Below, piece by piece: positions 1-64,000 of a stretch of DNA of 64,000 nt. Origin of the DNA: Isurus oxyrinchus (Eukaryota); assembly GCA_026770705.1 (NCBI GenBank), contig JANJGN010000071.1:992001-1056000 (forward strand), written 5' to 3'. Within the stretch, counting starts at the first letter, position 1. The number at the start of each line of letters is the position of its first letter. A program made the position numbers and the translations under genes. Below the pieces are notes generated by a model. That model saw only the letters and a program-made list of their open reading frames with translations. It did not search any database and was not told the DNA's origin.

Positions 1-613
1 TTGCTTAAACTCTGTTTCAACCGCTCCCAACTGCTCACTGCCCTGTGTCAGCTTTCAACACTGCAACCCTTCTGCTGGCTGGTTTCTCTCCCAACTGACT
101 GCCCAGTTATACTGCCTTTCGAGTTTCTTATCGCAATCCAAATCAAGGTTCGTTCTTTGTTTGTCTTTGGTGGGCTTCCCCAGGTGATTGATGTCTCGTT
201 GTTGTTAATGGGCTCGCATGATGTTTATCATTGTCTTCCTGCCCAGTAACTAGTTTTGAACTGAAAGCCATTGTATGTGTGGAGTATTGATGGGTTCGCA
301 TAATTAAATTGCCGGCCTCAGAAGTTAGGAGCGATTATTGATGCAAGATTTAGATGGGCTTCAGTTGCGTGTGAAGTGAAGTCTTTCTCTGGGTTGATTG
401 TATTAAAGGGAAGAATGCGTATTCTGTCTCCTCTCGTTGTCTGGTTTCAGGCCAAACATTCCACACTGCTCTCAATAAGCCCGGACATGTGCAGCCCCAG
501 GCCTTCATGGGCCCAGCCTCCTGTCTGCAGGGTTTTCCACTTAACTCAGCAGTTTAAAGGTGCAAAAGTGATATCCTTGTTGATGATATGGAAAATGTGG
601 GAATTTTGAGAAC

Positions 614-900
614 CCTTAAAGAGATAGGGAGGGTTACAGGGGCTGGAGGAGGTTACAGGTATAGGGAGGGGTGTAGGGGTTGAAGGTGGTTACAGAGATG
701 GGGAGGGTTGTGGGGGTTGAAGGTGGTTACAGAGATGGGGAGGGTTGTGGGGGTTGGAGGTGGTTACAGATATAGGGAGGGGTGTAGGGGTTGAAGGTGG
801 TTACAGAGATGGGGAGGATTGTAGAGGCAGGTGGAGGCTGCCTTAGGGAGGGTTGTAGGGGCTGGAGGAAAGGGAGAGAGAGAGGAGGTTACAGATATAG
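614..900. repeat. ~34-bp minisatellite (ggggttgaaggtggttacagagatggggagggttgt family), followed by GA-rich simple repeat to ~1060
   Basis: Tandem units visible. The same family occurs in reverse orientation at 3590-3930 and 26040-26350, and in the same orientation at 53030-53310. Confidence 0.85.
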
Positions 901-1084
901 GGAGGGAGACAGTCAGAGAGAGAGCCTCCAGGAGATAGAGAGCGATAGAGAGATTGAGAGACAGACAGAGACTGAGAGAGGGAGAAGAGAGAAGGAGAGT
1001 GAGAAGACTGAGAGAGGGAGAAGAGAGAAGGAGAGTGAGAGAGAGACAGAACAAGTGTGAAAGATGGTGGAAGGGAAGAGTGGG

Positions 1085-1440
1085 GAGGTGTTGGCCTGAT
1101 GGTATTTTCACTGGACCAGTAATCCAGAGACCCAGCGTAATGCTCCTGGGACCCTGGTTAGAATCCCACCACAGCAGTTGGTGGAATTTGAACTCAATAA
1201 AAACCTGGAATTAAAAGTCCGATGATGACCAGGAAACCATTGCCGATTCTTGTATTTGGGTCACAAATGCCCTTTAGGGAGGGAAATCTGCTGTCCTTAC
1301 CTGGTCTGGCCTACATGTGACTCCAGACCCACAGCAATGTGGTTGACTTTTAAAAAGTGGCCTTTGAACAAGGGCAATTAGGGTTGGGCAATAAATGCTG
1401 GCCTAGGCAGTGATGTCCACATCACATGAAAGAATGAAAT
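1085..1440 (+). mobile_element. SINE or LINE 3' fragment sharing its tail with the LINE at 58467-59530
   Basis: Ends in gggcaataaatgctggcctag, matching gggcaataaattctggcctag at ~59490. Confidence 0.55.
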
Positions 1441-2009
1441 AAAAGGACAGAGAGGGACAGACAGAGTCGAGAGACACCCAGAATGAAAAAAACACAGTAA
1501 ACACTGGAAAATAAACATTCTGGTCTGATCTGGTCTTGTATACCTTCAAATGGAACACCAGTAAAACAGGGAAATAAGAGTACTGGGCCAAACTGTTAGA
1601 GAGGGGCACATTTAGAGAGAGAGAGAGAGAGAGAAAGAGGGAGACACTGAAAGAGATAAGGACAAGGAAAGAAAGAGTGAGAGAGAGAGACAGACAGAGA
1701 CACACAAAGAAGTAGAAAGAAAGTGATAGAGATGAAGCAGGAGAGAATGAGGAGAAAGATAGATAGATAGAGAGAGAGGATGGTAGAGAAAGAGAACGAG
1801 AGGAAAAGAGACAAAGGCAGAATGTGATGGAACACTGAATCCTTGTCTATGCGTTTTGAAATCCAGCCCAGAACTATCATTGGAAGATTCAGCGAGTGTC
1901 CAGTACAGGGGACCCAGCCCAACCTTCTCATCCTGACCTTCCCAGTGGGGCTGAAGAGGGCAGAGAGGAAACCTTCCTCTGTTATTCTGTTGTCGAATAA
2001 ACACAACAA

Positions 2010-2620
2010 TTCTGGAACTCTGCCCTTTCTATCTCACGGATTAGAATATAAGGGGGCAGAGGTCATGCTTCAGTCTACATAAAGCCCTGGCTAGACCACA
2101 CCTGGAGTCACTGTGAGACATTCTGGGCCCCACACCTTAGGAAGGATATATTGACCTCGGAGGGAGAGCAGTGTCAGTTTACCAGAATGAGACCGGGACT
2201 CCAAGGGTTAAATCACAAGGCGAGATTAAACACAAACTCGGCTTGTATTCCCTGGAAGTTAGAATGTTAAGCAGGAGATTTGATGAAAGTTCGCATGATA
2301 TTAAGGGGAACAGATCGGGGGCGATAAAGAGAAACCATTTCCCCTGGTTGGGGGGAGTCTGGGACTCGGGATCAGAGCCTAAAAAGGAATTAAATTAGGA
2401 AGTACAAAGGGTGGGAGAAATTTGGAACTCTCTTCCCCAAACAGGAACTGATGCACGATCAAGTTGTTCATTTTAAACCTGTGAGACTGATAGATTTTTG
2501 TTATCCAAAGGTATTAAAGGAGATGGGACAAAGGCATATGGGGCTAGTTTGCAGATCAGCCATGAACTCTTTGAATGGTGGAGCAGGCTCGAGGGGCCAA
2601 ATGGCCTCCTCCTACCCTTA
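2010..2620 (+). mobile_element. Degenerate CR1-type LINE 3' fragment
   Basis: Remnant of the gieyk...ykalvrphley-type RT C-terminus and a gggccaaatggcctcct tail. Similar to 22260-22840 and 59970-60490. Confidence 0.7.
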
Positions 2621-3009
2621 TGTAATAGAAACTTACCTGTCAGAAGCCAGTTTATGTTGATGTGAGTCTGAGTCGATGACTGAACCCAGTTGGTGACTTG
2701 TTCCATACAAAGCAAGAACGTTCATGCCCTTCAATGTTCCTGGATAAACCATGAACAAAGCTGGTGACAGACAGTCTCCACATGGTAAACACTGACCGAT
2801 CAACACATGACATGGCTGTTAACCCCTAAACCTCAGCGTAAATCAGTTCCCCCTCGAGGCCCCTTGTCCGAAATAAAAGCAACGCACACAATTTGTAAAA
2901 TAGTAAGTGTCTGGCAGGAAGGAGGAGCAATGAGAGGAGTAAGGGGTTAGGGGGCGTGCGCTTCACCTGATTTGCCGACATAAGAACCAGCCCCTATGTT
3001 TTTGCTATG

Positions 3010-3297
3010 TTGTGTTGCGTCAATATGAACACATATTTGCACAAGGTGAAGGGCGTTGCGGAGGGACTGATAGTTCTCGGCGCCAGACAGTCAATGTCCC
3101 AGTGACCTTACTGCTGGTCCCAGGCCAGTGGGACAGGGAACATCGACACTGCAATATCCAGAAATGGGTGCGATACCACACAGCTACCCACCCGCGGCTG
3201 TCCCCTTCAAGTGTTTCAGGTATAAGAGCAGGAAGCTCCTCTAGTTACAAACCAAAGCATCAAAGCAGAGCCAGAAGATCAGAAGAGACAGGCAGAG
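3010..3297 (+). promoter_or_regulatory. Promoter of secreted-peptide (hepcidin-like) gene: C/EBP-like sites, GGCGCC BMP/Smad-type element, TATA box
   Basis: TTGCGTCAA 3015-3023, TTGCACAA 3037-3044, GGCGCC 3079-3084 directly followed by AGAC, TATAAGA 3221-3227, ATG at 3298. Confidence 0.5.
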
Positions 3298-3390
3298 ATG
3301 GGAAGCTCCCAGATGAAATGGCGACTTGTCTTGTTCACTCTGACTTTGCTGCTCTCCCTGCAGCTGAGTCACTTCTTCTCCTTGTCGAGG
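3298..3390 (+). CDS. Exon 1 (signal peptide) of a small secreted-peptide gene, hepcidin-like layout: MGSSQMKWRLVLFTLTLLLSLQLSHFFSLSR
   Basis: 93 nt hydrophobic signal peptide ending at donor AGG|GTAAGC in phase 0, downstream of a TATA box. The hepcidin identity is inferred from layout, promoter and neighbourhood, not from the mature peptide. Confidence 0.6.
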
Positions 3391-3589
3391 GTAAGCTGAG
3401 AGATGTCCCTCTGGGTGAGGTGTTTCTTGCACATGACTCTACGTCTACCACCCAGATAGACTGGTCACTTCCGCAGTTTGATATTATTATGTTCGTGCCT
3501 TTAATATTGTCGCCCTCTATGAATTTAACATCATTTCCTTCTGTCATTTCCCCTGAAATTCTCATTCTTGTTTTCAATCCCTCCTCAGC

Positions 3590-3930
3590 CACTCCCTATC
3601 TCTGTAACCTCCTCCAGCCCGTACAACCCTCCCTATCTCTGTAAACTCCTCCAGCCCCTACACCCCTCCCTATCTCTGTAACCTCCTCCAGCCCCTACAA
3701 CCCTCTCTATCTCTGTAACCTCCTCCAGCCCGTACAACCCTCCCTATCTCTGTAACCTCCTCCAGCCCCTACAACCCTCCCTATCTCTGTAACCTCCTCC
3801 AGGCCTTACAACCCTCCCTATCTCTGTAACTTCCTACAGCCCTTACAACCCTCCCTTTCTCTGTAACCTCCTACAGCCTCTACAGCCCTCCCTATCTCTG
3901 TAACCTCCTCCAGCCCCGACAACCCTACCT
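3590..3930. repeat. 34-bp minisatellite (ccctccctatctctgtaacctcctccagccccta)
   Basis: About 10 tandem units visible. Confidence 0.9.
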
Positions 3931-3934
3931 AAAT

Positions 3935-4545
3935 CACTGGTCTGAGTCTCACTCCAGGGAATTCAGTCCCATAATGTAGATCAACGCTCCGTGCTGAGGG
4001 AGTGCTGCACTCTCAGAGGGTCAGTAGTGTGGAAGTGTTGCACTATTGGAGGGACAGTACTGAGGGAGTGCTATACTGTCGGAGGTCAGTACTGAGGGAG
4101 TGCTGCTGTGTCGAAGAGTTAGTACTGAAATAGAGCTGCACTGACGGAGGGACAGTACTGAGGGTGCGCAGCACTATCGAAGGGTTAATACTAAGGGAGT
4201 GCTGCAGTGTCAAAGGGTTAGTACTGAGGGAGCGCAACAATGTTGAATGAGACATTAAACTGAGTCCCCCGTCTGCCCTCTCGGGCGGGTGTGAAAGATC
4301 CCACAGCCACTATTTGGAGGAAGAGCAGGGGGTGTCTCCCCGGTGTCCTGGGACCAATATTTATCCCTCACCCAACATCACCAATAACAGATGATCTAGG
4401 CCATGATCACATTGCTATTTGTGGGATCTTGCTGTGCACAAATCAGCTGCCACATTTCCTACAGTGTGAGTGCACTTCAAAAACATCCTTCAGTGGCTGT
4501 GAAATGCTTTGGGATGTGGTGAAAGGCGTTAGAGAAATGCAAGTC
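3935..4545 (+). mobile_element. Deu-domain SINE (SacSINE1/AmnSINE-like) with internal 33-bp tandem expansion
   Basis: 33-bp agtactgagggagtgctgcactgtc units run into gagacattaaac...aaagatccca...ccggtgtcctgg...ttgtgggatcttgctgtgc, which resembles the Deu domain from memory. Confidence 0.6.
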
Positions 4546-4645
4546 TGTCCTCCTCCCCCTCTCTCTCCTGTACCTCTCTCTCTCTCTCTCCGTCTCCCTC
4601 AATCCTCCTCTCACTTTCTCCCTGATAAATTCTTTCTTTTTGCAG

Positions 4646-4702
4646 GTTGACACTGCTTTAGGTTCTTCGACGATTGAGAAATCTGTGGATTCCCCGGACA
4701 CG
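4646..4702 (+). CDS. Putative exon 2 (pro-region) of the secreted-peptide gene: VDTALGSSTIEKSVDSPDT
   Basis: Polypyrimidine acceptor ttctttctttttgcag| and donor acg|GTAGGT. 57 nt, phase 0-0, open in frame with exon 1. Confidence 0.5.
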
Positions 4703-5469
4703 GTAGGTGGAAATTCATTCCTTATTTTAAGGTTTCTCCCTGCTCGTTTCTTCCACAGAAAGTTTTCTGATTTCAAGCTGATTTCAGTGGCAGTCTGTCT
4801 CGGTTATACTCAGGAGGCATGTTTGAAATCGAGCCCCCCCCCCCTTTTTTTGCAAAGCTGGGAAGAGACAATTCCAAGGAAGTGAACATATCCCCACAGG
4901 AATTTTAAATGTAACCCACGCCGGGAATAGTGAGAGGGAGACTGATCCAGCCTGGGAGTGGGTTAAAGAGAGGCTGGGAGTCGAGAGTCGGAGAGAGGGA
5001 TGGAATGGGGGAGGGAGGGATTGGAAGAGAGAGACAGAGAGTGGGACGGGGAGGGGTGAAAGGGAAAGAACATAGGTGGGAGAGAGTGACAGAGGGAGAA
5101 ATTAAAGAAGAGATGCAGAGTGAGGGAAAGTGAAAAGGGAAGAGAGATTGTCCAAGAGAGAGAAATTAACAGGGAAGGGAGAGTTACAGAGTGAGCGAAA
5201 GGTACAAAAATAGTGTGAGAGAGAGGGAGAGATACTGAGTGGGAGAATGAGACAGGGAGAGAGAGAGAGAGAGAGACAGGAAAAGGGAGAGAGGAGAGAA
5301 AGATTGGGAGAGAGGGCAATTGAGAGGAAGAGTAGGAGAGAGAGAGACAGGGAGAGGAGGAGTGGATGAGAGGAAGAGAGAGAGATATGGAGCAGGAGAA
5401 CACCTCCTCCGGTCCCGATGTTCCTCCAAAATCTCTGACATGACTCGAAGACTTTCAACCAGTGAATAA

Positions 5470-6390
5470 AAATTGTTCCAAACCACCTGAGACCACAGCC
5501 CTCAGTTACTATTCAGCACTTCATCACCCATATCAAACCCTCACCCTACCGCCCAGCATCGAACGGCAGGGCTGAGCAGGGCATCCAAACCTTTAAATCC
5601 AGGGTGAGAAAGATGGAAGGGGCTTCCATCGGCACGAGGTTGTCCCGGTTCCTCTTCACAAACTGGGCTAGGCCACAAACAACGACCAGCATTGGCCCTG
5701 CAGAACTACTAATGAAGAGACATCTCCGCACCCACCTGACCCTTATCCAGCCGGATTTAAAGGGGAGGCTGGAGAAAAGCCAAGAGACGCAGGAGACCAG
5801 GCACGATGGTCATGCTGGGAAAGAACTTTCACTGTGGGAGGTGCAGTCCTCGCGATGAACTATGGAGATGGGTCCAATTGGCTGTTAGGCGAGGTGAGTG
5901 CAGTAACTGGATCCCTCTCCTCTCATGTATCAGTAAACGACATGTGGATCATTTCCCCAAAATAACGCTGGTCCCACAAGAAGAAATGAAGTCTTCATCT
6001 CCACTTGAGTCTGGGCCACATGTAGAGGACAGGTCCCAAAATTTGGAAGGAGAAACATTCGAGAAAGCCTCCTGAGAGACTTGATTTGTAAATAGTTATT
6101 AGTGTAATTAGTTCACTTGTTATTAAGTTTGTCAACTGCACTTTTTAAGTAAAGGGGGAAGGATGTGGTAAAGTGGAGTTCCATGTACAGTTAAGAGAAT
6201 GCAAGTGGATAAACCATGTGACAGTGCTGCCCAATCATTGTACAGTGCGGGCTACTGGTTCACTGTAAGTCTAGAGCTGGAGGTGGGTGTGGGAACATGC
6301 AAAAATTTAGTGCTCTGCCCTCTTGCAATAAATAATCAGCTTGTTCCAATGTCGGTCTCTCTTGGTTATTGATAGCGAGCATCAACTAAC
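5470..6390 (+). mobile_element. Gypsy LTR retrotransposon remnant: integrase C-terminal part, PPT and 3' LTR
   Basis: PYRPASNGRAEQGIQTFK...LSRFLF...PAELLMKRHLRTHL integrase motif. Purine tract aaagggggaagga at ~6151, then a TG-starting LTR containing AATAAA. Confidence 0.75.
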
Positions 6391-6469
6391 AAGTGTATAT
6401 GAAGGAGTGCAATTTGAGTTTACTCAACCAGTGAACTCATAGACTCAAGATATAAAACCAACAAACAGT

Positions 6470-8200
6470 CAGGGAGAGATGGACAATCCAACATGTGATC
6501 ACATTTCAGAGATGTGTAAGAATAATAAAGCAGTAATACTCAGGGATTTTAACTACCCAAATATTAATTGGGACAGCTTTAGTGAGCAAGGTAGGGAGGG
6601 AGAAAAATTCTGAAGTTGCATCCAGGAGAAGATTTTTAGTCTGTGCATAGAAAGCTCAACAAGGGAGGGGACAGTTCTGGACCTAATATATGGAAAAGCG
6701 CAGGGAAAGGTGGAAAGCGTATCAGTAGGGGAGATAGTGACTGTAACTCAATTGGATTTAGGACAGTTATGGAGAAGGATAAGTTTGTGCTGGGAATAAA
6801 AATTCTAAACTGGGGAAAGGCTAATTTTACTAAGATGAGATATGATTGGGCCCAAGTGGACTGGGAGAAGCTCTTTGCAGATAAAACTGTGTCAGAGCAG
6901 TGGGAGGCATTCAAGGAGGGAATAGCGAGAGTACAGAGCAGATATCTTCCTGTAAAGACAAAGAGGGAGACCAAGTCTGGAGAACCCTGGAAGAAAAGGA
7001 ACGTAAAGGTTAGGATTGAGAAAAAAGAGAAGCTTATGGCAGATACTGAGGGCTCAATACAGCAGAGTCCCTAGAGGAGTACAAATAGTGCAGAGGGGAA
7101 CTGAAAAAGGACATTAGGAAAGATAAGCGAGTGCATGAGAAAGCACTGGTGGGTAGAATAAAGCAAAACCCAGAGGGGTTTTTTAAATATGTAAAGAACA
7201 GGAGAATAACTCGGTAAAGAGTGGGGCCGATTAGGGACTATCGAGGTAATGTGTGTGTGGACCTGGAAGACGTGGGTACAGTCCTCAATGAATACTTTGC
7301 ATCAGTCTTCACAATGGAAAAGGATGATGCAGGTATAACATCAGGGTGGAGGACAGTGAAATATGAGAGGAAATTAACACAGAGAGAGGAGGTACTAGTG
7401 GGTTTAGTGGCCTGAAAAGTGGATAAATCCACAAGCCCAGATGAGATGAATCCAAAGCTGTTGAGGGAGGAAAGGGAAGAGATATCAGGGGCCCTGGCAG
7501 TAATTTTCAAATCCTCTCTGGCCACAGGTGAGGTGCCAGAGGACTGGAGGATGGCTGATGTTGTCCCATTATTAAAAAAGGGAGGAAGGGATAGATCAGG
7601 AAATTACAGGCCAGTCAGTCTAACCTCGGTGGTGGGGAAGTTACTAGTAAGAATTCTGAAGGACAGAATGAATCTGCACTGGGAGAGACAAGGATTAATC
7701 TGGGATATTCAGCATGGATTTGTTAAGGGAAGGTCATGTTTGACAAACCTGATCAAATCTTTTGAGGAGGTAACCAGGAGTGTTGATGAGAGTAATGCCT
7801 TTGATGTGGTCGACATGGGCTGAGGAAGGCTTTTGATCAGGTGCCTCTTGGCAGAGAGGCCAAGAAAGTAAGAGCCCATGGGATCCAAGGCAAAGTGGCA
7901 CGTTGGATCCAATATTGGCTGAGGCAGGAAGCAGAGGGTGATGGTGGAGGGATGTTTCTGTGACTGGATGTCTGTTTCCAGTGGGGTTCCACAGGGCTCA
8001 GTGCTGGGGCACTTGCTGTTTGTGGTGTATATAAATGAATTGGACGTAAATATAGGGGGAATGATCACGACGCAAATGGACTTCAACCTGGAAAAATGTG
8101 AGGTGATGCACTTAGGGAGGGAGTTGCTGACCAGAATGGACAAGATGGGCTAAATGGCCTCCTTCTGTCCTGTAAGTGTCTATGAGTCTATGAGTCCATG
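6470..8200 (+). mobile_element. Degenerate CR1 LINE ORF2 (endonuclease/RT fragments)
   Basis: VPEDWRMADVVPLLKKG, NYRPVSLTSVVGK, QHGFVKGRSCLTNL and SGVPQGSVLG motifs with stops and frameshifts. Confidence 0.9.
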
Positions 8201-8367
8201 ATGCACTGTCGGAGAGTCAGTATTAAGGATGTACTGCCTGTCAGGGCTCACTTTTTACCAGTTAAACACCAATGGTTTGTTTATAAACAAAGTGCAGTAT
8301 GTGGGAGCTTGCTGTGCACATTTGATACTATTCCTGCTAATGTAGAATGAAGGGTGTTTGTACTTAC

Positions 8368-8664
8368 ATAGCACAGTTAGTACGAGGGTCCGCTCCGATG
8401 AAACAGATGGATATCTCACTCTGCAGCTGAGAGTGTGTCCGTGGTGTTTGAGTGATGGGATCAGGGTCAGAACAGAAGTATAGGTCAGAGTGACACCATG
8501 CTGAGTTACAGTGTTTGAGACTGATCCAGGTACGTCAGTGGGAGTGTCCCAGGTTAAGACAGGTGCTGCTGTTCCATTGCACGTTGTGTTGAAGGTGCAG
8601 CTTACATCCACACGCTTTCCTGCAATAATTTCAGCAGGGAATATCGTGGGTTTATCTGTGAAAT
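8368..8664 (-). CDS. Siglec-like unit A, C2-set Ig exon (domain 2)
   Basis: 297 nt, AG/GTAAGT flanks, phase 1-1. DFTDKPTIFP...CTFNTTCNGTAAPVLTW...LSCRVRYP...LTVL with the extra Cys typical of Siglec domain 2. Confidence 0.85.
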
Positions 8665-9590
8665 CTAACAGACAGAGAATGGATCCTTTTAGAGAAATAT
8701 AACGTGAAGCATCAGTTCAAATAGAAATCACAGTCCCACAAGAGAAAGCACTTTTACAAGGATGATATCAGAACTGAGAGGTTACAATGATCATTTTAGA
8801 ATTGTCTCTTTTTACACTTGTTGAATCTCTGTCACTCAGATTAATACACTCTCACTCAGTGACCCTTGATTTGACCAGACTGGGTGAGGGTGGAGGAACA
8901 GCTCACAGCTCGGGGAGAACAGACTCAGCATTTGGAAAAGGATATAGAGACACTGGAGAGGGTGGTAAAAAGCTTCACAAGGATGATCTCAGCAATGTGA
9001 GGCTTTACCTATCAGGAGAGGATGTACAGGCTGGGTCTCTGTTCTCTTGAACAGAGAAGGTTGAAGGGTGACCTCATTTGATCTTTCAAGTAGTGAAAGG
9101 TTTTGATCGAGTAGACATGGAACAAATGAACAAAACCAGAGGCTGACAATATAAGATCCTCACTAATAAATCCAATGGGGAATTCAGGAGAAACTTCTTT
9201 ACCCAGAGAGTGGGGAGAATGTGTGCTTCAAGAATCACTTCATTGGCTGTGAATCGATTTAGGATCGTCCTGAGGTGGTGAAAGGCACTATAGGAATGCA
9301 AGTCATTCTGTTGTCAATTTGTGGGAATTTAAAACAGGATTAGAGAGCTTGATAAGATTGGATAACCTGATAACACTGATGGACACACTCAATCTATTTA
9401 ATCATTGATATTAAAGTGAGTATTAGAGGTTGCTTTAGGACTGAACTGGAAGCTATCACCAGGTTATTGAGAATCAGACAGTGTGTTACAATAAGCTTTG
9501 TTTTGTGTTAATATGTAAACGTCACAGTTTGTGTTATTTCCCATTGAGTGTTGGATGTGAATTGTTGAGTAATTATAACACAGCACTTAC

Positions 9591-9959
9591 CAGAAATGTG
9601 AAGCCGGGTTACAGGGTAATAGTTGTAGTTATTTGTACTTCCAAATTCTATTCTGAAAAAATAAGATCCTGCATCTTCCCGTCTGATGTTGTTTATAATC
9701 AGGGAACAGTCGCCATCTTTCAGGTCTCCAGACAGCTGGGTCCGATGGCGGAACCTTGGTAACTCGTGACTGTGATCCTTGGAGTGAAAGGCAAAGGGAT
9801 TGTCGAATTTGTGTTTCTCGTTATTAAACCAGATTCCGACTCGTGGTTGGCTTTCCAAATGTGCTGGATAACTGTAATGACACGGAATCTGTACACACGA
9901 ACCTTCCTGCGCTGTCACCTCTTGTGGAGTGTCACCTTTCCACTCTTGTGACAGTCCAA
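9591..9959 (-). CDS. Siglec-like unit A, V-set Ig exon with essential Arg
   Basis: 369 nt, AG/GTAAGT flanks, open. QEGSCVQIPC...W...DCSLIINN...DAGSYFFRIE Siglec signature. Confidence 0.9.
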
Positions 9960-10882
9960 CTGGGGAGAGAAATATCTATATTTAATTCTGGATCCTCAAT
10001 GTCAACTGAATCTTCATTGTCACTTCATTGTCTAAGGAATCTCTTTGGATCCTCATTGTCTAATGGATTATTTCTGATCCAAACCCCATATTGTTGTATT
10101 GTTGATTCCGATGCAGCATTGTAGACTGACTTGTCCCCAAGCTCAGCACTGACCCTACTCCAGCAGACACTGTGAAACACACTAACAAAGTGCCTCTAGC
10201 CTGAGCTCTGCATGTGTCAAGAGCAAAGACAAATATACAAACTGAATATTGACCCCTTTACACACGGACAGCTTTGCCTTCCTTCTCTCTTTCAGTTATC
10301 TTGCTCCCTTATTGAAGTATCTAGCAAGGTGAGAATGGACAGGAAGTGTGACACTGAACAGCCTGTCTATTCTAGGAGCTGCTGTGTTGTCTTCATGGGA
10401 AATTCTGACTAAAATCAGCAAAAGACACTAATTTCAGGCCATTGCTGTCAGACCCTCAGCATCAAGTTAGACTTCATCCCCTGAATTTTGCGTCCGATTT
10501 TCTACTCAAACTTTCACCTCCCCAAACCTCCACCCCGACCCCACAAGTGACTCGATGACCTACACTGGCTCCCAGTCCAGCAATGCCTCGATGTGATTAT
10601 TTTTACACTTGATTTCCAATCCCTCCATTACTCCGCTACACTCCCTGTCTCTGTAACCCCCTCCAAACCTACAACCCTCTGTGATCTCTGCACTCCTCCA
10701 ATTCTGCTGTCAGACAGGGAGTCAGTGTATATCAGTGAGCACAGGGGTGATGGGTGAATGGGACTTGGTGTGAGATTGTACACTGGCACACTGCTGAATC
10801 GGTTTCCTATCAGAGCTCAATAAGAATGGTCTTATACAAACACTATTAACCATAAATCTGTCCAAGTTGACGATGATATTAC

Positions 10883-10922
10883 CTTGGAGAAGAGACAGGA
10901 GGAAGTAAGATTTCCCGATCAT
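10883..10922 (-). CDS. Siglec-like unit A, leader exon (MIGKSYFLLSLLQ)
   Basis: 40 nt coding, donor CAAG|GTAATA in phase 1, joins the V exon in frame. Acceptor at 10955. Confidence 0.8.
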
Positions 10923-11366
10923 CGTCCACTCTCAGGTATTTCATTCGCTCTCAAACTGTGATAGAGAAAGGAGTTAATGAGACCTCACCTCTTGTCCGAC
11001 TGCTCTCGAGAGATCAGAACTGCTTTTAGACAATGTCTTCACAGACCTAATTTGACTCTCTGTGGGATGATAGGTGCTCTGTAGAGAGTTACAAGGCTTT
11101 AAGGAAGAAAAACAACGATGAACTTGCATTTCTTTAGCACCTTTCACCACCTCAGGATGTCCCAAAGCTCATGTCTCTGCACTTCCCTCATCCCTTGAGC
11201 TAGAAAGATGTTCTGTACAACAGACTTGAGCCTCACACCCAGATCTCAATAATCAGTAGAAATCTTTCAAAGGCATCAATCATTGGAATCTGTCTTTATA
11301 AAGTCACAACATCAACAAAGGACGGTGTTGGTCGTGGAAGTGAATTCCAATCGTTCCGTTACTTAC

Positions 11367-11510
11367 CCAGGACCTGTCCGACTGCTCGCCTGGGGAGGTA
11401 CTGCCCACACGCTCTGCTTGGGCTGAATGACCTCTTCCTGTGCTGCTCCCTCTGTGTATTTAATTAGAAAGGGTTGATGTGTCTCTGTGAGACAAAATGA
11501 GGAAGTCAGA
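11367..11510 (-). promoter_or_regulatory. Unit A promoter (PU.1/Ets-like aaatgaggaagt) and non-coding first exon
   Basis: Block conserved upstream of every leader exon, ending cctgg|GTAAGT. Confidence 0.55.
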
Positions 11511-11719
11511 TCAAAGTGACAGAGCAGCTGATGTTTTGAGTTTTTTGAAGCTGTTAACCCTTTGCGTTCTGGACTTGTGATGATATTTCTGCTCAAAAGT
11601 GGAAAGTCATTGACCAGGAATTTCTCCTGTGGGTCACTGGGTTTCGAACCCTCTCTCACTCTCTGAGTGGATGGTCACCTGTTCGAGATTCATTTGGCAA
11701 AATTCAGGCTGGCAAACCA

Positions 11720-12380
11720 GATCAGCACTCAGTGTCAGGACTGAGAGTCCTGCACAATCGGAGGGTCAGTACTGAGAGAGAGCTGCACTGTTGGAGGGTG
11801 AGTATTGAGGGAGTGCTGCATAGTCAGAGGGTCAGTACTGAGGGAGTGCTGCAAGGTCAGAGGGTCAGTGCTAAGAGAGAACTGCACTGTCAGAGGGTCA
11901 GTACAGAGGGAGTGCTGCACAATCGGAGCGTCAGTACTGAAGGAGTGCTGCACTGTCAGAGGGTCAGTACTGAGGGAGTACTGCACTGTTGGAGGGTCAG
12001 TACTGAGGGACTGTTGCACTGTGAGAGGGTCAGTACAGAGGTAGAGCTGCACTGTCAGAGGGTCAGTACTGAGGGAGTGCTGCACTGTCAGAGGGTCAGT
12101 ACTGAGACAGAGCTGCACTGTCAGATGGTCAGTACTGAGGGAGTGTTGCACTGTGGGAGGGTCAGTACTGAGAGAGTGCTGCACAGTCGGAGGGTCAGTA
12201 CTGAGGGAGTGCTGCACAATCGGAGGGTCAGTACTGAGGGAGTGCTGCACGGTCGGAGGGTCAGTACTGAGGGAGAGCTGCACTTTCGGAGGGTCAGTAC
12301 TGAGGGAGTGCTGCACTGCTGGAGGGTCAGTACCGAGGGAATGCTGCACTGTCGCAGGCTCAGTACCGAGGGAATGTAAA
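11720..12380. repeat. 33-bp SINE-derived minisatellite (gagggtcagtactgagggagtgctgcactgtca)
   Basis: About 20 tandem units that produce spurious repetitive ORFs. Confidence 0.92.
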
Positions 12381-15130
12381 CCGAACCCATTGGTCAACTA
12401 AAATAGTGACAAGGGTTGAATAAACTGGTGATGAGGTGAAAAACAAGGAAGAAAAAGCAAGGAATGAAAGCAAGCGAATTGAAATCTGGCCGTGCCTCGC
12501 ACAGTGATTATAAATATAATTTCCATCCTAATAACCGAAGCAGTCCCCTCGAAGAATGCTGCAGTTTGGAAGAGTTGATCCTTTCGACCCAACGGTGGGC
12601 GATTGGTCTCATTATGGTGAACCTCTCGCATTCTTTTTCCAAGTGAATGACATTGATGGGGAGGAGAAGAGGCGAGCGACCCTCTTATCCACGTGTGGGA
12701 GTAAGACTTAGGGATTGATGCGAACTTTAATGCCACCCGGTGCCATGGATTCAAAAAGTTTAGATGATCTTGTGAACCTTGTGAAGATTCCTTCCCAGCC
12801 CCAGCCCTCGGTAACGATGCAACGGTCCAAATTTAACTCAAGAAATAGAGTCCCAGGGGAGGCAGCTGCATGTTATGTGGAAATTCTGAAACAGTTAACA
12901 GGACATTGTGGGTTTGGTAAATCTATAAATGATATGCTGAGAGATCGACTGGTGTGCAGTATAAATGAAGATGTGATTCAGAAGAGATTACTGTCTGAAA
13001 CAGATTTGGATATTCAGAAGCCGCTGGGAATAGTGCTGGCTATGGAAAGAGCAGTGAGGGACTCGAAAAACATATGGAGAGTGCAAAATGTCACCGTCCT
13101 CATGTTGGGTGAGGAGCCTCAGCCAAGAAGTGCGGGGAAATGTACAGCTCTGATGAGAAACGGGAAACCTCCACCACTAGCAGCAAATAAAAAGGAATGA
13201 CTTAGCAGAGAAAACATGGAATAATGGGAACAGAGGTGAAGCAGACAACCTCGTAGTGAATGGAACTTTAAAAAAATCAATTGTTTTTACTGTCATCGAA
13301 ACAGAGAGCCCATGAGAGATTGCAAGGATAGAATCAGGCAGAGTTTCAATCAAGAGAGAAAACCCTGTGAGATCCATAACATAGAAGAGCCTGAAGTAAC
13401 AGATTCAGATAGTTATTCATTGTATAATTTAAAGGTAGGAAGAACAGAGCCAATCTATGTAACAGTGAGGGTGAATGATAGAGCTCTCAGAATGGGGGTG
13501 GACACAGGAGCTAACACTACGCTAATTGGGGAGCATACTTTCAAATACTGGAATCATGGGGAAAGTCAATTAAATTTGGAAGAAACAGATGACTAATTGA
13601 AAACTTACACGGGAGAAGACATTCAAGCCAAAGACATAAGCAGGGTTATTATACAGTATGGAAGTCAATCAGTAAAATGACCCTTGATGATGGGAGCTGG
13701 TGAGGGACCAAGCCTCCTTGGACGAAACTGGCTGAAAGATATTAAACTGGACTGGTCTGAGATCTTCCAACTGAGAGCCAGTGGGCTACCTGAGCTACTA
13801 CAAAAATACATCTCAGTTTTCCAAGATGAACTTGGGGAGATCCAGGGGCTGCAAGCAAAAATTCATGTGGATCCAGACTCTACCCCTCTGATTTATGAAG
13901 GCACGACCAGTACCTTATGCAATGTGGGAAAAGGCAGATGCTGAATTGGGCAGGTTCTAGAAACTGGGAGTGATACAATCTGTGCTGTCCTCAGAATGGG
14001 CAGCACCAATAGTCCCTGGACCTGAGCCTGGCCAAAGTGTTTGTGGAGATGACAAGAATTGACTGGAACGGCCTACACGGAGCTGATATGAGCCATGCTT
14101 ATCAACAATTGGAGTTCGAGAAGGCCTCCCAGAAGTTTGTCACAATTAATACACACAAAGGGTTGTATCAATAAACCGGTTTGCCTTTCAGAGTCTCCTC
14201 TGCAGGATCACAGAGTCTTAATGGCACAGCAGGAGGCCATTCAGCCCATCATGTCTATCCCAGCTCTCCAAATGAGCATCATGACCTAGTGGCATTGCCC
14301 TGCCTTTCCCCATGCCCCTGCACCTTTTCTCTATCCAAATAATCATCTAATGCCCTCCTGAATGCCTCGATTGAACCTGCCTCCACAACACTTCCAGGCC
14401 GTGCATTCCAGGCCCAAAACTTAGTTGTGTGAAAAAGTTTTTTCTCACGTCACATTTGCAACATCAGTCATGCTAAATGTCAGCGGGAAGGTGGAAAGGA
14501 GGCCAGGAAGACAGGAAACTGGACATGACTGGCATAGTCATGACAGGAAGCTGACCGTAGGAGAGACGGGATATGTGAAGGATTTTAGAGAGGGGCCAAA
14601 GTGGTCACCGGGTGAAATAAATGCAGCGATTGGAACTCTTTCTCACCATGTGAAAGTGGAAGACCGAGTCATATGGAGACATGTGGGTCATATAAGGAGG
14701 AGAGAAACAAAGTACCAAGAAACAATCCCACCAGTCTTCACGGCTGCGTCTATGTCTCCTGTTGAAAGAACTCAGCTGAGAACAGATGTGTCTGAAGGGT
14801 CCGTTGTACCTGCAAGAGTTGAGGAAACAGGTTTGCAGGTGTCCACCGAAGAAGCTGGTGTTGGGACAACATCAGAAAAGGAGACTCCTGACAAAGTATC
14901 TGAAGCTGTGGATCTGAGACGTTCCAGACGCATAAGGAAACCCCCCAGAAAGACTGAATTTGTAAATTACTGATCTGTGTAAATCATTTGATACTTTGAG
15001 AAAATGGTAAAAGTAAGTGTAAAATGTATTTCTGAGTAAAGGGGGAGGGTGGTGGTAATCTGATGTGTGATGTACCTTTAAGAAGAAGGTTACAATGGAA
15101 GATAACATGAGCTCAGTGTTGTGGTGTGTT
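12380..15130 (+). mobile_element. Degenerate Gypsy LTR retrotransposon (gag, protease, RT start, integrase tail, PPT)
   Basis: CGFG...MLRDRLVCSINEDVIQKRLL gag; VDTGA protease and PSLLGRNWL; LRRSRRIRKPP integrase tail; purine tract at ~15040. Confidence 0.85.
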
Positions 15131-15889
15131 CTCAGAATCAACCTCAGGCCTGGCTAAAAACAGAACTCTACCCATTACAGGGAAACCATCTTTTTTGTTC
15201 ACAGAGTTAGTCACGTACACATTGGGTTATTTAAATTCAAATCTTGTCAGTACATAATCACATAATAAGCAGATGTTCCCAGTCCCAGGTACATATCTGC
15301 TCCTTACCCAAGCAAGAGCTGTTTATCTCGTTCTAGCCTGGTGCTGTTTGCCTTTACCTTATCTGTTTACCCTCAGCATCTCTTTATGTCTCTTCTCGAG
15401 TTAATCCCTCGTGATCTTCAAGGCCTTTCTGGAGAGTTCTGCTGATGTCAGCCCCATGGTGCACAAGATTCACCTGGAGAATTCTGCTGACCTTTGGTTT
15501 TCACTAATAGAAGTCCCTGTTTAACTCTTATATCAGTGTCCAACAGCCGAGTGGCGCAGGTACCTCAGTAGTCGGTCACCTTTGGTTAGAGCCTGTAATG
15601 CAGAGACAGGGCTTGAGTTGAAAGCACACAAGTGTAGCTGCTGAGTTCCTTTGTAAATAAGCAGAATGTGTTTCATCTAAGAACTGTCTGCTGATCTACT
15701 CTGTCTATTGTACCTACTCAGCCTCTCCAAAACAAGCCTGGATCCATAAGTCCCAACAAACTCGTGAGCAGCATCCAACAGTATCAATAATTAATGTATC
15801 TACTGTGGGTGCAATTTTTGATTTGGATCAATAATACTAAACACTGATCACTCTGATTGTCACTCTGATCATTTCTGTTTCTATTACAG

Positions 15890-16006
15890 AAGAAAGATGA
15901 GAAGGATCTGGAAATGAAATCTAACCGCGGAGTCAATCCTGATACAGATGATGATCTTTACGCAAACTGTGAATTTGCCAAGGATTCTGTTTATGGGAAT
16001 TTATAA
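15890..16006 (+). CDS. Orphan terminal cytoplasmic exon with tyrosine motifs: KKDEKDLEMKSNRGVNPDTDDDLYANCEFAKDSVYGNL*
   Basis: Acceptor tttctattacag|, open in phase 0 to TAA. Contains DLYANC and SVYGNL (fits ITIM consensus S-x-Y-x-x-L). No upstream + strand TM exon found in the window. Confidence 0.6.
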   Translation, partial: KKDEKDLEMKSNRGVNPDTDDDLYANCEFAKDSVYGNL

Positions 16007-17069
16007 ACTGAGCAAGAATGAGACACACACAGTGTGGGGAGAATACAGAACGGGAGAATCATTCAAAACTCCAATTTACCTTCCTAATATCCACAGGAAC
16101 TCACTCCCAGGAAATAGATTTAAACCTCTTGTTACAATCTGATGGAATTTCTTCGGAATGATCTATCCAGGATGATTGTCTGTGGGTTTCAATTTGAACA
16201 TCCTCCTTCAGAATTGTCCCTCACTGTTGGAAACATCCTTCTCTCCATTCTGATTGTAAATGTCTTTAGATATCGTTCGATGATGTACCAGGACAGAACG
16301 GACAAATTCAATCCCGTGTCCGTGATTAAGAGTTAATTTTCATTCTGTTATTCACCTTCCTGTCTGTCAGTGTTTACAGAATATTCATCAGCCAGTGTAG
16401 ACTTCAGGAAATGCAGGATCGGTGGATAATTGGAACAGAGGAGATTGATAAAATTTACACCATTTTGTAGTCAAATGTATTTTCAGAAATATATTTGGAT
16501 TTTACACTTCATCGTTAAACAGCGAAACGAACAACAATCTGGGAAACAGGGAAACAATTTGATTGGAGATTTGAGAAATTCTCTGCAGCTTAGAGGATAA
16601 CATGTGCTACAGTGCCACCAATGATGGGAGTTCATCAGTACAACGTGACATGTTTACATTGATATAGCCAATGAACATTGGAAATTATGATGTGAAAAAT
16701 TGGTTGCAGGTTTATCTTCTTCAATATGTCATGGATGGATGAGACAGCTTTGATAACAGAATGAGATATAGCTGCAATAAACCACAATTTTAGTCCTTCA
16801 CACTTGGAGAGTACAATTAGCATCCATTCTGAAGGCTGAGTGGATGGGTGGACTGTGTGATGTGTTACAGATCACAGAGACCAACATCCTTGATCCTGGT
16901 TCCGCTCTGTGTTTGATGAGATGCTTGGATCAAAGATTGGGAAAATAAATAATCCTCCTGCATTGATCTATAACTGGTCTCTCCCTCTATCAGTGTCCTG
17001 AGGACAGAATTGGGTTCGATGTCCAAAATCAGACACATGCTTTGACTGCCCATTGAATAGGAACAGGAG

Positions 17070-18990
17070 GAGGTCATTCAGCCCCTTCGAGCCTGCTACA
17101 CAGGAACAAGAGAGCACCTGAAATAAAAACAGAAAATGCTGGAGACTGAGTAGTTCTGGCAGCATCTGTGCAGAGATAAACAGAATAATCATTTCGAGTC
17201 CGTATGACCCTTTTTCAGATTCTCAAAGCAAAAACTCTGTTTCTCTCTCCACAGCTGCTGCCAGACCTGCTGAGTTAATGCAGCATTTTCTGTTTTTATT
17301 TCAGATTTACAGCATCTGCAGTATTTATTTTTAATGAGAGGAGGACATTCAGCACCTGATTCTGTTACACAGGAACAGGAGGAGGCCCATTCAGCCCCCT
17401 CGGGCCTGTTACACAGGAACAGCAGGAGGCCCATTCAGCACCTGAGCCTGTTACACAGGAACAGGAGAAGGCCCATCAGCCTCATGAGCCTATTACACAG
17501 GAACAGGAAGAGGCCATTCAGTCTCTCAACACCCTTCAACAGGAACAGGAGAGACTCTCAGCCCCTCGAGCCTGTTACACAGGAAAAGGAGGAGTCCTAT
17601 TCAGCCCCATAGAGCCTGTAACACAGGAACAAGAGGAGGCCATTCAGTCACATTAGCCTGTTATCCAGGAACAGGAAGAGCACATTCAGTCTCTCAACCC
17701 TCTTACACAGGAATAGGAGGCCCATTCTGTCCCCTGGAGCCTGTTACACAGGAAGAGGAGGAGGCCCATTCTGTCCCCTTGAGCCTGTTACACAGGAACA
17801 GGAGACCCATTCAGCCTCCACAAGCTTGTTACACAGGAACATTAGGGGCTCCATTCAGCCACTCAAGCCTGTTCCACATGAACGGGAACAAAAACAAAAA
17901 TAGCTGGAAAAACTCAGCAGGTCTGACAGGATCTGCGGAGAGGAACACACTTGACGTTTTGGGTCTGTAAGACTCTTCATCAGAACTAAGGGAATCAAGA
18001 AATGAGGTGACGTTTTAGCTGGTAGAGGGGGTGGGGCAGGTAGAGCTGGATTGTGGGCCAGTGATAGGTGGAGGTAAAGAAGAGGTTGCCAAAGATGTGA
18101 TAGACAAAAGGACAAAGGGGTGTTGACAGTGGTGATATTATCTGAGGAATGTGCTAATGGGGACATTAAGGGTAGAAAGCAGGACGAGCAAGAGACAGAT
18201 AGTCCTAGTGGGGGTGGGGTGGGGGGAAAGGATTGAAATAGACTAAAAGGTAGAGATACAACAACAGATGTAAAACATTTAAAAATAATGGAAATAGGTG
18301 GGAAAAGAAAAATATATAAATAAAATAAATATTAAAAGTTATCAATTATTGGAAAAAGGGAGATTGGAAAGGGGGTGGGGATGGAGGAGAGAGTTCATGA
18401 TCTGAAATTGTTGAACTCAATATTCAGTCGGGAAGGCTGTAAAGTGCCAGGTCGGAAGATGAGGTGCTGTTCCTCCAGTTTGTGTTGGGCTTCACTGGAA
18501 CAATGCAGCAGGCCAAGGACGGACATGTGGGCATGAGAGCAGGGTGGGGTGTTAAAATGGCAAGCGACAGGGAGGTCTGGGTCATGCTTGCGGACAGACC
18601 GAAGGTGTTCATCAGAGCGATCACCCAGTCTGTGTTTGGTCTGTCCCATGTAGAGGAGACCACATTGGGAGCAGTGAATGCAGTAGATTAAATTGAGGAA
18701 AGTGCAAGTGAAATGCTGCTTCCAATGATGCTCCTAATGTACTCGAGCCTGGTACACAGGAACTGGGGAAGGCCAATTCAGCCCCTTTAGCATTTTACAC
18801 AGGAACAGGAGGAGGCCCATTCAGTCACTCAAGCCTGTTACACAGGAACAGGAGGAGGCCTATTCAGACACTCAAGCCTGTTACACAGGAACACAAGGAG
18901 ATCCATTCAGCCTCTTGAGCCTGTTACACAGGAACAGGAGGAGGCCCGTTCAGCCCCTCGAGCTTGTTGCATGTGAATAGTCGATGGCCC
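17070..18990. repeat. ~43-bp tandem repeat (acacaggaacaggaggaggcccattcagcccctcgagcctgtt), CR1-tail-like, interrupted by a Penelope element
   Basis: Tandem units at 17340-17880 and 18750-18990. Confidence 0.8.
17885..18722 (-). mobile_element. Penelope-like element 3' part (GIY-YIG endonuclease remnant)
   Basis: GQTKHRLGDR...EHLRSV...PVACHFN...LEEQHLIF..GTLQP..LNIEF. Second copy at 51835-52920. Confidence 0.85.
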
Positions 18991-19069
18991 TTCAACCACA
19001 TTCTTGGCACGCACAGGGTTAGCAGTTTTCTAACAGTGCGAGGCAAAGAGCTGCTTTCTCACTTGGTAC

Positions 19070-19939
19070 CAAGCACTTCCTCATTTTGACTCACAGTGAC
19101 ACATCCACCCTTTTTAATTAGACACAAATAGGGAGCAGCACAGGAAGAGGTCATTCAGCCCAAGCAGAGCGTGTGGGCAGTTCCTCTCCAGGCGAGCAGT
19201 CGGACAGGTCCTGGGTAAGTAACGGAATGATTGGAATCCACGGGGGGAGTTCTGAGGGCTCCTAATCCATTGTCCTGTCTTGTAAATCAGCACCTTAATA
19301 CTGACCCTTCAACAGTGCAGCACTCCCTCAGTACTGATCCTCCAACAGTGCAGCACTCCCTGATAAATATCCATCTGACAGTGCAGCACTCCCTCAGTAC
19401 TGACCCTCCAACAGTGCAGCACTCCCTGATAAATGTCCCTCTGACAGTGCAGCACTCCCTCAGTACTGACCCTCAAACAGTGGAGATCTCCCTCAGTACT
19501 GACCTTACAATAGTGCAACACTCGCTCAGTAATGACCATCCGACAGTGCAGCACTTGCTCAGTACTGACACTGGGGAGTTTCAGTCTACTCTGTGGGGCA
19601 GACGTCCCCTGAATGGGGTCTTGAACCCCACAACATTCTGACCCCCTGAATTTGGCTGTGAAACCCACTGACCCACAGGAGAAATTCCTGGTCAATGACT
19701 GTCCACCTGTGAGCAGAAATATCACCACAGGGTCAGGACACAAAGGGTTAACAGTTCACCAACATCTCAAAACATGAGCTGCTCTGTCACTTTGATCCAA
19801 CTTCCTCATTTTGACTCACAGAGACACATCCACCCGTTCTAATTGAACACACAGAGGGAGCAGCACAGGAAGAGGTCATTCAGCCCAAGCAGAATGTGTG
19901 GGCAGTTCCTCCCCAGGCGAGCAGTCGGACAGGTCCTGG
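19070..19939 (+). promoter_or_regulatory. Two tandem copies of the Siglec promoter/non-coding exon (donors after 19214 and 19939) separated by a 33-bp minisatellite (19290-19570)
   Basis: Direct sequence match to the other units. Both copies end cctgg|GTAAGT and carry acttcctcatttt. Confidence 0.6.
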
Positions 19940-20363
19940 GTAAGTAACGGAACGATTGGAATTCACTTCCACCACCAACACCGTCCTTTGTTGATGTTGT
20001 AACTTTATAAAGACAGATTCCAATGATTGATGCCTTTGAAAGATTTCTACTGATTATTGAGATCTGGGTGTGAGGCTCAAGTTGTACAGAATATCTTTCT
20101 AGCTCAAGGGTTGAGGGAAGTGCAGAGACATGAGCTTTGGGGCATCCTGAGGTGGTGAAAGGTGCTATAGAAATGCAAATCCTTCATTGTTTGTCTTTCT
20201 TAAAGCCTTGTAACTCTCTGCAGAGCACCTATCATCCCACAGAGAATCAAATTATTCTGTGAAGACATTGTCTAAAAGCAGTTCTGATCTCTCGAGAGCA
20301 TTCGGACAAGAGGTGAGGTCTCATTAACTCCTTTCTCTTTCACAGCTTGAGAGTGAGAAGTGG

Positions 20364-20424
20364 ATGGAATATCTGAGAGTGGACAATGATCGGGAAATCT
20401 ACTTCCTCTTGTCACTTTCCCAAG
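20364..20424 (+). pseudogene. Unit B leader exon with 1-nt deletion; no Ig exons follow
   Basis: gggaaatct-acttc lacks one T relative to paralogs, so the normal ATG is frameshifted and the upstream ATG reads MEYLRVDNDREIYFLLSLSQ. Intron homology stops at ~20980, before the V exon. Confidence 0.65.
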
Positions 20425-21991
20425 GTAATATCATCATCAGCTCAGACAGATTTATGTTTAACAGTCTTTGTAAAAGAACATTCTTATCTCTTTTTCTCTG
20501 TAACCTCCTGCAACTCACCCAATCAACTTCCCAGATCTCTGTGTTACTCCAATTCCGGCCTCTTGACCATCCCCCGATTCCCATCACTCCAATACTGGCG
20601 GCCGGGCCTTCAGCTGCCTGGGGCCTGAGCTCTGGAATTCACTCCCTAAACCTCGGGGATGGAGGAGATCAGAGGGTTTCATTTTACTGAGAATCACCAC
20701 GACCACATCACAGCTGCAGTGAGAATAGACAGAGAGTCCAGCCCTCACACTTCCTGCACAGTTTCACCATAGCAACCACAATATGGAAATTTAAAAATAC
20801 TGAAAGTTAAACTGAAGCTCAAACCAGTCAGTGTAGAGAGATGAGATGTTTACACAGTTTCCCTGTGTATCTTGTAGACACTGTGTTGGGTGGAAGACTG
20901 GCTTCACTAAACAGGGTCCTGAGGACCATGAGCCAATGTAGAATGACCTTGTCCACTCCTGTGTCCAGGATTCTCTTCATCAGATTTAAATCATTTCTCA
21001 AACGGTAATTTTGATGAGTCATTTTATTGAAAACTTCCTCAGCGCCTCCCTGAAGGGTTTACACTCTCCGGGAAGCAGGAATAGGCTGGATGTTGGGGAG
21101 TTCATCTTTTCCCAGAGAGTAGGGATCCTCGGGAATGTGCTGTCAGTGGGTGTGGTGGTTGCTGATTCTCTGTCACCTTCAAGAGGGATCTGGAGTGGTT
21201 ACTCACTGGGGGAGAGATCATGGAAGCGGAGGATGATACAGCACAGGAGGAGGCCATTCAGCCCATTGTGCCTGTGCCAGGTCTTTCGATAATCTATCCA
21301 ATCAGATCCACTAACCACCACTCCACTTTGCCCCCATCTTCCTCCTTCAAGTGTTTATACAATTCCACTTTTGAAAGTTCCTATTGAATCTGCTTCCACC
21401 GCCCTTTCAGGCAGCACCTTCCAGATCACAACAACTCGCTCTGTCAAAACAAATTCTCCTCATCTCCCCCTCCAGTTCGTCAATCTGTGTCCCTCTGGTT
21501 ACCGACCCTCCTGCCTCTTAAATACATCAATACTGTTCACCTCAACCACTCCCTGTGGGAGCGAGTTCCACATTCTCCCCTCTCTCTGGGTAAAGATTGG
21601 AACTGTTTATTAAGCGGGGGGTGTAAGTCCGTGGGGGAGTCCATCTCGATCCTGCCCGATTCGCACACGCGTCCGAGATGGATTTCCACCCTGCACTAAA
21701 TGTTTCCAGAATTTTCTACAGCACAATCCTGTACACAGCGATGGAGAGAAACATTGGACAGGGAGTCCAACAGCACAATGATCCATTCTCACCAATGTTC
21801 CACGCTAAGGGGAAAGTTCCGATTGTACACTCTTAGAGTGTTTACAATGAAAACATTCATTCCACATTGAATCCCAGTGGATGGGTCAATATTACAGCAA
21901 ATGTTGCAGTGATATGAAGCTTGATTGTTCAACCAGAGTGAGAGATTGAAAGCGGAGAGTCAGTGATGATTTCTTTCTGTGTGTTCTCTAG

Positions 21992-22131
21992 ACAGTGGAG
22001 GAGAGATTCTGCACGTGATCCTGATCCTGGGAATACGAGCTGTGATATTCCTTGTGGCTGTGGTTATCACTATCGCTGGAGTCTGTGTCTGGGAGAGACA
22101 AACAGTGAAAGGAAGTCGACAGCCTGTTTGA
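21992..22131 (+). CDS. Unit B Arg-containing transmembrane/short-tail exon (activating type)
   Basis: Acceptor gttctctag|, phase 1. SGGEILHVILILGIRAVIFLVAVVITIAGVCVWERQTVKGSRQPV*. Confidence 0.65.
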
Positions 22132-22259
22132 AGCTTTGTACAGCAACAATCTGGTCAGTCAGTGCGGACAAATAACGTGTGATGTTGGGTTAAGTTGTAA
22201 TGAAACTGGTCAGTGTCCTGGTTAGAATCACCTTTGTATCAGAGAGGCATTCCAACACA

Positions 22260-22840
22260 GTGGGAGACCATTCAGCCCATTGAGCCCATGCTGTCTCTCT
22301 GTAGAGCAATCCACTCAGTCCCATTCCCCCGCTCGATCCCCGTATCCCTGCAAGTTTATTTCCCCTCAAGTGTCCAACCAATTTCCTTTTGAAATCGTTC
22401 GTCTCCACTTCCACCATCCTCGTAGGCAGCGAGTTCCAGCTCATTACCACTCGCTGTGTAAAAAAGTTCCTCCTCACATCCCCCTCTGCCCAAAACCTTC
22501 AATCTGTGTCCCCCAGTCCTTGTACCATCAGCTAATGGCAACAGCTTCTCTTTGTCTGCCTTATCTAAACCCATCATCATCTTGTACACCTCGATCAGAT
22601 CCCCCCTCAATCTCCTTTGCTCCAAGGAGAACAACCCCAGCTTCTCCAACCCAACCTTGTAGCTAAAATCCCTCATCCCTGGACCCATTCTGCTCAATCT
22701 CCTCCCCACCCTCTCAAGGACCCTCACTTCCTTCCCAAAGTGAGGAGACCAGAACTGGACACAATACTCTAGTTGTGACCTAACCAGAGCTTTATAAATG
22801 TTCAGCATAACCTCCCTGTGTTTGTACTCAATCCCTCGAT
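22260..22840 (-). mobile_element. CR1 LINE 3' fragment, co-duplicated at 31180-31780 and 40000-40600
   Basis: RGIEYK...YKALVRSQLEYCVQFWSP...LGLFSLEQRRLRGDLIEVYK. Confidence 0.9.
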
Positions 22841-23554
22841 TTATGAAAAGCTTATTCTTTCCATCAGCACAAACAGCAATTTCCAAGCGGACTCCCATCA
22901 GCAGACAGAGTGCAATGAAACATCGGCATGCCTGCTTCTTAATGTACGGAGAGAAACCTGGAACGAGAGATTCTCCTTCTTCTCCTCAGCAAGCTGAAAC
23001 TTTTCCTTATACCTGGTGCTCCCCAGTCCTGCTGTGTGGACACATCATAACCACGGCATTGTCTGGCTGTGTGCAGCCAACATGGTCGAATAGGAATGAA
23101 CAGAAATGTGACGTTGCTAAACTCTGTTCTCTGATTGGAATGTGCTTTCTGAATGCTGCACCTTTTTCATGCTGCGATAGATTGTAAGAAGCATTTGGGT
23201 TATGAATAAAATTACATTGATTAACACAAGTGATTAAAATGCTCAGCCTGTTCTGTAGATACTTATGGATTAAAATTCTTATTTTGCTGCCAGATTCTTG
23301 GCTCAAAGACATTACTTCATGTTGTCACTTTTTCCAGTCAGATGAATTCCTGTGCCCATCTTTATAATGGAAATTTTCAATGTAAACACGTCACATTGCA
23401 GCTGCACACAATTGCCAGTGGGTGGTGTGATATCAAAGCTGTCTTGCTGCTCAGAAAGAGAGAGAAATATTCCTGATAAATGCATGAACTTCATGTGTGC
23501 ATCAGACACTGACATCAGATGCAATTTTGTGCAATTTGTGCAATGTATTTTAGA

Positions 23555-24270
23555 CAGTGCAGCACTCCCTCAGTTTAGACCCTCCAACAGTGCAGCACTC
23601 CCTCAGTTTAGACCCTCCAGCAGTGCAGCACTCCCTCAGTTTAGACCCTCCAACAGTGCAGCACTCCCTCAGTTTAGACCCTCCAGCAGTGCAGCACTCC
23701 CTCAGTTCAGACCCTCTAGCAGTGCAGCACTCCCTCAGTTTAGACCCTCCAGCAGTGCAGCACTCCCTCAGTTCAGACCCTCCAACAGTGCAGCACTCCC
23801 TCAGTTTAGACCCTCCAGCAGTGCAGCACTCCCTCAGTTCAGACCCTCCGACAGTGCAGCACTCCGTCAGTTTAGACCCTCCTACAGTGCAGCAATCCCT
23901 CAGTTTATACCTTCCAACAGTGCAGCACTCCCTCAGTTCAGACCCTCCAATGGTGCAGCACTCTCTCAGTTTAGACCCTCCAACAGTGCAGCACTACCTC
24001 AGTTCTGACCGGCCGACAGTGCAGCACTCACTCAGTTTAGACCCACCAACAGTGCAGCACTCCCTCAGTTCTGACCCGCCAACAGTGCAGAACTCCCTCA
24101 GAGCTGTCCCTCAAACAGGGCAGCACTCCCTCGCTGCTTATCCTCCATCAGTGCAGCACACCTCAATACTGACGCGCCAACAGTGCAGCACTGCCTCAAT
24201 ACTGACCCTCTGACAGGGTAGTACTCCAACAATACTGACCCTCTGACAGTGCAGAACATGCTGAGTATTT
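23555..24270. repeat. 33-bp minisatellite
   Basis: cagtgcagcactccctcagtttagaccctccaa tandem units. Confidence 0.92.
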
Positions 24271-25024
24271 ATCCTCCAACAGCATTTTTAAATATAAACC
24301 CTCAGAGCCATGGTAGAAATTTGAAGTTAACAAACAGCAAACAGAAAGATCACAGAGTCATGATGAATTGCCAACAGTTTGATTCTGTTGTAACGCATTG
24401 TGAAATTACGCACTCATTCCTACTGCCTGTTTACTCACTCCTTTGCTACTTCCCCATTTTGTCTCACAGAGACACAGCAACCCAAAGGACACAAAGCGTT
24501 AACAGTTCACCAACATCTCAAAACATGAGCTGCTCTGTCACTTTGATCCAACTTCCTCATTTTGTCTCACAGAGACGCATCAACCCTTTCTAATTAAACA
24601 CACAGACGGAGCAGCACAGGAAGAGGTCATTCAGCCCAAGCAGAGCGTGTGGGCAGTTCCTCCCCAGGCGAGCAGTCGGACAGGTCCTGGGTAAGTAACG
24701 GAACGATTGGAATTCACTTCCACCACCAACACCGTCCTTTGTTGATGTTGTGACTTTATAAAGACAGATTCCAATGATTGATGCCTTTGAAAGATTTCTA
24801 CTGATTATTGAGATCTGGGTGTGAGGCTCAAGTCTGTTGTACAGAAAATCTTTCTAGCTCAAGGGATGAGGGAAGTGCAGAGACATGAGCTTGGGGACGT
24901 CCTGAGGTGGTGAAAGGTGCTATAGAAATGCAAGTCTTTCATTGTTTTTCTTTCTTAAAGCCTTGTAACTCTCTGCAGAGCACCTATCATCCCACAGAGA
25001 ATCAAATTAGTCTGTGAAGACATT

Positions 25025-25662
25025 GGGCTGAATTTCCAGCCTGTCGAGCGGGTGGGCCTGACCCAATCTCCAGCGGGCAGGGAGCCAATCCCCACCGGAG
25101 AAGCGGGCCCCGCCGCCATTTTAAGTGGGCGTGCCAATTAAGGCCCACCCAGCGTGATGTCCGGCGGGAAGCGCTATGCCCTTCCTGTGTGGGCCGGGGG
25201 TGGGGGGTGGGGGGTGGGGACATTCCCCAAATGCGAGAGTGCGCTCTGTCACACATGCGCATGATAATGCCCACATCACCCTGAGGCTAACTGCTGCCTC
25301 AGGGAGATCGCTGAAAGTTTTTCAAACAATCAAAATAGAAAAATAAAAAAATCCTCAACATGTCCCCCTCACGTGACAATGTCACTCGAGATGGGACCTG
25401 TTAATAAACTGCACCAAAACTTTAATAAACTCTTTTAAAACCGACATGAATCCTCGTCCCGCCGGTGGATGAGGTTTCTTGTTTTCTCTAGTTGTCGCTG
25501 GAGCTCCTGCCCTGCCCACCAGCCTTAAGGTTGGACCGGCAGGTCGGTTCATTGTTTAAATGTTCCTGTCAATGGCTTCAATTGGCCATTGACAGGTCGG
25601 CGGGCCCTCAGCTGATTTCACTGCACCCCTGCCCCCTGCTCACCGACAGCGAAACTCTGCCC
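25025..25662. mobile_element. Non-autonomous DNA transposon (MITE, PIF/Harbinger-like)
   Basis: Imperfect terminal inverted repeats gggctgaatttc / gaaactctgccc and 3-bp TSD ATT. The empty site gaagacattgtctaaaag is present in paralogous introns. Confidence 0.75.
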
Positions 25663-27361
25663 ATTGTCTAAAAGCAGTTCTGATCTCTGGAGAGCTGTCG
25701 GACAAGAGGTGAGGTCTCATTAACTCCTTTCTCTTTCACAGCTTAAGAGTGAGAAGCTGATGAAATATCTGGGAATGGACAATGATCTTACTTCCTCCTG
25801 TCAGTTCTCCAAGCTAATATCATCGTCAGCTCGGACAGATTTATGGTTCATAGTCTTTGTAAAAGATCATTCTTATTGAGCTGTGATTGGGAACTGATTC
25901 AGCAGTGAGCCAGTGTACAAACTCACACCAAGTCCCATTCACCCATCACCCCTGTGATCACTGATATTCACTGACTCCCTGTCTGACAGCAACAGAAAAT
26001 TAAAATCCAGGTCATCCTGTAGAAATCCCTCCAAAATTTTGCAACTCTCCCTATCCATGTTACCACCTCCAGCCCATACCAACCTCCCTATCTCTGTAAC
26101 ATCTTCCAGCACATATATTACTCCCTACCTCTGTAACCTTGCCCTGCTCCTACAATCCTCCCTATCTCAGTAACCTCCTCCAGCCCCTACCACTCTCCCT
26201 AACTCTTTAACCAACTCCAGCCCCTATATCCTTCGCTATCTCTGTTAATTTCTCCAGCCCCTACAAACCTCCCTTTCTCTGTAACCTCGTCCACCATTAC
26301 AACCCTCCCTATTTCTGTAATCTCCTCCAGTACCTACAACCCTCCGAGATCTCTGCACTCCTCCAATTCCAGCATCTTGACCATCCCCCGATTCCCATCA
26401 TTCCATTATTGGCGGCCGTGCCTTCAGCTGCCTGGGCCCCGAGCTCTGGATTTCAAAATCAAAATTCAGGGATGAATAAACTCCAATGGTCCATTCCCTG
26501 AGAGGCCATGATTACATCACAGCAGCATTCAGAATAGACAGAGGGTCCAGCCCTCACACTTCTTGCACAGTTTCACCATAACGAAATGAATTAACTGAAA
26601 TGTAAACCGCCAGTGTAGAGAGATGAGATATTTACACAGTTTCCCTGTGTATCTTGTAGACACTGTGTTGGGTGGAAGACTGGCTTCACTAAACAGGGTC
26701 CTGAGGACCATGAGCCAATGTAGAATGAACTTGTCCACTCCTGTGTCCAGGATTCTCTACCATCCATTGTGAAAACTTGGGGAGTTCCTTGTGTGTCCTG
26801 TAGATGGTCCACACTGCAGCCACTGTGCCCCAGTGATGGAAGGGGTGGATATCGAGTCTAGTGAAGCTACAAAACATCCAGAGTTAAATATTGATATTTC
26901 TCTCCCCAGTAGGACTGTCACAAGAGTGGAAAGGTGACACTCCACGAGAGGTGATAGCGCAGGAATATTCGTGTGTACAGATTCCATGTCATTACAGCTA
27001 CCCATCGTGTCTGGAAAACCAACCGCAAATTGGAATCTGATTTAATGACAAAGTCTTGATAAGATTCTTTATAGCCTTTCACTCCAAGGATAATAATCGC
27101 GAGTTACCACTGTTCCAGCATCGGACCCGGCTGTCTGGAGACCTGAAAGATGGTGACTGTTCCCTGATTATAAACAACATCAGACGGGAAGATGCAGGAC
27201 CTCATTTTTTCAGCATAAAATTTGACAATGGTCCGAGCCATAACTATTACCCTGCAACCCGGCTTCACATTTCTGGTATGTGCGGTGTTATAATTACTCA
27301 ACAATTCACATTCAACACTCAATGGGAATGAACACAAACTCTGACGTTTACATAATAACAC

Positions 27362-28085
27362 TGTTATGACATAGCAGGTGATGTGTGCCAGGTGGAGAGA
27401 ATCCACAAAGGGAACTTGGCCAAGCATAATTTCCAACTACACACCCCCTTGAAGGCAACAATCCCAATAAATCTTAAATGGAAATGGGAATCCGGCAAGG
27501 TTACTGCAGCACCCACTTGACAGTGTAATTCCAAAGTCTTTTAACACACCTTTAAGTACTGGAGCAGCAAAAGTGAACAGAAACGTTTTACCCAAGGCTG
27601 CTTCACCTACTGTACCTTTCAAGAAATTCATGTCCCCCTCCCACATAACCTTCCATCCTTCTTTATGTTGGTTTCTCTCTCTCCAATGTATAAAATCCCA
27701 TTGTTGCACCTGTCTTGGGAAATACACTTTTCCCATAATATAAAAATCTTTCATGTTGTCAATATGGCCCATTCCTTTTGGGAAGAATACACATAATAAC
27801 CTTGCCCTGGTTATCTTGTTAATTATAAACACCCAACTACCCTTTGACAATCAAACATTCTCTTTACTGACCTAAAATTTCATTTACAGCTTTTCTGTGG
27901 AACTCTCATCCTAGCTTGTCCATCCCCATTTCAGAAGTCTGCTTTGCACCAAACTCTATTGATAATTTTAACCTCACAGTTGGTCTGACTCGAATTCAAT
28001 TAAATCAGACCCACAGACGGAACCATCCACATTCATTCCCATAAGCCGACAATATTATTCTGAAAAATATCATAGTTTCATCACA
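27362..28085. mobile_element. Solo-LTR-like insertion in the unit C V-C2 intron
   Basis: tgttatga...tcatcaca inverted TG..CA ends and approximate acac/acat TSD. Absent from paralogous introns. Confidence 0.65.
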
Positions 28086-28839
28086 ACATAAAACACAGTT
28101 TAGTATAACGCAGAGTCTGATTCTCAATAACCTGGTGATAGCTTCCATTCAGTCCAAAAGCAACCTCTAATACTCACTTTAATATCAATGATTAAATGTA
28201 TTGACTGTGTCCATCAATGTTATCAGGTTATCCACTCCCATCAATCTCTAATCTTAGGGCTGTGATTTCTATTTGAACTGATGCTTCACGTTATATTTGT
28301 CTAAAAGGATCCATTCTCTGTCTGTTAGATTTCACAGATAAACCCATGATATTCCCTGCTGAAATTATTGCAGGAAAGCGTGTGGATGTAACTGCACCTT
28401 CAACACAACGTGCAATGGAACAGCAGCACCTGTCTTTACCTGGGACACTCCCACTGACGTACCTGGATCAGTCTCAAACACTGTAACTCAGCATGGTGTC
28501 ACTCTGACCTATACTTCTGTTCTGACCCTGATCCCATCACTCAAACACCACGGACACACTCTCAGCTGCAGAGTGAGATATCCATCTGTTTCATCGGAGC
28601 GGACCCTCGTACTAGCTGTGCAAGGTAAGTATGGACATCCTTCATTATACATTCGCTGGAACAGTCTAGATTACGCACAGCAGGATCCCATAGAAAGGTA
28701 TTCTGATGACAATCAGATAATCTGTTTTTTAAAGAAAATGGTGACCAGAATACAATTAATAACAGTTTCTGAACATTAACATAGGGGCTTTTATGTCCAG
28801 CCAAGGGGCTGATAGAGCAGAGCAGGAATCGCAATGTAC

Positions 28840-29310
28840 TCACCCCCTGACAGTGCAGCACTCCCTCAGTACTGACCCTCTGACAGTGCAGCACGCCCTC
28901 AATACTGAACCTCTGACAGTACAACACTCCCTCAGTACTGACCCTCCGACAGTGCAGCACTCCCTCAGTACTGACCCTCTGACAGTGCAGCGCTCTCTCA
29001 GTACTGACCCTCCAACAGTACAACACTCCCTCAGTACTGACGCTCCGACAGTGCGGCACACCCTCAGGACTGACCCACCGACAGTGCAGCACTCCATCAG
29101 TACTGACCCTCCAACAGTGCAACAATTCCTCAGTACTGTCCCTCTGACAGTGCAACACTCCCTCAAAACTGTCTCTCCGACAGATTAGCACTCCCTCAGT
29201 ATTGACCCTCCAACAGTGCAGCACTCCCTCAGTACTGACCCTCTGACAGTGCAGCACTCGTTCAGTCCTGACCCTCTGACAGTGCAGCACTCCCTCAGTA
29301 CTGACACTGG
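28840..29310. repeat. 33-bp minisatellite
   Basis: Tandem units. Confidence 0.9.
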
Positions 29311-30129
29311 GGAATTTCAGTCTACTCTGTGGGGCAGGCATCTCCTGAATGGGGTCTTGAACACCACAAAATTCTACAACATACTGACTCCCTGAGTTCG
29401 GGTGTGAAACCCACTGACCCACAGGAGAAACTCCTGGTTAATGACTGTCCATCAGTGAGCAGAAATATCACCACAGGGTCAGGACACAAAGCGTTAACAG
29501 TTCACCAACATCTCAAAACATGAGCTGCTCTGTCACTTTGATCCAACTTCCTCATTTTGTCTCACAGAGACGCATCAACCCTTTCTAATTAAACACACAG
29601 ACGGAGCAGCACAGGAAGAGGTCATTCAGCCCAAGCAGAGCGTGTGGGCAGTTCCTCCCCAGGCGAGCAGTCGGACAGGTCCTGGGTAAGTAACGGAACG
29701 ATTGGAATTCACTTCCACCACCAACACCGTCCTTTGTTGATGTTGTGACTTTATAAAGACAGATTCCAATGATTGATGCCTATGAAAGATTTCTACTGAT
29801 TATTGAGATCTGGGTGTGAGGCTCAAGTCTGTTGTACAGAACATCTTTCTAGCTCAAGGGATGAGGGAACTGTAGATACTTTGGGGTGTCCTGATGTGGT
29901 GAATGGTGCTATAGAAATGCAAGTCCTTTGTTGTTTTTCATTCTTAAAGCCTTGTAACTCTCTGCAGAACACCTATCATCCCACAGAGAATCAAACTATT
30001 CTGCGAAGACATTGTCTAAAAGCAGTTCTGATCTCTCGAGAGCTGTTGGACAAGAGGTGAAGTCTCATTAACTCCTTTCGCTTTCAGAGTTTCAGAGTGA
30101 GAAGCTGATGAAATATCTGGGAGTGGATA

Positions 30130-30169
30130 ATGATCGGAAAATCTTACTTCCTCCTTTCACTTCTCCAAG
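30130..30169 (+). CDS. Unit D leader exon (MIGKSYFLLSLLQ), intact; non-coding exon donor after 29685
   Basis: 40 nt, CAAG|GTAATA. About 60 nt later (~30230) the sequence switches to the TM module with no Ig exons in between. Confidence 0.65.
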
Positions 30170-31017
30170 GTAATATCATCGACAGCTCGGTCAGATTTAT
30201 GGTTAATAGTCTTTGTAAAAGATCATTCTGACTGGGGGAGAGATCATGGAAGCGGAGAATGATACAGCACAGGAGGAGGCCATTCAGCCCATTGAGCCTG
30301 TGCCAGGTCTTTCAATGTTCTATCCCATCAGATCCACTAACCACCACTCCACTTTGCCCCCATCTTCCTCCTTCAAGTGTTTATCCAATTTCCCTTTTGA
30401 AAGTACCTATTGAATCTGCTTCCACCGCCCTTTCAGGCAGCACCTTCCAGATCACAACAACTCGCTCTGTCAAAACAAATTCTCCTCAACTCCCCCTCCG
30501 GTTCGTCAATCTGTGTCCCTCTGGTTACCGACCCTCCTGCCCCTTAAGTACATCGATACTGTTCACCTCAACCACTCCCTGTGGGAGCGAGTTCCACATT
30601 CTCCCCTCCCTCTGGGTAAAGATTGGAACTGTTTATTAAGTGGGGTGTGTAAGTCCGTGGGGGAGTCCATCTCGATCCTGCCCGATTCGCACACGCGTCT
30701 GAGATGGATTTCCACCCTGCACTGAACATTTCCAGAATTTTCTACAGCACAATCCTGTACACAGCGATGGAGAGAAACATTGGACAGGGAGTCCAACAGC
30801 ACAATGATCCATTCTCACCAATGTTCCACGCTAAGGGGAAAGTTCCGATTGTCCACTCTTCGAGTGTTTACAATGAAAACATTCATTCCACATTGAATCC
30901 CAGTGGATGGGTCAATATTACAGCAAATGTTGCAGTGATATGAAGCTTGATTGTTCAGCCAGAGTGAGAGATTGAAAGCGGAGAGTCAGTGATGATTTCT
31001 TTCTGTGTGTTCTCTAG

Positions 31018-31157
31018 ACAGTGGAGGAGAGATTCTGCACGTGATCCTGATCCTGGGAATACGAGCTGTGATATTCCTTGTGGCTGTGGTTATCACTATC
31101 GCTGGAGTCTGTGTCTGGGAGAGACAAACAGTGAAAGGAAGTCGACAGATTGTTTGA
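31018..31157 (+). CDS. Unit D Arg-containing transmembrane/short-tail exon
   Basis: Same exon as 21992-22131, ending ...VKGSRQIV*. Confidence 0.65.
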
Positions 31158-32499
31158 AGCTTTGTACAGCAACAATCTCATCATGGAACAGAAGGACGGC
31201 ATTTGGCCCATCGACTCCATGCTGTCTCTCTGTAAAGCAATCCAGTCAGTCCCATTCCCCCGCTCTATCCCTGTATCCCTGCGAGTTTATTTCCCCTCAA
31301 GTGTCCATCCAATTTCCTTTTGAAATCGTTCATCGTCTCCACTTCCACCATCCTCGTGGGCAGCGAGTTCCTGCTCATTACCACTCGCTGTGTAAAAAAG
31401 TTCCTCCTCAAATCCCCCCTCTGTCCACAACCTTCAATCTGTGTCCCCCAGTCCTTGTACCATCAGCTAATGGCAACAGCTTCTCTTTGTCTACCTTATC
31501 TAAACCCATCATCATCTTGTACACCTTGATCAGATCCCCCCTCAATCTCCTTTGCTCCAAGGAGAACAACCCCAGCTTTTCCAACCCAACCTTGTAGCTA
31601 AAATCCCTCATCCCTGGACCCATTCTGCTCAATCTCCTCCCCACCCTCTCAAGGACCCTCACTTCCTTCCCAAAGTGAGGAGACCAGAACTGGGCACAAT
31701 ACTCTAGTTGTGACCTAACCAGAGCTTTATAAATGTTCAGCATAACCTCCCTGTGTTTGTACTCAATACCTCGATTTATGAAAAGCTTATTCTTTCCATC
31801 AGCACAAACAGCAATTTCCAAGTGGACTCCCATCAGCAGACAGAGTGCAATGAAACATCGGCATGCCTGCTTCTTAATGTACGGAGAGAAACCTGCAACG
31901 AGAGATTCTCCTTCTTCTCCTCAGCAAGCTGAAACTTTTCCTTATACCTGGTGCTCCCCAGTCCTGCTGTGTGGACACATCATAACCACGGCATTGTCTG
32001 GCTGTGTGCAGCCAACGTGGTCGAATAGGAATGAACAGAAATGTGACGTTGCTAAACTCTGTTCTCTGATTGGAATGTGCTTTCTGAATGCTGCACCTTT
32101 TTCATGCTGCGATAGATTGTAAGAAGCATTTGGGTTATGAATAAAATTACATTGATTTACTCAAGTGGTTAAAATGTTCAGCCTGTTCTGTAAATATTTA
32201 TCGATTAAAATTCTTATTTTGCTGCCAAATTCTTGCCTCAAAGACAAAGCTTCTTGTTGTCACAATTTCTCTATCATATGAATTCCTGTGCCCATCTTTA
32301 TAATAGAAATTTCCAATGTAAACATGTCACATTGTAGTTGCACACTCCTGCCAGTGGTGGTGCCATTCCAAAGCTGTCTTGCTGCACAGACACAGTGAGA
32401 ATTATTCTCGACGTGTACATGATGTTGTTGTTACACAGACATCAGGCGGAATCTTGGGCAGTGCCTAGAATGCACTTTGGACAGCGCAGACCACACTCA

Positions 32500-35020
32500 G
32501 AACTGACAGTGCAGCGTTTCCTCAGTGCTGACCCTCCGTCAGTGCAGCGCTCCCTCATTACTGTCTCTCTGACAGTGCTGCACTACCTCATTATTGACCC
32601 TTTTCAAGTGCTTCACCCCGTCAGCATTGACCTTCTGACCGTGCAGGATTCCCTCATGGCTGACAATCTGACAGTGCAACACTCCCTGAATATTGACCCT
32701 CTGATACTGTAACCCTCCATCACTAATGACTTTCCGACAGTTCAGCACTCCCTCGGTTCAGACCCTCTGACAGGGCAGCATTCCCTCAGTATTCAAACTC
32801 CCACTATGCAGCTGTCCCTCAGTATTCTCACCCCCACAGTGCAGCACTCCCTCAGTACTCTCCCTCCCACAGTGCAGTACTCCCTCAGCACTCACCCTCC
32901 CAAAGTACAGCACTCCCTCAGTACTCACCCTCCCACAGTGCAGCACTCCATCAGTACTCACCCTCCCAAAGTGCAGCACTCCCTCAGTACTCACCCTCCC
33001 ACAGTGCAGCACACCCTTAGTACTCACCCTCCCACAGTGCAGCACTCCATCAGTACTCACCCTCCCACAGTGCAGCACTCCCTCAGTACTCACCCTCCCA
33101 CAGTGCAGCACACCCTCAGTACTCACCCTGCCACAGTGCAGCACTCCCTCAGTACTCCCCCTCCCACAGTGCAGCACACCCTCAGTACTCACCCTGCCAC
33201 AGTGCAGCACTCCCTCAGTACTCCCCCTCCCACAGTGCAGCACACCCTCAGTACTCCCTCTCCCACAGTGCAGCACACCCTCAGTACTCACCCTCCCACA
33301 GTGCAGCACTCCCTCAGTACTCACCCTCCCACAGTGCAGCACTCCCTCAGTACTCACCCTCCCACAGTGCAGCCCTCCCTCAGTACTCACCCTCCCACAG
33401 TGCAGCACTCCCTCAGTACTCACCCTCCCAAAGTGCAGCACACCCTCAGTACACACCCTCCCACAGTGCAGAACTCCATCAGTACTCCCCCTCCCGCAGT
33501 GCAGCACTCCCTCAGTACTCACCCTCCCACAGTGCAGCACTCCCTCAGTAGTCACTCTCCCACAGTGCAGCACTCCCTCAGTACTCACCCTCCCACTGTG
33601 CAGCACTCCCTCAGTACTCACCCTCCCACTGTGCAGCACTCCCTCAGTAGTCACTCTCCCGAAGTGCTGTGCGAGTTGTTTAAATCAAGACCGGTGCCCA
33701 AATAGGGAGGTTTCAATGCTAAATCATTGAAATCCGTGAAAATTATTTTTAGGCTGAGGGGAACAAGACTTAGTTCCTCAAATCCTTTCTTTATCAATAA
33801 CACACAGTACTAGAATCTCTGTTTAAATAAATTCCAGTTAAACTTTGCCATGAAAGGATATCTTCTCACACTCTGCTCTCCCTCAGTACTAACCCTCCCA
33901 CAGTCCGGCACCCCCTCAATACTGACCCTCCGACTGTGCAAATCTCACTCAGTGCAGACCCGCTGACAGTTCAGCAAACCCTCATTACTGACCCTCTGAC
34001 AGTGCAGCACTCCCACATTACTGTCCCTCTGACAGTGCAGCACTCCCACATTACTGACCTTCTGACAGTGCAGCACTCCCTCAGTACTGATCCTCCGACA
34101 TTGCAGCGTTCCTTCACTACTGGCCCTCTGACAGTGCAGCACTCCCACATTACTGACCCTCTGATAGTGCAGCAGACCCTCAGTACTGACCCCACTAACA
34201 GTGCAGCACTCGCTCAGTACTGACCTTCCCACAGTGCAGCACTCCCTCAGTACTATACTCCTGACAGTGAAGCACTCCCTTATTAATGACCCTCTTCCAG
34301 TGCAGCACTCCCACATTACTGACCCTCTGACAGTGCAGCACTCCCACATTACTGACCCTCTGACAGTGCAGCACTCCCACATTACTGTCCCTCTGACAGT
34401 GCAGCACTCCCTCAGTACTGACCCTCCGACATTGCAGCAATCCTTCACTACTGGCCCTCTGACAGTGCAGCACTCCCACATTACTGACCTTCTGACAGTG
34501 CAGCACTCCCTCAGTACTGATCCTCCGACATTGCAGCGTTCCTTCACTACTGGCCCTCTGACAGTGCAGCACTCCCACATTACTGACCCTCTGATAGTGC
34601 AGCAGACCCTCAGTACTGACCCCACTAACAGTGCAGCACTCGCTCAGTACTGACCTTCCCACAGTGCAGCACTCCCTCAGTACTATACTCCTGACAGTGA
34701 AGCACTCCCTTATTAATGACCCTCTTCCAGTGCAGCACTCCCACATTACTGACCCTCTGACAGTGCAGCACTCCCACATTACTGACCCTCTGACAGTGCA
34801 GCACTCCCACATTACTGTCCCTCTGACAGTGCAGCACTCCCTCAGTACTGACCCTCCGACATTGCAGCAATCCTTCACTACTGGCCCTCTGACATTGCAG
34901 CAATCCCACATTACTGACTTTCTGATAGTGCAGCACTCACTCAGTACTGACCCTCACACAGTGCAGCACTCTCTCAGTACTATACCCCTGACAGTGCAGC
35001 ACTCCTTCAGTAATGATATC
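32500..35020. repeat. Two 33-bp minisatellite arrays with a 430-bp higher-order duplication
   Basis: Arrays at 32500-33660 and 33880-35020. Sequence at 34201 recurs at 34631. Confidence 0.92.
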
Positions 35021-35823
35021 AGGGATTGTCAACATGTATCATACGGCCAGAGACCTGTACTGGGAAGTCTATCGCCTGCGCTTCAGCTCTGAGATGAGGG
35101 GGAAGGGTCTAATCCCACGGAGCCAATGGAGAAGCTTGATGACTACAGCTGCCCAAATATGAGCTGACAGATCACACATGGTAAACGTTTTGCTGAGAGC
35201 ACAAAACATCCTCGATCTTCTCACTGATTACCCACTTCCTCATTTTGTCTCACAGTGACACATCAACCCTTTCTAATTAAACACACAGAGGGAGCAGCAC
35301 AGGAAGAGGTCATTCAGCCCAAGCAGAGCGTGTGGGCAGTTCCTCCCCAGGCGAGCAGTCGGACAGGTCCTGGGTAAGTAACGGAACGATTGGAATTCAC
35401 TTCCACCACCAACATCGTCCTTTGTTGATGTTGTGACTTTATAAAGACAGATTCCAATAATTGACGCCTTTGAAAGATTTCTACTGATTATTGAGATCTG
35501 GGTGTGAGACTCAAGTCTGTTGTACAGAACATCTTTCTAGCTCAAGGGATGAGGGAAGTGGAGAGACATGAGCTTTGGGACATCCTGAGGTGGTGAAAGG
35601 TGCTATAGAAATGCAAGTCCTTCATTGTTTTTCCTTCTTAAAGCCTTGTAACTCTCTGCAGAGCACCTATCATCCCACAGAGAATCAAACTATTCTGTGA
35701 AGACATTGTCTAAAAGCAGTTCTGATCTCTCGAGAGCTGTCGGACAAGAGGTGAGGTCTCATTAACTCCTTTCTCTTTCAGAACTTCAGAGTTAGAAGCT
35801 GAGGAAATATCTGGGAGTGGACA

Positions 35824-38800
35824 ATGATCGGGAAATCTTACTTCCTCCTGTCGCTTCTCCAAGGTAATACCATCGTCAGCTCGGACAGATTTATGGTGAA
35901 TAGTCTTTGTAAAAGATCATTCTTATTGAGCTGTGATTGGGAACTGATTCAGCAGTGAGCCAGTGTACAAACTCACACCAAGTCCCATTCACCCATCACC
36001 CCTAAACTATCTGACTCCTGGTCCTACAACATCTCAAACTTAAAATTCACATCTCTTTGTTCAAATGCATCCATTGCCTCACACTGCCTCCTTATCTCTG
36101 TAACCTCCTGCAACTCTCCCAACCAACGCCCCAGATCTCTGTGTTACTCCAATTCCGGCCTCTTGACCATCCCCCGATTCCCATCACTCCAATACTGGCG
36201 GCCGGGCCTTCAGCTGCCTGGGGCCTGAGCTCTGGAATTCACTCCCTAAACCTCGGCGATGGAGGAGATCAGAGGGTTTCATTTTACTGAAAACCACCAC
36301 GACTACATCACAGCTGCAGTGAGAATAGACAGAGAGTCCAGCCCTCGCACTTCCTGCACAGTTTCACCATAGCAACCATAATAAGGAAGTAAAATAACTG
36401 AAAGTTAAACCGAAGACAAACCAGTCAGTTTAGAGAGATGAGATGTTTACACAGTTTCCCTGTGTGTCTTGTAAACACTGTGTTGGGTGGAAGACTGGCT
36501 TCACTAAACAGGGTCCTGAGGACCATGAGCCAATGTAGAATGAAGTTGTCCACTCCTGTGTCCAGGATTCTCTTCCATCCATTATGAAACCCCTGGGGAG
36601 TTCCATGTGTGTCCTGTAGATGGTCCACACTGCAGCCAATGTGCCCCAGTGATGGAGGGGGTGGATATCGAGTCTAGTGGATCTACAAACCATCCAGAGT
36701 TAAATATTGATATTTCTCTCCCCAGTTGGACTGTCACAAGAGTGGAAAGGTGACACTCCACGAGAGGTGACAGCGCAGGAAGGTTTGTGTGTACAGATTC
36801 CATGTCATTACAGTTATCCAGCACATTTGGAAAATCAACCACGAGGTGGAGTCTGGTTTAATAATGAGAAACAGATTCCCTGGGCTCCCATAGCCTTTCA
36901 CTCCAAGGATCACAGTCGCGAGTTACCACGGTTCCGCCATCGGACCCGGCTATCTGGAGACCTGAAAGATGGCGACTGTTCCCTGATTATAAACAACATC
37001 AGACGGGAAGATGCAGGACCTTATTTTTTCAGAATAGAATTTGACAATGGTCCGGGCCATAACTATTACCCTGTAACCCAGCTTCATGTTTCTGGTAAGT
37101 GCTGTGTTATAATTACTCAACAATTCACATTCAACACTCAATGGGAATTAACACAAACTGTGATGTTTACATATTAACACAAAACACAGCTTGTTTTAAC
37201 ACATTGTCTGATTCTCAATAACCTGGTGATGGCTTCCAGTTTAGTCCTAAAGCAACATCTAATACTCACTTTAATATCAATGATGAAAAGCATTAACTGT
37301 ATTATCAGGTTATCCACTCCCATCAATCTCTCCTGTCCTGTTTAAAAGGCTGACGTATCGATAAAAGAAAGATGTGCATTTCTGCTGCGCAATTTACCAC
37401 CTCAGGAGGATCCAAATCCCTTCACAGCCAATGAAATTATTCCTGAATTGTAGTCACAGATGTTAAACACAGCAGGCAGTTTGTGCACAGCAAGATCCAA
37501 CAAACACAATGTAATAAATCACCCAGATCACTGAGGAAATGAGAAGCCAGTGAACTCAAACCTCTGGTCTGATGAAGAGTCATACGGACTCAAAACGTTA
37601 ACCCTGTCTTCCTCTCCACTGATACTGTCAGACCTGCTGAGTCTTTCCAGCAATTTTTGTTTTGGTTTCAGATTTCCAGCATCCGCAGTATTCTGCTTTT
37701 AACTCCAATCTCTGGTCTGAGCCTCTTCTCTCATCCAGTGTTCTCAATTCACATGTCTCGGAGTGAACGTGTATTAAGCTGAGAGACAGAAACACTACTG
37801 CCAAAGAGCAAGAAAATATTTCCTGATCATTGTAACCTCTCAGTTCTGATATCATCCTTGTAAAAGTGCTTTCTCTTGTGGGACTGTGATTTCTATTTGA
37901 ACTGATGCTTCACATTATATTTCTCTAAAAGGATCCATTCTCTGTCTGTTAGATTTCACAGATAAACCCATGATATTCCCTGCTGAAATTATTGCAGGAA
38001 AGCATGTGGATGTAAGCTGCACCTTCAACACAACGTGCAATGGAACAGCAGCACCTGTCTTAACCTGGGACACTCCCACTGACGTACCTGGATCAGTCTC
38101 AAACACTGTAACTCAGCATGGTGTCACTCTGACCTATACTTCTGTTCTGACCCTGATCCCATCACTCAAACACCACGGACACACTCTCAGCTGCAGAGTG
38201 AGATATCCATCTGTTTCATCGGAGCGGACCCTCGTACAAATCGTGCAAGGTAAGTACGGACACCCTTCATTCTACATCAGCACTCCCTCAGCGCTGACCC
38301 TCTGACAGTGCAGCCTGTTCTCAGTATCCATATTCTCAGGCCACTCAAAGTGCTTCACAGTCGTTAGAAGTTAACTGATCTTTAATTGATTATTGCTGAA
38401 GAAGTGACAAGCTGTTTAAACTTTACGGCTCACACACATTATTTTCCATGGCAACACCTCCTCTAATCAGAGACCACTTGCCAACCAATCAGCACTCTCT
38501 TCCCTTTAAATATAAATTGTTGTTCATTTTCTGTTGGTAAACCTGCGAGCTGTCTTGTTGAGTCCTGCCCTGACATCTCAATGTCACAATGAACAGAACA
38601 AGTTCCAACAATGAGCTGTGGTTGGTGATTCCTCATGTTACATCCAGGGACACTGGAGACTATCAGTGTGTGGCAGAGAATGAACATGGAGCAGTGGAGG
38701 TGTCCATAACCATCACTGTGGAACGTGAGTGTGCACAGACTTCAACATCACTCTCAGGTTCAAACACTACACAAATACACACAAATATACAGACCTAAGC

Positions 38801-39976
38801 AGACACCTGCAGACACACAATCCCACATGTATGAGCACACACAGAAACACACTCACAAACAAACACCCTATCACATACTGCCCTGTGGGTTACCTGACCT
38901 CCCTCAGTGCTGCACCGGAGTATTGACCTAGATTCTGGGTTTTGTGTTCCCTTTCATATTTATGGAAGAATATGGAAATTGCAAGGTCTATTACAGACAC
39001 TCAGATGCACAGGGATACTCACAGATACACTCTGCCTCTCCAACTCTCTATCCTCCTTTAAGAAGTTTCCTGAAACCTAATCCTTTGACCAGTCACCTGT
39101 CCTAACTCCTCTTACGTGATTTTGTGTGAAATTTTGTTTGAGTATCTGAGAATAAGAGGGAAGTGGAGAGGTTTAGGAAGGGAATTCCTGTTGCTGAAAA
39201 GCTTACATCAAGTTCTCAGCTTTCCAGTGCCCATTTTTCACATGATGTCCATGTTCATAATGGGGATTGCCTATGTAAACATCACGCTGTAGTTACACTC
39301 TCCCACCAGTGGTGGCACGGTAACACTTAACCCTTGCATCTCCAGCTTTTCAAGCAATTTCCCTTCCTAATTTGCTACTATTCACCTCGACCACTCCCAG
39401 TGGGAGCGAGTTCCACATTCTCCCCTCTCTCTGGGTAAAGATTGGAACTGTTTATTAAGCGGGGGGTGTAAGTCCGTGGGGGAGTCCATCTCGATTCTGC
39501 CCGATTCGCACACGCGTCCGAGATGGATTTCCACCCTGCACTAAACGTTTCCAGAATTTTCTACAGCACAATCCTGTACACAGCGATGGAGAGAAACATT
39601 GGACAGGGAGTCCAACAGCACAATGATCCATTCTCACCAATGTTCCACGCTAAGGGGAAAGTTCCGATTGTCCACTCTTAGAGTGTTTCCAATGAAAACA
39701 TTCATTCCACATTGAATCCCAGTGGATGGGTCAATATTACAGCAAATGTTGCAGTGATATGAAGCTTGATTGTTCAGCCAGAGTGAGAGATTGAAAGCGG
39801 AGAGTCAGTGATGATTTCTTTCTGTGTGTTCTCTAGACAGTGGAGGAGAGATTCTGCACGTGATCCTGATCCTGGGAATACGAGCTGTGATATTCCTTGT
39901 GGCTGTGGTTATCACTATCGCTGGAGTCTGTGTCTGGGAGAGAAAAACAGTGAAAGGAAGTCGACAGACTGTTTGA
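35824..39976 (+). CDS. Unit E: activating-type Siglec-like receptor, join(35824-35863,36726-37094,37953-38249,39837-39976), ~281 aa, V + C2 + Arg-TM
   Basis: Canonical AG/GT sites, phase-1 junctions, no internal stops. Essential Arg in PYFFRIE. TM ILILGIRAVIFLVAVVITIAGVCVW and tail ERKTVKGSRQTV* with no Tyr. Non-coding exon donor after 35373. Confidence 0.78.
36726..37094 (+). CDS. Unit E V-set Ig exon
   Basis: 369 nt, CVQIPC...DCSL...YFFRIE. Confidence 0.9.
37953..38249 (+). CDS. Unit E C2-set Ig exon
   Basis: 297 nt, AG/GTAAGT, open. Confidence 0.88.
38572..38724 (+). pseudogene. 5'-truncated copy of the third Ig (C2) exon
   Basis: HLNVTMNRTSSNNELW...DYQCVAENEHG...ITVE|GTGAGT matches the 3' half of 51229-51510. 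The first Cys, Trp and acceptor are missing. Confidence 0.8.
39837..39976 (+). CDS. Unit E Arg-containing transmembrane/short-tail exon
   Basis: Acceptor gttctctag|. Third copy of the TM exon. Confidence 0.72.
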
Positions 39977-41319
39977 AGCTTTGTGCAGCAACAATCTCAT
40001 TATGGAACAGAAGGACGGCATTCAGCCCATCGACTCCATGCTGTCTCTCTGTAGAGCAATACAGTCAGTCCCATTCCCCCGCTCTATCCCCGTATCCCTG
40101 CAAGTTTATTTCCCCTCAAGTGTCCGTCCAATTTCCGTTTGAAATCGTTCATCGTCTCCGCTTCCACCATCCTCGTAGGCAGCGAGTTCCAGCTCATTAC
40201 CACTCGCTGTGTAAAAAAGTTCCTCCTCACATCCCCCCTCTGCCCACAACCTTCAATCTGTGTCCCCCAGTCCTTGTACCATCAGCTAATGGCAACAGCT
40301 TCTCTTTGTCTGCCTTATCTAAACCCATCATCATCTTGTACACCTCGATCAGATCTCCCCTCAATCTCCTTTGCTCCAAGGAGAACAACCCCAGCTTCTC
40401 CAACCCAACCTTGTAGCTAAAATCCCTCATCCCTGGACCCATTCTGCTCAATCTCCTCCCCACCCTCTCAAGGACCCTCACTTCCTTCCCAAAGTGAGGA
40501 GACCAGAACTGGACACAATACTCTAGTTGTGACCTAACCAGAGCTTTATAAATGTTCAGCATAACCTCCCTGTGTTTGTACTCAATCCCTCAATTTATGA
40601 AAAGCTTATTCTTTCCATCAGCACAAACAACAATTTCCAAGCGGACTCCCATCAGCAGACAGAGTGCAATGAAACATCGGCATGCCTGCTTCTTAATGTA
40701 CGGAGAGAAACCTGAAACGAGAGGTTCTCCTTCTTCTCCTCAGCAAGCTGAAACTTTTCCTTATACCTGGTGCTCCCCAGTCCTGCTGTGTGGACACATC
40801 ATAACCACGGCATTGTCTGGCTGTGTGCAGCCAACATGGTCGAATAGGAATGAACAGAAATGTGACGTTGCTAAACTCTGTTCTCTGATTGGAATGTGCT
40901 TTCTGAATGCTGCACCTTTTTCATGCTGCGATAGATTGTAAGAAGCATTTGGGTTATGAATAAAATTACATTGATTAACACAAGTGATTAAAATGCTCAG
41001 CCTGTTCTGTAGATACTTATGGATTAAAATTCTTATTTTACTGCCAGATTCTTGCCTCAAAGAAAAGCTTCTTGTTGTCACATTTTCTCTATTATATAAA
41101 TTCCTGTGCCCATCCTTATAATAGAAATTTCCCATGTAAACATGTCACATTGTAGTTTCACACTCCTGCCAGTGGTGGTGCCATTCCAAAGCTGTCTTGC
41201 TGCACAGACACAGTGAGAAATATTCTCGATGTGTACATGATGTTGTTGTTACACAGACATCAGGCGGAATCTTGGGCAGTGCCTAGAATGGACTTAGGAC
41301 AGTGCAGACCACACTCAGA

Positions 41320-43500
41320 ACTGACAGTGCAGCGTTTCCTCAGTGCTGACCCTCCGTCAGTGCAGCGCTCCCTCATTACTGTCCCTCTGACAGTGCTGCA
41401 CTACCTCATTATTGACCCTTTTCAAGTGCAGCACCCCGTCATCATTGACCTTCTGACCGTGCAGGATTCCCTCATGGCTGACACTCTGACAGTGCAACAA
41501 TCCCTAAACACTGACCCTCTGATACTGTAACCCTCCATCACTAATGACTTTCCAACAGTTCAGCACTCCCTAGGTACAGACCCTCTGACAGGGCAGCATT
41601 CCCTCAGTATTCAAACTCCCACTATGCAGCTGTCCCTCAGGATTCTCCCCCCCACAGTGCAGAACTCCCTCAGTACTCACCCTCCCACAGTGCAGCACTC
41701 CCTCAGTACTCTCACTCCCACAGTGCAGTACTCCCTCAGTACTCACCCTCCCAAAGTGCAGCACTCCCTCAGTACTCACCCTCCCACAGTGCAGCACACC
41801 CTCAGTACTCACCCTCCCACAGTGCAGCACTCCATCAGTACTCACCCTCCCACAGTGCAGCACTCCCTCAGTACTCTCCCTCCCACAGTGCAGTACTCCC
41901 TCAGTACTCACCCTCCCACAGTGCAGCACTCCCTCAGTACTCTCACTCCCACAGTGCAGTACTCCCTCAGTACTCACCCTCCCAAAGTGCAGCACTCCCT
42001 CAGTACTCACCCTCCCACAGTGCAGCACACCCTCAGTACTCACCCTCCCACAGTGCAGCACTCTATCAGTACTCTCCCTCCCACAGTGCAGTACTCCCTC
42101 AGTACTCACCCTCCCACAGTGCAGCACTCCCTCAGTACTCTCACTCCCACAGTGCAGTACTCCCTCAGTACTCACCCTCCCAAAGTGCAGCACTCCCTCA
42201 GTACTCACCCTCCCACAGTGCAGCACACCCTCAGTACTCACCCTCCCACAGTGCAGCACTCCATCAGTACTCACCCTCCCACAGTGCAGCACTCCCTCAG
42301 TACTCTCCCTCCCACAGTGCAGTACTCCCTCAGTACTCACCCTCCCACAGTGCAGCACTCCCTCAGTACTCTCACTCCCACAGTGCAGTACTCCCTCAGT
42401 ACTCACCCTCCCAAAGTGCAGCACTCCCTCAGTACTCACCCTCCCACAGTGCAGCACACCCTCAGTACTCACCCTCCCACAGTGCAGCACTCTATCAGTA
42501 CTCACCCTCCCACAGTGCAGCACTCCCTCAGTACTCACCCTCCCACAGTGCAGCACACCCTCAGTACTCACCCTCCCACAGTGCTGTGCGAGTTATTTAA
42601 ATCAAGACTGGTGCCCAAAGAGCGAGGTTTCAATGCTAAATCATTGAACTCGGTGAAAATTATTTTTAGGCTGAGGGGAACAAGACTTAGTTCCTCATAT
42701 CCTTTCTTTAGCAATAACACACAGTACTAGAATCTCTGTTTAAATAAATTCCAGTTAAACTTTGCCATGAAAGGATATCTTCTCACACTCCTCTCTACCT
42801 CAGTAGTAACCCTCCCACAGTCCGGCACCCCCTCAATACTGACCCTCCGACTGTGCGGAACTCACTCAGTACAGACCTGCTGACAGTTCAGCACTCCCTC
42901 ATTACTGATCCTCTGACAGTGCAGCACTCCCTCATTAAGGACCCTCTTCCAGTGCAGTACTCCCACATTACTGTCCCTCTGACAGTGCAGCACTCCCACA
43001 TTACTGACCCTCTGACAGTGCAGCACTCCCACATTACTGTCCCTCTGACAGTGCAGCACTCCCTCAGTACTGACCCTCCGACATTGCAGCATTCCTTCAC
43101 TACTGGCCCTCTGACAGTGCAGCACTCTCACATTACTGACCCTCTAATAGTGCAGCAGACCCTCAGTACTGACCCCACCAACAGTGCAGCACTCGCTCAG
43201 TACTGACCCTCCCACAGTGCAGCACTCCCTCAGTACTACACTCCTGACAGTGAAGTACTCCCTTATTAATGACCCTCTTCCAGTGAAGAACTCCCACATT
43301 ACTGTCCCTCTGACAGTGCAGCACTCCCTCAGTACTGACCCTGCGACATTGCAGCAATCCTTCACTACTGGCCCTCTGACAGTGCAGCAATCCCACATTA
43401 CTGACCTTCTGATAGTGCAGCACTCACTCAGTACTGACCCTCACACAGTGCAGCACTCCCTCAGTACTATACCCCTGACAGTGCAGCACTCCTTCAGTAA
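41320..43500. repeat. Two 33-bp minisatellite arrays (paralog of 32500-35020)
   Basis: Tandem units with the same spacer (42590-42800) as 33670-33880. Confidence 0.92.
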
Positions 43501-44310
43501 TGATATCAGGGATTGTCAACATGTATCATACGGCCAGAGACCTGTATTGGGAACTCTATCGCCTGCGCTTCAGCCTCTGAGATGAGGGGGAGGGGTCTAA
43601 TCCCACGGAGCCAATGGAGAAGCTTGATGACTACAGCTGCCCAAATATGAGCTGACAGTTCACACATGGTAAACGTTTTGCTGAGAGCACAAAACATCCT
43701 CAATCTTCTCACTGATTACCCACTTCTTCATTTTGTCTCACAGAGACACATCCACCCTTTCTAATTAAATACACAGAGGGAGCAGCACAGGACGAGGTCA
43801 TTCAGCCCAAGCAGAGCGTGTGGGCAGTTCCTCCCCAGGCGAGCAGTCGGACAGGTCCTGGGTAAGTAACGGAACGATTGGAATTCACTTCCACCACCAA
43901 CACCGTCCTTTGTTGATGTTGTGACTTTATAAAGACAGATTCCAATGATTGATGCCTTTGAAAGATTTCTACTGATTATTGAGATCTGGGTGTGCGCTCA
44001 AGTCTGTTGTACAGAACATCTTTCTAGCTCAAGGGATGAGGGAAGAGCAGAGACAAGAGATTTGGGACATCCTGAGGTGGTGAAAGGTTCTATGGAAATG
44101 CAAGTCCTTCATTGTTTTTCCTTCTTAAAGCCTTGTAACTCTCTGCAGAGCACCTCTCATCCCACAGAGAATCAAACTATTCTGTGAAGACATTGTCTAA
44201 AAGCAGTTCTGATCTCTCGAGAGCTGTCGGACAAGAGGTGAGGTCTTATTAACTCCTTTCTCTTTCAGAACTTCAGAGTTAGAAGCTGAGGAAATATCTG
44301 GGAGTGGACA

Positions 44311-47300
44311 ATGATCGGGAAATCTTACTTCCTCCTGTCACTTCTCCAAGGTAATATCATTATCAGCTCGGACAGATTTATGGTGAATAGTCTTTGTAAA
44401 AGATCATTCTTATTGAGCTGTGATTGGGAACCGATTCAGCAGTGAGCCAGTGTACAAACTCACACCGAGTCCCATTCACCCATCACCCCTAAACTATCTG
44501 TCTCCTGGTCCTACAACATCTCAAACTTAAAATTCACATCTCTTTGTTCAAATGCATCCATTGCCTCACACTGCCTCCTTATCTCTGTAACCTCCTGCAA
44601 CTCTCCCAACCAACGTGCCAGATCTCTGTGTTACTCCAATTCCGGCCTCTTGACCATCCCTCGATTCCCATCACTCCAATACTGGCGGCCGGGCCTTCAG
44701 CTGCCTGGGGCCTGAGCTCTGGAATTCACTCCCTAAACCTCGGCGATGGAGGAGCTCAGAGGGTTTCATTTTACTGAAAACCACCACGACTACATCACAG
44801 CTGCAGTCAGAATAGACAGAGAGTCCAGCCCTCGCACTTCCTGCACAGTTTCACCATAGCAACCACAATAAGGAAGTAAAATAACTGAAAGTTAAACCGA
44901 AGCCAAAGCAGTCAGTTTAAAGAGATGAGATATTTAAACAGTTTCCCTGTGTATCTTGTAGACACTGTGTTGGGTGGAAGACTGGCTTCACTAAACAGGG
45001 TCCTGAGGACTATGAGCCAATGTAGAATGAACTTGTCCACTCCTGTGTCCAGGATTCTCTTCCATCCATTATGAAACCTTGGAGAGTTCCATGTGTGTCC
45101 TGTAGATGGTCCTCACTGCAGCCACTGTGCTCCAGAGATGGAGGGGGTGGATATCGAGTCTAGTGGATCTACAAACCATCCAGAGTTAAATATTTGATAT
45201 TTCTCTCCCCAGTTGGACTGTCACAAGAGTGGAAAGGTGACACTCCACGAGAGGTGACAGCGCAGGAAGGTTCCTGTGTACAGATTCCATGTCATTACGG
45301 TTATCCAGCACATTTGGAAAACCAACCGCGAGGTGGAGTCTGGTTTAATAATGAGAAACAGATTCCCTGGGCTCCCATTGCCTTTCACTCCAAGGATCAC
45401 AGTCATGAGTTACCACGGTTCCGCCATCGGACCCGGCTCTCTGGAGACCTGAAAGATGGCGACTGTTCCCTGATTATAAACAACATCAGACGGGAAGATG
45501 CAGGACCTTATTTTTTCAGAATAGAATTTGACAATGGTCCGAGCCATAACTATTACCCTGTAACCCAGCTTCATGTTTCTGGTAAGTGCTGTGTTATAAT
45601 TCCTCAACAATTCACATTCAACACTCAATGGGAAATAACACAAACTGTGACGTTTACATATTAACACAAAACACAGCTTATTATAACACACTGTCTGATT
45701 CTCAATAACCTGGTGATAGCTTCCAGTTCAGTCCTAAAGCAACGTCTAATACTCACTTTAATATCAATGATGAAAAGCATTAACTGTATTATCAGGTTAC
45801 CACACCCATCAATCTCTCCTGTCCTGTTTAAAAGTCTGACGTATCGATAAAAGAAAGATGTGCATTTCTGCTGCGCAATTTACCACCTCAGGAGGATCCA
45901 AATCCCTTCACAGCCAATGAAATTATTCCTGAATTGTAGTCACAGATGTAAAACACAGCAGGCAGTTTGTGCACAGCAAGATCCAACAAACCACAAGGTG
46001 ATAAATCACCCAGATCACTGAGGAAATGAGAAGCCAGTGAACTCGAACCTCTGGTCTGATGAAGAGTCATACGGACTCGAAACGTTAACCCTGTCTTCCT
46101 CTCCACTGATACTGTCAGACCTGCTGAGTCTTTCCAGCAATTTTTGTTTTTGTTTCAGATTTCCAGCATCCACAGTATTCTGCTTTGAACTCCAATCTCT
46201 GGTCTGAGCCTCTTCTCTCATCCAGTGTTCTCAATTCACATGTCTCGGAGTGAACGTGTATTAAGCTGAGAGACAGAAACACTACTGCCAAAGAGCAAGA
46301 AATTCTTTCCTGATCATTGTAACCTCTCAGTTCTGATATCATCCTTGTAAAAGTGCTTTCTCTTGTGGGACTGTGATTTCTATTTGAACTGATGCTTCAC
46401 ATTATATTTCTCTAAAAGGATCCATTCTCTGTCTGTTAGATTTCACAGATAAACCCATGATATTCCCTGCTGAAATTATTGCAGGAAAGCATGTGGATGT
46501 AAGCTGCACCTTCAACACAACGTGCAATGGAACAGCAGCACCTGTCTTAACCTGGGACACTCCCACTGACGTACCTGGATCAGTCTCAAACACTGTAACT
46601 CAGCATGGTGTCACTCTGACCTATACTTCTGTTCTGACCCTGATCCCATCACTCAAACACCACGGACACACACTCAGCTGCAGAGTGAGATATCCATCTG
46701 TTTCATCGGAGCGGACCCTTGTACTAACTGTACAAGATAAGTACTGACACCCTTGATTCTATATTAGCTGTAATAGGATACAATGTGCAGAGCAAGATCC
46801 CACAAACATCACTGGGTTGAAGACAAAACAGGTCCTTTTTTATTAGTGATATTGACCAGGGAGAGCTCTTCCTGTACTGAGCCTTGGGATTGTTTGTGCC
46901 TACCTGATAGGGCAGAGGGGGCCAAGGTTGAACTTAAAAGACAATATAGGATAATATAAATATTGTCTTCATTGATGTCAAAGATTTTGGGGGAGATGTA
47001 GTATAAAAGTTTAATATTAACAATGTAAATAGATAGTATTTATCATCAGTTACTCAAGGTCACATGAGAATAGAACACGGAGAGAGATAGTTCTATAGAT
47101 ACCTAGGTACATAGAAACTAGGAGCACGATTAGGACATTCAGCCCTTCAAGCCTTCTCCGCCATTCAATATGATCAAGGCTGACCCTCTATCTCAAAGCC
47201 TTATTCCCGCTTTCTCTCCGTACCCTTTGATGCCCCTAATATCAAAATATTTATCAGTTTCTTTCTTGAATACACTCAGTGACCCGGCCTCCACAGCCTC

Positions 47301-50300
47301 TGTGATGGAGAATTCCACAGATTGACCACCCTCTGAGTGAAGAAATGTTTCCCTATCTCAGTCCAAAATGGCCTGCCCTGTATCCTGAGATTGTCGCCCT
47401 TGGTTTTAGACTCCCCAACCAAGGGATGCATCCTCCCTCCATCCAGTCTGTCTATCTCTGTTAGAATTTCTTACGTTTATTCAGGTCTCCTCTCATTCTT
47501 CTAAACTCTAGTGAATACAGACCCAGTCGTACCAATTCTCCTCATACGACAGTCCTGCCGCCCCTGGTATCAGCCTAGAGAACCTTCTCTGCGCTCTCTC
47601 GACGGCAAGTCTATCCTTTTTTAGGGAGGGAGACCAAAACGGCACGTAGTACCCCATGTGCAGTCTCACCAAGACCTTGTATAACTGCAGTGAGACATCC
47701 CTACTCCTGAACACAAATCCTCTTGCAATGAAGGCCAACATACCATTTGCCTTCCGAATTACTTGCTGCACCTGCCTGTTTACTTTCATTGGCTAGTGCA
47801 CAAGGACACCCAGATCCCTTTGTACATCCACATTTCGCAATATATCACCATTTAAATAATACTCTGCCTTTCTGTTTTTCACACCAAAGCCTACAATGTC
47901 ACATTCATCCACATCATCTGCCATGTGTTTGCCCACACACACAACTTGTCTAAATCGCCTTGAAGCCTCTTTGCATCCTCCTCACAGCTCACACCCTTAC
48001 CCAGCGTTGTGTCATCAGAAAACCTGGAAATATTGCACTTGGCTCCCTCACCCAAGTCATTTATATATATCATGAATAGTTAGGTCCCAAGCACGGATCC
48101 CTGTGGTATACCACTAGTCACCGCCTGCCACTCAGATAAAGACTAATTTATTCTGACCCTCTGTTTCCTGTCTATCGACCAATTCTCAATCCATGCCAGT
48201 AAATTACCCGCAATCCCATGGGCTTTAATGTTGCGCACTAGCCTCATGTAGGACCTTATCAAAAGCCTTCTTGAAGTCTAAATACACCACATCCACTGGT
48301 TATCCCTTATCTATTCTACTCGTTACATCTTCAAAATCTCCAATAGATTAGTTAACCATGATTTTCCTTTCATTAACCCATGCTGATTTTGTCGAATCCC
48401 ATTAAAGCTTTCCAAGCGTTCCATTAGCACACCTTATATAATAGGCTCTAGCATTTTCCCCATGACTGATGTTAGACTAACTGGTCTGTAATTCTCTGAT
48501 TTTTCTCTCCCTTTTATTTTAAATAGTGGAGTTACAATTGCCACTCTCCAATCTATAGGAACTGCTCCAGAGCCTATAGAATTTTGGAGGATGACCACCA
48601 GTGCTTCCAATATTTCCAGGGTCACTTCCGTTAGTCTCTGGGATGTAGATTTTCAGGCCCTGGGGACTGTTCAACCTTTAACCCATTAATCTCTCCAGAT
48701 TCATTTTTTAAAACTAATCCTGATTATCTTCAATTCCTCCCTCTCACTAGACACTTGGTTCCCTAACATTCCTGGGAAATTATTTGTGTCCTCTTTTGTG
48801 AAGACAGAACCAAAATATATGTTCAGTTCTTCTGCCATTTCTTTGTTTCTCATTAGAATTTCCCCCCTTTCTGACTGCAAGGAACCTACATCGGTCACTG
48901 CTAATCTTTCTCTCTTCACATATTTATAGAAGCTTTTACAGTCGGTTTTTACGTTCCCTGCAAGTTTACTCCCATGTTCCATTTTCCCCTTCTTGATCAA
49001 TCTTTTTGTCCACTTTTGCTGAATTCTAAACTGCTCCCAATCCTCAGCATTGCTGCTTCCCCTGGCAATTTTATGTCTCCTCTCTGGATCTAATACTATC
49101 CCTAATTTCTTTTGTAAGCCCTGGTTGAGCACCATTTCCTGACTTATTTTTACACCAGACAGAAATGGATAATTGTTGTAGCAAATGCTTCAGCCTTATC
49201 TTTTGCCCTGATGTGCTGGGCTCCCCCTTCATTGAGGATGGGGATATTTGTGGATTCCCCTCCTCCAGTGAGCTAATTGTCCATTACCATTGGATACGAG
49301 CATTAGTGGACTGTGTTAGACCATTATCGAAAATGAAAGCCAGACTCCAGTATGGCCTAACTATGATGGATATGACAACTCGATTTCCAGAGGCCATCCC
49401 TTTCGGAACAATTACAGCTAAAGTAGTAATAGGGAAGTTAACCCAATTTTTTATCCATTATGGATTACCGCTGGAGATCCAGTCAGTTCAAGGTTCCATC
49501 TCTATGTCTTAAAATTTTCCGAACATAATGAGTAATTTGGGTATAAAACAGTTAAAGTCCGTAGTATATCATCCATAGACACGGGGATCTTTAGAGAGGG
49601 ACCAACAAACACTCAAAACAATGATTGAAGCTATTGTCATGAACTCCCCATGACTGGGACAAAGGACTGGATTTTCTTGTATTTCCCACACGAGATTCAC
49701 CAACTGAATCGGCAGGTTTTAGTCTTTTTGGATTAATTTATGGACATGAGATAAGAGGCTGTCTGAAATTCATCAAAGAAAGATATTCCGGACAGAGGGA
49801 TGAATCCTCTATTTCAGATGATGTGTCTGTGTTTCAGGAAAGGCTCATGGGAGCCTCCAAAGTGGCACAAGAACATCTTATAGTTTCTCAAACAGAGATG
49901 AAGGAATGGGGCAGACAGGAAAGCTGTGACCCGAACATCACAACCAGGGGGATGACGTGTTAGTATCATTGCCTTGGCAGGGGGAGCCTCTGAAAGCGCG
50001 GTTCAGTGGTCCCTACAAGGTAATTAGGAGGGTTGGTCAAGTAAATTATTTGATAGACACCCCAGATTGTAGAATAAAGAATCAGCTGTGATACATCAAT
50101 ATGTTAAAACGATACTATCGTAGGGAGGGAGGTCAAAAGGAGCAGGTATTTCATTTCCAACCAGATTCTGCATAGATTACAGAAAGGTTAATGCAGCAAT
50201 AAAACCAGATTCCTACCCAATCCCCTGTTTAGAAGATGGTATTGACGAGGTTGGCAGTGCCATGTTCCTTACTGAGGTAAATTTGTTGGTAGGGGGGTGT

Positions 50301-53300
50301 GTTCATGACCATCAGTGTGGAAGGGTTAGGTTTACAGGTTACACAGACCACACACACAACAACACACACACACACACACACACGCACACACACACACGTA
50401 AGCACGCACACGCACACACACACACAGCACACATNNNNNNNNNNNNNNNNNNNNNNNNNNNNNNNNNNNNNNNNNNNNNNNNNNNNNNNNNNNNNNNNNN
50501 NNNNNNNNNNNNNNNNNNNNNNNNNNNNNNNNNNNNNNNNNNNNNNNNNNNNNNNNNNNNNNNNNNNNNNNNNNNNNNNNNNNNNNNNNNNNNNNNNNNN
50601 NNNNNNNNNNNNNNNNNNNNNNNNNNNNNNNNNNNNNNNNNNNNNNNNNNNNNNNNNNNNNNNNNNNNNNNNNNNNNNNNNNNNNNNNNNNNNNNNNNNN
50701 NNNNNNNNNNNNNNNNNNNNNNNNNNNNNNNNNNNNNNNNNNNNNNNNNNNNNNNNNNNNNNNNNNNNNNNNNNNNNNNNNNNNNNNNNNNNNNNNNNNN
50801 NNNNNNNNNNNNNNCTCTCAGTGCTGCACTGGAGTCTCGGTGTCAGCTCCGATTCTGTGTTGAAGGAAGGTAAACTCCAAATCAACAAGACCCTGAATTG
50901 GATGAGCAACCTCCTGAACAGAGAATTGTAGATTTACCCCTCAGTGCTCCATCGATCAAATATAATTCATTGCCTGTCAAGCCCTTGGGGACATTCTGAG
51001 AATGTGAAAGGGAGTTTCTTTAAATCTGGATGGGCAGGGTCTCTGGTGGGAGAATGCTCCTGCAGTGTGACAGTTTACATAGGCAGTGCACATTGTAAAT
51101 GTGACATAGGAACTTATCTTGAGGGAAGGTGCCTAGAAATGCACACAGGCATCAGTTACAGCGAGATGATACAGGAAGTTTTGCTGTGCACTGTGTTTGT
51201 TCACATTAAAATCTTTATATATTTTTAGATGGACCACAGAATCTCTCAATTACTTCTCTTGATATGATTAACGCTTCATCGGTCAATATAATTGAGGGGA
51301 ATTCTGCAGTGATAATCTGCTCTGTCGAGAGCTTCCCAGCTTCTAACCTGACGTGGCGACATCTTAATGTCCCAATGAACAGAACAAGTTCCAACAATGA
51401 GCTGTGGTTGGTGATTCCTCACGTTACATCCAGGGACACTGGAGACTATCAGTGTGTGGCAGAGAATGAACATGGAGCAGTGGAGGGGTTCATAACCATC
51501 ACTGTGGAATGTGAGTGTGGAGATACATTTGTTTGTTTGTTGTCTCCGTGGTCTCCGTGGAGCCATTGGGATCGTGTTGTTTTTAATCCAGTTTTCTTCA
51601 ATCCTCGCTCAGTCCACGTTATCCACACATCCAATTTTTCCTCTCCCTTTCTGTTTTTGCTCTCAGTTTCTCCTTCAATGGTTGTGAGGACAAGGCTGTC
51701 AGGTCTTCGTTTCCAATCTCCGTACTTGACGACCTTTCTCTCTCTAACTGTCCTGAACAACCCTTTTAATTGCTGAACGTCTCCTCTTGATCTAAGCCAC
51801 TCATTGGTCTTTCTGTCCATCCAGCTGATTCTGAGCATCTGGCAGCATCTGTGGAGAGAAAGACAGGGTTAGCGTTTGGAGTCCGTAAGACTCCTCTTCA
51901 GAGCTAAAGGGAAGTAGACATGTGGTGAAATATATCCTGTCTAAGGCGGGGCGATGGGACAGGTGGAGCTGGATAGAAAACCAGCGATAGGTGGAGGCAA
52001 TGGAGAGATTGTGGAAGATGTCATAAACAAAAGGTCAAAGGGTTGTTAACAGTGGTGGTATTGGATAAAGGAGGTGCTAATGGTGACATTAAGCAGAGTG
52101 TGATAATGGGCGGACCAGGGTAAGCACTCTGGACAGAGACAGATGGCCCTCGTGGGGGTGTGGAGGGGGGAGGGGACGGTGGAGGGAATAAAGATCGAAA
52201 ATAGACTAAAATCTGCGGATAAAACAATCAATAAAAATGGAAATGAATTTCAAATAATAATAATAAAAATAAGTGGAAAACAGTCAACAAATAAAACAAT
52301 TAAAATGAATACATAAAAAAGGGTTCAAAAAGCAGTGAAGATCGAGGAGAGAGTTCATGATCTGAAAGTGTTGAACTCAATATTCAGTCGGGAAGGCTGT
52401 AAAGTGCCAGGTTGGAAGATGAGGTGCTGTTCCTCCAGTTTGCTTTGAGCTTCACTGGAACAATGCAGCAGGCCAAGGACGGACATGTGGGCATGAGAGC
52501 AGGGTGGGGTGTTAAAATGGCAAGCAACAGGGAGGTCTGGGTCGTTCTTGCAGACAGACTGAAGGTGTTTCGAAAAGTGGTCACCCAGTCTGTGTTTGGT
52601 GTCTCCAATGTAGAGGAAACCGCACTGGGAGCAGTGAATGCAGTAGATTAAATTGAAGGAAGTCTGCATGAAGCGCTGCTTCACCTGGAAGGAGTGTTTG
52701 GGTCATTGGACAGTGAGGGGGGAGGAAGTAAAGGGGCAGGTGTTGCACCTTCTGCAAATGCATGGGAAGATGTCATCGGAGAGGGTTGAGGTGCTAGGGG
52801 TGATGGAGGAGTGGACCAGGGTGTCCTGGAGGGAATGATCCCTGTGGAATCCCAACAGGGTGGGGGTGAAGGGAAGATGCTTTTGATGGTGGTCAGATTT
52901 TGTCCGAAGGAGGTGATAAATGTGGGAGGGAATTCCAGAGGTTAGGATCCAGGCAGCTGAAGGCACGGCCGCCAATGGTGGAGCGATAGGAATCGGGGGA
53001 ATGTCAAGAGGCTGGAATTGGAGGTGCACAGAGATCTCAGAGGGTTGTAGAGGCTGGAGGAGTTTACAGAGATAAGGAAGGTTGTGGGGGCTGGAGGAGT
53101 TTACAGAGATAAGGAAGGTTGTAGGAGCTGGAGGAGTTTACAGAGATAAGGAAGGTTGTAGGGGCTGGAGGAGGTTACTGAGATAGGGAGGGTTGAACGG
53201 GCTGGAGGAGGTTACAGAGATAGGGAGGGTTGAAGGGGCTGGAGGAGGTTACAGAGATAGGGAGGGTTGAAGGGTCTGGAGGAGGTAACAGAGATAGGGA

Positions 53301-56300
53301 GGGGGTAAGGAGGGATTTGAAACGATGTTAATTTTAAAATTGTGGCATTGTCGGACCGGGAGCCAGTGTAGCTCAGTGACCAACAGGGAGTGATGTGTGA
53401 ACGGGATTTGGTGTGAGTTAGGACATGGGGACAGCAGAGTTTGGGTTGAGCTGATGTTTACAGAGAGTGGAAGATGGGAGGTCGGGCAGGAGAGTGTTGG
53501 GATAGTTGAGTGCGGAGGTAACAAAGGCAGGAATGAGTGTTTCAGTGTTAAGATTCTATCTTACGCTCTAACTTTGCTATGACGTTGTCTCATTGTTGTC
53601 CTTCCCTCCTCAGATAAGCCGGAGATTTCCCAGCAGTCGGAGTGCACTCGGAGATCAGAGGGGGTCACCTGCGTCTGTGTGGCCAACTCCAACCCACCCG
53701 GAAACCTCACCTGGCACCTGCCCAGTGCCAACATCAGTGGTAACCAAACACACGGAGGTTTTGTGTCGTGGCAGGTCAGAGATGGGCATCTGGTGACTGG
53801 TTCCCTCACCCTGATGAGACCCCAGGATGAGGGGGGAGTGATTGCATCCTGCTCGGTTCAAAACCCACACGGGGAAGCCATGTTCAAGGTTTATCTGTGG
53901 GTCAAAGGTGAGAGACTCGCTCAGGATCGATCTCCACTCAGCTGGATTGATCCCTAAACTCGAGAATTCCCTCCCTCAACCTCTCCACCTCTCTCTCTAC
54001 CTCCTCTAAGATGCTGTGTACAACTTACCCCTTTGACCAAGCTTTGAATCACCTGACCTCATGTGACAATGGCAACACTTGGTCAACTTGGAGCCAGGCC
54101 GTTCAGGGGGTGATGTCAGGAAACACTTCTTCACACAAAGGGGAGTGGAAATCTGGAACCCTCTCCCCCAGATAAGCTGCTTCATTGGGTGCAAGACAGA
54201 AAGCTTTGACAAAATGTCCTTTCTCAGCAATACTCAGGTTCTCCTCCCAAACGACTAAATATTATATATAAACATTACATAGATTACATCGAGAAACATT
54301 ATATATAAATGTTACATAGATTACATCGAGAAATATTATATATAAATGTTACATAGATTAAATGGATAAATATATATAAATGTTACATATATTACATTGA
54401 TAAATATTATATATAAATGTTACATGGATTATATTGAAAAATATATATAAATGTTATAGATTACATTGAGAAAAATTAAATATAAATGTTACACAGATTA
54501 AATGGATAAATATTAGATATAAATGTTACATATATTACATTGATAAATATAATATATAAATGTTACATGGATTAAATCGAGAAACATTATATATAAATAT
54601 TACAGAAATTAAATGGATAAAAATTATATATAAATGTTACATAGATTATATTGATAAATATTATAAATTTATGCTATAGGGATCACATTGATAAATATTA
54701 TATATAAATGTTACATGGATTAAATCGAAATATAAGACTTGCGTTGATAAAATACTTAGGAATTCCCAAAACGCTCGATAACCAGTGAAGCAGTTTCAAA
54801 GTGAGCTCACTGTCATCATGTAAGAAACGCAACAGCTGATTTGTGCACAGCAAGATCCCACAAACAACAGCGTGAAATTGAGGTGATAATTGATTATTTT
54901 AGGGAGGGTAGTTGATACATAAAAATAGAAATTACATATATAATATGGGTCACTAATTATCTTAAGGGAGGGAAACCTGTCCATTTTAACAGGTCTGGGT
55001 GTATATGTGACTCCAGTCTCAAACACCAACATGGTTAACTCTTACCTGCCCTCTGAACTGGTCTCCCAGTTTGGGACAAACCAGTGGTTCAGGAGGAAGA
55101 CCCCCCACCACCTTCTCAAGGGGAAACTAGGGATGGACAATAAATGTCAGCATTGCCCGAGAATGAGTATTTAAACACTGAGTGAGTGTATCGCTTCTCG
55201 AGATACATCGGAGCATCATTGTAAACCTGTAGTGCAGTAATTAATGGCTGTTTTTACAGGTAGAGACTCCAGTAAAGGGACAGTAGGATTGTTCACGGCT
55301 GGGATCATGTTGAGTGTTTTCCTGGCTGGAATCTTCATCTTCATCTGTGTGAGAAAGTAAGTCTGAAGATTTAACTTGATTTTAATATAAACATTTGCTT
55401 CAATGTTCTTTCCTTAAGTCGGTGATTGTTTCCCTTGGGATCAGCACCAGTTCCCTCTCCGTAAGTGATCCCTGTGTCCACTGTGATCCGGAGAGAACCT
55501 TTCATTGTCCTGTATCCAGGTAAACAATCACGAGACCCAGAGATTCCTCACTCTGCACGATTACTCCTGGATAAACATTTGCTTCAATGTTCTTTCCTGA
55601 AGTCGGTGATTGTTTCCCTTGTGTTAAGCGCCAGATGCCTCTCCCTAACTGGTCTCTTTGTCCCTTACGATCCAGAGAGAGTTTTTCATTGCCCGTTATC
55701 CAGATGAATAATAATCAGTTGCTGTGATCTGGAAGGCGCTGCCTGAAAGGGCGCTGGAAGCAGATTTAATAGGATCTTTCAAAAGGGGAATTGGATAAAT
55801 ACTTGAAGGGGGAACATTTGAAGGGCTATGGGGGGAAGAGCAGGGGTGGAGGGGGGGTCAAAGATATGGCGTGTCATTATAATGATATTATACCTTAGGC
55901 TTATTTACTGTACAAGAAACAAAGCACCAATCGCTCACAGGGTTTGGGTGAGAATGTTTCGGTTTGTTTATCAGGACTCGGCACGAGAACAGTTATACAT
56001 ACGGAGAAAGATTGAAGGCATCAGAGCTGTGAGTGTGTGTTCTGCTCAAAGCAAAAGTCAAACTAAGATTGGATCACATGACACACTTCCATTATAGTGA
56101 TGTCACGCTGATATCCCTTATTGGAACTAGAGACAGTCCAGTTGTTGGTGTAAGGTTACACTGGGCTCTGTGTCTGTGCTGCACTGACTCTCTGCTATAT
56201 GATAACCACAGTGTGATATTGTGTTATTGCAGGAGAAAGACAGCGATGGAGGAGAGAGTTTCAGGGACCAGTGACATTGCATTGACCCCCAGGTCACTCT

Positions 56301-57280
56301 CTGTGAAGCACCAGGTACAGGAGCTGTTTACACTCACTTCAAAGCTTCAATCAACAGACAACACGTATACCAGATTCTCAGCCGGGTTACACATAGATAT
56401 CTCCCTGTGAAGCAATGGCTCAGTGGACAGCACTGTCTCTCGCTCCCAGCCTCTGTCACCCTCCATCACTCGCTCTTTGACCAGAAACCTGAACACAATA
56501 ATGACAAGGCACCTGATGTCAGTAGTGAGGGAGTGCTGCCCTGTCAGAGGGTCAGTACTGAGGGAGTGCTGCACTGTCAGAGGGTCAGTACTGAGGGATT
56601 GCTGCACTGTCAGAGGGTCAGTACTGAGTGATTGCTGCACTGTCAGAGGGTCAGTACTGAGGGAGTGCTGCACTGTCAGAGGGTCAGTATTGAGGGAGTG
56701 CTGCACTGTCAGAGGGTCATTACTGAGGGAGTGCTGGACTGTCAGAGGGTCAGTACTGAGGGAGTGCTGCACTGTCAGAGGGTCAGTATTGAGGGAGTGC
56801 TGCACTGTCAGAGGGTCAGTACTGAGGGAGTGCTGCACTGTTGGAGTGTGATAGAGATTAAATTATACAGAGAGAGAGAAAGCGAGAGAGAAAGAGAGAC
56901 AGAGAAAGAGAGGGAAAAAAAGGCTTAAACCCACTGAGACACGACTGACACTAACGAGGCTGCACAATAATTTAACCCTATCAGTGCCAATAAATGATGT
57001 GAGGATGTCTTCTGTTTCCATTTCTCTGTAGGATGAACAGAACGTGCTGATTACTGAGCCCCGGGAAACAACCAGAGACACAACTAGTGAGGGGGAGACC
57101 CCAGCTCCCCGGGATCTCTCTGAAGGTCCAGTGGGAGGTGATGTTGGACATGGGAACCCCGACAATACCGACGAGCTTCTCTACGCCAACATCAACTTTT
57201 CAAAGCTGCCCAGCGGTGACAGGACGGTGCACAGGAGCGAGGACACGGAATACGCACAGATCAGGTTCCAGAAAAACTGA
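44311..57280 (+). CDS. Unit F: inhibitory CD33-related/MAG-like Siglec-like receptor, join(44311-44350,45213-45581,46440-46736,51229-51510,53614-53907,55260-55356,56233-56314,57032-57280), ~569 aa if the mutated donor after 46736 were functional
   Basis: All exons are open and phase-compatible: V + three C2, neutral TM, ITIM LLYANI and TEYAQI. Caveats are the ATAAGT donor at 46737 and an assembly gap inside the intron after the first C2 exon. Confidence 0.75.
45213..45581 (+). CDS. Unit F V-set Ig exon
   Basis: 369 nt, essential Arg intact, 4 aa different from the unit E V exon. Confidence 0.9.
46440..46736 (+). CDS. Unit F first C2-set exon (donor mutated GT>AT)
   Basis: 297 nt followed by ATAAGT. 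Read-through gives ...VQDKY* ending at 46747. Confidence 0.82.
47100..49190 (-). mobile_element. Degenerate CR1 LINE ORF2
   Basis: KSFYKYVKRER, VPIDWRVAIVTPLFK..NYRPVSLTSV, IYINDL..FSDDT and KANGMLAFIARG motifs. Confidence 0.9.
49250..50310 (+). mobile_element. Gypsy integrase/RT remnant
   Basis: VDCVRPL...MMDMTTRFPEAIP..TITAK...GLPLEIQS.QG integrase core, with a yrkvna..kpdsypip RT fragment near 50180. Confidence 0.75.
50435..50814. other. Assembly gap (further gaps at 61188-61431, 62357-62679, 63764-63906)
   Basis: Runs of N, several flanked by CA/TG microsatellites. Confidence 0.99.
51229..51510 (+). CDS. Unit F second C2-set exon
   Basis: 282 nt, ttttag|...|GTGAGT. GPQNLSI...EGNSAVIICSVESFPASNLTW...DTGDYQCVAENEHG. 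Confidence 0.9.
51530..51838 (-). mobile_element. RTE-like LINE 3' fragment
   Basis: MLRISWMDRKTNE...IEGETESKNRKG resembles the RTE ORF C-terminus. Confidence 0.6.
51835..52920 (-). mobile_element. Penelope-like element (GIY-YIG remnant)
   Basis: NLIYCIHCSQCGFLYIGDTKHRLGDHF...PVACHFN motif. Confidence 0.88.
53614..53907 (+). CDS. Unit F membrane-proximal C2-set exon (C..CxC type)
   Basis: 294 nt. YKPEISQQSECTRRSEGVTCVCVANSNPPGNLTW...SCSVQNPHG, like the membrane-proximal domain of MAG and Siglec-5/10-type proteins. Confidence 0.88.
54255..54730. repeat. AT-rich ~40-bp minisatellite
   Basis: tatataaatgttacatagattacattgataaatat tandem units. Confidence 0.85.
55260..55356 (+). CDS. Unit F transmembrane exon (uncharged)
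   Basis: 97 nt, phase 1-2, ttttacag|...|GTAAGT. GRDSSKGTVGLFTAGIMLSVFLAGIFIFICVRK. Confidence 0.88.
56233..56314 (+). CDS. Unit F first cytoplasmic exon
   Basis: 82 nt, phase 2-0, ttgcag|...CAG|GTACAG. RKTAMEERVSGTSDIALTPRSLSVKHQ. Confidence 0.75.
56510..56845. repeat. 33-bp minisatellite
   Basis: Tandem units. Confidence 0.9.
57032..57280 (+). CDS. Unit F terminal exon with ITIM and ITSM-like motifs
   Basis: ctctgtag|GAT... DELLYANINFSK...EDTEYAQIRFQKN*. Confidence 0.9.
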   Translation, partial: DEQNVLITEPRETTRDTTSEGETPAPRDLSEGPVGGDVGHGNPDNTDELLYANINFSKLPSGDRTVHRSEDTEYAQIRFQKN

Positions 57281-57472
57281 GTGTGAAACAGGGAGCGGGG
57301 CTGTGGGGTGTGTGCAGCCAGCATGGTCAAATAGTAATGAACAGAAATATGATGTTGCTCAACTTTTTTTATTGGCTCTGAGTGAGCTTTCTGAATGCTG
57401 CACCTTTTTCCATGCTGTAAAAGATTGCGAGAAGCTTTTGGGTTATGTATAATTTTACATCTGTTAATACAA

Positions 57473-59540
57473 GGTGAGGTGAGAGTGACTGCCCTTAACA
57501 TTAAGGCTGCATTTGACCGAGTGTGGCCTCTAGGAGCCCGAGCATAACTGCAATCAATGGGAATCAGGGGTGGTACGAAAGTATAATAATTTGCATACTA
57601 TTCACCTGGTTTGTTGTAGACTAGGTTTATGAGTGTGAGTGTAGATGGTTCTGTCTGTGTGACTTAATTACATCTGGAGTCAGGTAGACTGCAAGCTTGA
57701 GATTATCAAAAGAAGCTAGATGTAGAAATGTACTTGAAATGCTAATGAGAACACATGGAGGCTGTGTTAACATGTAAGGTGTGAAGGGGTTGTTTAGATT
57801 TCAAAGGGATGTCGGTCTGTTTAGGACAAGCCCAATAAGCAAAGCTAAGGAGTTTTTTTTTTAATTTTACCCAAACTTCATTGACAATATTGGCAACATG
57901 AAAGTTTATATTATGGGAAAGGTACAGTTCCAAAGAATTTACACATCAAAGAGAGAGAAACATGTATAAAGGAGAATGAAAGGCTATGTTGGGGGCCATG
58001 TAAGATCTAACAGGAGTGTGTGAAACAGGCTTGAAGAAGCCTCCAGGCATTTGTGCATAAGTCTGTTATGTTCAGTAAATAAAGTTGGAGAAACCCGTTT
58101 AGATTTCCAGTGTCAAGTGTGTGCTGTGTTAACTCGCTGGGTTTGTTTTTAATCTAAAATCTTATTTTGGACTGTTGCCTTAAACAGGCTCTGTAACTGG
58201 GAGTCAGGTTAATTAGGAATTTGAGAATTTATTTTAGCTGTAACTAACCGTGGTATTATGTCTGTGCTTGAAATCTTTTATTTTGTTAATAAATATCTTA
58301 ATCCAATTTTTAAAATCTCTAAAGGTTGTAGTCAACTCATTACTCCTGAATTCAGTGCACGCTTCTTGTAATAAATACAAATTACAAAACTATTGTGACA
58401 GTGTGACCAATTTTCCCTTGTGGATTTGGAGCACCAAGCACACATCATCTGCCATGTCATGTCACAGGGAAAACTCTCCACTCGTTGGATTCATACCAAG
58501 TACAAAGGAAGGTGGTTGTGGTTGTTGGAGGTCAGTCATCTCAGTTCCAGGACATCACCGCAGGCGTTGCTCAGTGTAGTGTCCTAGGCCCAACCATCTT
58601 CAGCTGCTTCATCAATGACATTCATTCTATCAGATGGTCAGAATTATGGATGGTCGCTGATGATTGCACAACGTTCAACATCATTCATGACTCATCAGAT
58701 GCTGAAGCAGTCCATGTCCAAATGCAGCAAGACCTGGACAATATCCAGGCTTGGCCTGACAAGTGGCAAGTAACATTCATGCCACACAAGTGCCAGGCAA
58801 TGACCATCTCCAACCAGAGAGAATATATCCATCTCCCCTTAATGTCCAATGGCATCACCATTGCTGAATCCCACACTATCAACACTCTGGGGGTTACCAA
58901 TGACAAGAAACTGAACTGGACTAGCCATATGAACATTGTGACTACAAGAGCAGGCCAGAGCCTGGGAATCCTGTGGTAGTAACTCACCTCCTGACTCCCC
59001 AAAACCTGTCCACCAACCTCAAGGCACAGGTCAGAAGTGATGGAATACTCTCCACTTTCCTAGATGTGTCCAGCTCCAACAACACTCAAGAAGCTCGACA
59101 CCGTCCAGGACAAAGCAGCCCTGCTTGATTTGCGTCCCGTCCACAAACATTCTCGCCCTCTACAACTGACGCACAGTGGCAGCAGTGTGTGTACCATCTA
59201 CAAGATGCAACGCAGGGAGTCACCAAGCCTCCTTAGACAGCACCTTCCAAACACATGATCACTACCATCTCGAAGGACAAGGGCAGCAGACACATGGGAA
59301 CACCACCACCTGGAAGTTCCCCTCCAAGTCACTTACCATCCTGACTTGGAAATATATCACCGTTCCTTCACTGTCGCTGGGTCAGAATCCTGCAACTCCC
59401 TCCCAAACAGTTCTGTGGGTGTACATACACCACAGGGACTGCAGCAGCTCAAGAAGGCAGCTCACCCCCATATTCTCAAGGACAATTAGGGATGGGCAAT
59501 AAATTCTGGCCTAGCCAGTGTCAGTGAATAAATACAAAAA
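57473..59540 (+). mobile_element. LINE (RT 3' half) inserted in the unit F 3' UTR, interrupted by a solo-LTR-like element at 57571-58466
   Basis: GVAQCSVLGPTIFSCFIND..VADD..WQVTF..KCQ RT motifs. The LINE sequence gaatcagggg|gaaaactctcc is split by a TG...CA insert. Confidence 0.8.
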
Positions 59541-59969
59541 AGAAGCAATTAAAATGCCCTGACATTTCTGTACATTTTTATCAAATTAAATACGTACTCT
59601 AGTGAATAATTCCATTCTCCAAGGCACCACTTCCTGTTGTCACATGTCCTTCTGATTATTTAAATTCCTGTGTCATTGGTAATGGAACATTCCCATGTAA
59701 ACATGTCACACTGTAATTACAGCCTCCTACCAGTGGTGGTGCTCTAGTGTCCTACCTTTGCTTCTCAGAGACTGGAGGAGCTGTATACATTGTGCTTACA
59801 ATATTAGTAACACTCAGGGGTGACCAGGGGGATTCTTTTGGCCAAGTTTACGATGTTGCTAAGATACAATGGCCCCCTGGGATTTTTCCTACTGCGTTTA
59901 CAAGGTTGAATTGAAGAGATTTTTGAAGTGTCTGGCACAGTTTTATTAAGGTCCCCTCACAACCAATCT

Positions 59970-60490
59970 GGTGTCACTGAGTTCAGTTCTGGGTCCAGCA
60001 GCTTAGGAAGGATATATTGTCCTTGGAGGGGGTGCAGCCCAGAGTCACCAGAACGATCCCGGGGCTGAAAGGGTTAAATCCTGAGGACAGGTTGCACAGA
60101 CCAGGCTTGTGTTCCCTCGAGTCTCGAAGATTAAGGGGTGATCTAATCGAGGGGTTTAAGATGATTAAAGGCTTTGTTATGGGCAATAGAGAGAAACTAT
60201 TTCCTCTGATGGGGTTGAGGTGAGGAGGGTTCAGAACAAGGGGGCAGAACATTAAAATTGGAGCCAGGCCGTTCAGGGGGTGATGTCAGGAAGCACTTCT
60301 TCACACAAAGCGGGGGTGGAAATCTGGAACTCACTCCCCCAGAAAAAGCTGTCGAGACTGGGAGGGGTCAATTGTAAATTTCAAAACTGAGATTGGGAGA
60401 TTTTTGTTGGGTCGGGGGGTTAAGGGTCACGGAACCGAGGCGGGTGGATGGGGTTAAGATACAGATCAGACGTGATCCAATCAAATGTTA
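59970..60490 (+). mobile_element. CR1 LINE 3' fragment
   Basis: LEGVQPR.TR.IPGLKGL...SLESRRLRGDLIEGFK. Confidence 0.85.
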
Positions 60491-61559
60491 GGACGGTGAG
60501 TCTCAGGGAGGCTGGCCCAACCCCAGACGCAGCCGTCTCTGTGACCTGCTTCAACCCTGTGAGTCAGCAATGACAACATGAGTTGATGTTAGCCTGATAT
60601 GTAGTGCATGGAGGGATATTACTCTCCAGGGTGTGTGTGCATCACAGTGCTCATTCACATGTGTTCCATGTGCACCTACATCAGCTGTGTAGACATACAA
60701 GCCTCAATGCTGCATCCGGGGAATGTGCCATGTCTCACACCTTAGCTGCAGCACGACCCTTCCCTTGGAGCTCTGTGTGCTCGAGACATATTTTGTTATT
60801 TTTTCCTGCCGTCTCTGTGTCCCCCGACCCGGGAGTGAAAATCCGGCCTTAACTTCCACTTTCTAGTGTCTGAGACAAGAGGCAATGAGTGAGTGGGCTG
60901 ACGGTCAGGATTAATGCTGTTAATCTGTGTTTGAGGGGCTGTGAATTCTCGGGGGACTAGTTACTCTCTGAGCTGCAGCTTCCAATTCCTTATTTGATGC
61001 CGTGCATGTGGGGTTGGAAGATTTTTTTTAAAACCACAGGCAGTTCACAGAAACCCACAGGAAACCCACAGAGAGACAGTCACTGAGAAAGTCACTCACT
61101 CCTTGTGGTTTCACCTTTTAACCACATCCTGTCTGTGTGGCTTAAATGTTAAACACAGTGGCCAGACTCAAGGAGGTTTCACTCTGTNNNNNNNNNNNNN
61201 NNNNNNNNNNNNNNNNNNNNNNNNNNNNNNNNNNNNNNNNNNNNNNNNNNNNNNNNNNNNNNNNNNNNNNNNNNNNNNNNNNNNNNNNNNNNNNNNNNNN
61301 NNNNNNNNNNNNNNNNNNNNNNNNNNNNNNNNNNNNNNNNNNNNNNNNNNNNNNNNNNNNNNNNNNNNNNNNNNNNNNNNNNNNNNNNNNNNNNNNNNNN
61401 NNNNNNNNNNNNNNNNNNNNNNNNNNNNNNNCTTACAGACAGACACAAACACACACATTCACACACACACACACATTCACTCACACACACACATTCACTC
61501 ACACACTCACTCACACACACAAACACACACACAAAGACAATATCCAAACGACAACAAAC

Positions 61560-63763
61560 TGCGATTAAGAACTTCCTGCAACTTAACTAACAGACCAAAG
61601 ACGTATTGAACTGTCTAAAAGTGATCTGTTTTTCAAAGAAATACAAGATTGTACACAGATCAAAAATGGCTGACACAAGTCACCTGATTGCTGATACTGT
61701 GAAGTTGATCACTTCTCTGGAAAGGTTCAAATGAATTGCACTGCAGACCTGTTGCATGGAAGTTCACGCCTGGGGTGTGTCAGGGTCCACTTCAAATAGA
61801 GACACTCTTAAAAGGAAGGCATTAAAATGCAAAGTGCTGGACTTTGATCAGCTGTAGTTCAATCAAAACATTGGGAACTGCTCACCAAGCGGATAATCAT
61901 CAACCATTCAAAACCCCCTGTGGAGGATACAATACCCCCGTCTCCTGTTGATTTATATCTTGAAATGCATCAAAGGTTTCAGAGATGCAAAGATAAAAAA
62001 ATGGGAATACTTGGTCTATAACAATGAATGCAAAACATGCTGATCGAATTGACTTCAGGGATATACAGACAGGAGTTTAACAAATGGTTCTGCCAAGCAG
62101 ATATAAGAGAAAGGAGGGGAAAAAGAAATATGGCAGTCTTCCACAAACACTGCTGGAAAAGAGCAGAAATGATTTCTCCCTCTCTCTCTCTCTGTCTGAA
62201 GCTAACAGAATGTCTTCAACAATGTGCAAGTCTGAGCCAGATAAAATACAGGAATCTACAGAAAACCAACTAATTTAAAACAGCTTCAAACTTCACAGCC
62301 TACGCTGTAGTACAAGCAAACGACTCTTTTAATTTTTTATTGGACTCTATAATTATNNNNNNNNNNNNNNNNNNNNNNNNNNNNNNNNNNNNNNNNNNNN
62401 NNNNNNNNNNNNNNNNNNNNNNNNNNNNNNNNNNNNNNNNNNNNNNNNNNNNNNNNNNNNNNNNNNNNNNNNNNNNNNNNNNNNNNNNNNNNNNNNNNNN
62501 NNNNNNNNNNNNNNNNNNNNNNNNNNNNNNNNNNNNNNNNNNNNNNNNNNNNNNNNNNNNNNNNNNNNNNNNNNNNNNNNNNNNNNNNNNNNNNNNNNNN
62601 NNNNNNNNNNNNNNNNNNNNNNNNNNNNNNNNNNNNNNNNNNNNNNNNNNNNNNNNNNNNNNNNNNNNNNNNNNNNNNNATTATTTTTCCTCCAGTTAGA
62701 TAACTAATAAACTTACTCTTTCTTTGACTCCACCAAACGTGGTTTAATTGGTTCATTCTTAACAATCAAAGAGACTTGCTTTGGAAATTGCATTTGGGGA
62801 AAAATATATTTTAAACCCTTTTTTTCAACCAACCATAATTACCTCTTAAACATCTTAATCTCATTACTACTGAATTCAAAGCCCACATCTCAAAACATAC
62901 AAGTTGGAAATTAGTTGTGACAGTTGTTTCAAGTTTCCCTCCAGGATTTGAACAGCTCAGCATTTACCATCTGTTATGTCATAACAGAGCTTCCTTCAAC
63001 TTAACCAACGAGCCAAAAATGTATTGAACTGTTTAAAGGAGACCTGTTTTTCAAAAGTACAAGATTAGGCATTGATCAAAAATGGCTGTCACGAGTCACC
63101 TGATTGCTGATACTGCAAACTTGATCACTTCTCTGGAAAGCTTCAAATGAATTGCACTACAGACATGTTGCATGAAAGTTCTCACTGAGGTGTGTCAGGG
63201 TCCACCTGAAACAGGGGCTCCATTAAAAATGCAAAGCGCTGGACTCTGATCACTGTAGGTCTATCAAGCTAATGGGAACTGCTCACCATGCAGATATTCA
63301 TCAGTCTTTCAAAACCTCTTGTGGAGGATGAAATACCTTCATCTCCTGTTGATTTATATCTTGAAATGCATCAAATGTTTCAGAGATGCAAAGATCAAAA
63401 AAGGGATTACTTGGTCTGCGACAATGAATGCAAGACATGCTGATCGAATTCCCTTTGGGAATATACAGACAGGAGTTTAACAACAGGTTCTGTCAAGCAG
63501 ATATAAGAGAAAGTAGGAGGAAAAAGAAAGATGGCAGTCACTCAAAAACACAGCTGGAAAAGAGCAGAAATTCTCTCTCTCTCTCTCTCTCTTTCTGAAG
63601 CTAACAGCGCATCTTCAACAAAGTGCAAATCTGAATCAAATCACCACCAGGATGCCACAGGAAACCAATTAACCTTGAACAGCTGCAAACGTCAACAATC
63701 TACACCTCAAAGACAAGCAATTGTATTAATCATATATTCTTTTAAATTTTTATTGGAATCTAA
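61560..63763. repeat. Two diverged direct copies of an LTR-like sequence (61575-62350 and 62995-63760)
   Basis: Colinear similarity, e.g. gtattgaactgt...tgtttttcaaa...gtcacctgattgctgatactg in both copies. Confidence 0.65.
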
Positions 63764-64000
63764 NNNNNNNNNNNNNNNNNNNNNNNNNNNNNNNNNNNNN
63801 NNNNNNNNNNNNNNNNNNNNNNNNNNNNNNNNNNNNNNNNNNNNNNNNNNNNNNNNNNNNNNNNNNNNNNNNNNNNNNNNNNNNNNNNNNNNNNNNNNNN
63901 NNNNNNGTGAGTGTGTGTCTGTCTATGTACCCTTGTGAGTGAGTGTGTGTGTGTGTGTACATGTGTGCGTGTGGATTGTTGCATCTTTATTATTAACGTT

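Follow-up and report, generated by a model that had tools for sequence, protein, structure and literature searches.

A predicted hepcidin gene assembled without its mature-peptide exon beside a Siglec cluster in Isurus oxyrinchus

Hepcidin genes of sharks and other vertebrates

Mammalian HAMP and teleost HAMP1 are outlined as three-exon genes in which the mature peptide is encoded wholly by exon 3 (PMC3325200). In mouse, the reported gene order is Usf2-Hamp-Hamp2-Mag-Cd22, consecutive and on a single strand (PMC12847941), and the GGCGCC motif of hepcidin promoters is presented as a BMP-responsive, SMAD-binding element (PMC3879105, PMC3203580). The ferroportin cysteine required for hepcidin binding is described as first appearing in cartilaginous fish (PMC8235187). 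As for sharks themselves, one study reports hepcidin in nurse shark plasma and, by its account, the protein set of the whale shark lacks an orthologue (PMC9207270). Our search for literature on hepcidin and sharks, with most subscription journals outside its reach, found no paper devoted to shark hepcidins. The proteins are nevertheless already annotated in databases; what is new here is the truncated state of one such gene as assembled.

Protein searches returned named hepcidins from Scyliorhinus canicula (two proteins, hepcidin-2-like), Mustelus asterias (hepcidin-1) and Heterodontus francisci (hepcidin-1), plus two unnamed shark-like proteins; nine weaker unnamed matches were excluded from every count of shark relatives. 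The named proteins are complete (83-88 aa, 8 Cys), have the same length layout as the gene described here and share 21-32 of its 50 prepro residues. With the basking shark protein introduced below, all seven complete shark relatives have 8 Cys and are Pfam-positive, and a profile of three shark hepcidins found the solved hepcidin 1m4f as its best PDB match (E 0.002). Compared with that structure, five of the seven shark mature peptides have four extra residues, basic in character, between Cys 5 and Cys 6. The Scyliorhinus pair is identical at 47/50 prepro residues, and its mature peptides differ, one having 29 aa and a net charge of +5 and the other 25 aa and a net charge of +1, with His moved from position 3 to 4. 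By sequence, this suggests a shark-specific duplication in which the ferroportin-binding end may have diverged.

The promoter and first two exons

We analysed a 64-kb stretch of Isurus oxyrinchus DNA, called the window throughout. Near its start lie the following features.

3015-3022, minus strand: putative C/EBP-type site TGACGCAA, a pattern match
3037-3044, plus strand: putative C/EBP-type site TTGCACAA, a pattern match
3079-3093, plus strand: putative BMP-responsive-element-like GGCGCC (3079-3084) with AGAC adjoining, a motif match
3221-3226, plus strand: TATA-like box TATAAG, 77 nt 5' of the ATG
3298-3390, plus strand: coding part of hepcidin exon 1, 93 nt, 31 aa, open frame, GT donor at 3391
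3391-4645, plus strand: intron 1, 1255 nt, GT-AG
4646-4702, plus strand: hepcidin exon 2 (propeptide), 57 nt, 19 aa, AG acceptor with a 73% pyrimidine tract, GT donor
4703-5385, plus strand: start of intron 2, unique sequence, then purine-rich, with a GA-rich tract at 5217-5385 at its end

Exon 1 encodes a basic N-terminus, a hydrophobic stretch (9-residue hydropathy peak 2.73) and the start of the propeptide, and so resembles a signal peptide. All junctions of the two exons are in phase 0, exon 2 being 0/0. Intron 1 contains minisatellites with a 37-bp unit at 3592-3931 and a 33-bp unit at 3994-4232; its 1255 nt compare with about 100 nt in teleosts. A strong phase-0 acceptor stands on the plus strand at 4759, 56 nt past the exon 2 donor; it yields three residues and a stop, and is probably too near that donor for use.

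Searching 5.8 billion proteins with the exon-1 frame gave two candidates, of 31-100 aa, both isoforms of basking shark (Cetorhinus maximus) LOC144671611 and both labelled uncharacterized (E 1e-7). Isoform X2 is identical at 29/31 exon-1 and 16/19 exon-2 residues, 45/50 overall, and this 90% identity suggests that the two sharks are close relatives. Beyond residue 50, X2 has another 38 residues, encoded by a third exon that the window lacks; they hold a furin-type site and then an 8-Cys peptide, and the resulting 88-aa prepropeptide scores 44.8 bits against Pfam Hepcidin PF06446 (cut-off 27). The locus retains its uncharacterized label although X2 is a hepcidin. The mature N-terminus of X2 resembles that of sea bass Hamp1, outlined as the iron-regulatory form, and not that of Hamp2 (PMC5665920).

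These comparisons bear on the gene model as well as on its identity. In the basking shark protein, the stretches that match exon 1 and exon 2 adjoin without a gap, which supports the predicted 3390>4646 splice. The placement of the exon 2 donor is independently backed, because the three isoforms of LOC144671611 diverge exactly past residue 50. Taken by homology, then, the feature is almost certainly the promoter plus exons 1-2 of a hepcidin (HAMP) gene. That it might be an unrelated small secreted peptide sharing only hepcidin's layout is hardly credible, for although exons 1-2 alone matched no Pfam family and exon 1 found no usable match in the protein-cluster Atlas, 45/50 residues are shared with a Pfam-positive hepcidin and the exon boundaries agree.

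Much of what the earlier note had proposed from the letters therefore carries over: its 93-nt and 57-nt phase-0 exons have open frames and canonical splice sites, its hepcidin-like layout proves to reflect homology to a Pfam-positive protein, and the sequel that it had named as support, a furin site followed by an 8-Cys peptide, is found in isoform X2. Its other option, a different small secreted peptide, is essentially excluded by the same 45/50 identity. The description 'unannotated' also fits, as neither candidate is encoded by the window. In other sharks, the family does carry annotation. The word 'paralog' is not borne out: the closest relative gave a single hepcidin locus, and the feature could itself be the orthologue. 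Within the window, the promoter and exons 1-2 are present in one copy, and the protein searches returned no hepcidin closer than that of the basking shark.

Upstream of the exons, the TATA box, GGCGCC with AGAC and C/EBP-like sites named earlier are all present (at 3221, 3079 and 3015/3037). The label C/EBP follows the consensus, and we regard both sites as putative; the window has 3 and 9 copies of the two patterns. TATAAG is common (82 in the window) and weak alone. GGCGCC occurs once in the window, about 220 nt 5' of the ATG, a count within chance (shuffle mean 1.71; at least one copy in 80/100 shuffles). It is informative by its placement near the ATG and not by the window-wide count, the expectation per 300-bp proximal stretch being about 0.008 by arithmetic from the shuffle mean. 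The same site is the only one-mismatch GGCGCC-N5-GTCT composite in the window, where 1.37 are expected by chance. CpG observed/expected reaches 0.57-0.63 at 2801-3200 versus 0.29 for the whole window.

The promoter thus shares the GGCGCC element with mammalian HAMP, as the latter is outlined in PMC3879105. The human HAMP promoter has a STAT site near BRE1, whereas none of the eight exact TTCN3GAA matches in the window falls before 15129, leaving the first 15 kb without this exact pattern (degenerate sites lie outside the count). Over the whole window, the eight exact matches compare with 22.5 expected from shuffles.

The missing third exon and its surroundings

Exon 3, with the convertase site and the entire mature peptide, is absent from both strands of the window. 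The searches covered the 64 kb minus 1090 N bases. With tblastn and local alignment, the best score for exon 3 was 43, compared with 39-55 in 30 shuffles and 224 for the self match; an exon-3 HMM run with stops read as X peaked at 4.7 bits in the window, while 7/7 leave-one-out controls scored 61-86 bits. A back-translated nucleotide profile of exon 3 that allows indels reached 29.8 of 159 in the window, while the exon-2 control scored 61.2 of 73.5. This control fades with distance (a catshark-only exon-2 score of 26.8 against a background of 23.6), and a very old remnant could escape it. Within 4703-5385, the profile's best was 19.8 of 159, a level equalled in 22/182 bins. A six-frame scan for RxxR followed by a Cys-rich stretch gave 15 matches, none hepcidin-like, and the RX(K/R)R convertase site of hepcidin, encoded by exon 3 in relatives, was not found in the window. 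The lack of an RxxR plus Cys-rich exon, first noticed downstream, proves to hold on either strand of the entire window.

Three stretches were considered as traces of exon 3 and set aside: an AATAAA at 5465, as a leftover of its 3' UTR, falls inside the Gypsy gag-like match; a minus-strand stretch near 10298 scores 2.5 bits and lies inside sequence homologous to the 5' region of other Siglec units; and 4759-4830, as a decayed exon, is at background level. None of the 13 candidate acceptors listed past exon 2 gives hepcidin. As assembled, the locus cannot make hepcidin, and could produce only a signal/propeptide stub with a cryptic ending. By descent, as read from homology, the feature is a hepcidin gene fragment, but the assembled two-exon unit is not classed as a functional member of the family, because the furin site and 8-Cys peptide were tested for and not found.

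Downstream of exon 2, the window contains the following.

5386-6395, plus strand: Gypsy-type fragment with gag-like interior (from 5442), integrase-end region and 3' LTR; LTR limits set by eye
6420-8201, plus strand: 5'-truncated LINE remnant (Pfam RVT_1, E 1e-7, at 7416-7820); start set by eye
8273-12376, minus strand: opposite-strand Siglec unit with upstream region, V-set exon (9957-9592) and C2 exon (8662-8372)
15890-16006, plus strand: orphan Siglec-type cytoplasmic tail exon, phase 0, 38 aa, two tyrosine motifs
19009-23472, plus strand: Siglec unit with a TM exon and no V or C2
26912-28623, plus strand: Siglec unit whose V exon has a stop and whose C2 exon is frameshifted
36728-39952, plus strand: Siglec unit with V, C2, partial third Ig exon and TM
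45215-57280, plus strand: long Siglec unit, comprising four Ig exons, TM and a tail with two tyrosines
50435-50814, 61188-61431, 62357-62679 and 63764-63906: four N-gaps of 143-380 nt, mostly beside simple repeats

The Gypsy, LINE and opposite-strand Siglec sequences reported earlier are all where they were claimed to be. The names Gypsy, C/EBP, CR1 and ITIM, as we use them, rest partly on consensus patterns; the LINE remnant, whose 3' tail is an octamer repeat at 8178-8201, is presumably a CR1 element. The Gypsy fragment is similar by tblastx to a second Gypsy at 12.4-15.2 kb. No second LTR copy that could serve as its 5' LTR was found upstream (99/108 versus 91-104 in shuffles and 472 for self), and the left edge of the similarity is unpinned at the DNA level (score 108, shuffle maximum 122). 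LTR elements insert whole; because the 5' part is lacking here, DNA is missing at 5385-5442, through deletion or misjoin, and we regard this junction as the candidate break. It contains no Ns, the sequence being contiguous from exon 2 to the Siglec unit. The 5' LTR of the second Gypsy was likewise not found. That a single Gypsy was split by an inversion was considered and rejected, as the two fragments share the plus strand and an inverted half of an LTR was not found.

On the minus strand, no TM or tail exon follows the Siglec unit at 8273-12376, and in the window no plus-strand Ig or TM exon was found upstream of the tail at 15890. This tail shares 11/17 residues with the tail at 57032 and is followed by poly(A) signals at 16776, 16944 and 17122. 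It has the phase of hepcidin exon 2 and, by coincidence, the 38-aa length of the missing exon 3. The arrangement fits either of two readings: an inversion of the 5' half of the first Siglec with losses at both ends, or two convergent genes whose 3' ends were both removed by one loss at 5.4 kb.

The remaining cluster (19-57 kb) lies on the plus strand, as hepcidin does, and its V-set exons match Siglec-5/7, CD33 and MAG. The units from 19009 to 57280 are a tandem cluster in birth-and-death, with stops, frameshifts and internal deletions among them. Hepcidin-Siglec linkage, reported also for mouse (PMC12847941), is thus present on the downstream side; of the upstream side, where USF2/LSR would be expected, the window spans 3 kb. 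Near its other end, tandem copies of 0.8 kb at 61568-62349 and 62986-63762 are 78% identical, each followed by an N-gap, and have no long ORF; Rfam gave 0 matches. The irregular N-gaps suggest a scaffolded short-read assembly.

The basking shark isoforms put the opposite-strand Siglec unit in perspective. Read antisense, the 5' region of the Siglec units matches the last exon of X1 at 4 loci (75-86% over 23-56 aa), indicating that the basking shark, which has kept exon 3, likewise has an opposite-strand Siglec segment 3' of exon 2. Because the basking shark has both, the opposite-strand unit alone is no proof of what removed exon 3. The endings of X1 (antisense Siglec) and X3 (LINE-like) look like cryptic last exons. 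A LINE piece at 57470 was considered as the orthologue of the X3 last exon and rejected, the first half of that exon being absent.

Origin of the break and its meaning

The explanation that we favour, at about an even chance, is that the animal carries an intact gene and that the break or misjoin belongs to the assembly, exon 3 being either left out of it or located in another part. The sequence jumps within intron 2, from the GA tract into the Gypsy interior, and the fault would lie in assembling a Siglec region rich in repeats and duplicates. In the animal, BMP-SMAD and C/EBP input would act on the promoter to give an 88-aa prepropeptide in the liver; the signal peptide would be removed, a furin-type protease would cleave after RxKR, and the ~29-aa 8-Cys peptide would be expected to bind ferroportin and lower iron export. 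The state of the gene agrees with this: its frames are open, splice sites canonical, promoter motifs kept and CpG raised, exon 3 has left no decayed remnant, and one locus was returned for the closest relative. So does the state of the assembly, with its four irregular N-gaps, duplicates up to 97-98% identical, and both discontinuities in repeats. Counted on the same side are the nurse shark, with hepcidin in plasma, and the whale shark, whose protein set is reported to lack an orthologue (PMC9207270).

Several observations pull against an assembly break. The junction is free of Ns, the headless minus-strand Siglec and the orphan plus-strand tail resemble a real inversion with losses at both ends, and no hepcidin nearer than that of the basking shark was returned. 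True deletions and pseudogenes exist among the neighbouring Siglec units, and with two hepcidins in Scyliorhinus, truncated duplicates are plausible. The differences from the basking shark that can be polarised with an outgroup, at positions 8, 31 and 39, all fall on the window lineage (3 versus 0, not significant). Two of these positions are columns invariant in six other full-length proteins, one protein with an aberrant N-terminus having been left out, which hints, short of significance, at relaxed constraint.

Several of these observations count in favour of a truncated duplicate or pseudogene, which we consider possible, if on the doubtful side. Exon 3 would have been lost by deletion or inversion, an intact paralogue elsewhere would supply hepcidin, and any transcript of this copy would encode only a signal/propeptide stub. 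The gap-free junction, the Gypsy entered inside gag with no 5' LTR, the complementary halves of the broken Siglec, the three lineage-specific changes and the 47/50 identity of the Scyliorhinus pair all speak for a duplicate. Yet this copy shows no stop, frameshift or splice decay and keeps its promoter motifs, a single locus was returned for the basking shark, and the window holds no second promoter or exon copy. The earlier phrase 'truncated by rearrangement' describes the assembled sequence correctly, in which exon 3 is absent and intron 2 jumps into a Gypsy; the rearrangement may be biological or an assembly error.

A very long intron 2, with exon 3 past the window end or in an N-gap and Siglec sequence nested within the intron, is unlikely. 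Basking shark X1 and X3 do join exon 2 to other last exons, and cryptic last exons may often sit in long introns. However, the intron would have to contain over 40 kb of Siglec exons on its own strand, along with their acceptors and poly(A) signals, the teleost intron 2 is given as 118-191 nt (PMC3325200), and the LINE piece at 57470, lacking the first half of the X3 exon, indicates a different insertion.

Decidedly unlikely is a true loss, in which this is the only hepcidin of the animal and the lineage, without mature hormone, has a ferroportin with no ligand. Exon 3 is absent, without remnant, from the window, the closest relative returned one locus, and conserved columns have changed in this lineage. 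However, the evidence covers 64 kb only, the hepcidin-ferroportin pair is outlined as conserved from cartilaginous fish onward (PMC8235187), and hepcidin has been wrongly called absent before, from fish, in a statement in PMC4453067 that is contradicted by PMC3325200 and PMC5665920. Just as improbable is the fuller scenario that a rearrangement on the border of an expanding Siglec cluster truly cost the shark the mature-peptide exon of its sole hepcidin, whose still-intact BMP/C-EBP promoter may now drive a secreted Siglec-tail chimera.

Such a chimera, with exons 1-2 spliced in phase 0 to the tail at 15890 to give an 88-aa secreted protein without the Cys scaffold, is itself very improbable. 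The tail has the right strand and phase, an acceptor with 16/22 pyrimidines, a 38-aa open frame and poly(A) signals, and splicing of exon 2 to cryptic last exons is seen in the basking shark; but of the 13 acceptors listed, 12 others lie nearer with as many pyrimidines or more, a tail with tyrosine motifs has no evident extracellular role and no usable relative in the Atlas, and the 4702>15890 splice is a prediction from sequence features.

We describe the locus as an ordinary gene with a break that may lie in the assembly or in the genome. If exon 3 is found elsewhere, this is simply one further shark hepcidin; a true loss, which would make this a naturally hepcidin-null jawed vertebrate, would carry far greater weight but is unlikely. 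For the family, the comparison identifies the 'uncharacterized' LOC144671611 of the basking shark as a mislabelled hepcidin. The locus further suggests that both the BMP element of GGCGCC type and the linkage of hepcidin to Siglecs were already in place in cartilaginous fish, whereas it shows no canonical STAT3 site. This makes the order in which the iron and inflammatory control of hepcidin originated testable.

What the first reader, a model, noticed from the sequence alone, without database searches (positions are those of the whole stretch)
35230..57280. Paired activating/inhibitory Siglec-like receptors with near-identical ligand-binding halves in a probable cartilaginous fish
Seen: units E and F share promoter, leader, V exon (4 aa differences), first C2 exon (2 aa differences at its end) and both introns almost base for base, then diverge right after the C2 exon. 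E ends in an Arg-TM exon with a short Tyr-free tail. F ends in a neutral TM with ITIM (LLYANI) and TEYAQI motifs. Established: primate Siglec-5/14 and Siglec-11/16 are such pairs, kept alike by gene conversion, and Siglec-14 uses a TM Arg to recruit DAP12. Inference: this is an independently evolved or very ancient paired-Siglec system outside mammals.
Basis: partly seen in the sequence, partly recalled or inferred. Interest (0 to 1): 0.9.

Follow-up and report, generated by a model that had tools for sequence, protein, structure and literature searches.

The report
Shark activating/inhibitory Siglec-like gene pair
Two neighbouring shark genes encode Siglec-type immune sensors with almost the same sugar-binding head. 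One is wired like an accelerator (arginine in the membrane anchor) and one like a brake (ITIM tail), and a single recent 8.7-kb tandem duplication, not ongoing gene conversion, best explains their likeness.

Summary
E (35013-38281) and F (43500-46768) share 3272 bp at 97.0% identity: leader, V exon (4 aa differences), first C2 exon (2 aa differences) and both introns. E then uses an Arg-containing TM exon with a 12-residue Tyr-free tail. F continues with two more C2 exons, a neutral TM and an LLYANI/TEYAQI tail.

The V domain is Siglec-type by sequence, Pfam and fold, and keeps the sialic-acid arginine.

New points:
- The Arg-TM cassette upstream of E's head (30557-32477) matches E's own cassette (39376-41295) at 96.9%. 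One tandem duplication of [Arg-TM cassette + 33-bp minisatellite + head] therefore explains the pair, and E is its junction product.
- F's C2a splice donor reads ATAAGT, so F may be splice-dead in this assembly.
- The N gap lies inside F's intron 3. Exon phases stay in frame across it, but F's head-to-tail link rests on that scaffold join.
- RNA contigs show leader>V, V>C2a and C2a>Arg-TM (38249>39837) joints. They carry non-E letters and probably come from related species or paralogues.

The Arg-TM exon is conserved in three shark orders. NCBI's automatic annotation already labels such genes, and I found no paper on them. This scan reported similar shark Siglec pairs on other pieces of this genome.

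The parts
30557..32477 (+). Arg-TM cassette of unit D (copy 1 of the duplicated super-unit). The Arg-TM exon lies at about 31018-31157.
   Evidence: It is 96.9% identical over 1921 bp to 39376-41295. tblastn with E's TM exon gives 96%.
32505..35016 (.). 33-bp minisatellite array (about 76 units) upstream of E
   Evidence: Tandem Repeats Finder.
35013..38281 (+). E head block, shared with F. It holds the leader exon, V exon, C2a exon and two introns.
   Evidence: 97.0% over 3272 bp to 43500-46768.
35781..35863 (+). E leader exon. The ATG is at 35824, the peptide is MIGKSYFLLSLLQ, the donor is GTAATA and the exon ends in phase 1.
   Evidence: Alignment of the six leader copies. An RNA joint 35863>36726 is seen in X7, and X5 has a loose end that reads the start of the V exon.
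36726..37094 (+). E V-set (Siglec-type) exon with YFFRIE arginine and the C..PC / DCSL cysteines
   Evidence: The RNA joint 37094>37953 is seen in all four runs.
37953..38249 (+). E first C2-set exon (C2a), donor GTAAGT
   Evidence: Pfam C2-set_2. PDB hits are MAG and CD33 domain 2. Donor alignment.
38282..39375 (+). Duplication junction in E. It starts with one 33-mer minisatellite unit (about 38279-38315) and holds a 5'-truncated relic of exon C2b at 38572-38716.
   Evidence: No match elsewhere in the window except 38572-38733 = 51358-51519 at 96.3%. Sequence read, 33-mer consensus.
39376..41295 (+). Arg-TM cassette of E (copy 2). The Arg-TM exon is 39837-39976 including the stop, and AATAAA lies at 40959-40964.
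   Evidence: The RNA joint 38249>39837 (GT..AG) is seen in X1, X5 and X6.
41323..43503 (.). 33-bp minisatellite array (about 66 units) upstream of F
43500..46768 (+). F head block: leader 44311-44350, V 45213-45581, C2a 46440-46736
46737..46742 (+). F C2a splice donor reads ATAAGT (+1 G>A). Read-through adds DKY and then a stop.
   Evidence: Four-way alignment; open frame.
49129..50088 (+). Retroelement integrase remnants in F intron 3, next to the gap
   Evidence: Open frames. Pfam SH3_Tf2-1 and Integrase_p58_C match below their cut-offs.
50435..50814 (.). Assembly gap (N) inside F intron 3. It was not filled.
   Evidence: The flanking exon phases are both 1.
51229..51510 (+). F second C2/I-set exon (C2b)
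   Evidence: Pfam Ig_3 and I-set. Splice sites. RNA loose ends at 38572 read F's upstream C2b letters exactly.
53614..53907 (+). F third C2 exon (C2c)
55260..55356 (+). F neutral TM exon (GRDSSKGTVGLFTAGIMLSVFLAGIFIFICVRK)
56233..56314 (+). F cytoplasmic exon 1
57032..57280 (+). F cytoplasmic exon 2 with ITIM LLYANI, ITSM-like TEYAQI and the stop

Best explanation
**What it is.** The window holds a tandem cluster of shark Siglec-like genes.
- E encodes leader-V-C2-TM(Arg) with a 12-residue tail. This is an activating-type receptor that should need an acidic-TM ITAM adaptor.
- F encodes leader-V-C2-C2-C2-TM-ITIM/ITSM, an inhibitory-type receptor.

**Why the heads are alike.** A segment of about 8.7 kb, [Arg-TM cassette + 33-bp minisatellite array + promoter/leader/V/C2a], was duplicated in tandem about 3% divergence ago.
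- The second copy of the head kept the old inhibitory 3' half. That gene is F.
- The first copy of the head now lies upstream of the second copy of the Arg-TM cassette and splices to it. That gene is E.
- So an activating partner was made from an inhibitory gene's head and a resident Arg-TM cassette in one step.

**Shown.** The DNA anatomy, intact reading frames and splice sites, Siglec-type V fold and arginine, use of the C2a>Arg-TM junction in related RNA, and conservation of the cassette.

**Inferred.** Sialic-acid binding, adaptor coupling, opposite signalling, and which copy is ancestral.
For: - **Equal divergence of all parts of the super-unit.** 30557-32477 = 39376-41295 at 96.9%. 35013-38281 = 43500-46768 at 97.0%. 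The C2b relic matches at 96.3%. The two offsets differ by 332 bp, about ten 33-mers of array length.
- **Even spread of differences.** E/F differences number 2-12 per 200 bp, and exons (2.4%) differ about as much as non-exons (3.2%).
- **Constraint on the heads.** pN/pS between the two heads is 0.21, with 6.5 non-synonymous and 9.5 synonymous changes; binomial P is 0.001-0.005. The heads have therefore been under purifying selection since the duplication.
- **Intact gene parts.** All E exons and splice sites are intact. All F exons are intact and in frame.
- **Siglec identity of the V domain.** PDB phmmer hits to Siglec-5, -7, -8 and CD33 have E 1e-16 to 1e-14, with YFFRIE aligned to Siglec-5 YFFRVE. 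Pfam V-set and Ig_CD22 score above their cut-offs. The model has pLDDT 77.6, and its top roughly 45 Foldseek hits are all Siglec V domains with TM 0.78-0.84.
- **RNA joints.** GT..AG joints 35863>36726, 37094>37953 and 38249>39837 appear in contigs.
- **Conserved cassette.** The Arg-TM exon is 80-93% identical in proteins of Carcharodon, two Scyliorhinus species and Chiloscyllium, including V-C2-ArgTM proteins of 270-273 aa.
Against: - F's C2a donor is ATAAGT, so the inhibitory member may be non-functional here.
- F's head and tail are joined across an unverified assembly gap.
- RNA contigs carry the family-consensus letter at E-private sites 36786, 37055 and 39944, and at 38004. The runs hold only about 0.4 of the 31-mers. 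They probably come from related species or paralogues, so expression of this E copy is not shown.
- The last 49 bp of the block are 20% diverged. A simple duplication does not explain this.
- The C2b relic means the junction was reworked after the duplication, or the event was complex.
- No adaptor has been identified. A 2014 survey found no FcR-gamma homologue in sharks (PMC4016189).
Confidence: 0.7

Rival explanations
1. **Old pair kept alike by gene conversion.** E and F are an old activating/inhibitory pair, and recurrent gene conversion limited to the ligand-binding part keeps their heads alike, as in primate Siglec-5/14.
For: - Sequence exchange is real at family level. The C2a exon with about 100 bp on each side is 97-100% identical in units A, C, E and F, while intron 2 cannot be aligned and V is a mosaic of patches at 65-97% identity.
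- A 367-bp run without any E/F difference covers C2a (P = 0.0006).
- V domains group by species, not by tail type. E+F are sisters, S. canicula P0158+P0159 are sisters, and the AU test rejects one clade of Arg-TM V domains (p = 0.0045).
- The block ends in a locally diverged 49 bp, as a conversion-tract edge might.
Against: - The likeness is not limited to the head. The Arg-TM cassettes upstream of each array show the same 3% divergence.
- Introns are as alike as exons.
- Apart from C2a, there is no alternation of identical and diverged tracts.
- The groups for the AU test were named after the tree had been seen.
Confidence: 0.15
2. **No working pair in this genome.** F is a splice-dead pseudogene (or yields only a secreted V-C2 product), and/or E is an unexpressed by-product of a rearrangement in a decaying array.
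For: - F's donor has the +1 G>A change. Read-through hits a stop after 3 codons.
- Neighbouring units are decayed. B's leader has a 1-nt deletion. C's leader has an 8-nt deletion, its donor is CT and its C2a has a frameshift. B and D lack Ig exons.
- The RNA contigs do not carry E's private letters.
Against: - Every other exon and splice site of E and F is intact.
- pN/pS of 0.21 argues for constraint over most of the time since duplication.
- C2b contigs differ from E's relic by as many letters as F does (3 over 38572-38700; only 38636 is listed), and their upstream loose ends read F's exon exactly.
- The E-type architecture is annotated in white shark and catsharks.
- The donor change could be a polymorphism or a base-call error.
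Confidence: 0.3
3. **Assembly artefact.** The E/F likeness comes from two haplotypes, or a mis-joined repeat, laid in tandem.
For: The region is rich in minisatellites, and F spans an N gap.
Against: - Divergence of 3% with 6 indels over 3.3 kb, and quite different downstream content, is far from allelic.
- The same super-unit structure includes D's cassette.
- Comparable pairs exist in independent assemblies of other sharks.
Confidence: 0.03

Closest known systems
Primate Siglec-5 / Siglec-14 (and Siglec-11 / Siglec-16) paired receptors
   Same: - Adjacent genes with near-identical V and first C2 domains.
- One member has an ITIM plus a membrane-distal ITIM-like or ITSM-like motif.
- The other member has an arginine in the TM and a short tail (the paired-receptor concept is described in PMC4042635 and PMC13358205).
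   Different: - The origin must be independent, because the primate pairs are young and the shark Arg-TM cassette is shared by three shark orders.
- One tandem duplication explains the likeness here, rather than recurrent conversion.
- The inhibitory member has 4 Ig domains and the activating member has 2.
- The adaptor is unknown.
- No binding or signalling data exist.
Mammalian CD33-related Siglecs
   Same: - V-set domain with the F-strand arginine.
- C2 domains and one-domain-per-exon phase-1 structure.
- A TM exon followed by two cytoplasmic exons.
- Tail motifs LLYANI and TEYAQI, which resemble the CD33-type LxYASL and TEYSE[IV] motifs (that resemblance is from my own knowledge).
   Different: - Orthology was not tested, because no reference sequences could be brought into a tree.
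- MAG scores almost as well as the CD33 group (53 against 59-64 bits).
- Teleosts are reported to lack CD33-related Siglecs (PMC7226832).
Automatically annotated shark and ray 'Siglec-12/13/14', 'CD33-like' and 'MAG-like' proteins (NCBI models, e.g. XP_041037190.1 in white shark, Siglec-14 isoform X2 in S. canicula)
   Same: - Same family, with V domains 82-94% identical.
- Same Arg-TM exon.
- Same ITIM tail.
   Different: These are unpublished pipeline predictions. This window adds the genomic mechanism and a probably damaged inhibitory copy.
Other paired Ig receptors (PILR alpha/beta, KIR, LILR)
   Same: The same logic: a shared ectodomain joined either to an ITIM tail or to a charged TM with an adaptor.
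   Different: Different Ig families. PILR reaches only E about 2e-3 against the V exon.

Membership tests
Siglec (I-type sialic-acid lectin) | N-terminal V-set Ig domain of Siglec type | tested here: met
   - The top 17 PDB sequence hits are all Siglecs, with E 9e-17 to 4e-12.
- Pfam V-set scores 45 bits and Ig_CD22 34 bits, both above their cut-offs.
- The top roughly 45 Foldseek hits are all Siglec V domains, with TM 0.78-0.84.
Siglec (I-type sialic-acid lectin) | Conserved F-strand arginine that binds the sialic-acid carboxylate | tested here: met
   YFFRIE in E and F aligns with YFFRVE of Siglec-5. The Arg column is nearly invariant in alignment A3.
Siglec (I-type sialic-acid lectin) | Siglec cysteine pattern: a B-E intrasheet pair, plus an extra Cys in V and in domain 2 for an interdomain disulfide | tested here: inconclusive
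   The sequence shows C..PC and DCSL in V, and three Cys in C2a. The V-C2 pair was not modelled, because the joined model was left out.
Siglec (I-type sialic-acid lectin) | Binds sialylated glycans | not testable with these tools
   Needs a glycan array or a cell-binding assay.
CD33-related Siglec subgroup | Orthology or monophyly with mammalian CD33rSiglecs, to the exclusion of MAG, CD22, Siglec-1 and Siglec-15 | not tested
   Only bit-score order is available: Siglec-5/7/8/CD33 > MAG > sialoadhesin >> Siglec-15, CD22. No reference sequences could be used in a tree.
CD33-related Siglec subgroup | Cytoplasmic ITIM plus a membrane-distal ITIM-like motif | tested here: met
   F's last exon carries LLYANI, then 21 residues, then TEYAQI.
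Paired activating/inhibitory receptors (Siglec-5/14 type) | Linked genes with near-identical ligand-binding domains | tested here: met
   The genes lie 8.5 kb apart. V differs at 4 of 122 residues and C2a at 2 of 98.
Paired activating/inhibitory receptors (Siglec-5/14 type) | One member has an ITIM tail; the other has a basic TM residue and a short tail | tested here: met
Paired activating/inhibitory receptors (Siglec-5/14 type) | Both members are expressed as the predicted spliced mRNAs | tested here: inconclusive
   - The C2a>Arg-TM joint is seen in 3 runs, but with non-E letters.
- F-type C2b is transcribed.
- F's C2a>C2b joint could not be examined.
- F's donor is ATAAGT.
Paired activating/inhibitory receptors (Siglec-5/14 type) | The activating member associates with an ITAM adaptor through the TM charge | not testable with these tools
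   No shark adaptor sequence was in hand. Needs co-immunoprecipitation with and without the R>A change.
Paired activating/inhibitory receptors (Siglec-5/14 type) | Likeness maintained by recurrent gene conversion | tested here: not met
   For E/F, one duplication suffices, because the cassette, head and relic show equal divergence. Family-wide exchange is seen only around C2a and in V patches.

The most novel reading that the evidence does not exclude
Shark Siglec clusters are built as exchangeable cassettes. A head (leader-V-C2a) ends in a C2a exon kept 97-100% identical in all units. An ancient Arg-TM cassette (more than three shark orders) has a fixed left edge, and 33-bp minisatellite arrays mark the unit borders. 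Unequal exchange at these landmarks repeatedly re-pairs one binding head with activating and inhibitory ends. Paired Siglec signalling would then be an old, actively regenerated feature of jawed-vertebrate immunity rather than a mammalian novelty, and CD33-type tails would predate the split from bony vertebrates.
Probability: 0.3. Interest if true: 0.7.

Novelty: new member of a known kind. Interest (0 to 1): 0.55.

Why it matters
- **Reach of the paired-receptor design.** Papers describe paired activating/inhibitory Siglecs for mammals, and teleosts are reported to lack CD33-related Siglecs (PMC7226832). A CD33-type, multi-gene Siglec family with activating and inhibitory partners in sharks pushes this design back to the base of jawed vertebrates, or shows that it arises repeatedly.
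- **How a partner is made.** This window shows one concrete route: a single tandem duplication puts a copy of an inhibitory gene's head in front of a resident Arg-TM cassette.
- **An open question that becomes testable.** The adaptor that a shark Arg-TM receptor uses is unknown.
- **A parallel to human null alleles.** The donor-site lesion in F, if real, would resemble the human null alleles of paired Siglecs.

Tried and rejected
- **The repeat finder.** The 33-bp minisatellite swamped the output. I replaced it with BLAST self-comparison.
- **First TM-exon translation.** It was in the wrong frame and was redone.
- **F's TM exon.** My first guess (56.1 kb) was wrong. That stretch is intron plus cytoplasmic exon 1, and the TM exon is 55260-55356.
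- **The look-up of encoding contigs.** Gene neighbourhoods in white shark and catshark could not be fetched, so linkage of their Arg-TM and ITIM genes rests only on equal contig lengths.
- **The search for homologous proteins with P0008.** It returned no protein marked as encoded by this window.
- **GENECONV.** It is not installed. I used difference counts per window, a longest-identical-run simulation and four-way sliding identity instead.
- **V-domain tree with mammalian Siglecs.** Not built, because PDB hits are not usable as sequences and I did not type sequences from memory.
- **Joined (spliced) models.** The E and F proteins were never searched or folded. All searches and the fold were done exon by exon, by reference. 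Only codon counts were summed over two exons in a script.
- **PMC3015071 (Cao and Crocker).** Not held.
- **Haplotype-duplication artefact.** Considered and rejected on divergence and structure.
- **U12-type splicing of ATAAGT.** Rejected. It does not fit the AT-AC consensus (my own knowledge), and the intron ends in AG.
- **The N gap.** It was neither filled nor looked up.

Full report
**1. Observation**

A BLAST comparison of the two units gives one colinear block, 35013-38281 against 43500-46768. It is 3272 bp long, 97.0% identical, with 92 mismatches and 6 gaps. The translated V exons differ at 4 of 122 residues. The first C2 exons differ at 2 of 98, both near the end (LVQIVQ against LVLTVQ).

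Gene models, read from the sequence and from homologous proteins:

| Exon | E | F |
|---|---|---|
| Leader | 35781-35863 (ATG at 35824) | 44311-44350 |
| V | 36726-37094 | 45213-45581 |
| C2a | 37953-38249 | 46440-46736 |
| C2b | truncated relic at 38572-38716 | 51229-51510 |
| C2c | none | 53614-53907 |
| TM | Arg-TM 39837-39976, including the stop | neutral TM 55260-55356 |
| Cytoplasmic | none; the 12-residue tail is in the TM exon | 56233-56314 and 57032-57280 |

- All Ig exons are phase 1/1.
- E's TM reads ...ILGIRAVIF... and its tail is 12 residues without tyrosine.
- F's last exon carries LLYANI and TEYAQI.

**2. The assembly gap (tested first, as asked)**

- The N run 50435-50814 lies in F's intron 3. 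It is 3.7 kb after the C2a exon and 414 bp before the C2b exon, next to remnants of a retroelement integrase.
- C2a ends in phase 1 and C2b starts in phase 1, so the reading frame is continuous whatever the gap's true length.
- The order C2a>C2b is the one found in homologous shark proteins (P0005, P0007, P0160). E's own C2b relic also lies downstream of its C2a.
- Physical continuity cannot be verified here, so the link between F's head and its inhibitory tail rests on a scaffold join.

**3. Corrections to the observation**

- *Where the divergence starts.* The high-identity block does not end cleanly after the exon. Its last 49 bp (38233-38281), which cover the exon's last 17 bp and the donor, hold 10 differences (P about 2e-6 at the 3% background).
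- *A second E/F match.* E and F match again at 38572-38733 = 51358-51519 (96.3%). This is the 3' half of F's C2b exon, so E holds a 5'-truncated relic of it.
- *F's donor.* F's C2a donor reads ATAAGT where E, A and C read GTAAGT. Read-through adds DKY and a stop. In this assembly F should therefore not make the inhibitory receptor, unless the base is an error or a polymorphism.

**4. Family identity**

- *Sequence.* E's V exon finds only Siglecs at the top of the solved-structure list. Siglec-5, -7, -8, CD33 and Siglec-10 score E 9e-17 to 2e-14, and MAG and sialoadhesin follow. YFFRIE aligns with Siglec-5's YFFRVE, the sialic-acid arginine.
- *Pfam.* V-set and Ig_CD22 score above their cut-offs for the V exons, and C2-set_2 for C2a. 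C2a's best solved relatives include domain 2 of MAG and CD33.
- *Fold.* A model of the V exon (pLDDT 77.6) has Siglec V domains as all of its first roughly 45 fold matches (TM 0.78-0.84).
- *Relatives.* A library-wide HMMER search finds 284 proteins at E<=1e-10. The closest relatives found come from sharks, rays and a sawfish. NCBI's pipeline names them Siglec-5/7/8/10/12/13/14, CD33-like or MAG-like.
- *Species.* E's V domain is 94% identical to a white-shark Arg-TM protein. The window is probably from a lamniform shark, and earlier notes of this scan also call this genome a shark.

**5. Why E and F are alike**

The likeness is not limited to the head. The Arg-TM cassette upstream of E's minisatellite (unit D, 30557-32477) matches E's own cassette (39376-41295) at 96.9% over 1921 bp.

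So [cassette | 33-bp array | head] occurs twice in tandem:
- copy 1: 30557-38281
- copy 2: 39376-46768

Evidence that this was a single event:
- All parts show the same roughly 3% divergence.
- The two offsets (8819 and 8487 bp) differ by 332 bp, about ten array units.
- Differences are spread evenly, and exons (2.4%) differ about as much as non-exons (3.2%).

One tandem duplication, or one unequal crossover, explains this. Recurrent conversion of the ligand-binding part is not needed.

The junction (38282-39375) starts with one copy of the 33-mer and holds the C2b relic. The event therefore either reached past C2b and was later trimmed, or was complex.

Under a simple tandem duplication, F (copy-2 head plus the old 3' half) is the original inhibitory gene. 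E (copy-1 head plus copy-2 Arg-TM cassette) is the new chimera. This polarity is inferred.

pN/pS between the two heads is 0.21 (6.5 non-synonymous and 9.5 synonymous changes; binomial P 0.001-0.005). The heads have therefore been constrained since the event.

**6. Sequence exchange in the wider family**

- *A shared C2a block.* The window holds further units, and in four of them (A, C, E, F) the C2a exon plus about 100 bp on each side is 97-100% identical. Intron 2 cannot be aligned, and V is a mosaic of patches at 65-97% identity. A 367-bp run without any E/F difference covers C2a (P = 0.0006).
- *The V-domain tree.* E and F are sisters (99/62). The S. canicula Arg-TM protein P0158 and ITIM protein P0159 are sisters (95/85) and are 87% alike over leader-V-C2. 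An AU test rejects a single clade of Arg-TM V domains (p = 0.0045). The groups were named after I had seen the tree, which weakens this test.
- *Old tails, reshuffled heads.* The Arg-TM exon is 80-93% identical in Carcharodon, Scyliorhinus canicula, S. torazame and Chiloscyllium punctatum. So tails are old, and heads are re-paired or homogenised within lineages.
- *Tail types.* At least three tail types occur in the family: Arg-TM, LLYANI/TEYAQI, and a ...YANC...YGNV type.

**7. Expression**

- *Joints seen.* Contigs of four public runs were laid on 35700-40200. They show GT..AG joints at 35863>36726 (X7, plus a loose end in X5), 37094>37953 (all four runs) and 38249>39837 (X1, X5, X6).
- *C2b is transcribed.* Contigs over the C2b relic differ from E by as many letters as F does (3 over 38572-38700; only 38636 is listed). 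Their upstream loose ends read F's exon exactly (51337-51357). So a complete F-type C2b exon is transcribed.
- *Whose transcripts these are.* The contigs carry the family-consensus letter at E's private sites (36786, 37055, 39944) and at 38004. The runs hold only about 0.4 of the stretch's 31-mers, which corresponds to roughly 3% divergence. They are probably from related species (coded organisms A and B) or from paralogues.
- *What this shows.* The E-type splice pattern is used in sharks. It does not show that this copy of E is expressed.

**8. Mechanism (inferred from established knowledge of paired receptors)**

- E should reach the surface and signal only with an acidic-TM ITAM adaptor that docks on the TM arginine.
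- F should recruit SH2 phosphatases through phospho-LLYANI and phospho-TEYAQI.
- With heads that differ at 6 residues, both should see much the same sialylated ligands.
- Which adaptor sharks use is open. A 2014 survey found no FcR-gamma homologue in shark data (PMC4016189).

**9. Comparison and novelty**

- The closest known systems are primate Siglec-5/14 and Siglec-11/16 (PMC4042635, PMC13358205).
- Teleosts are reported to have only Siglec-1, CD22, MAG and Siglec-15, and to lack CD33-related Siglecs (PMC7226832).
- My paper searches found nothing on shark Siglec pairs, although pipeline annotation already predicts such proteins.
- This scan has reported similar shark Siglec pairs on at least eight other pieces of the same genome. 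I treated those notes as leads only.
- What this window adds: the duplication super-unit that creates the activating member, the shared C2a block, the minisatellite landmarks, and the donor lesion in F.

**10. Limits**

All searches were done exon by exon, by reference.
- No tree with mammalian Siglecs could be built.
- No DNA reads of the source individual were examined.

Noticed in passing
window 19293-23553 (unit B) and 29400-32477 (unit D): Two further units have promoter, leader exon and Arg-TM cassette but no V or C2 exons. B's leader has a 1-nt deletion. D's leader and donor are intact, and leader>Arg-TM splicing would be in frame, giving a peptide of about 59 aa with no ectodomain. They are probably decayed units, and no RNA joint was seen.
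   Followed up: partly
window 24486-28652 (unit C): A V + C2a unit with a dead leader (8-nt deletion after the ATG, donor GT>CT) and a frameshift in C2a. It is a pseudogene head, followed by a minisatellite (28836-29309) and then unit D.
   Followed up: partly
window 8291-11650, minus strand (unit A): A head-to-head Siglec-like unit with an intact leader, V (9957-9592, 82% aa identity to E) and C2a (8662-8372). None of the tail exons searched for was found downstream of it within the window.
   Followed up: partly
window 35281-35375, 43769-43858, 19110-19214, 19847-19978, 11459-11367 (minus); also 15887-16003: - Right after each minisatellite, inside what looks like the promoter block, lies a relic of a cytoplasmic exon of the third tail type (...STGRGHSAQAERVGSS...).
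- An orphan terminal exon of that tail (...YANC...YGNV type) lies at 15887-16003 on the plus strand.
- This suggests the duplicated block once included the 3' end of an upstream gene.
   Followed up: partly
window 32505-35016, 41323-43503, 11730-12376, 19293-19573, 23553-24282, 28836-29309, 56518-56841 (inverted), single unit at about 38279-38315: - A 33-bp minisatellite marks every unit border.
- One unit sits exactly at E's rearrangement breakpoint.
- An inverted array lies in F's intron between the two cytoplasmic exons.
- The motif is extremely abundant in RNA contigs (summed depth up to 8e4), so it is a genome-wide transcribed repeat.
   Followed up: partly
window 40819-40987 vs 57306-57477: The 3' region of the Arg-TM cassette shares an 81.5% identical stretch with F's 3' UTR. 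A plus-strand AATAAA at 40959 is conserved in all three cassettes (also at 23205 and 32140).
   Followed up: partly
window 53040-53303, 3572-3930, 26042-26365, 616-869: A 37-bp G-rich tandem repeat recurs in several introns and spacers of the cluster.
   Followed up: no
window 61188-61431, 62357-62679, 63764-63906: Three more N gaps lie in an AT-rich, repeat-rich stretch at the window's end. The low-complexity DNA left of the gap in F (50343-50433) resembles DNA beside the gap at 61.4 kb.
   Followed up: no
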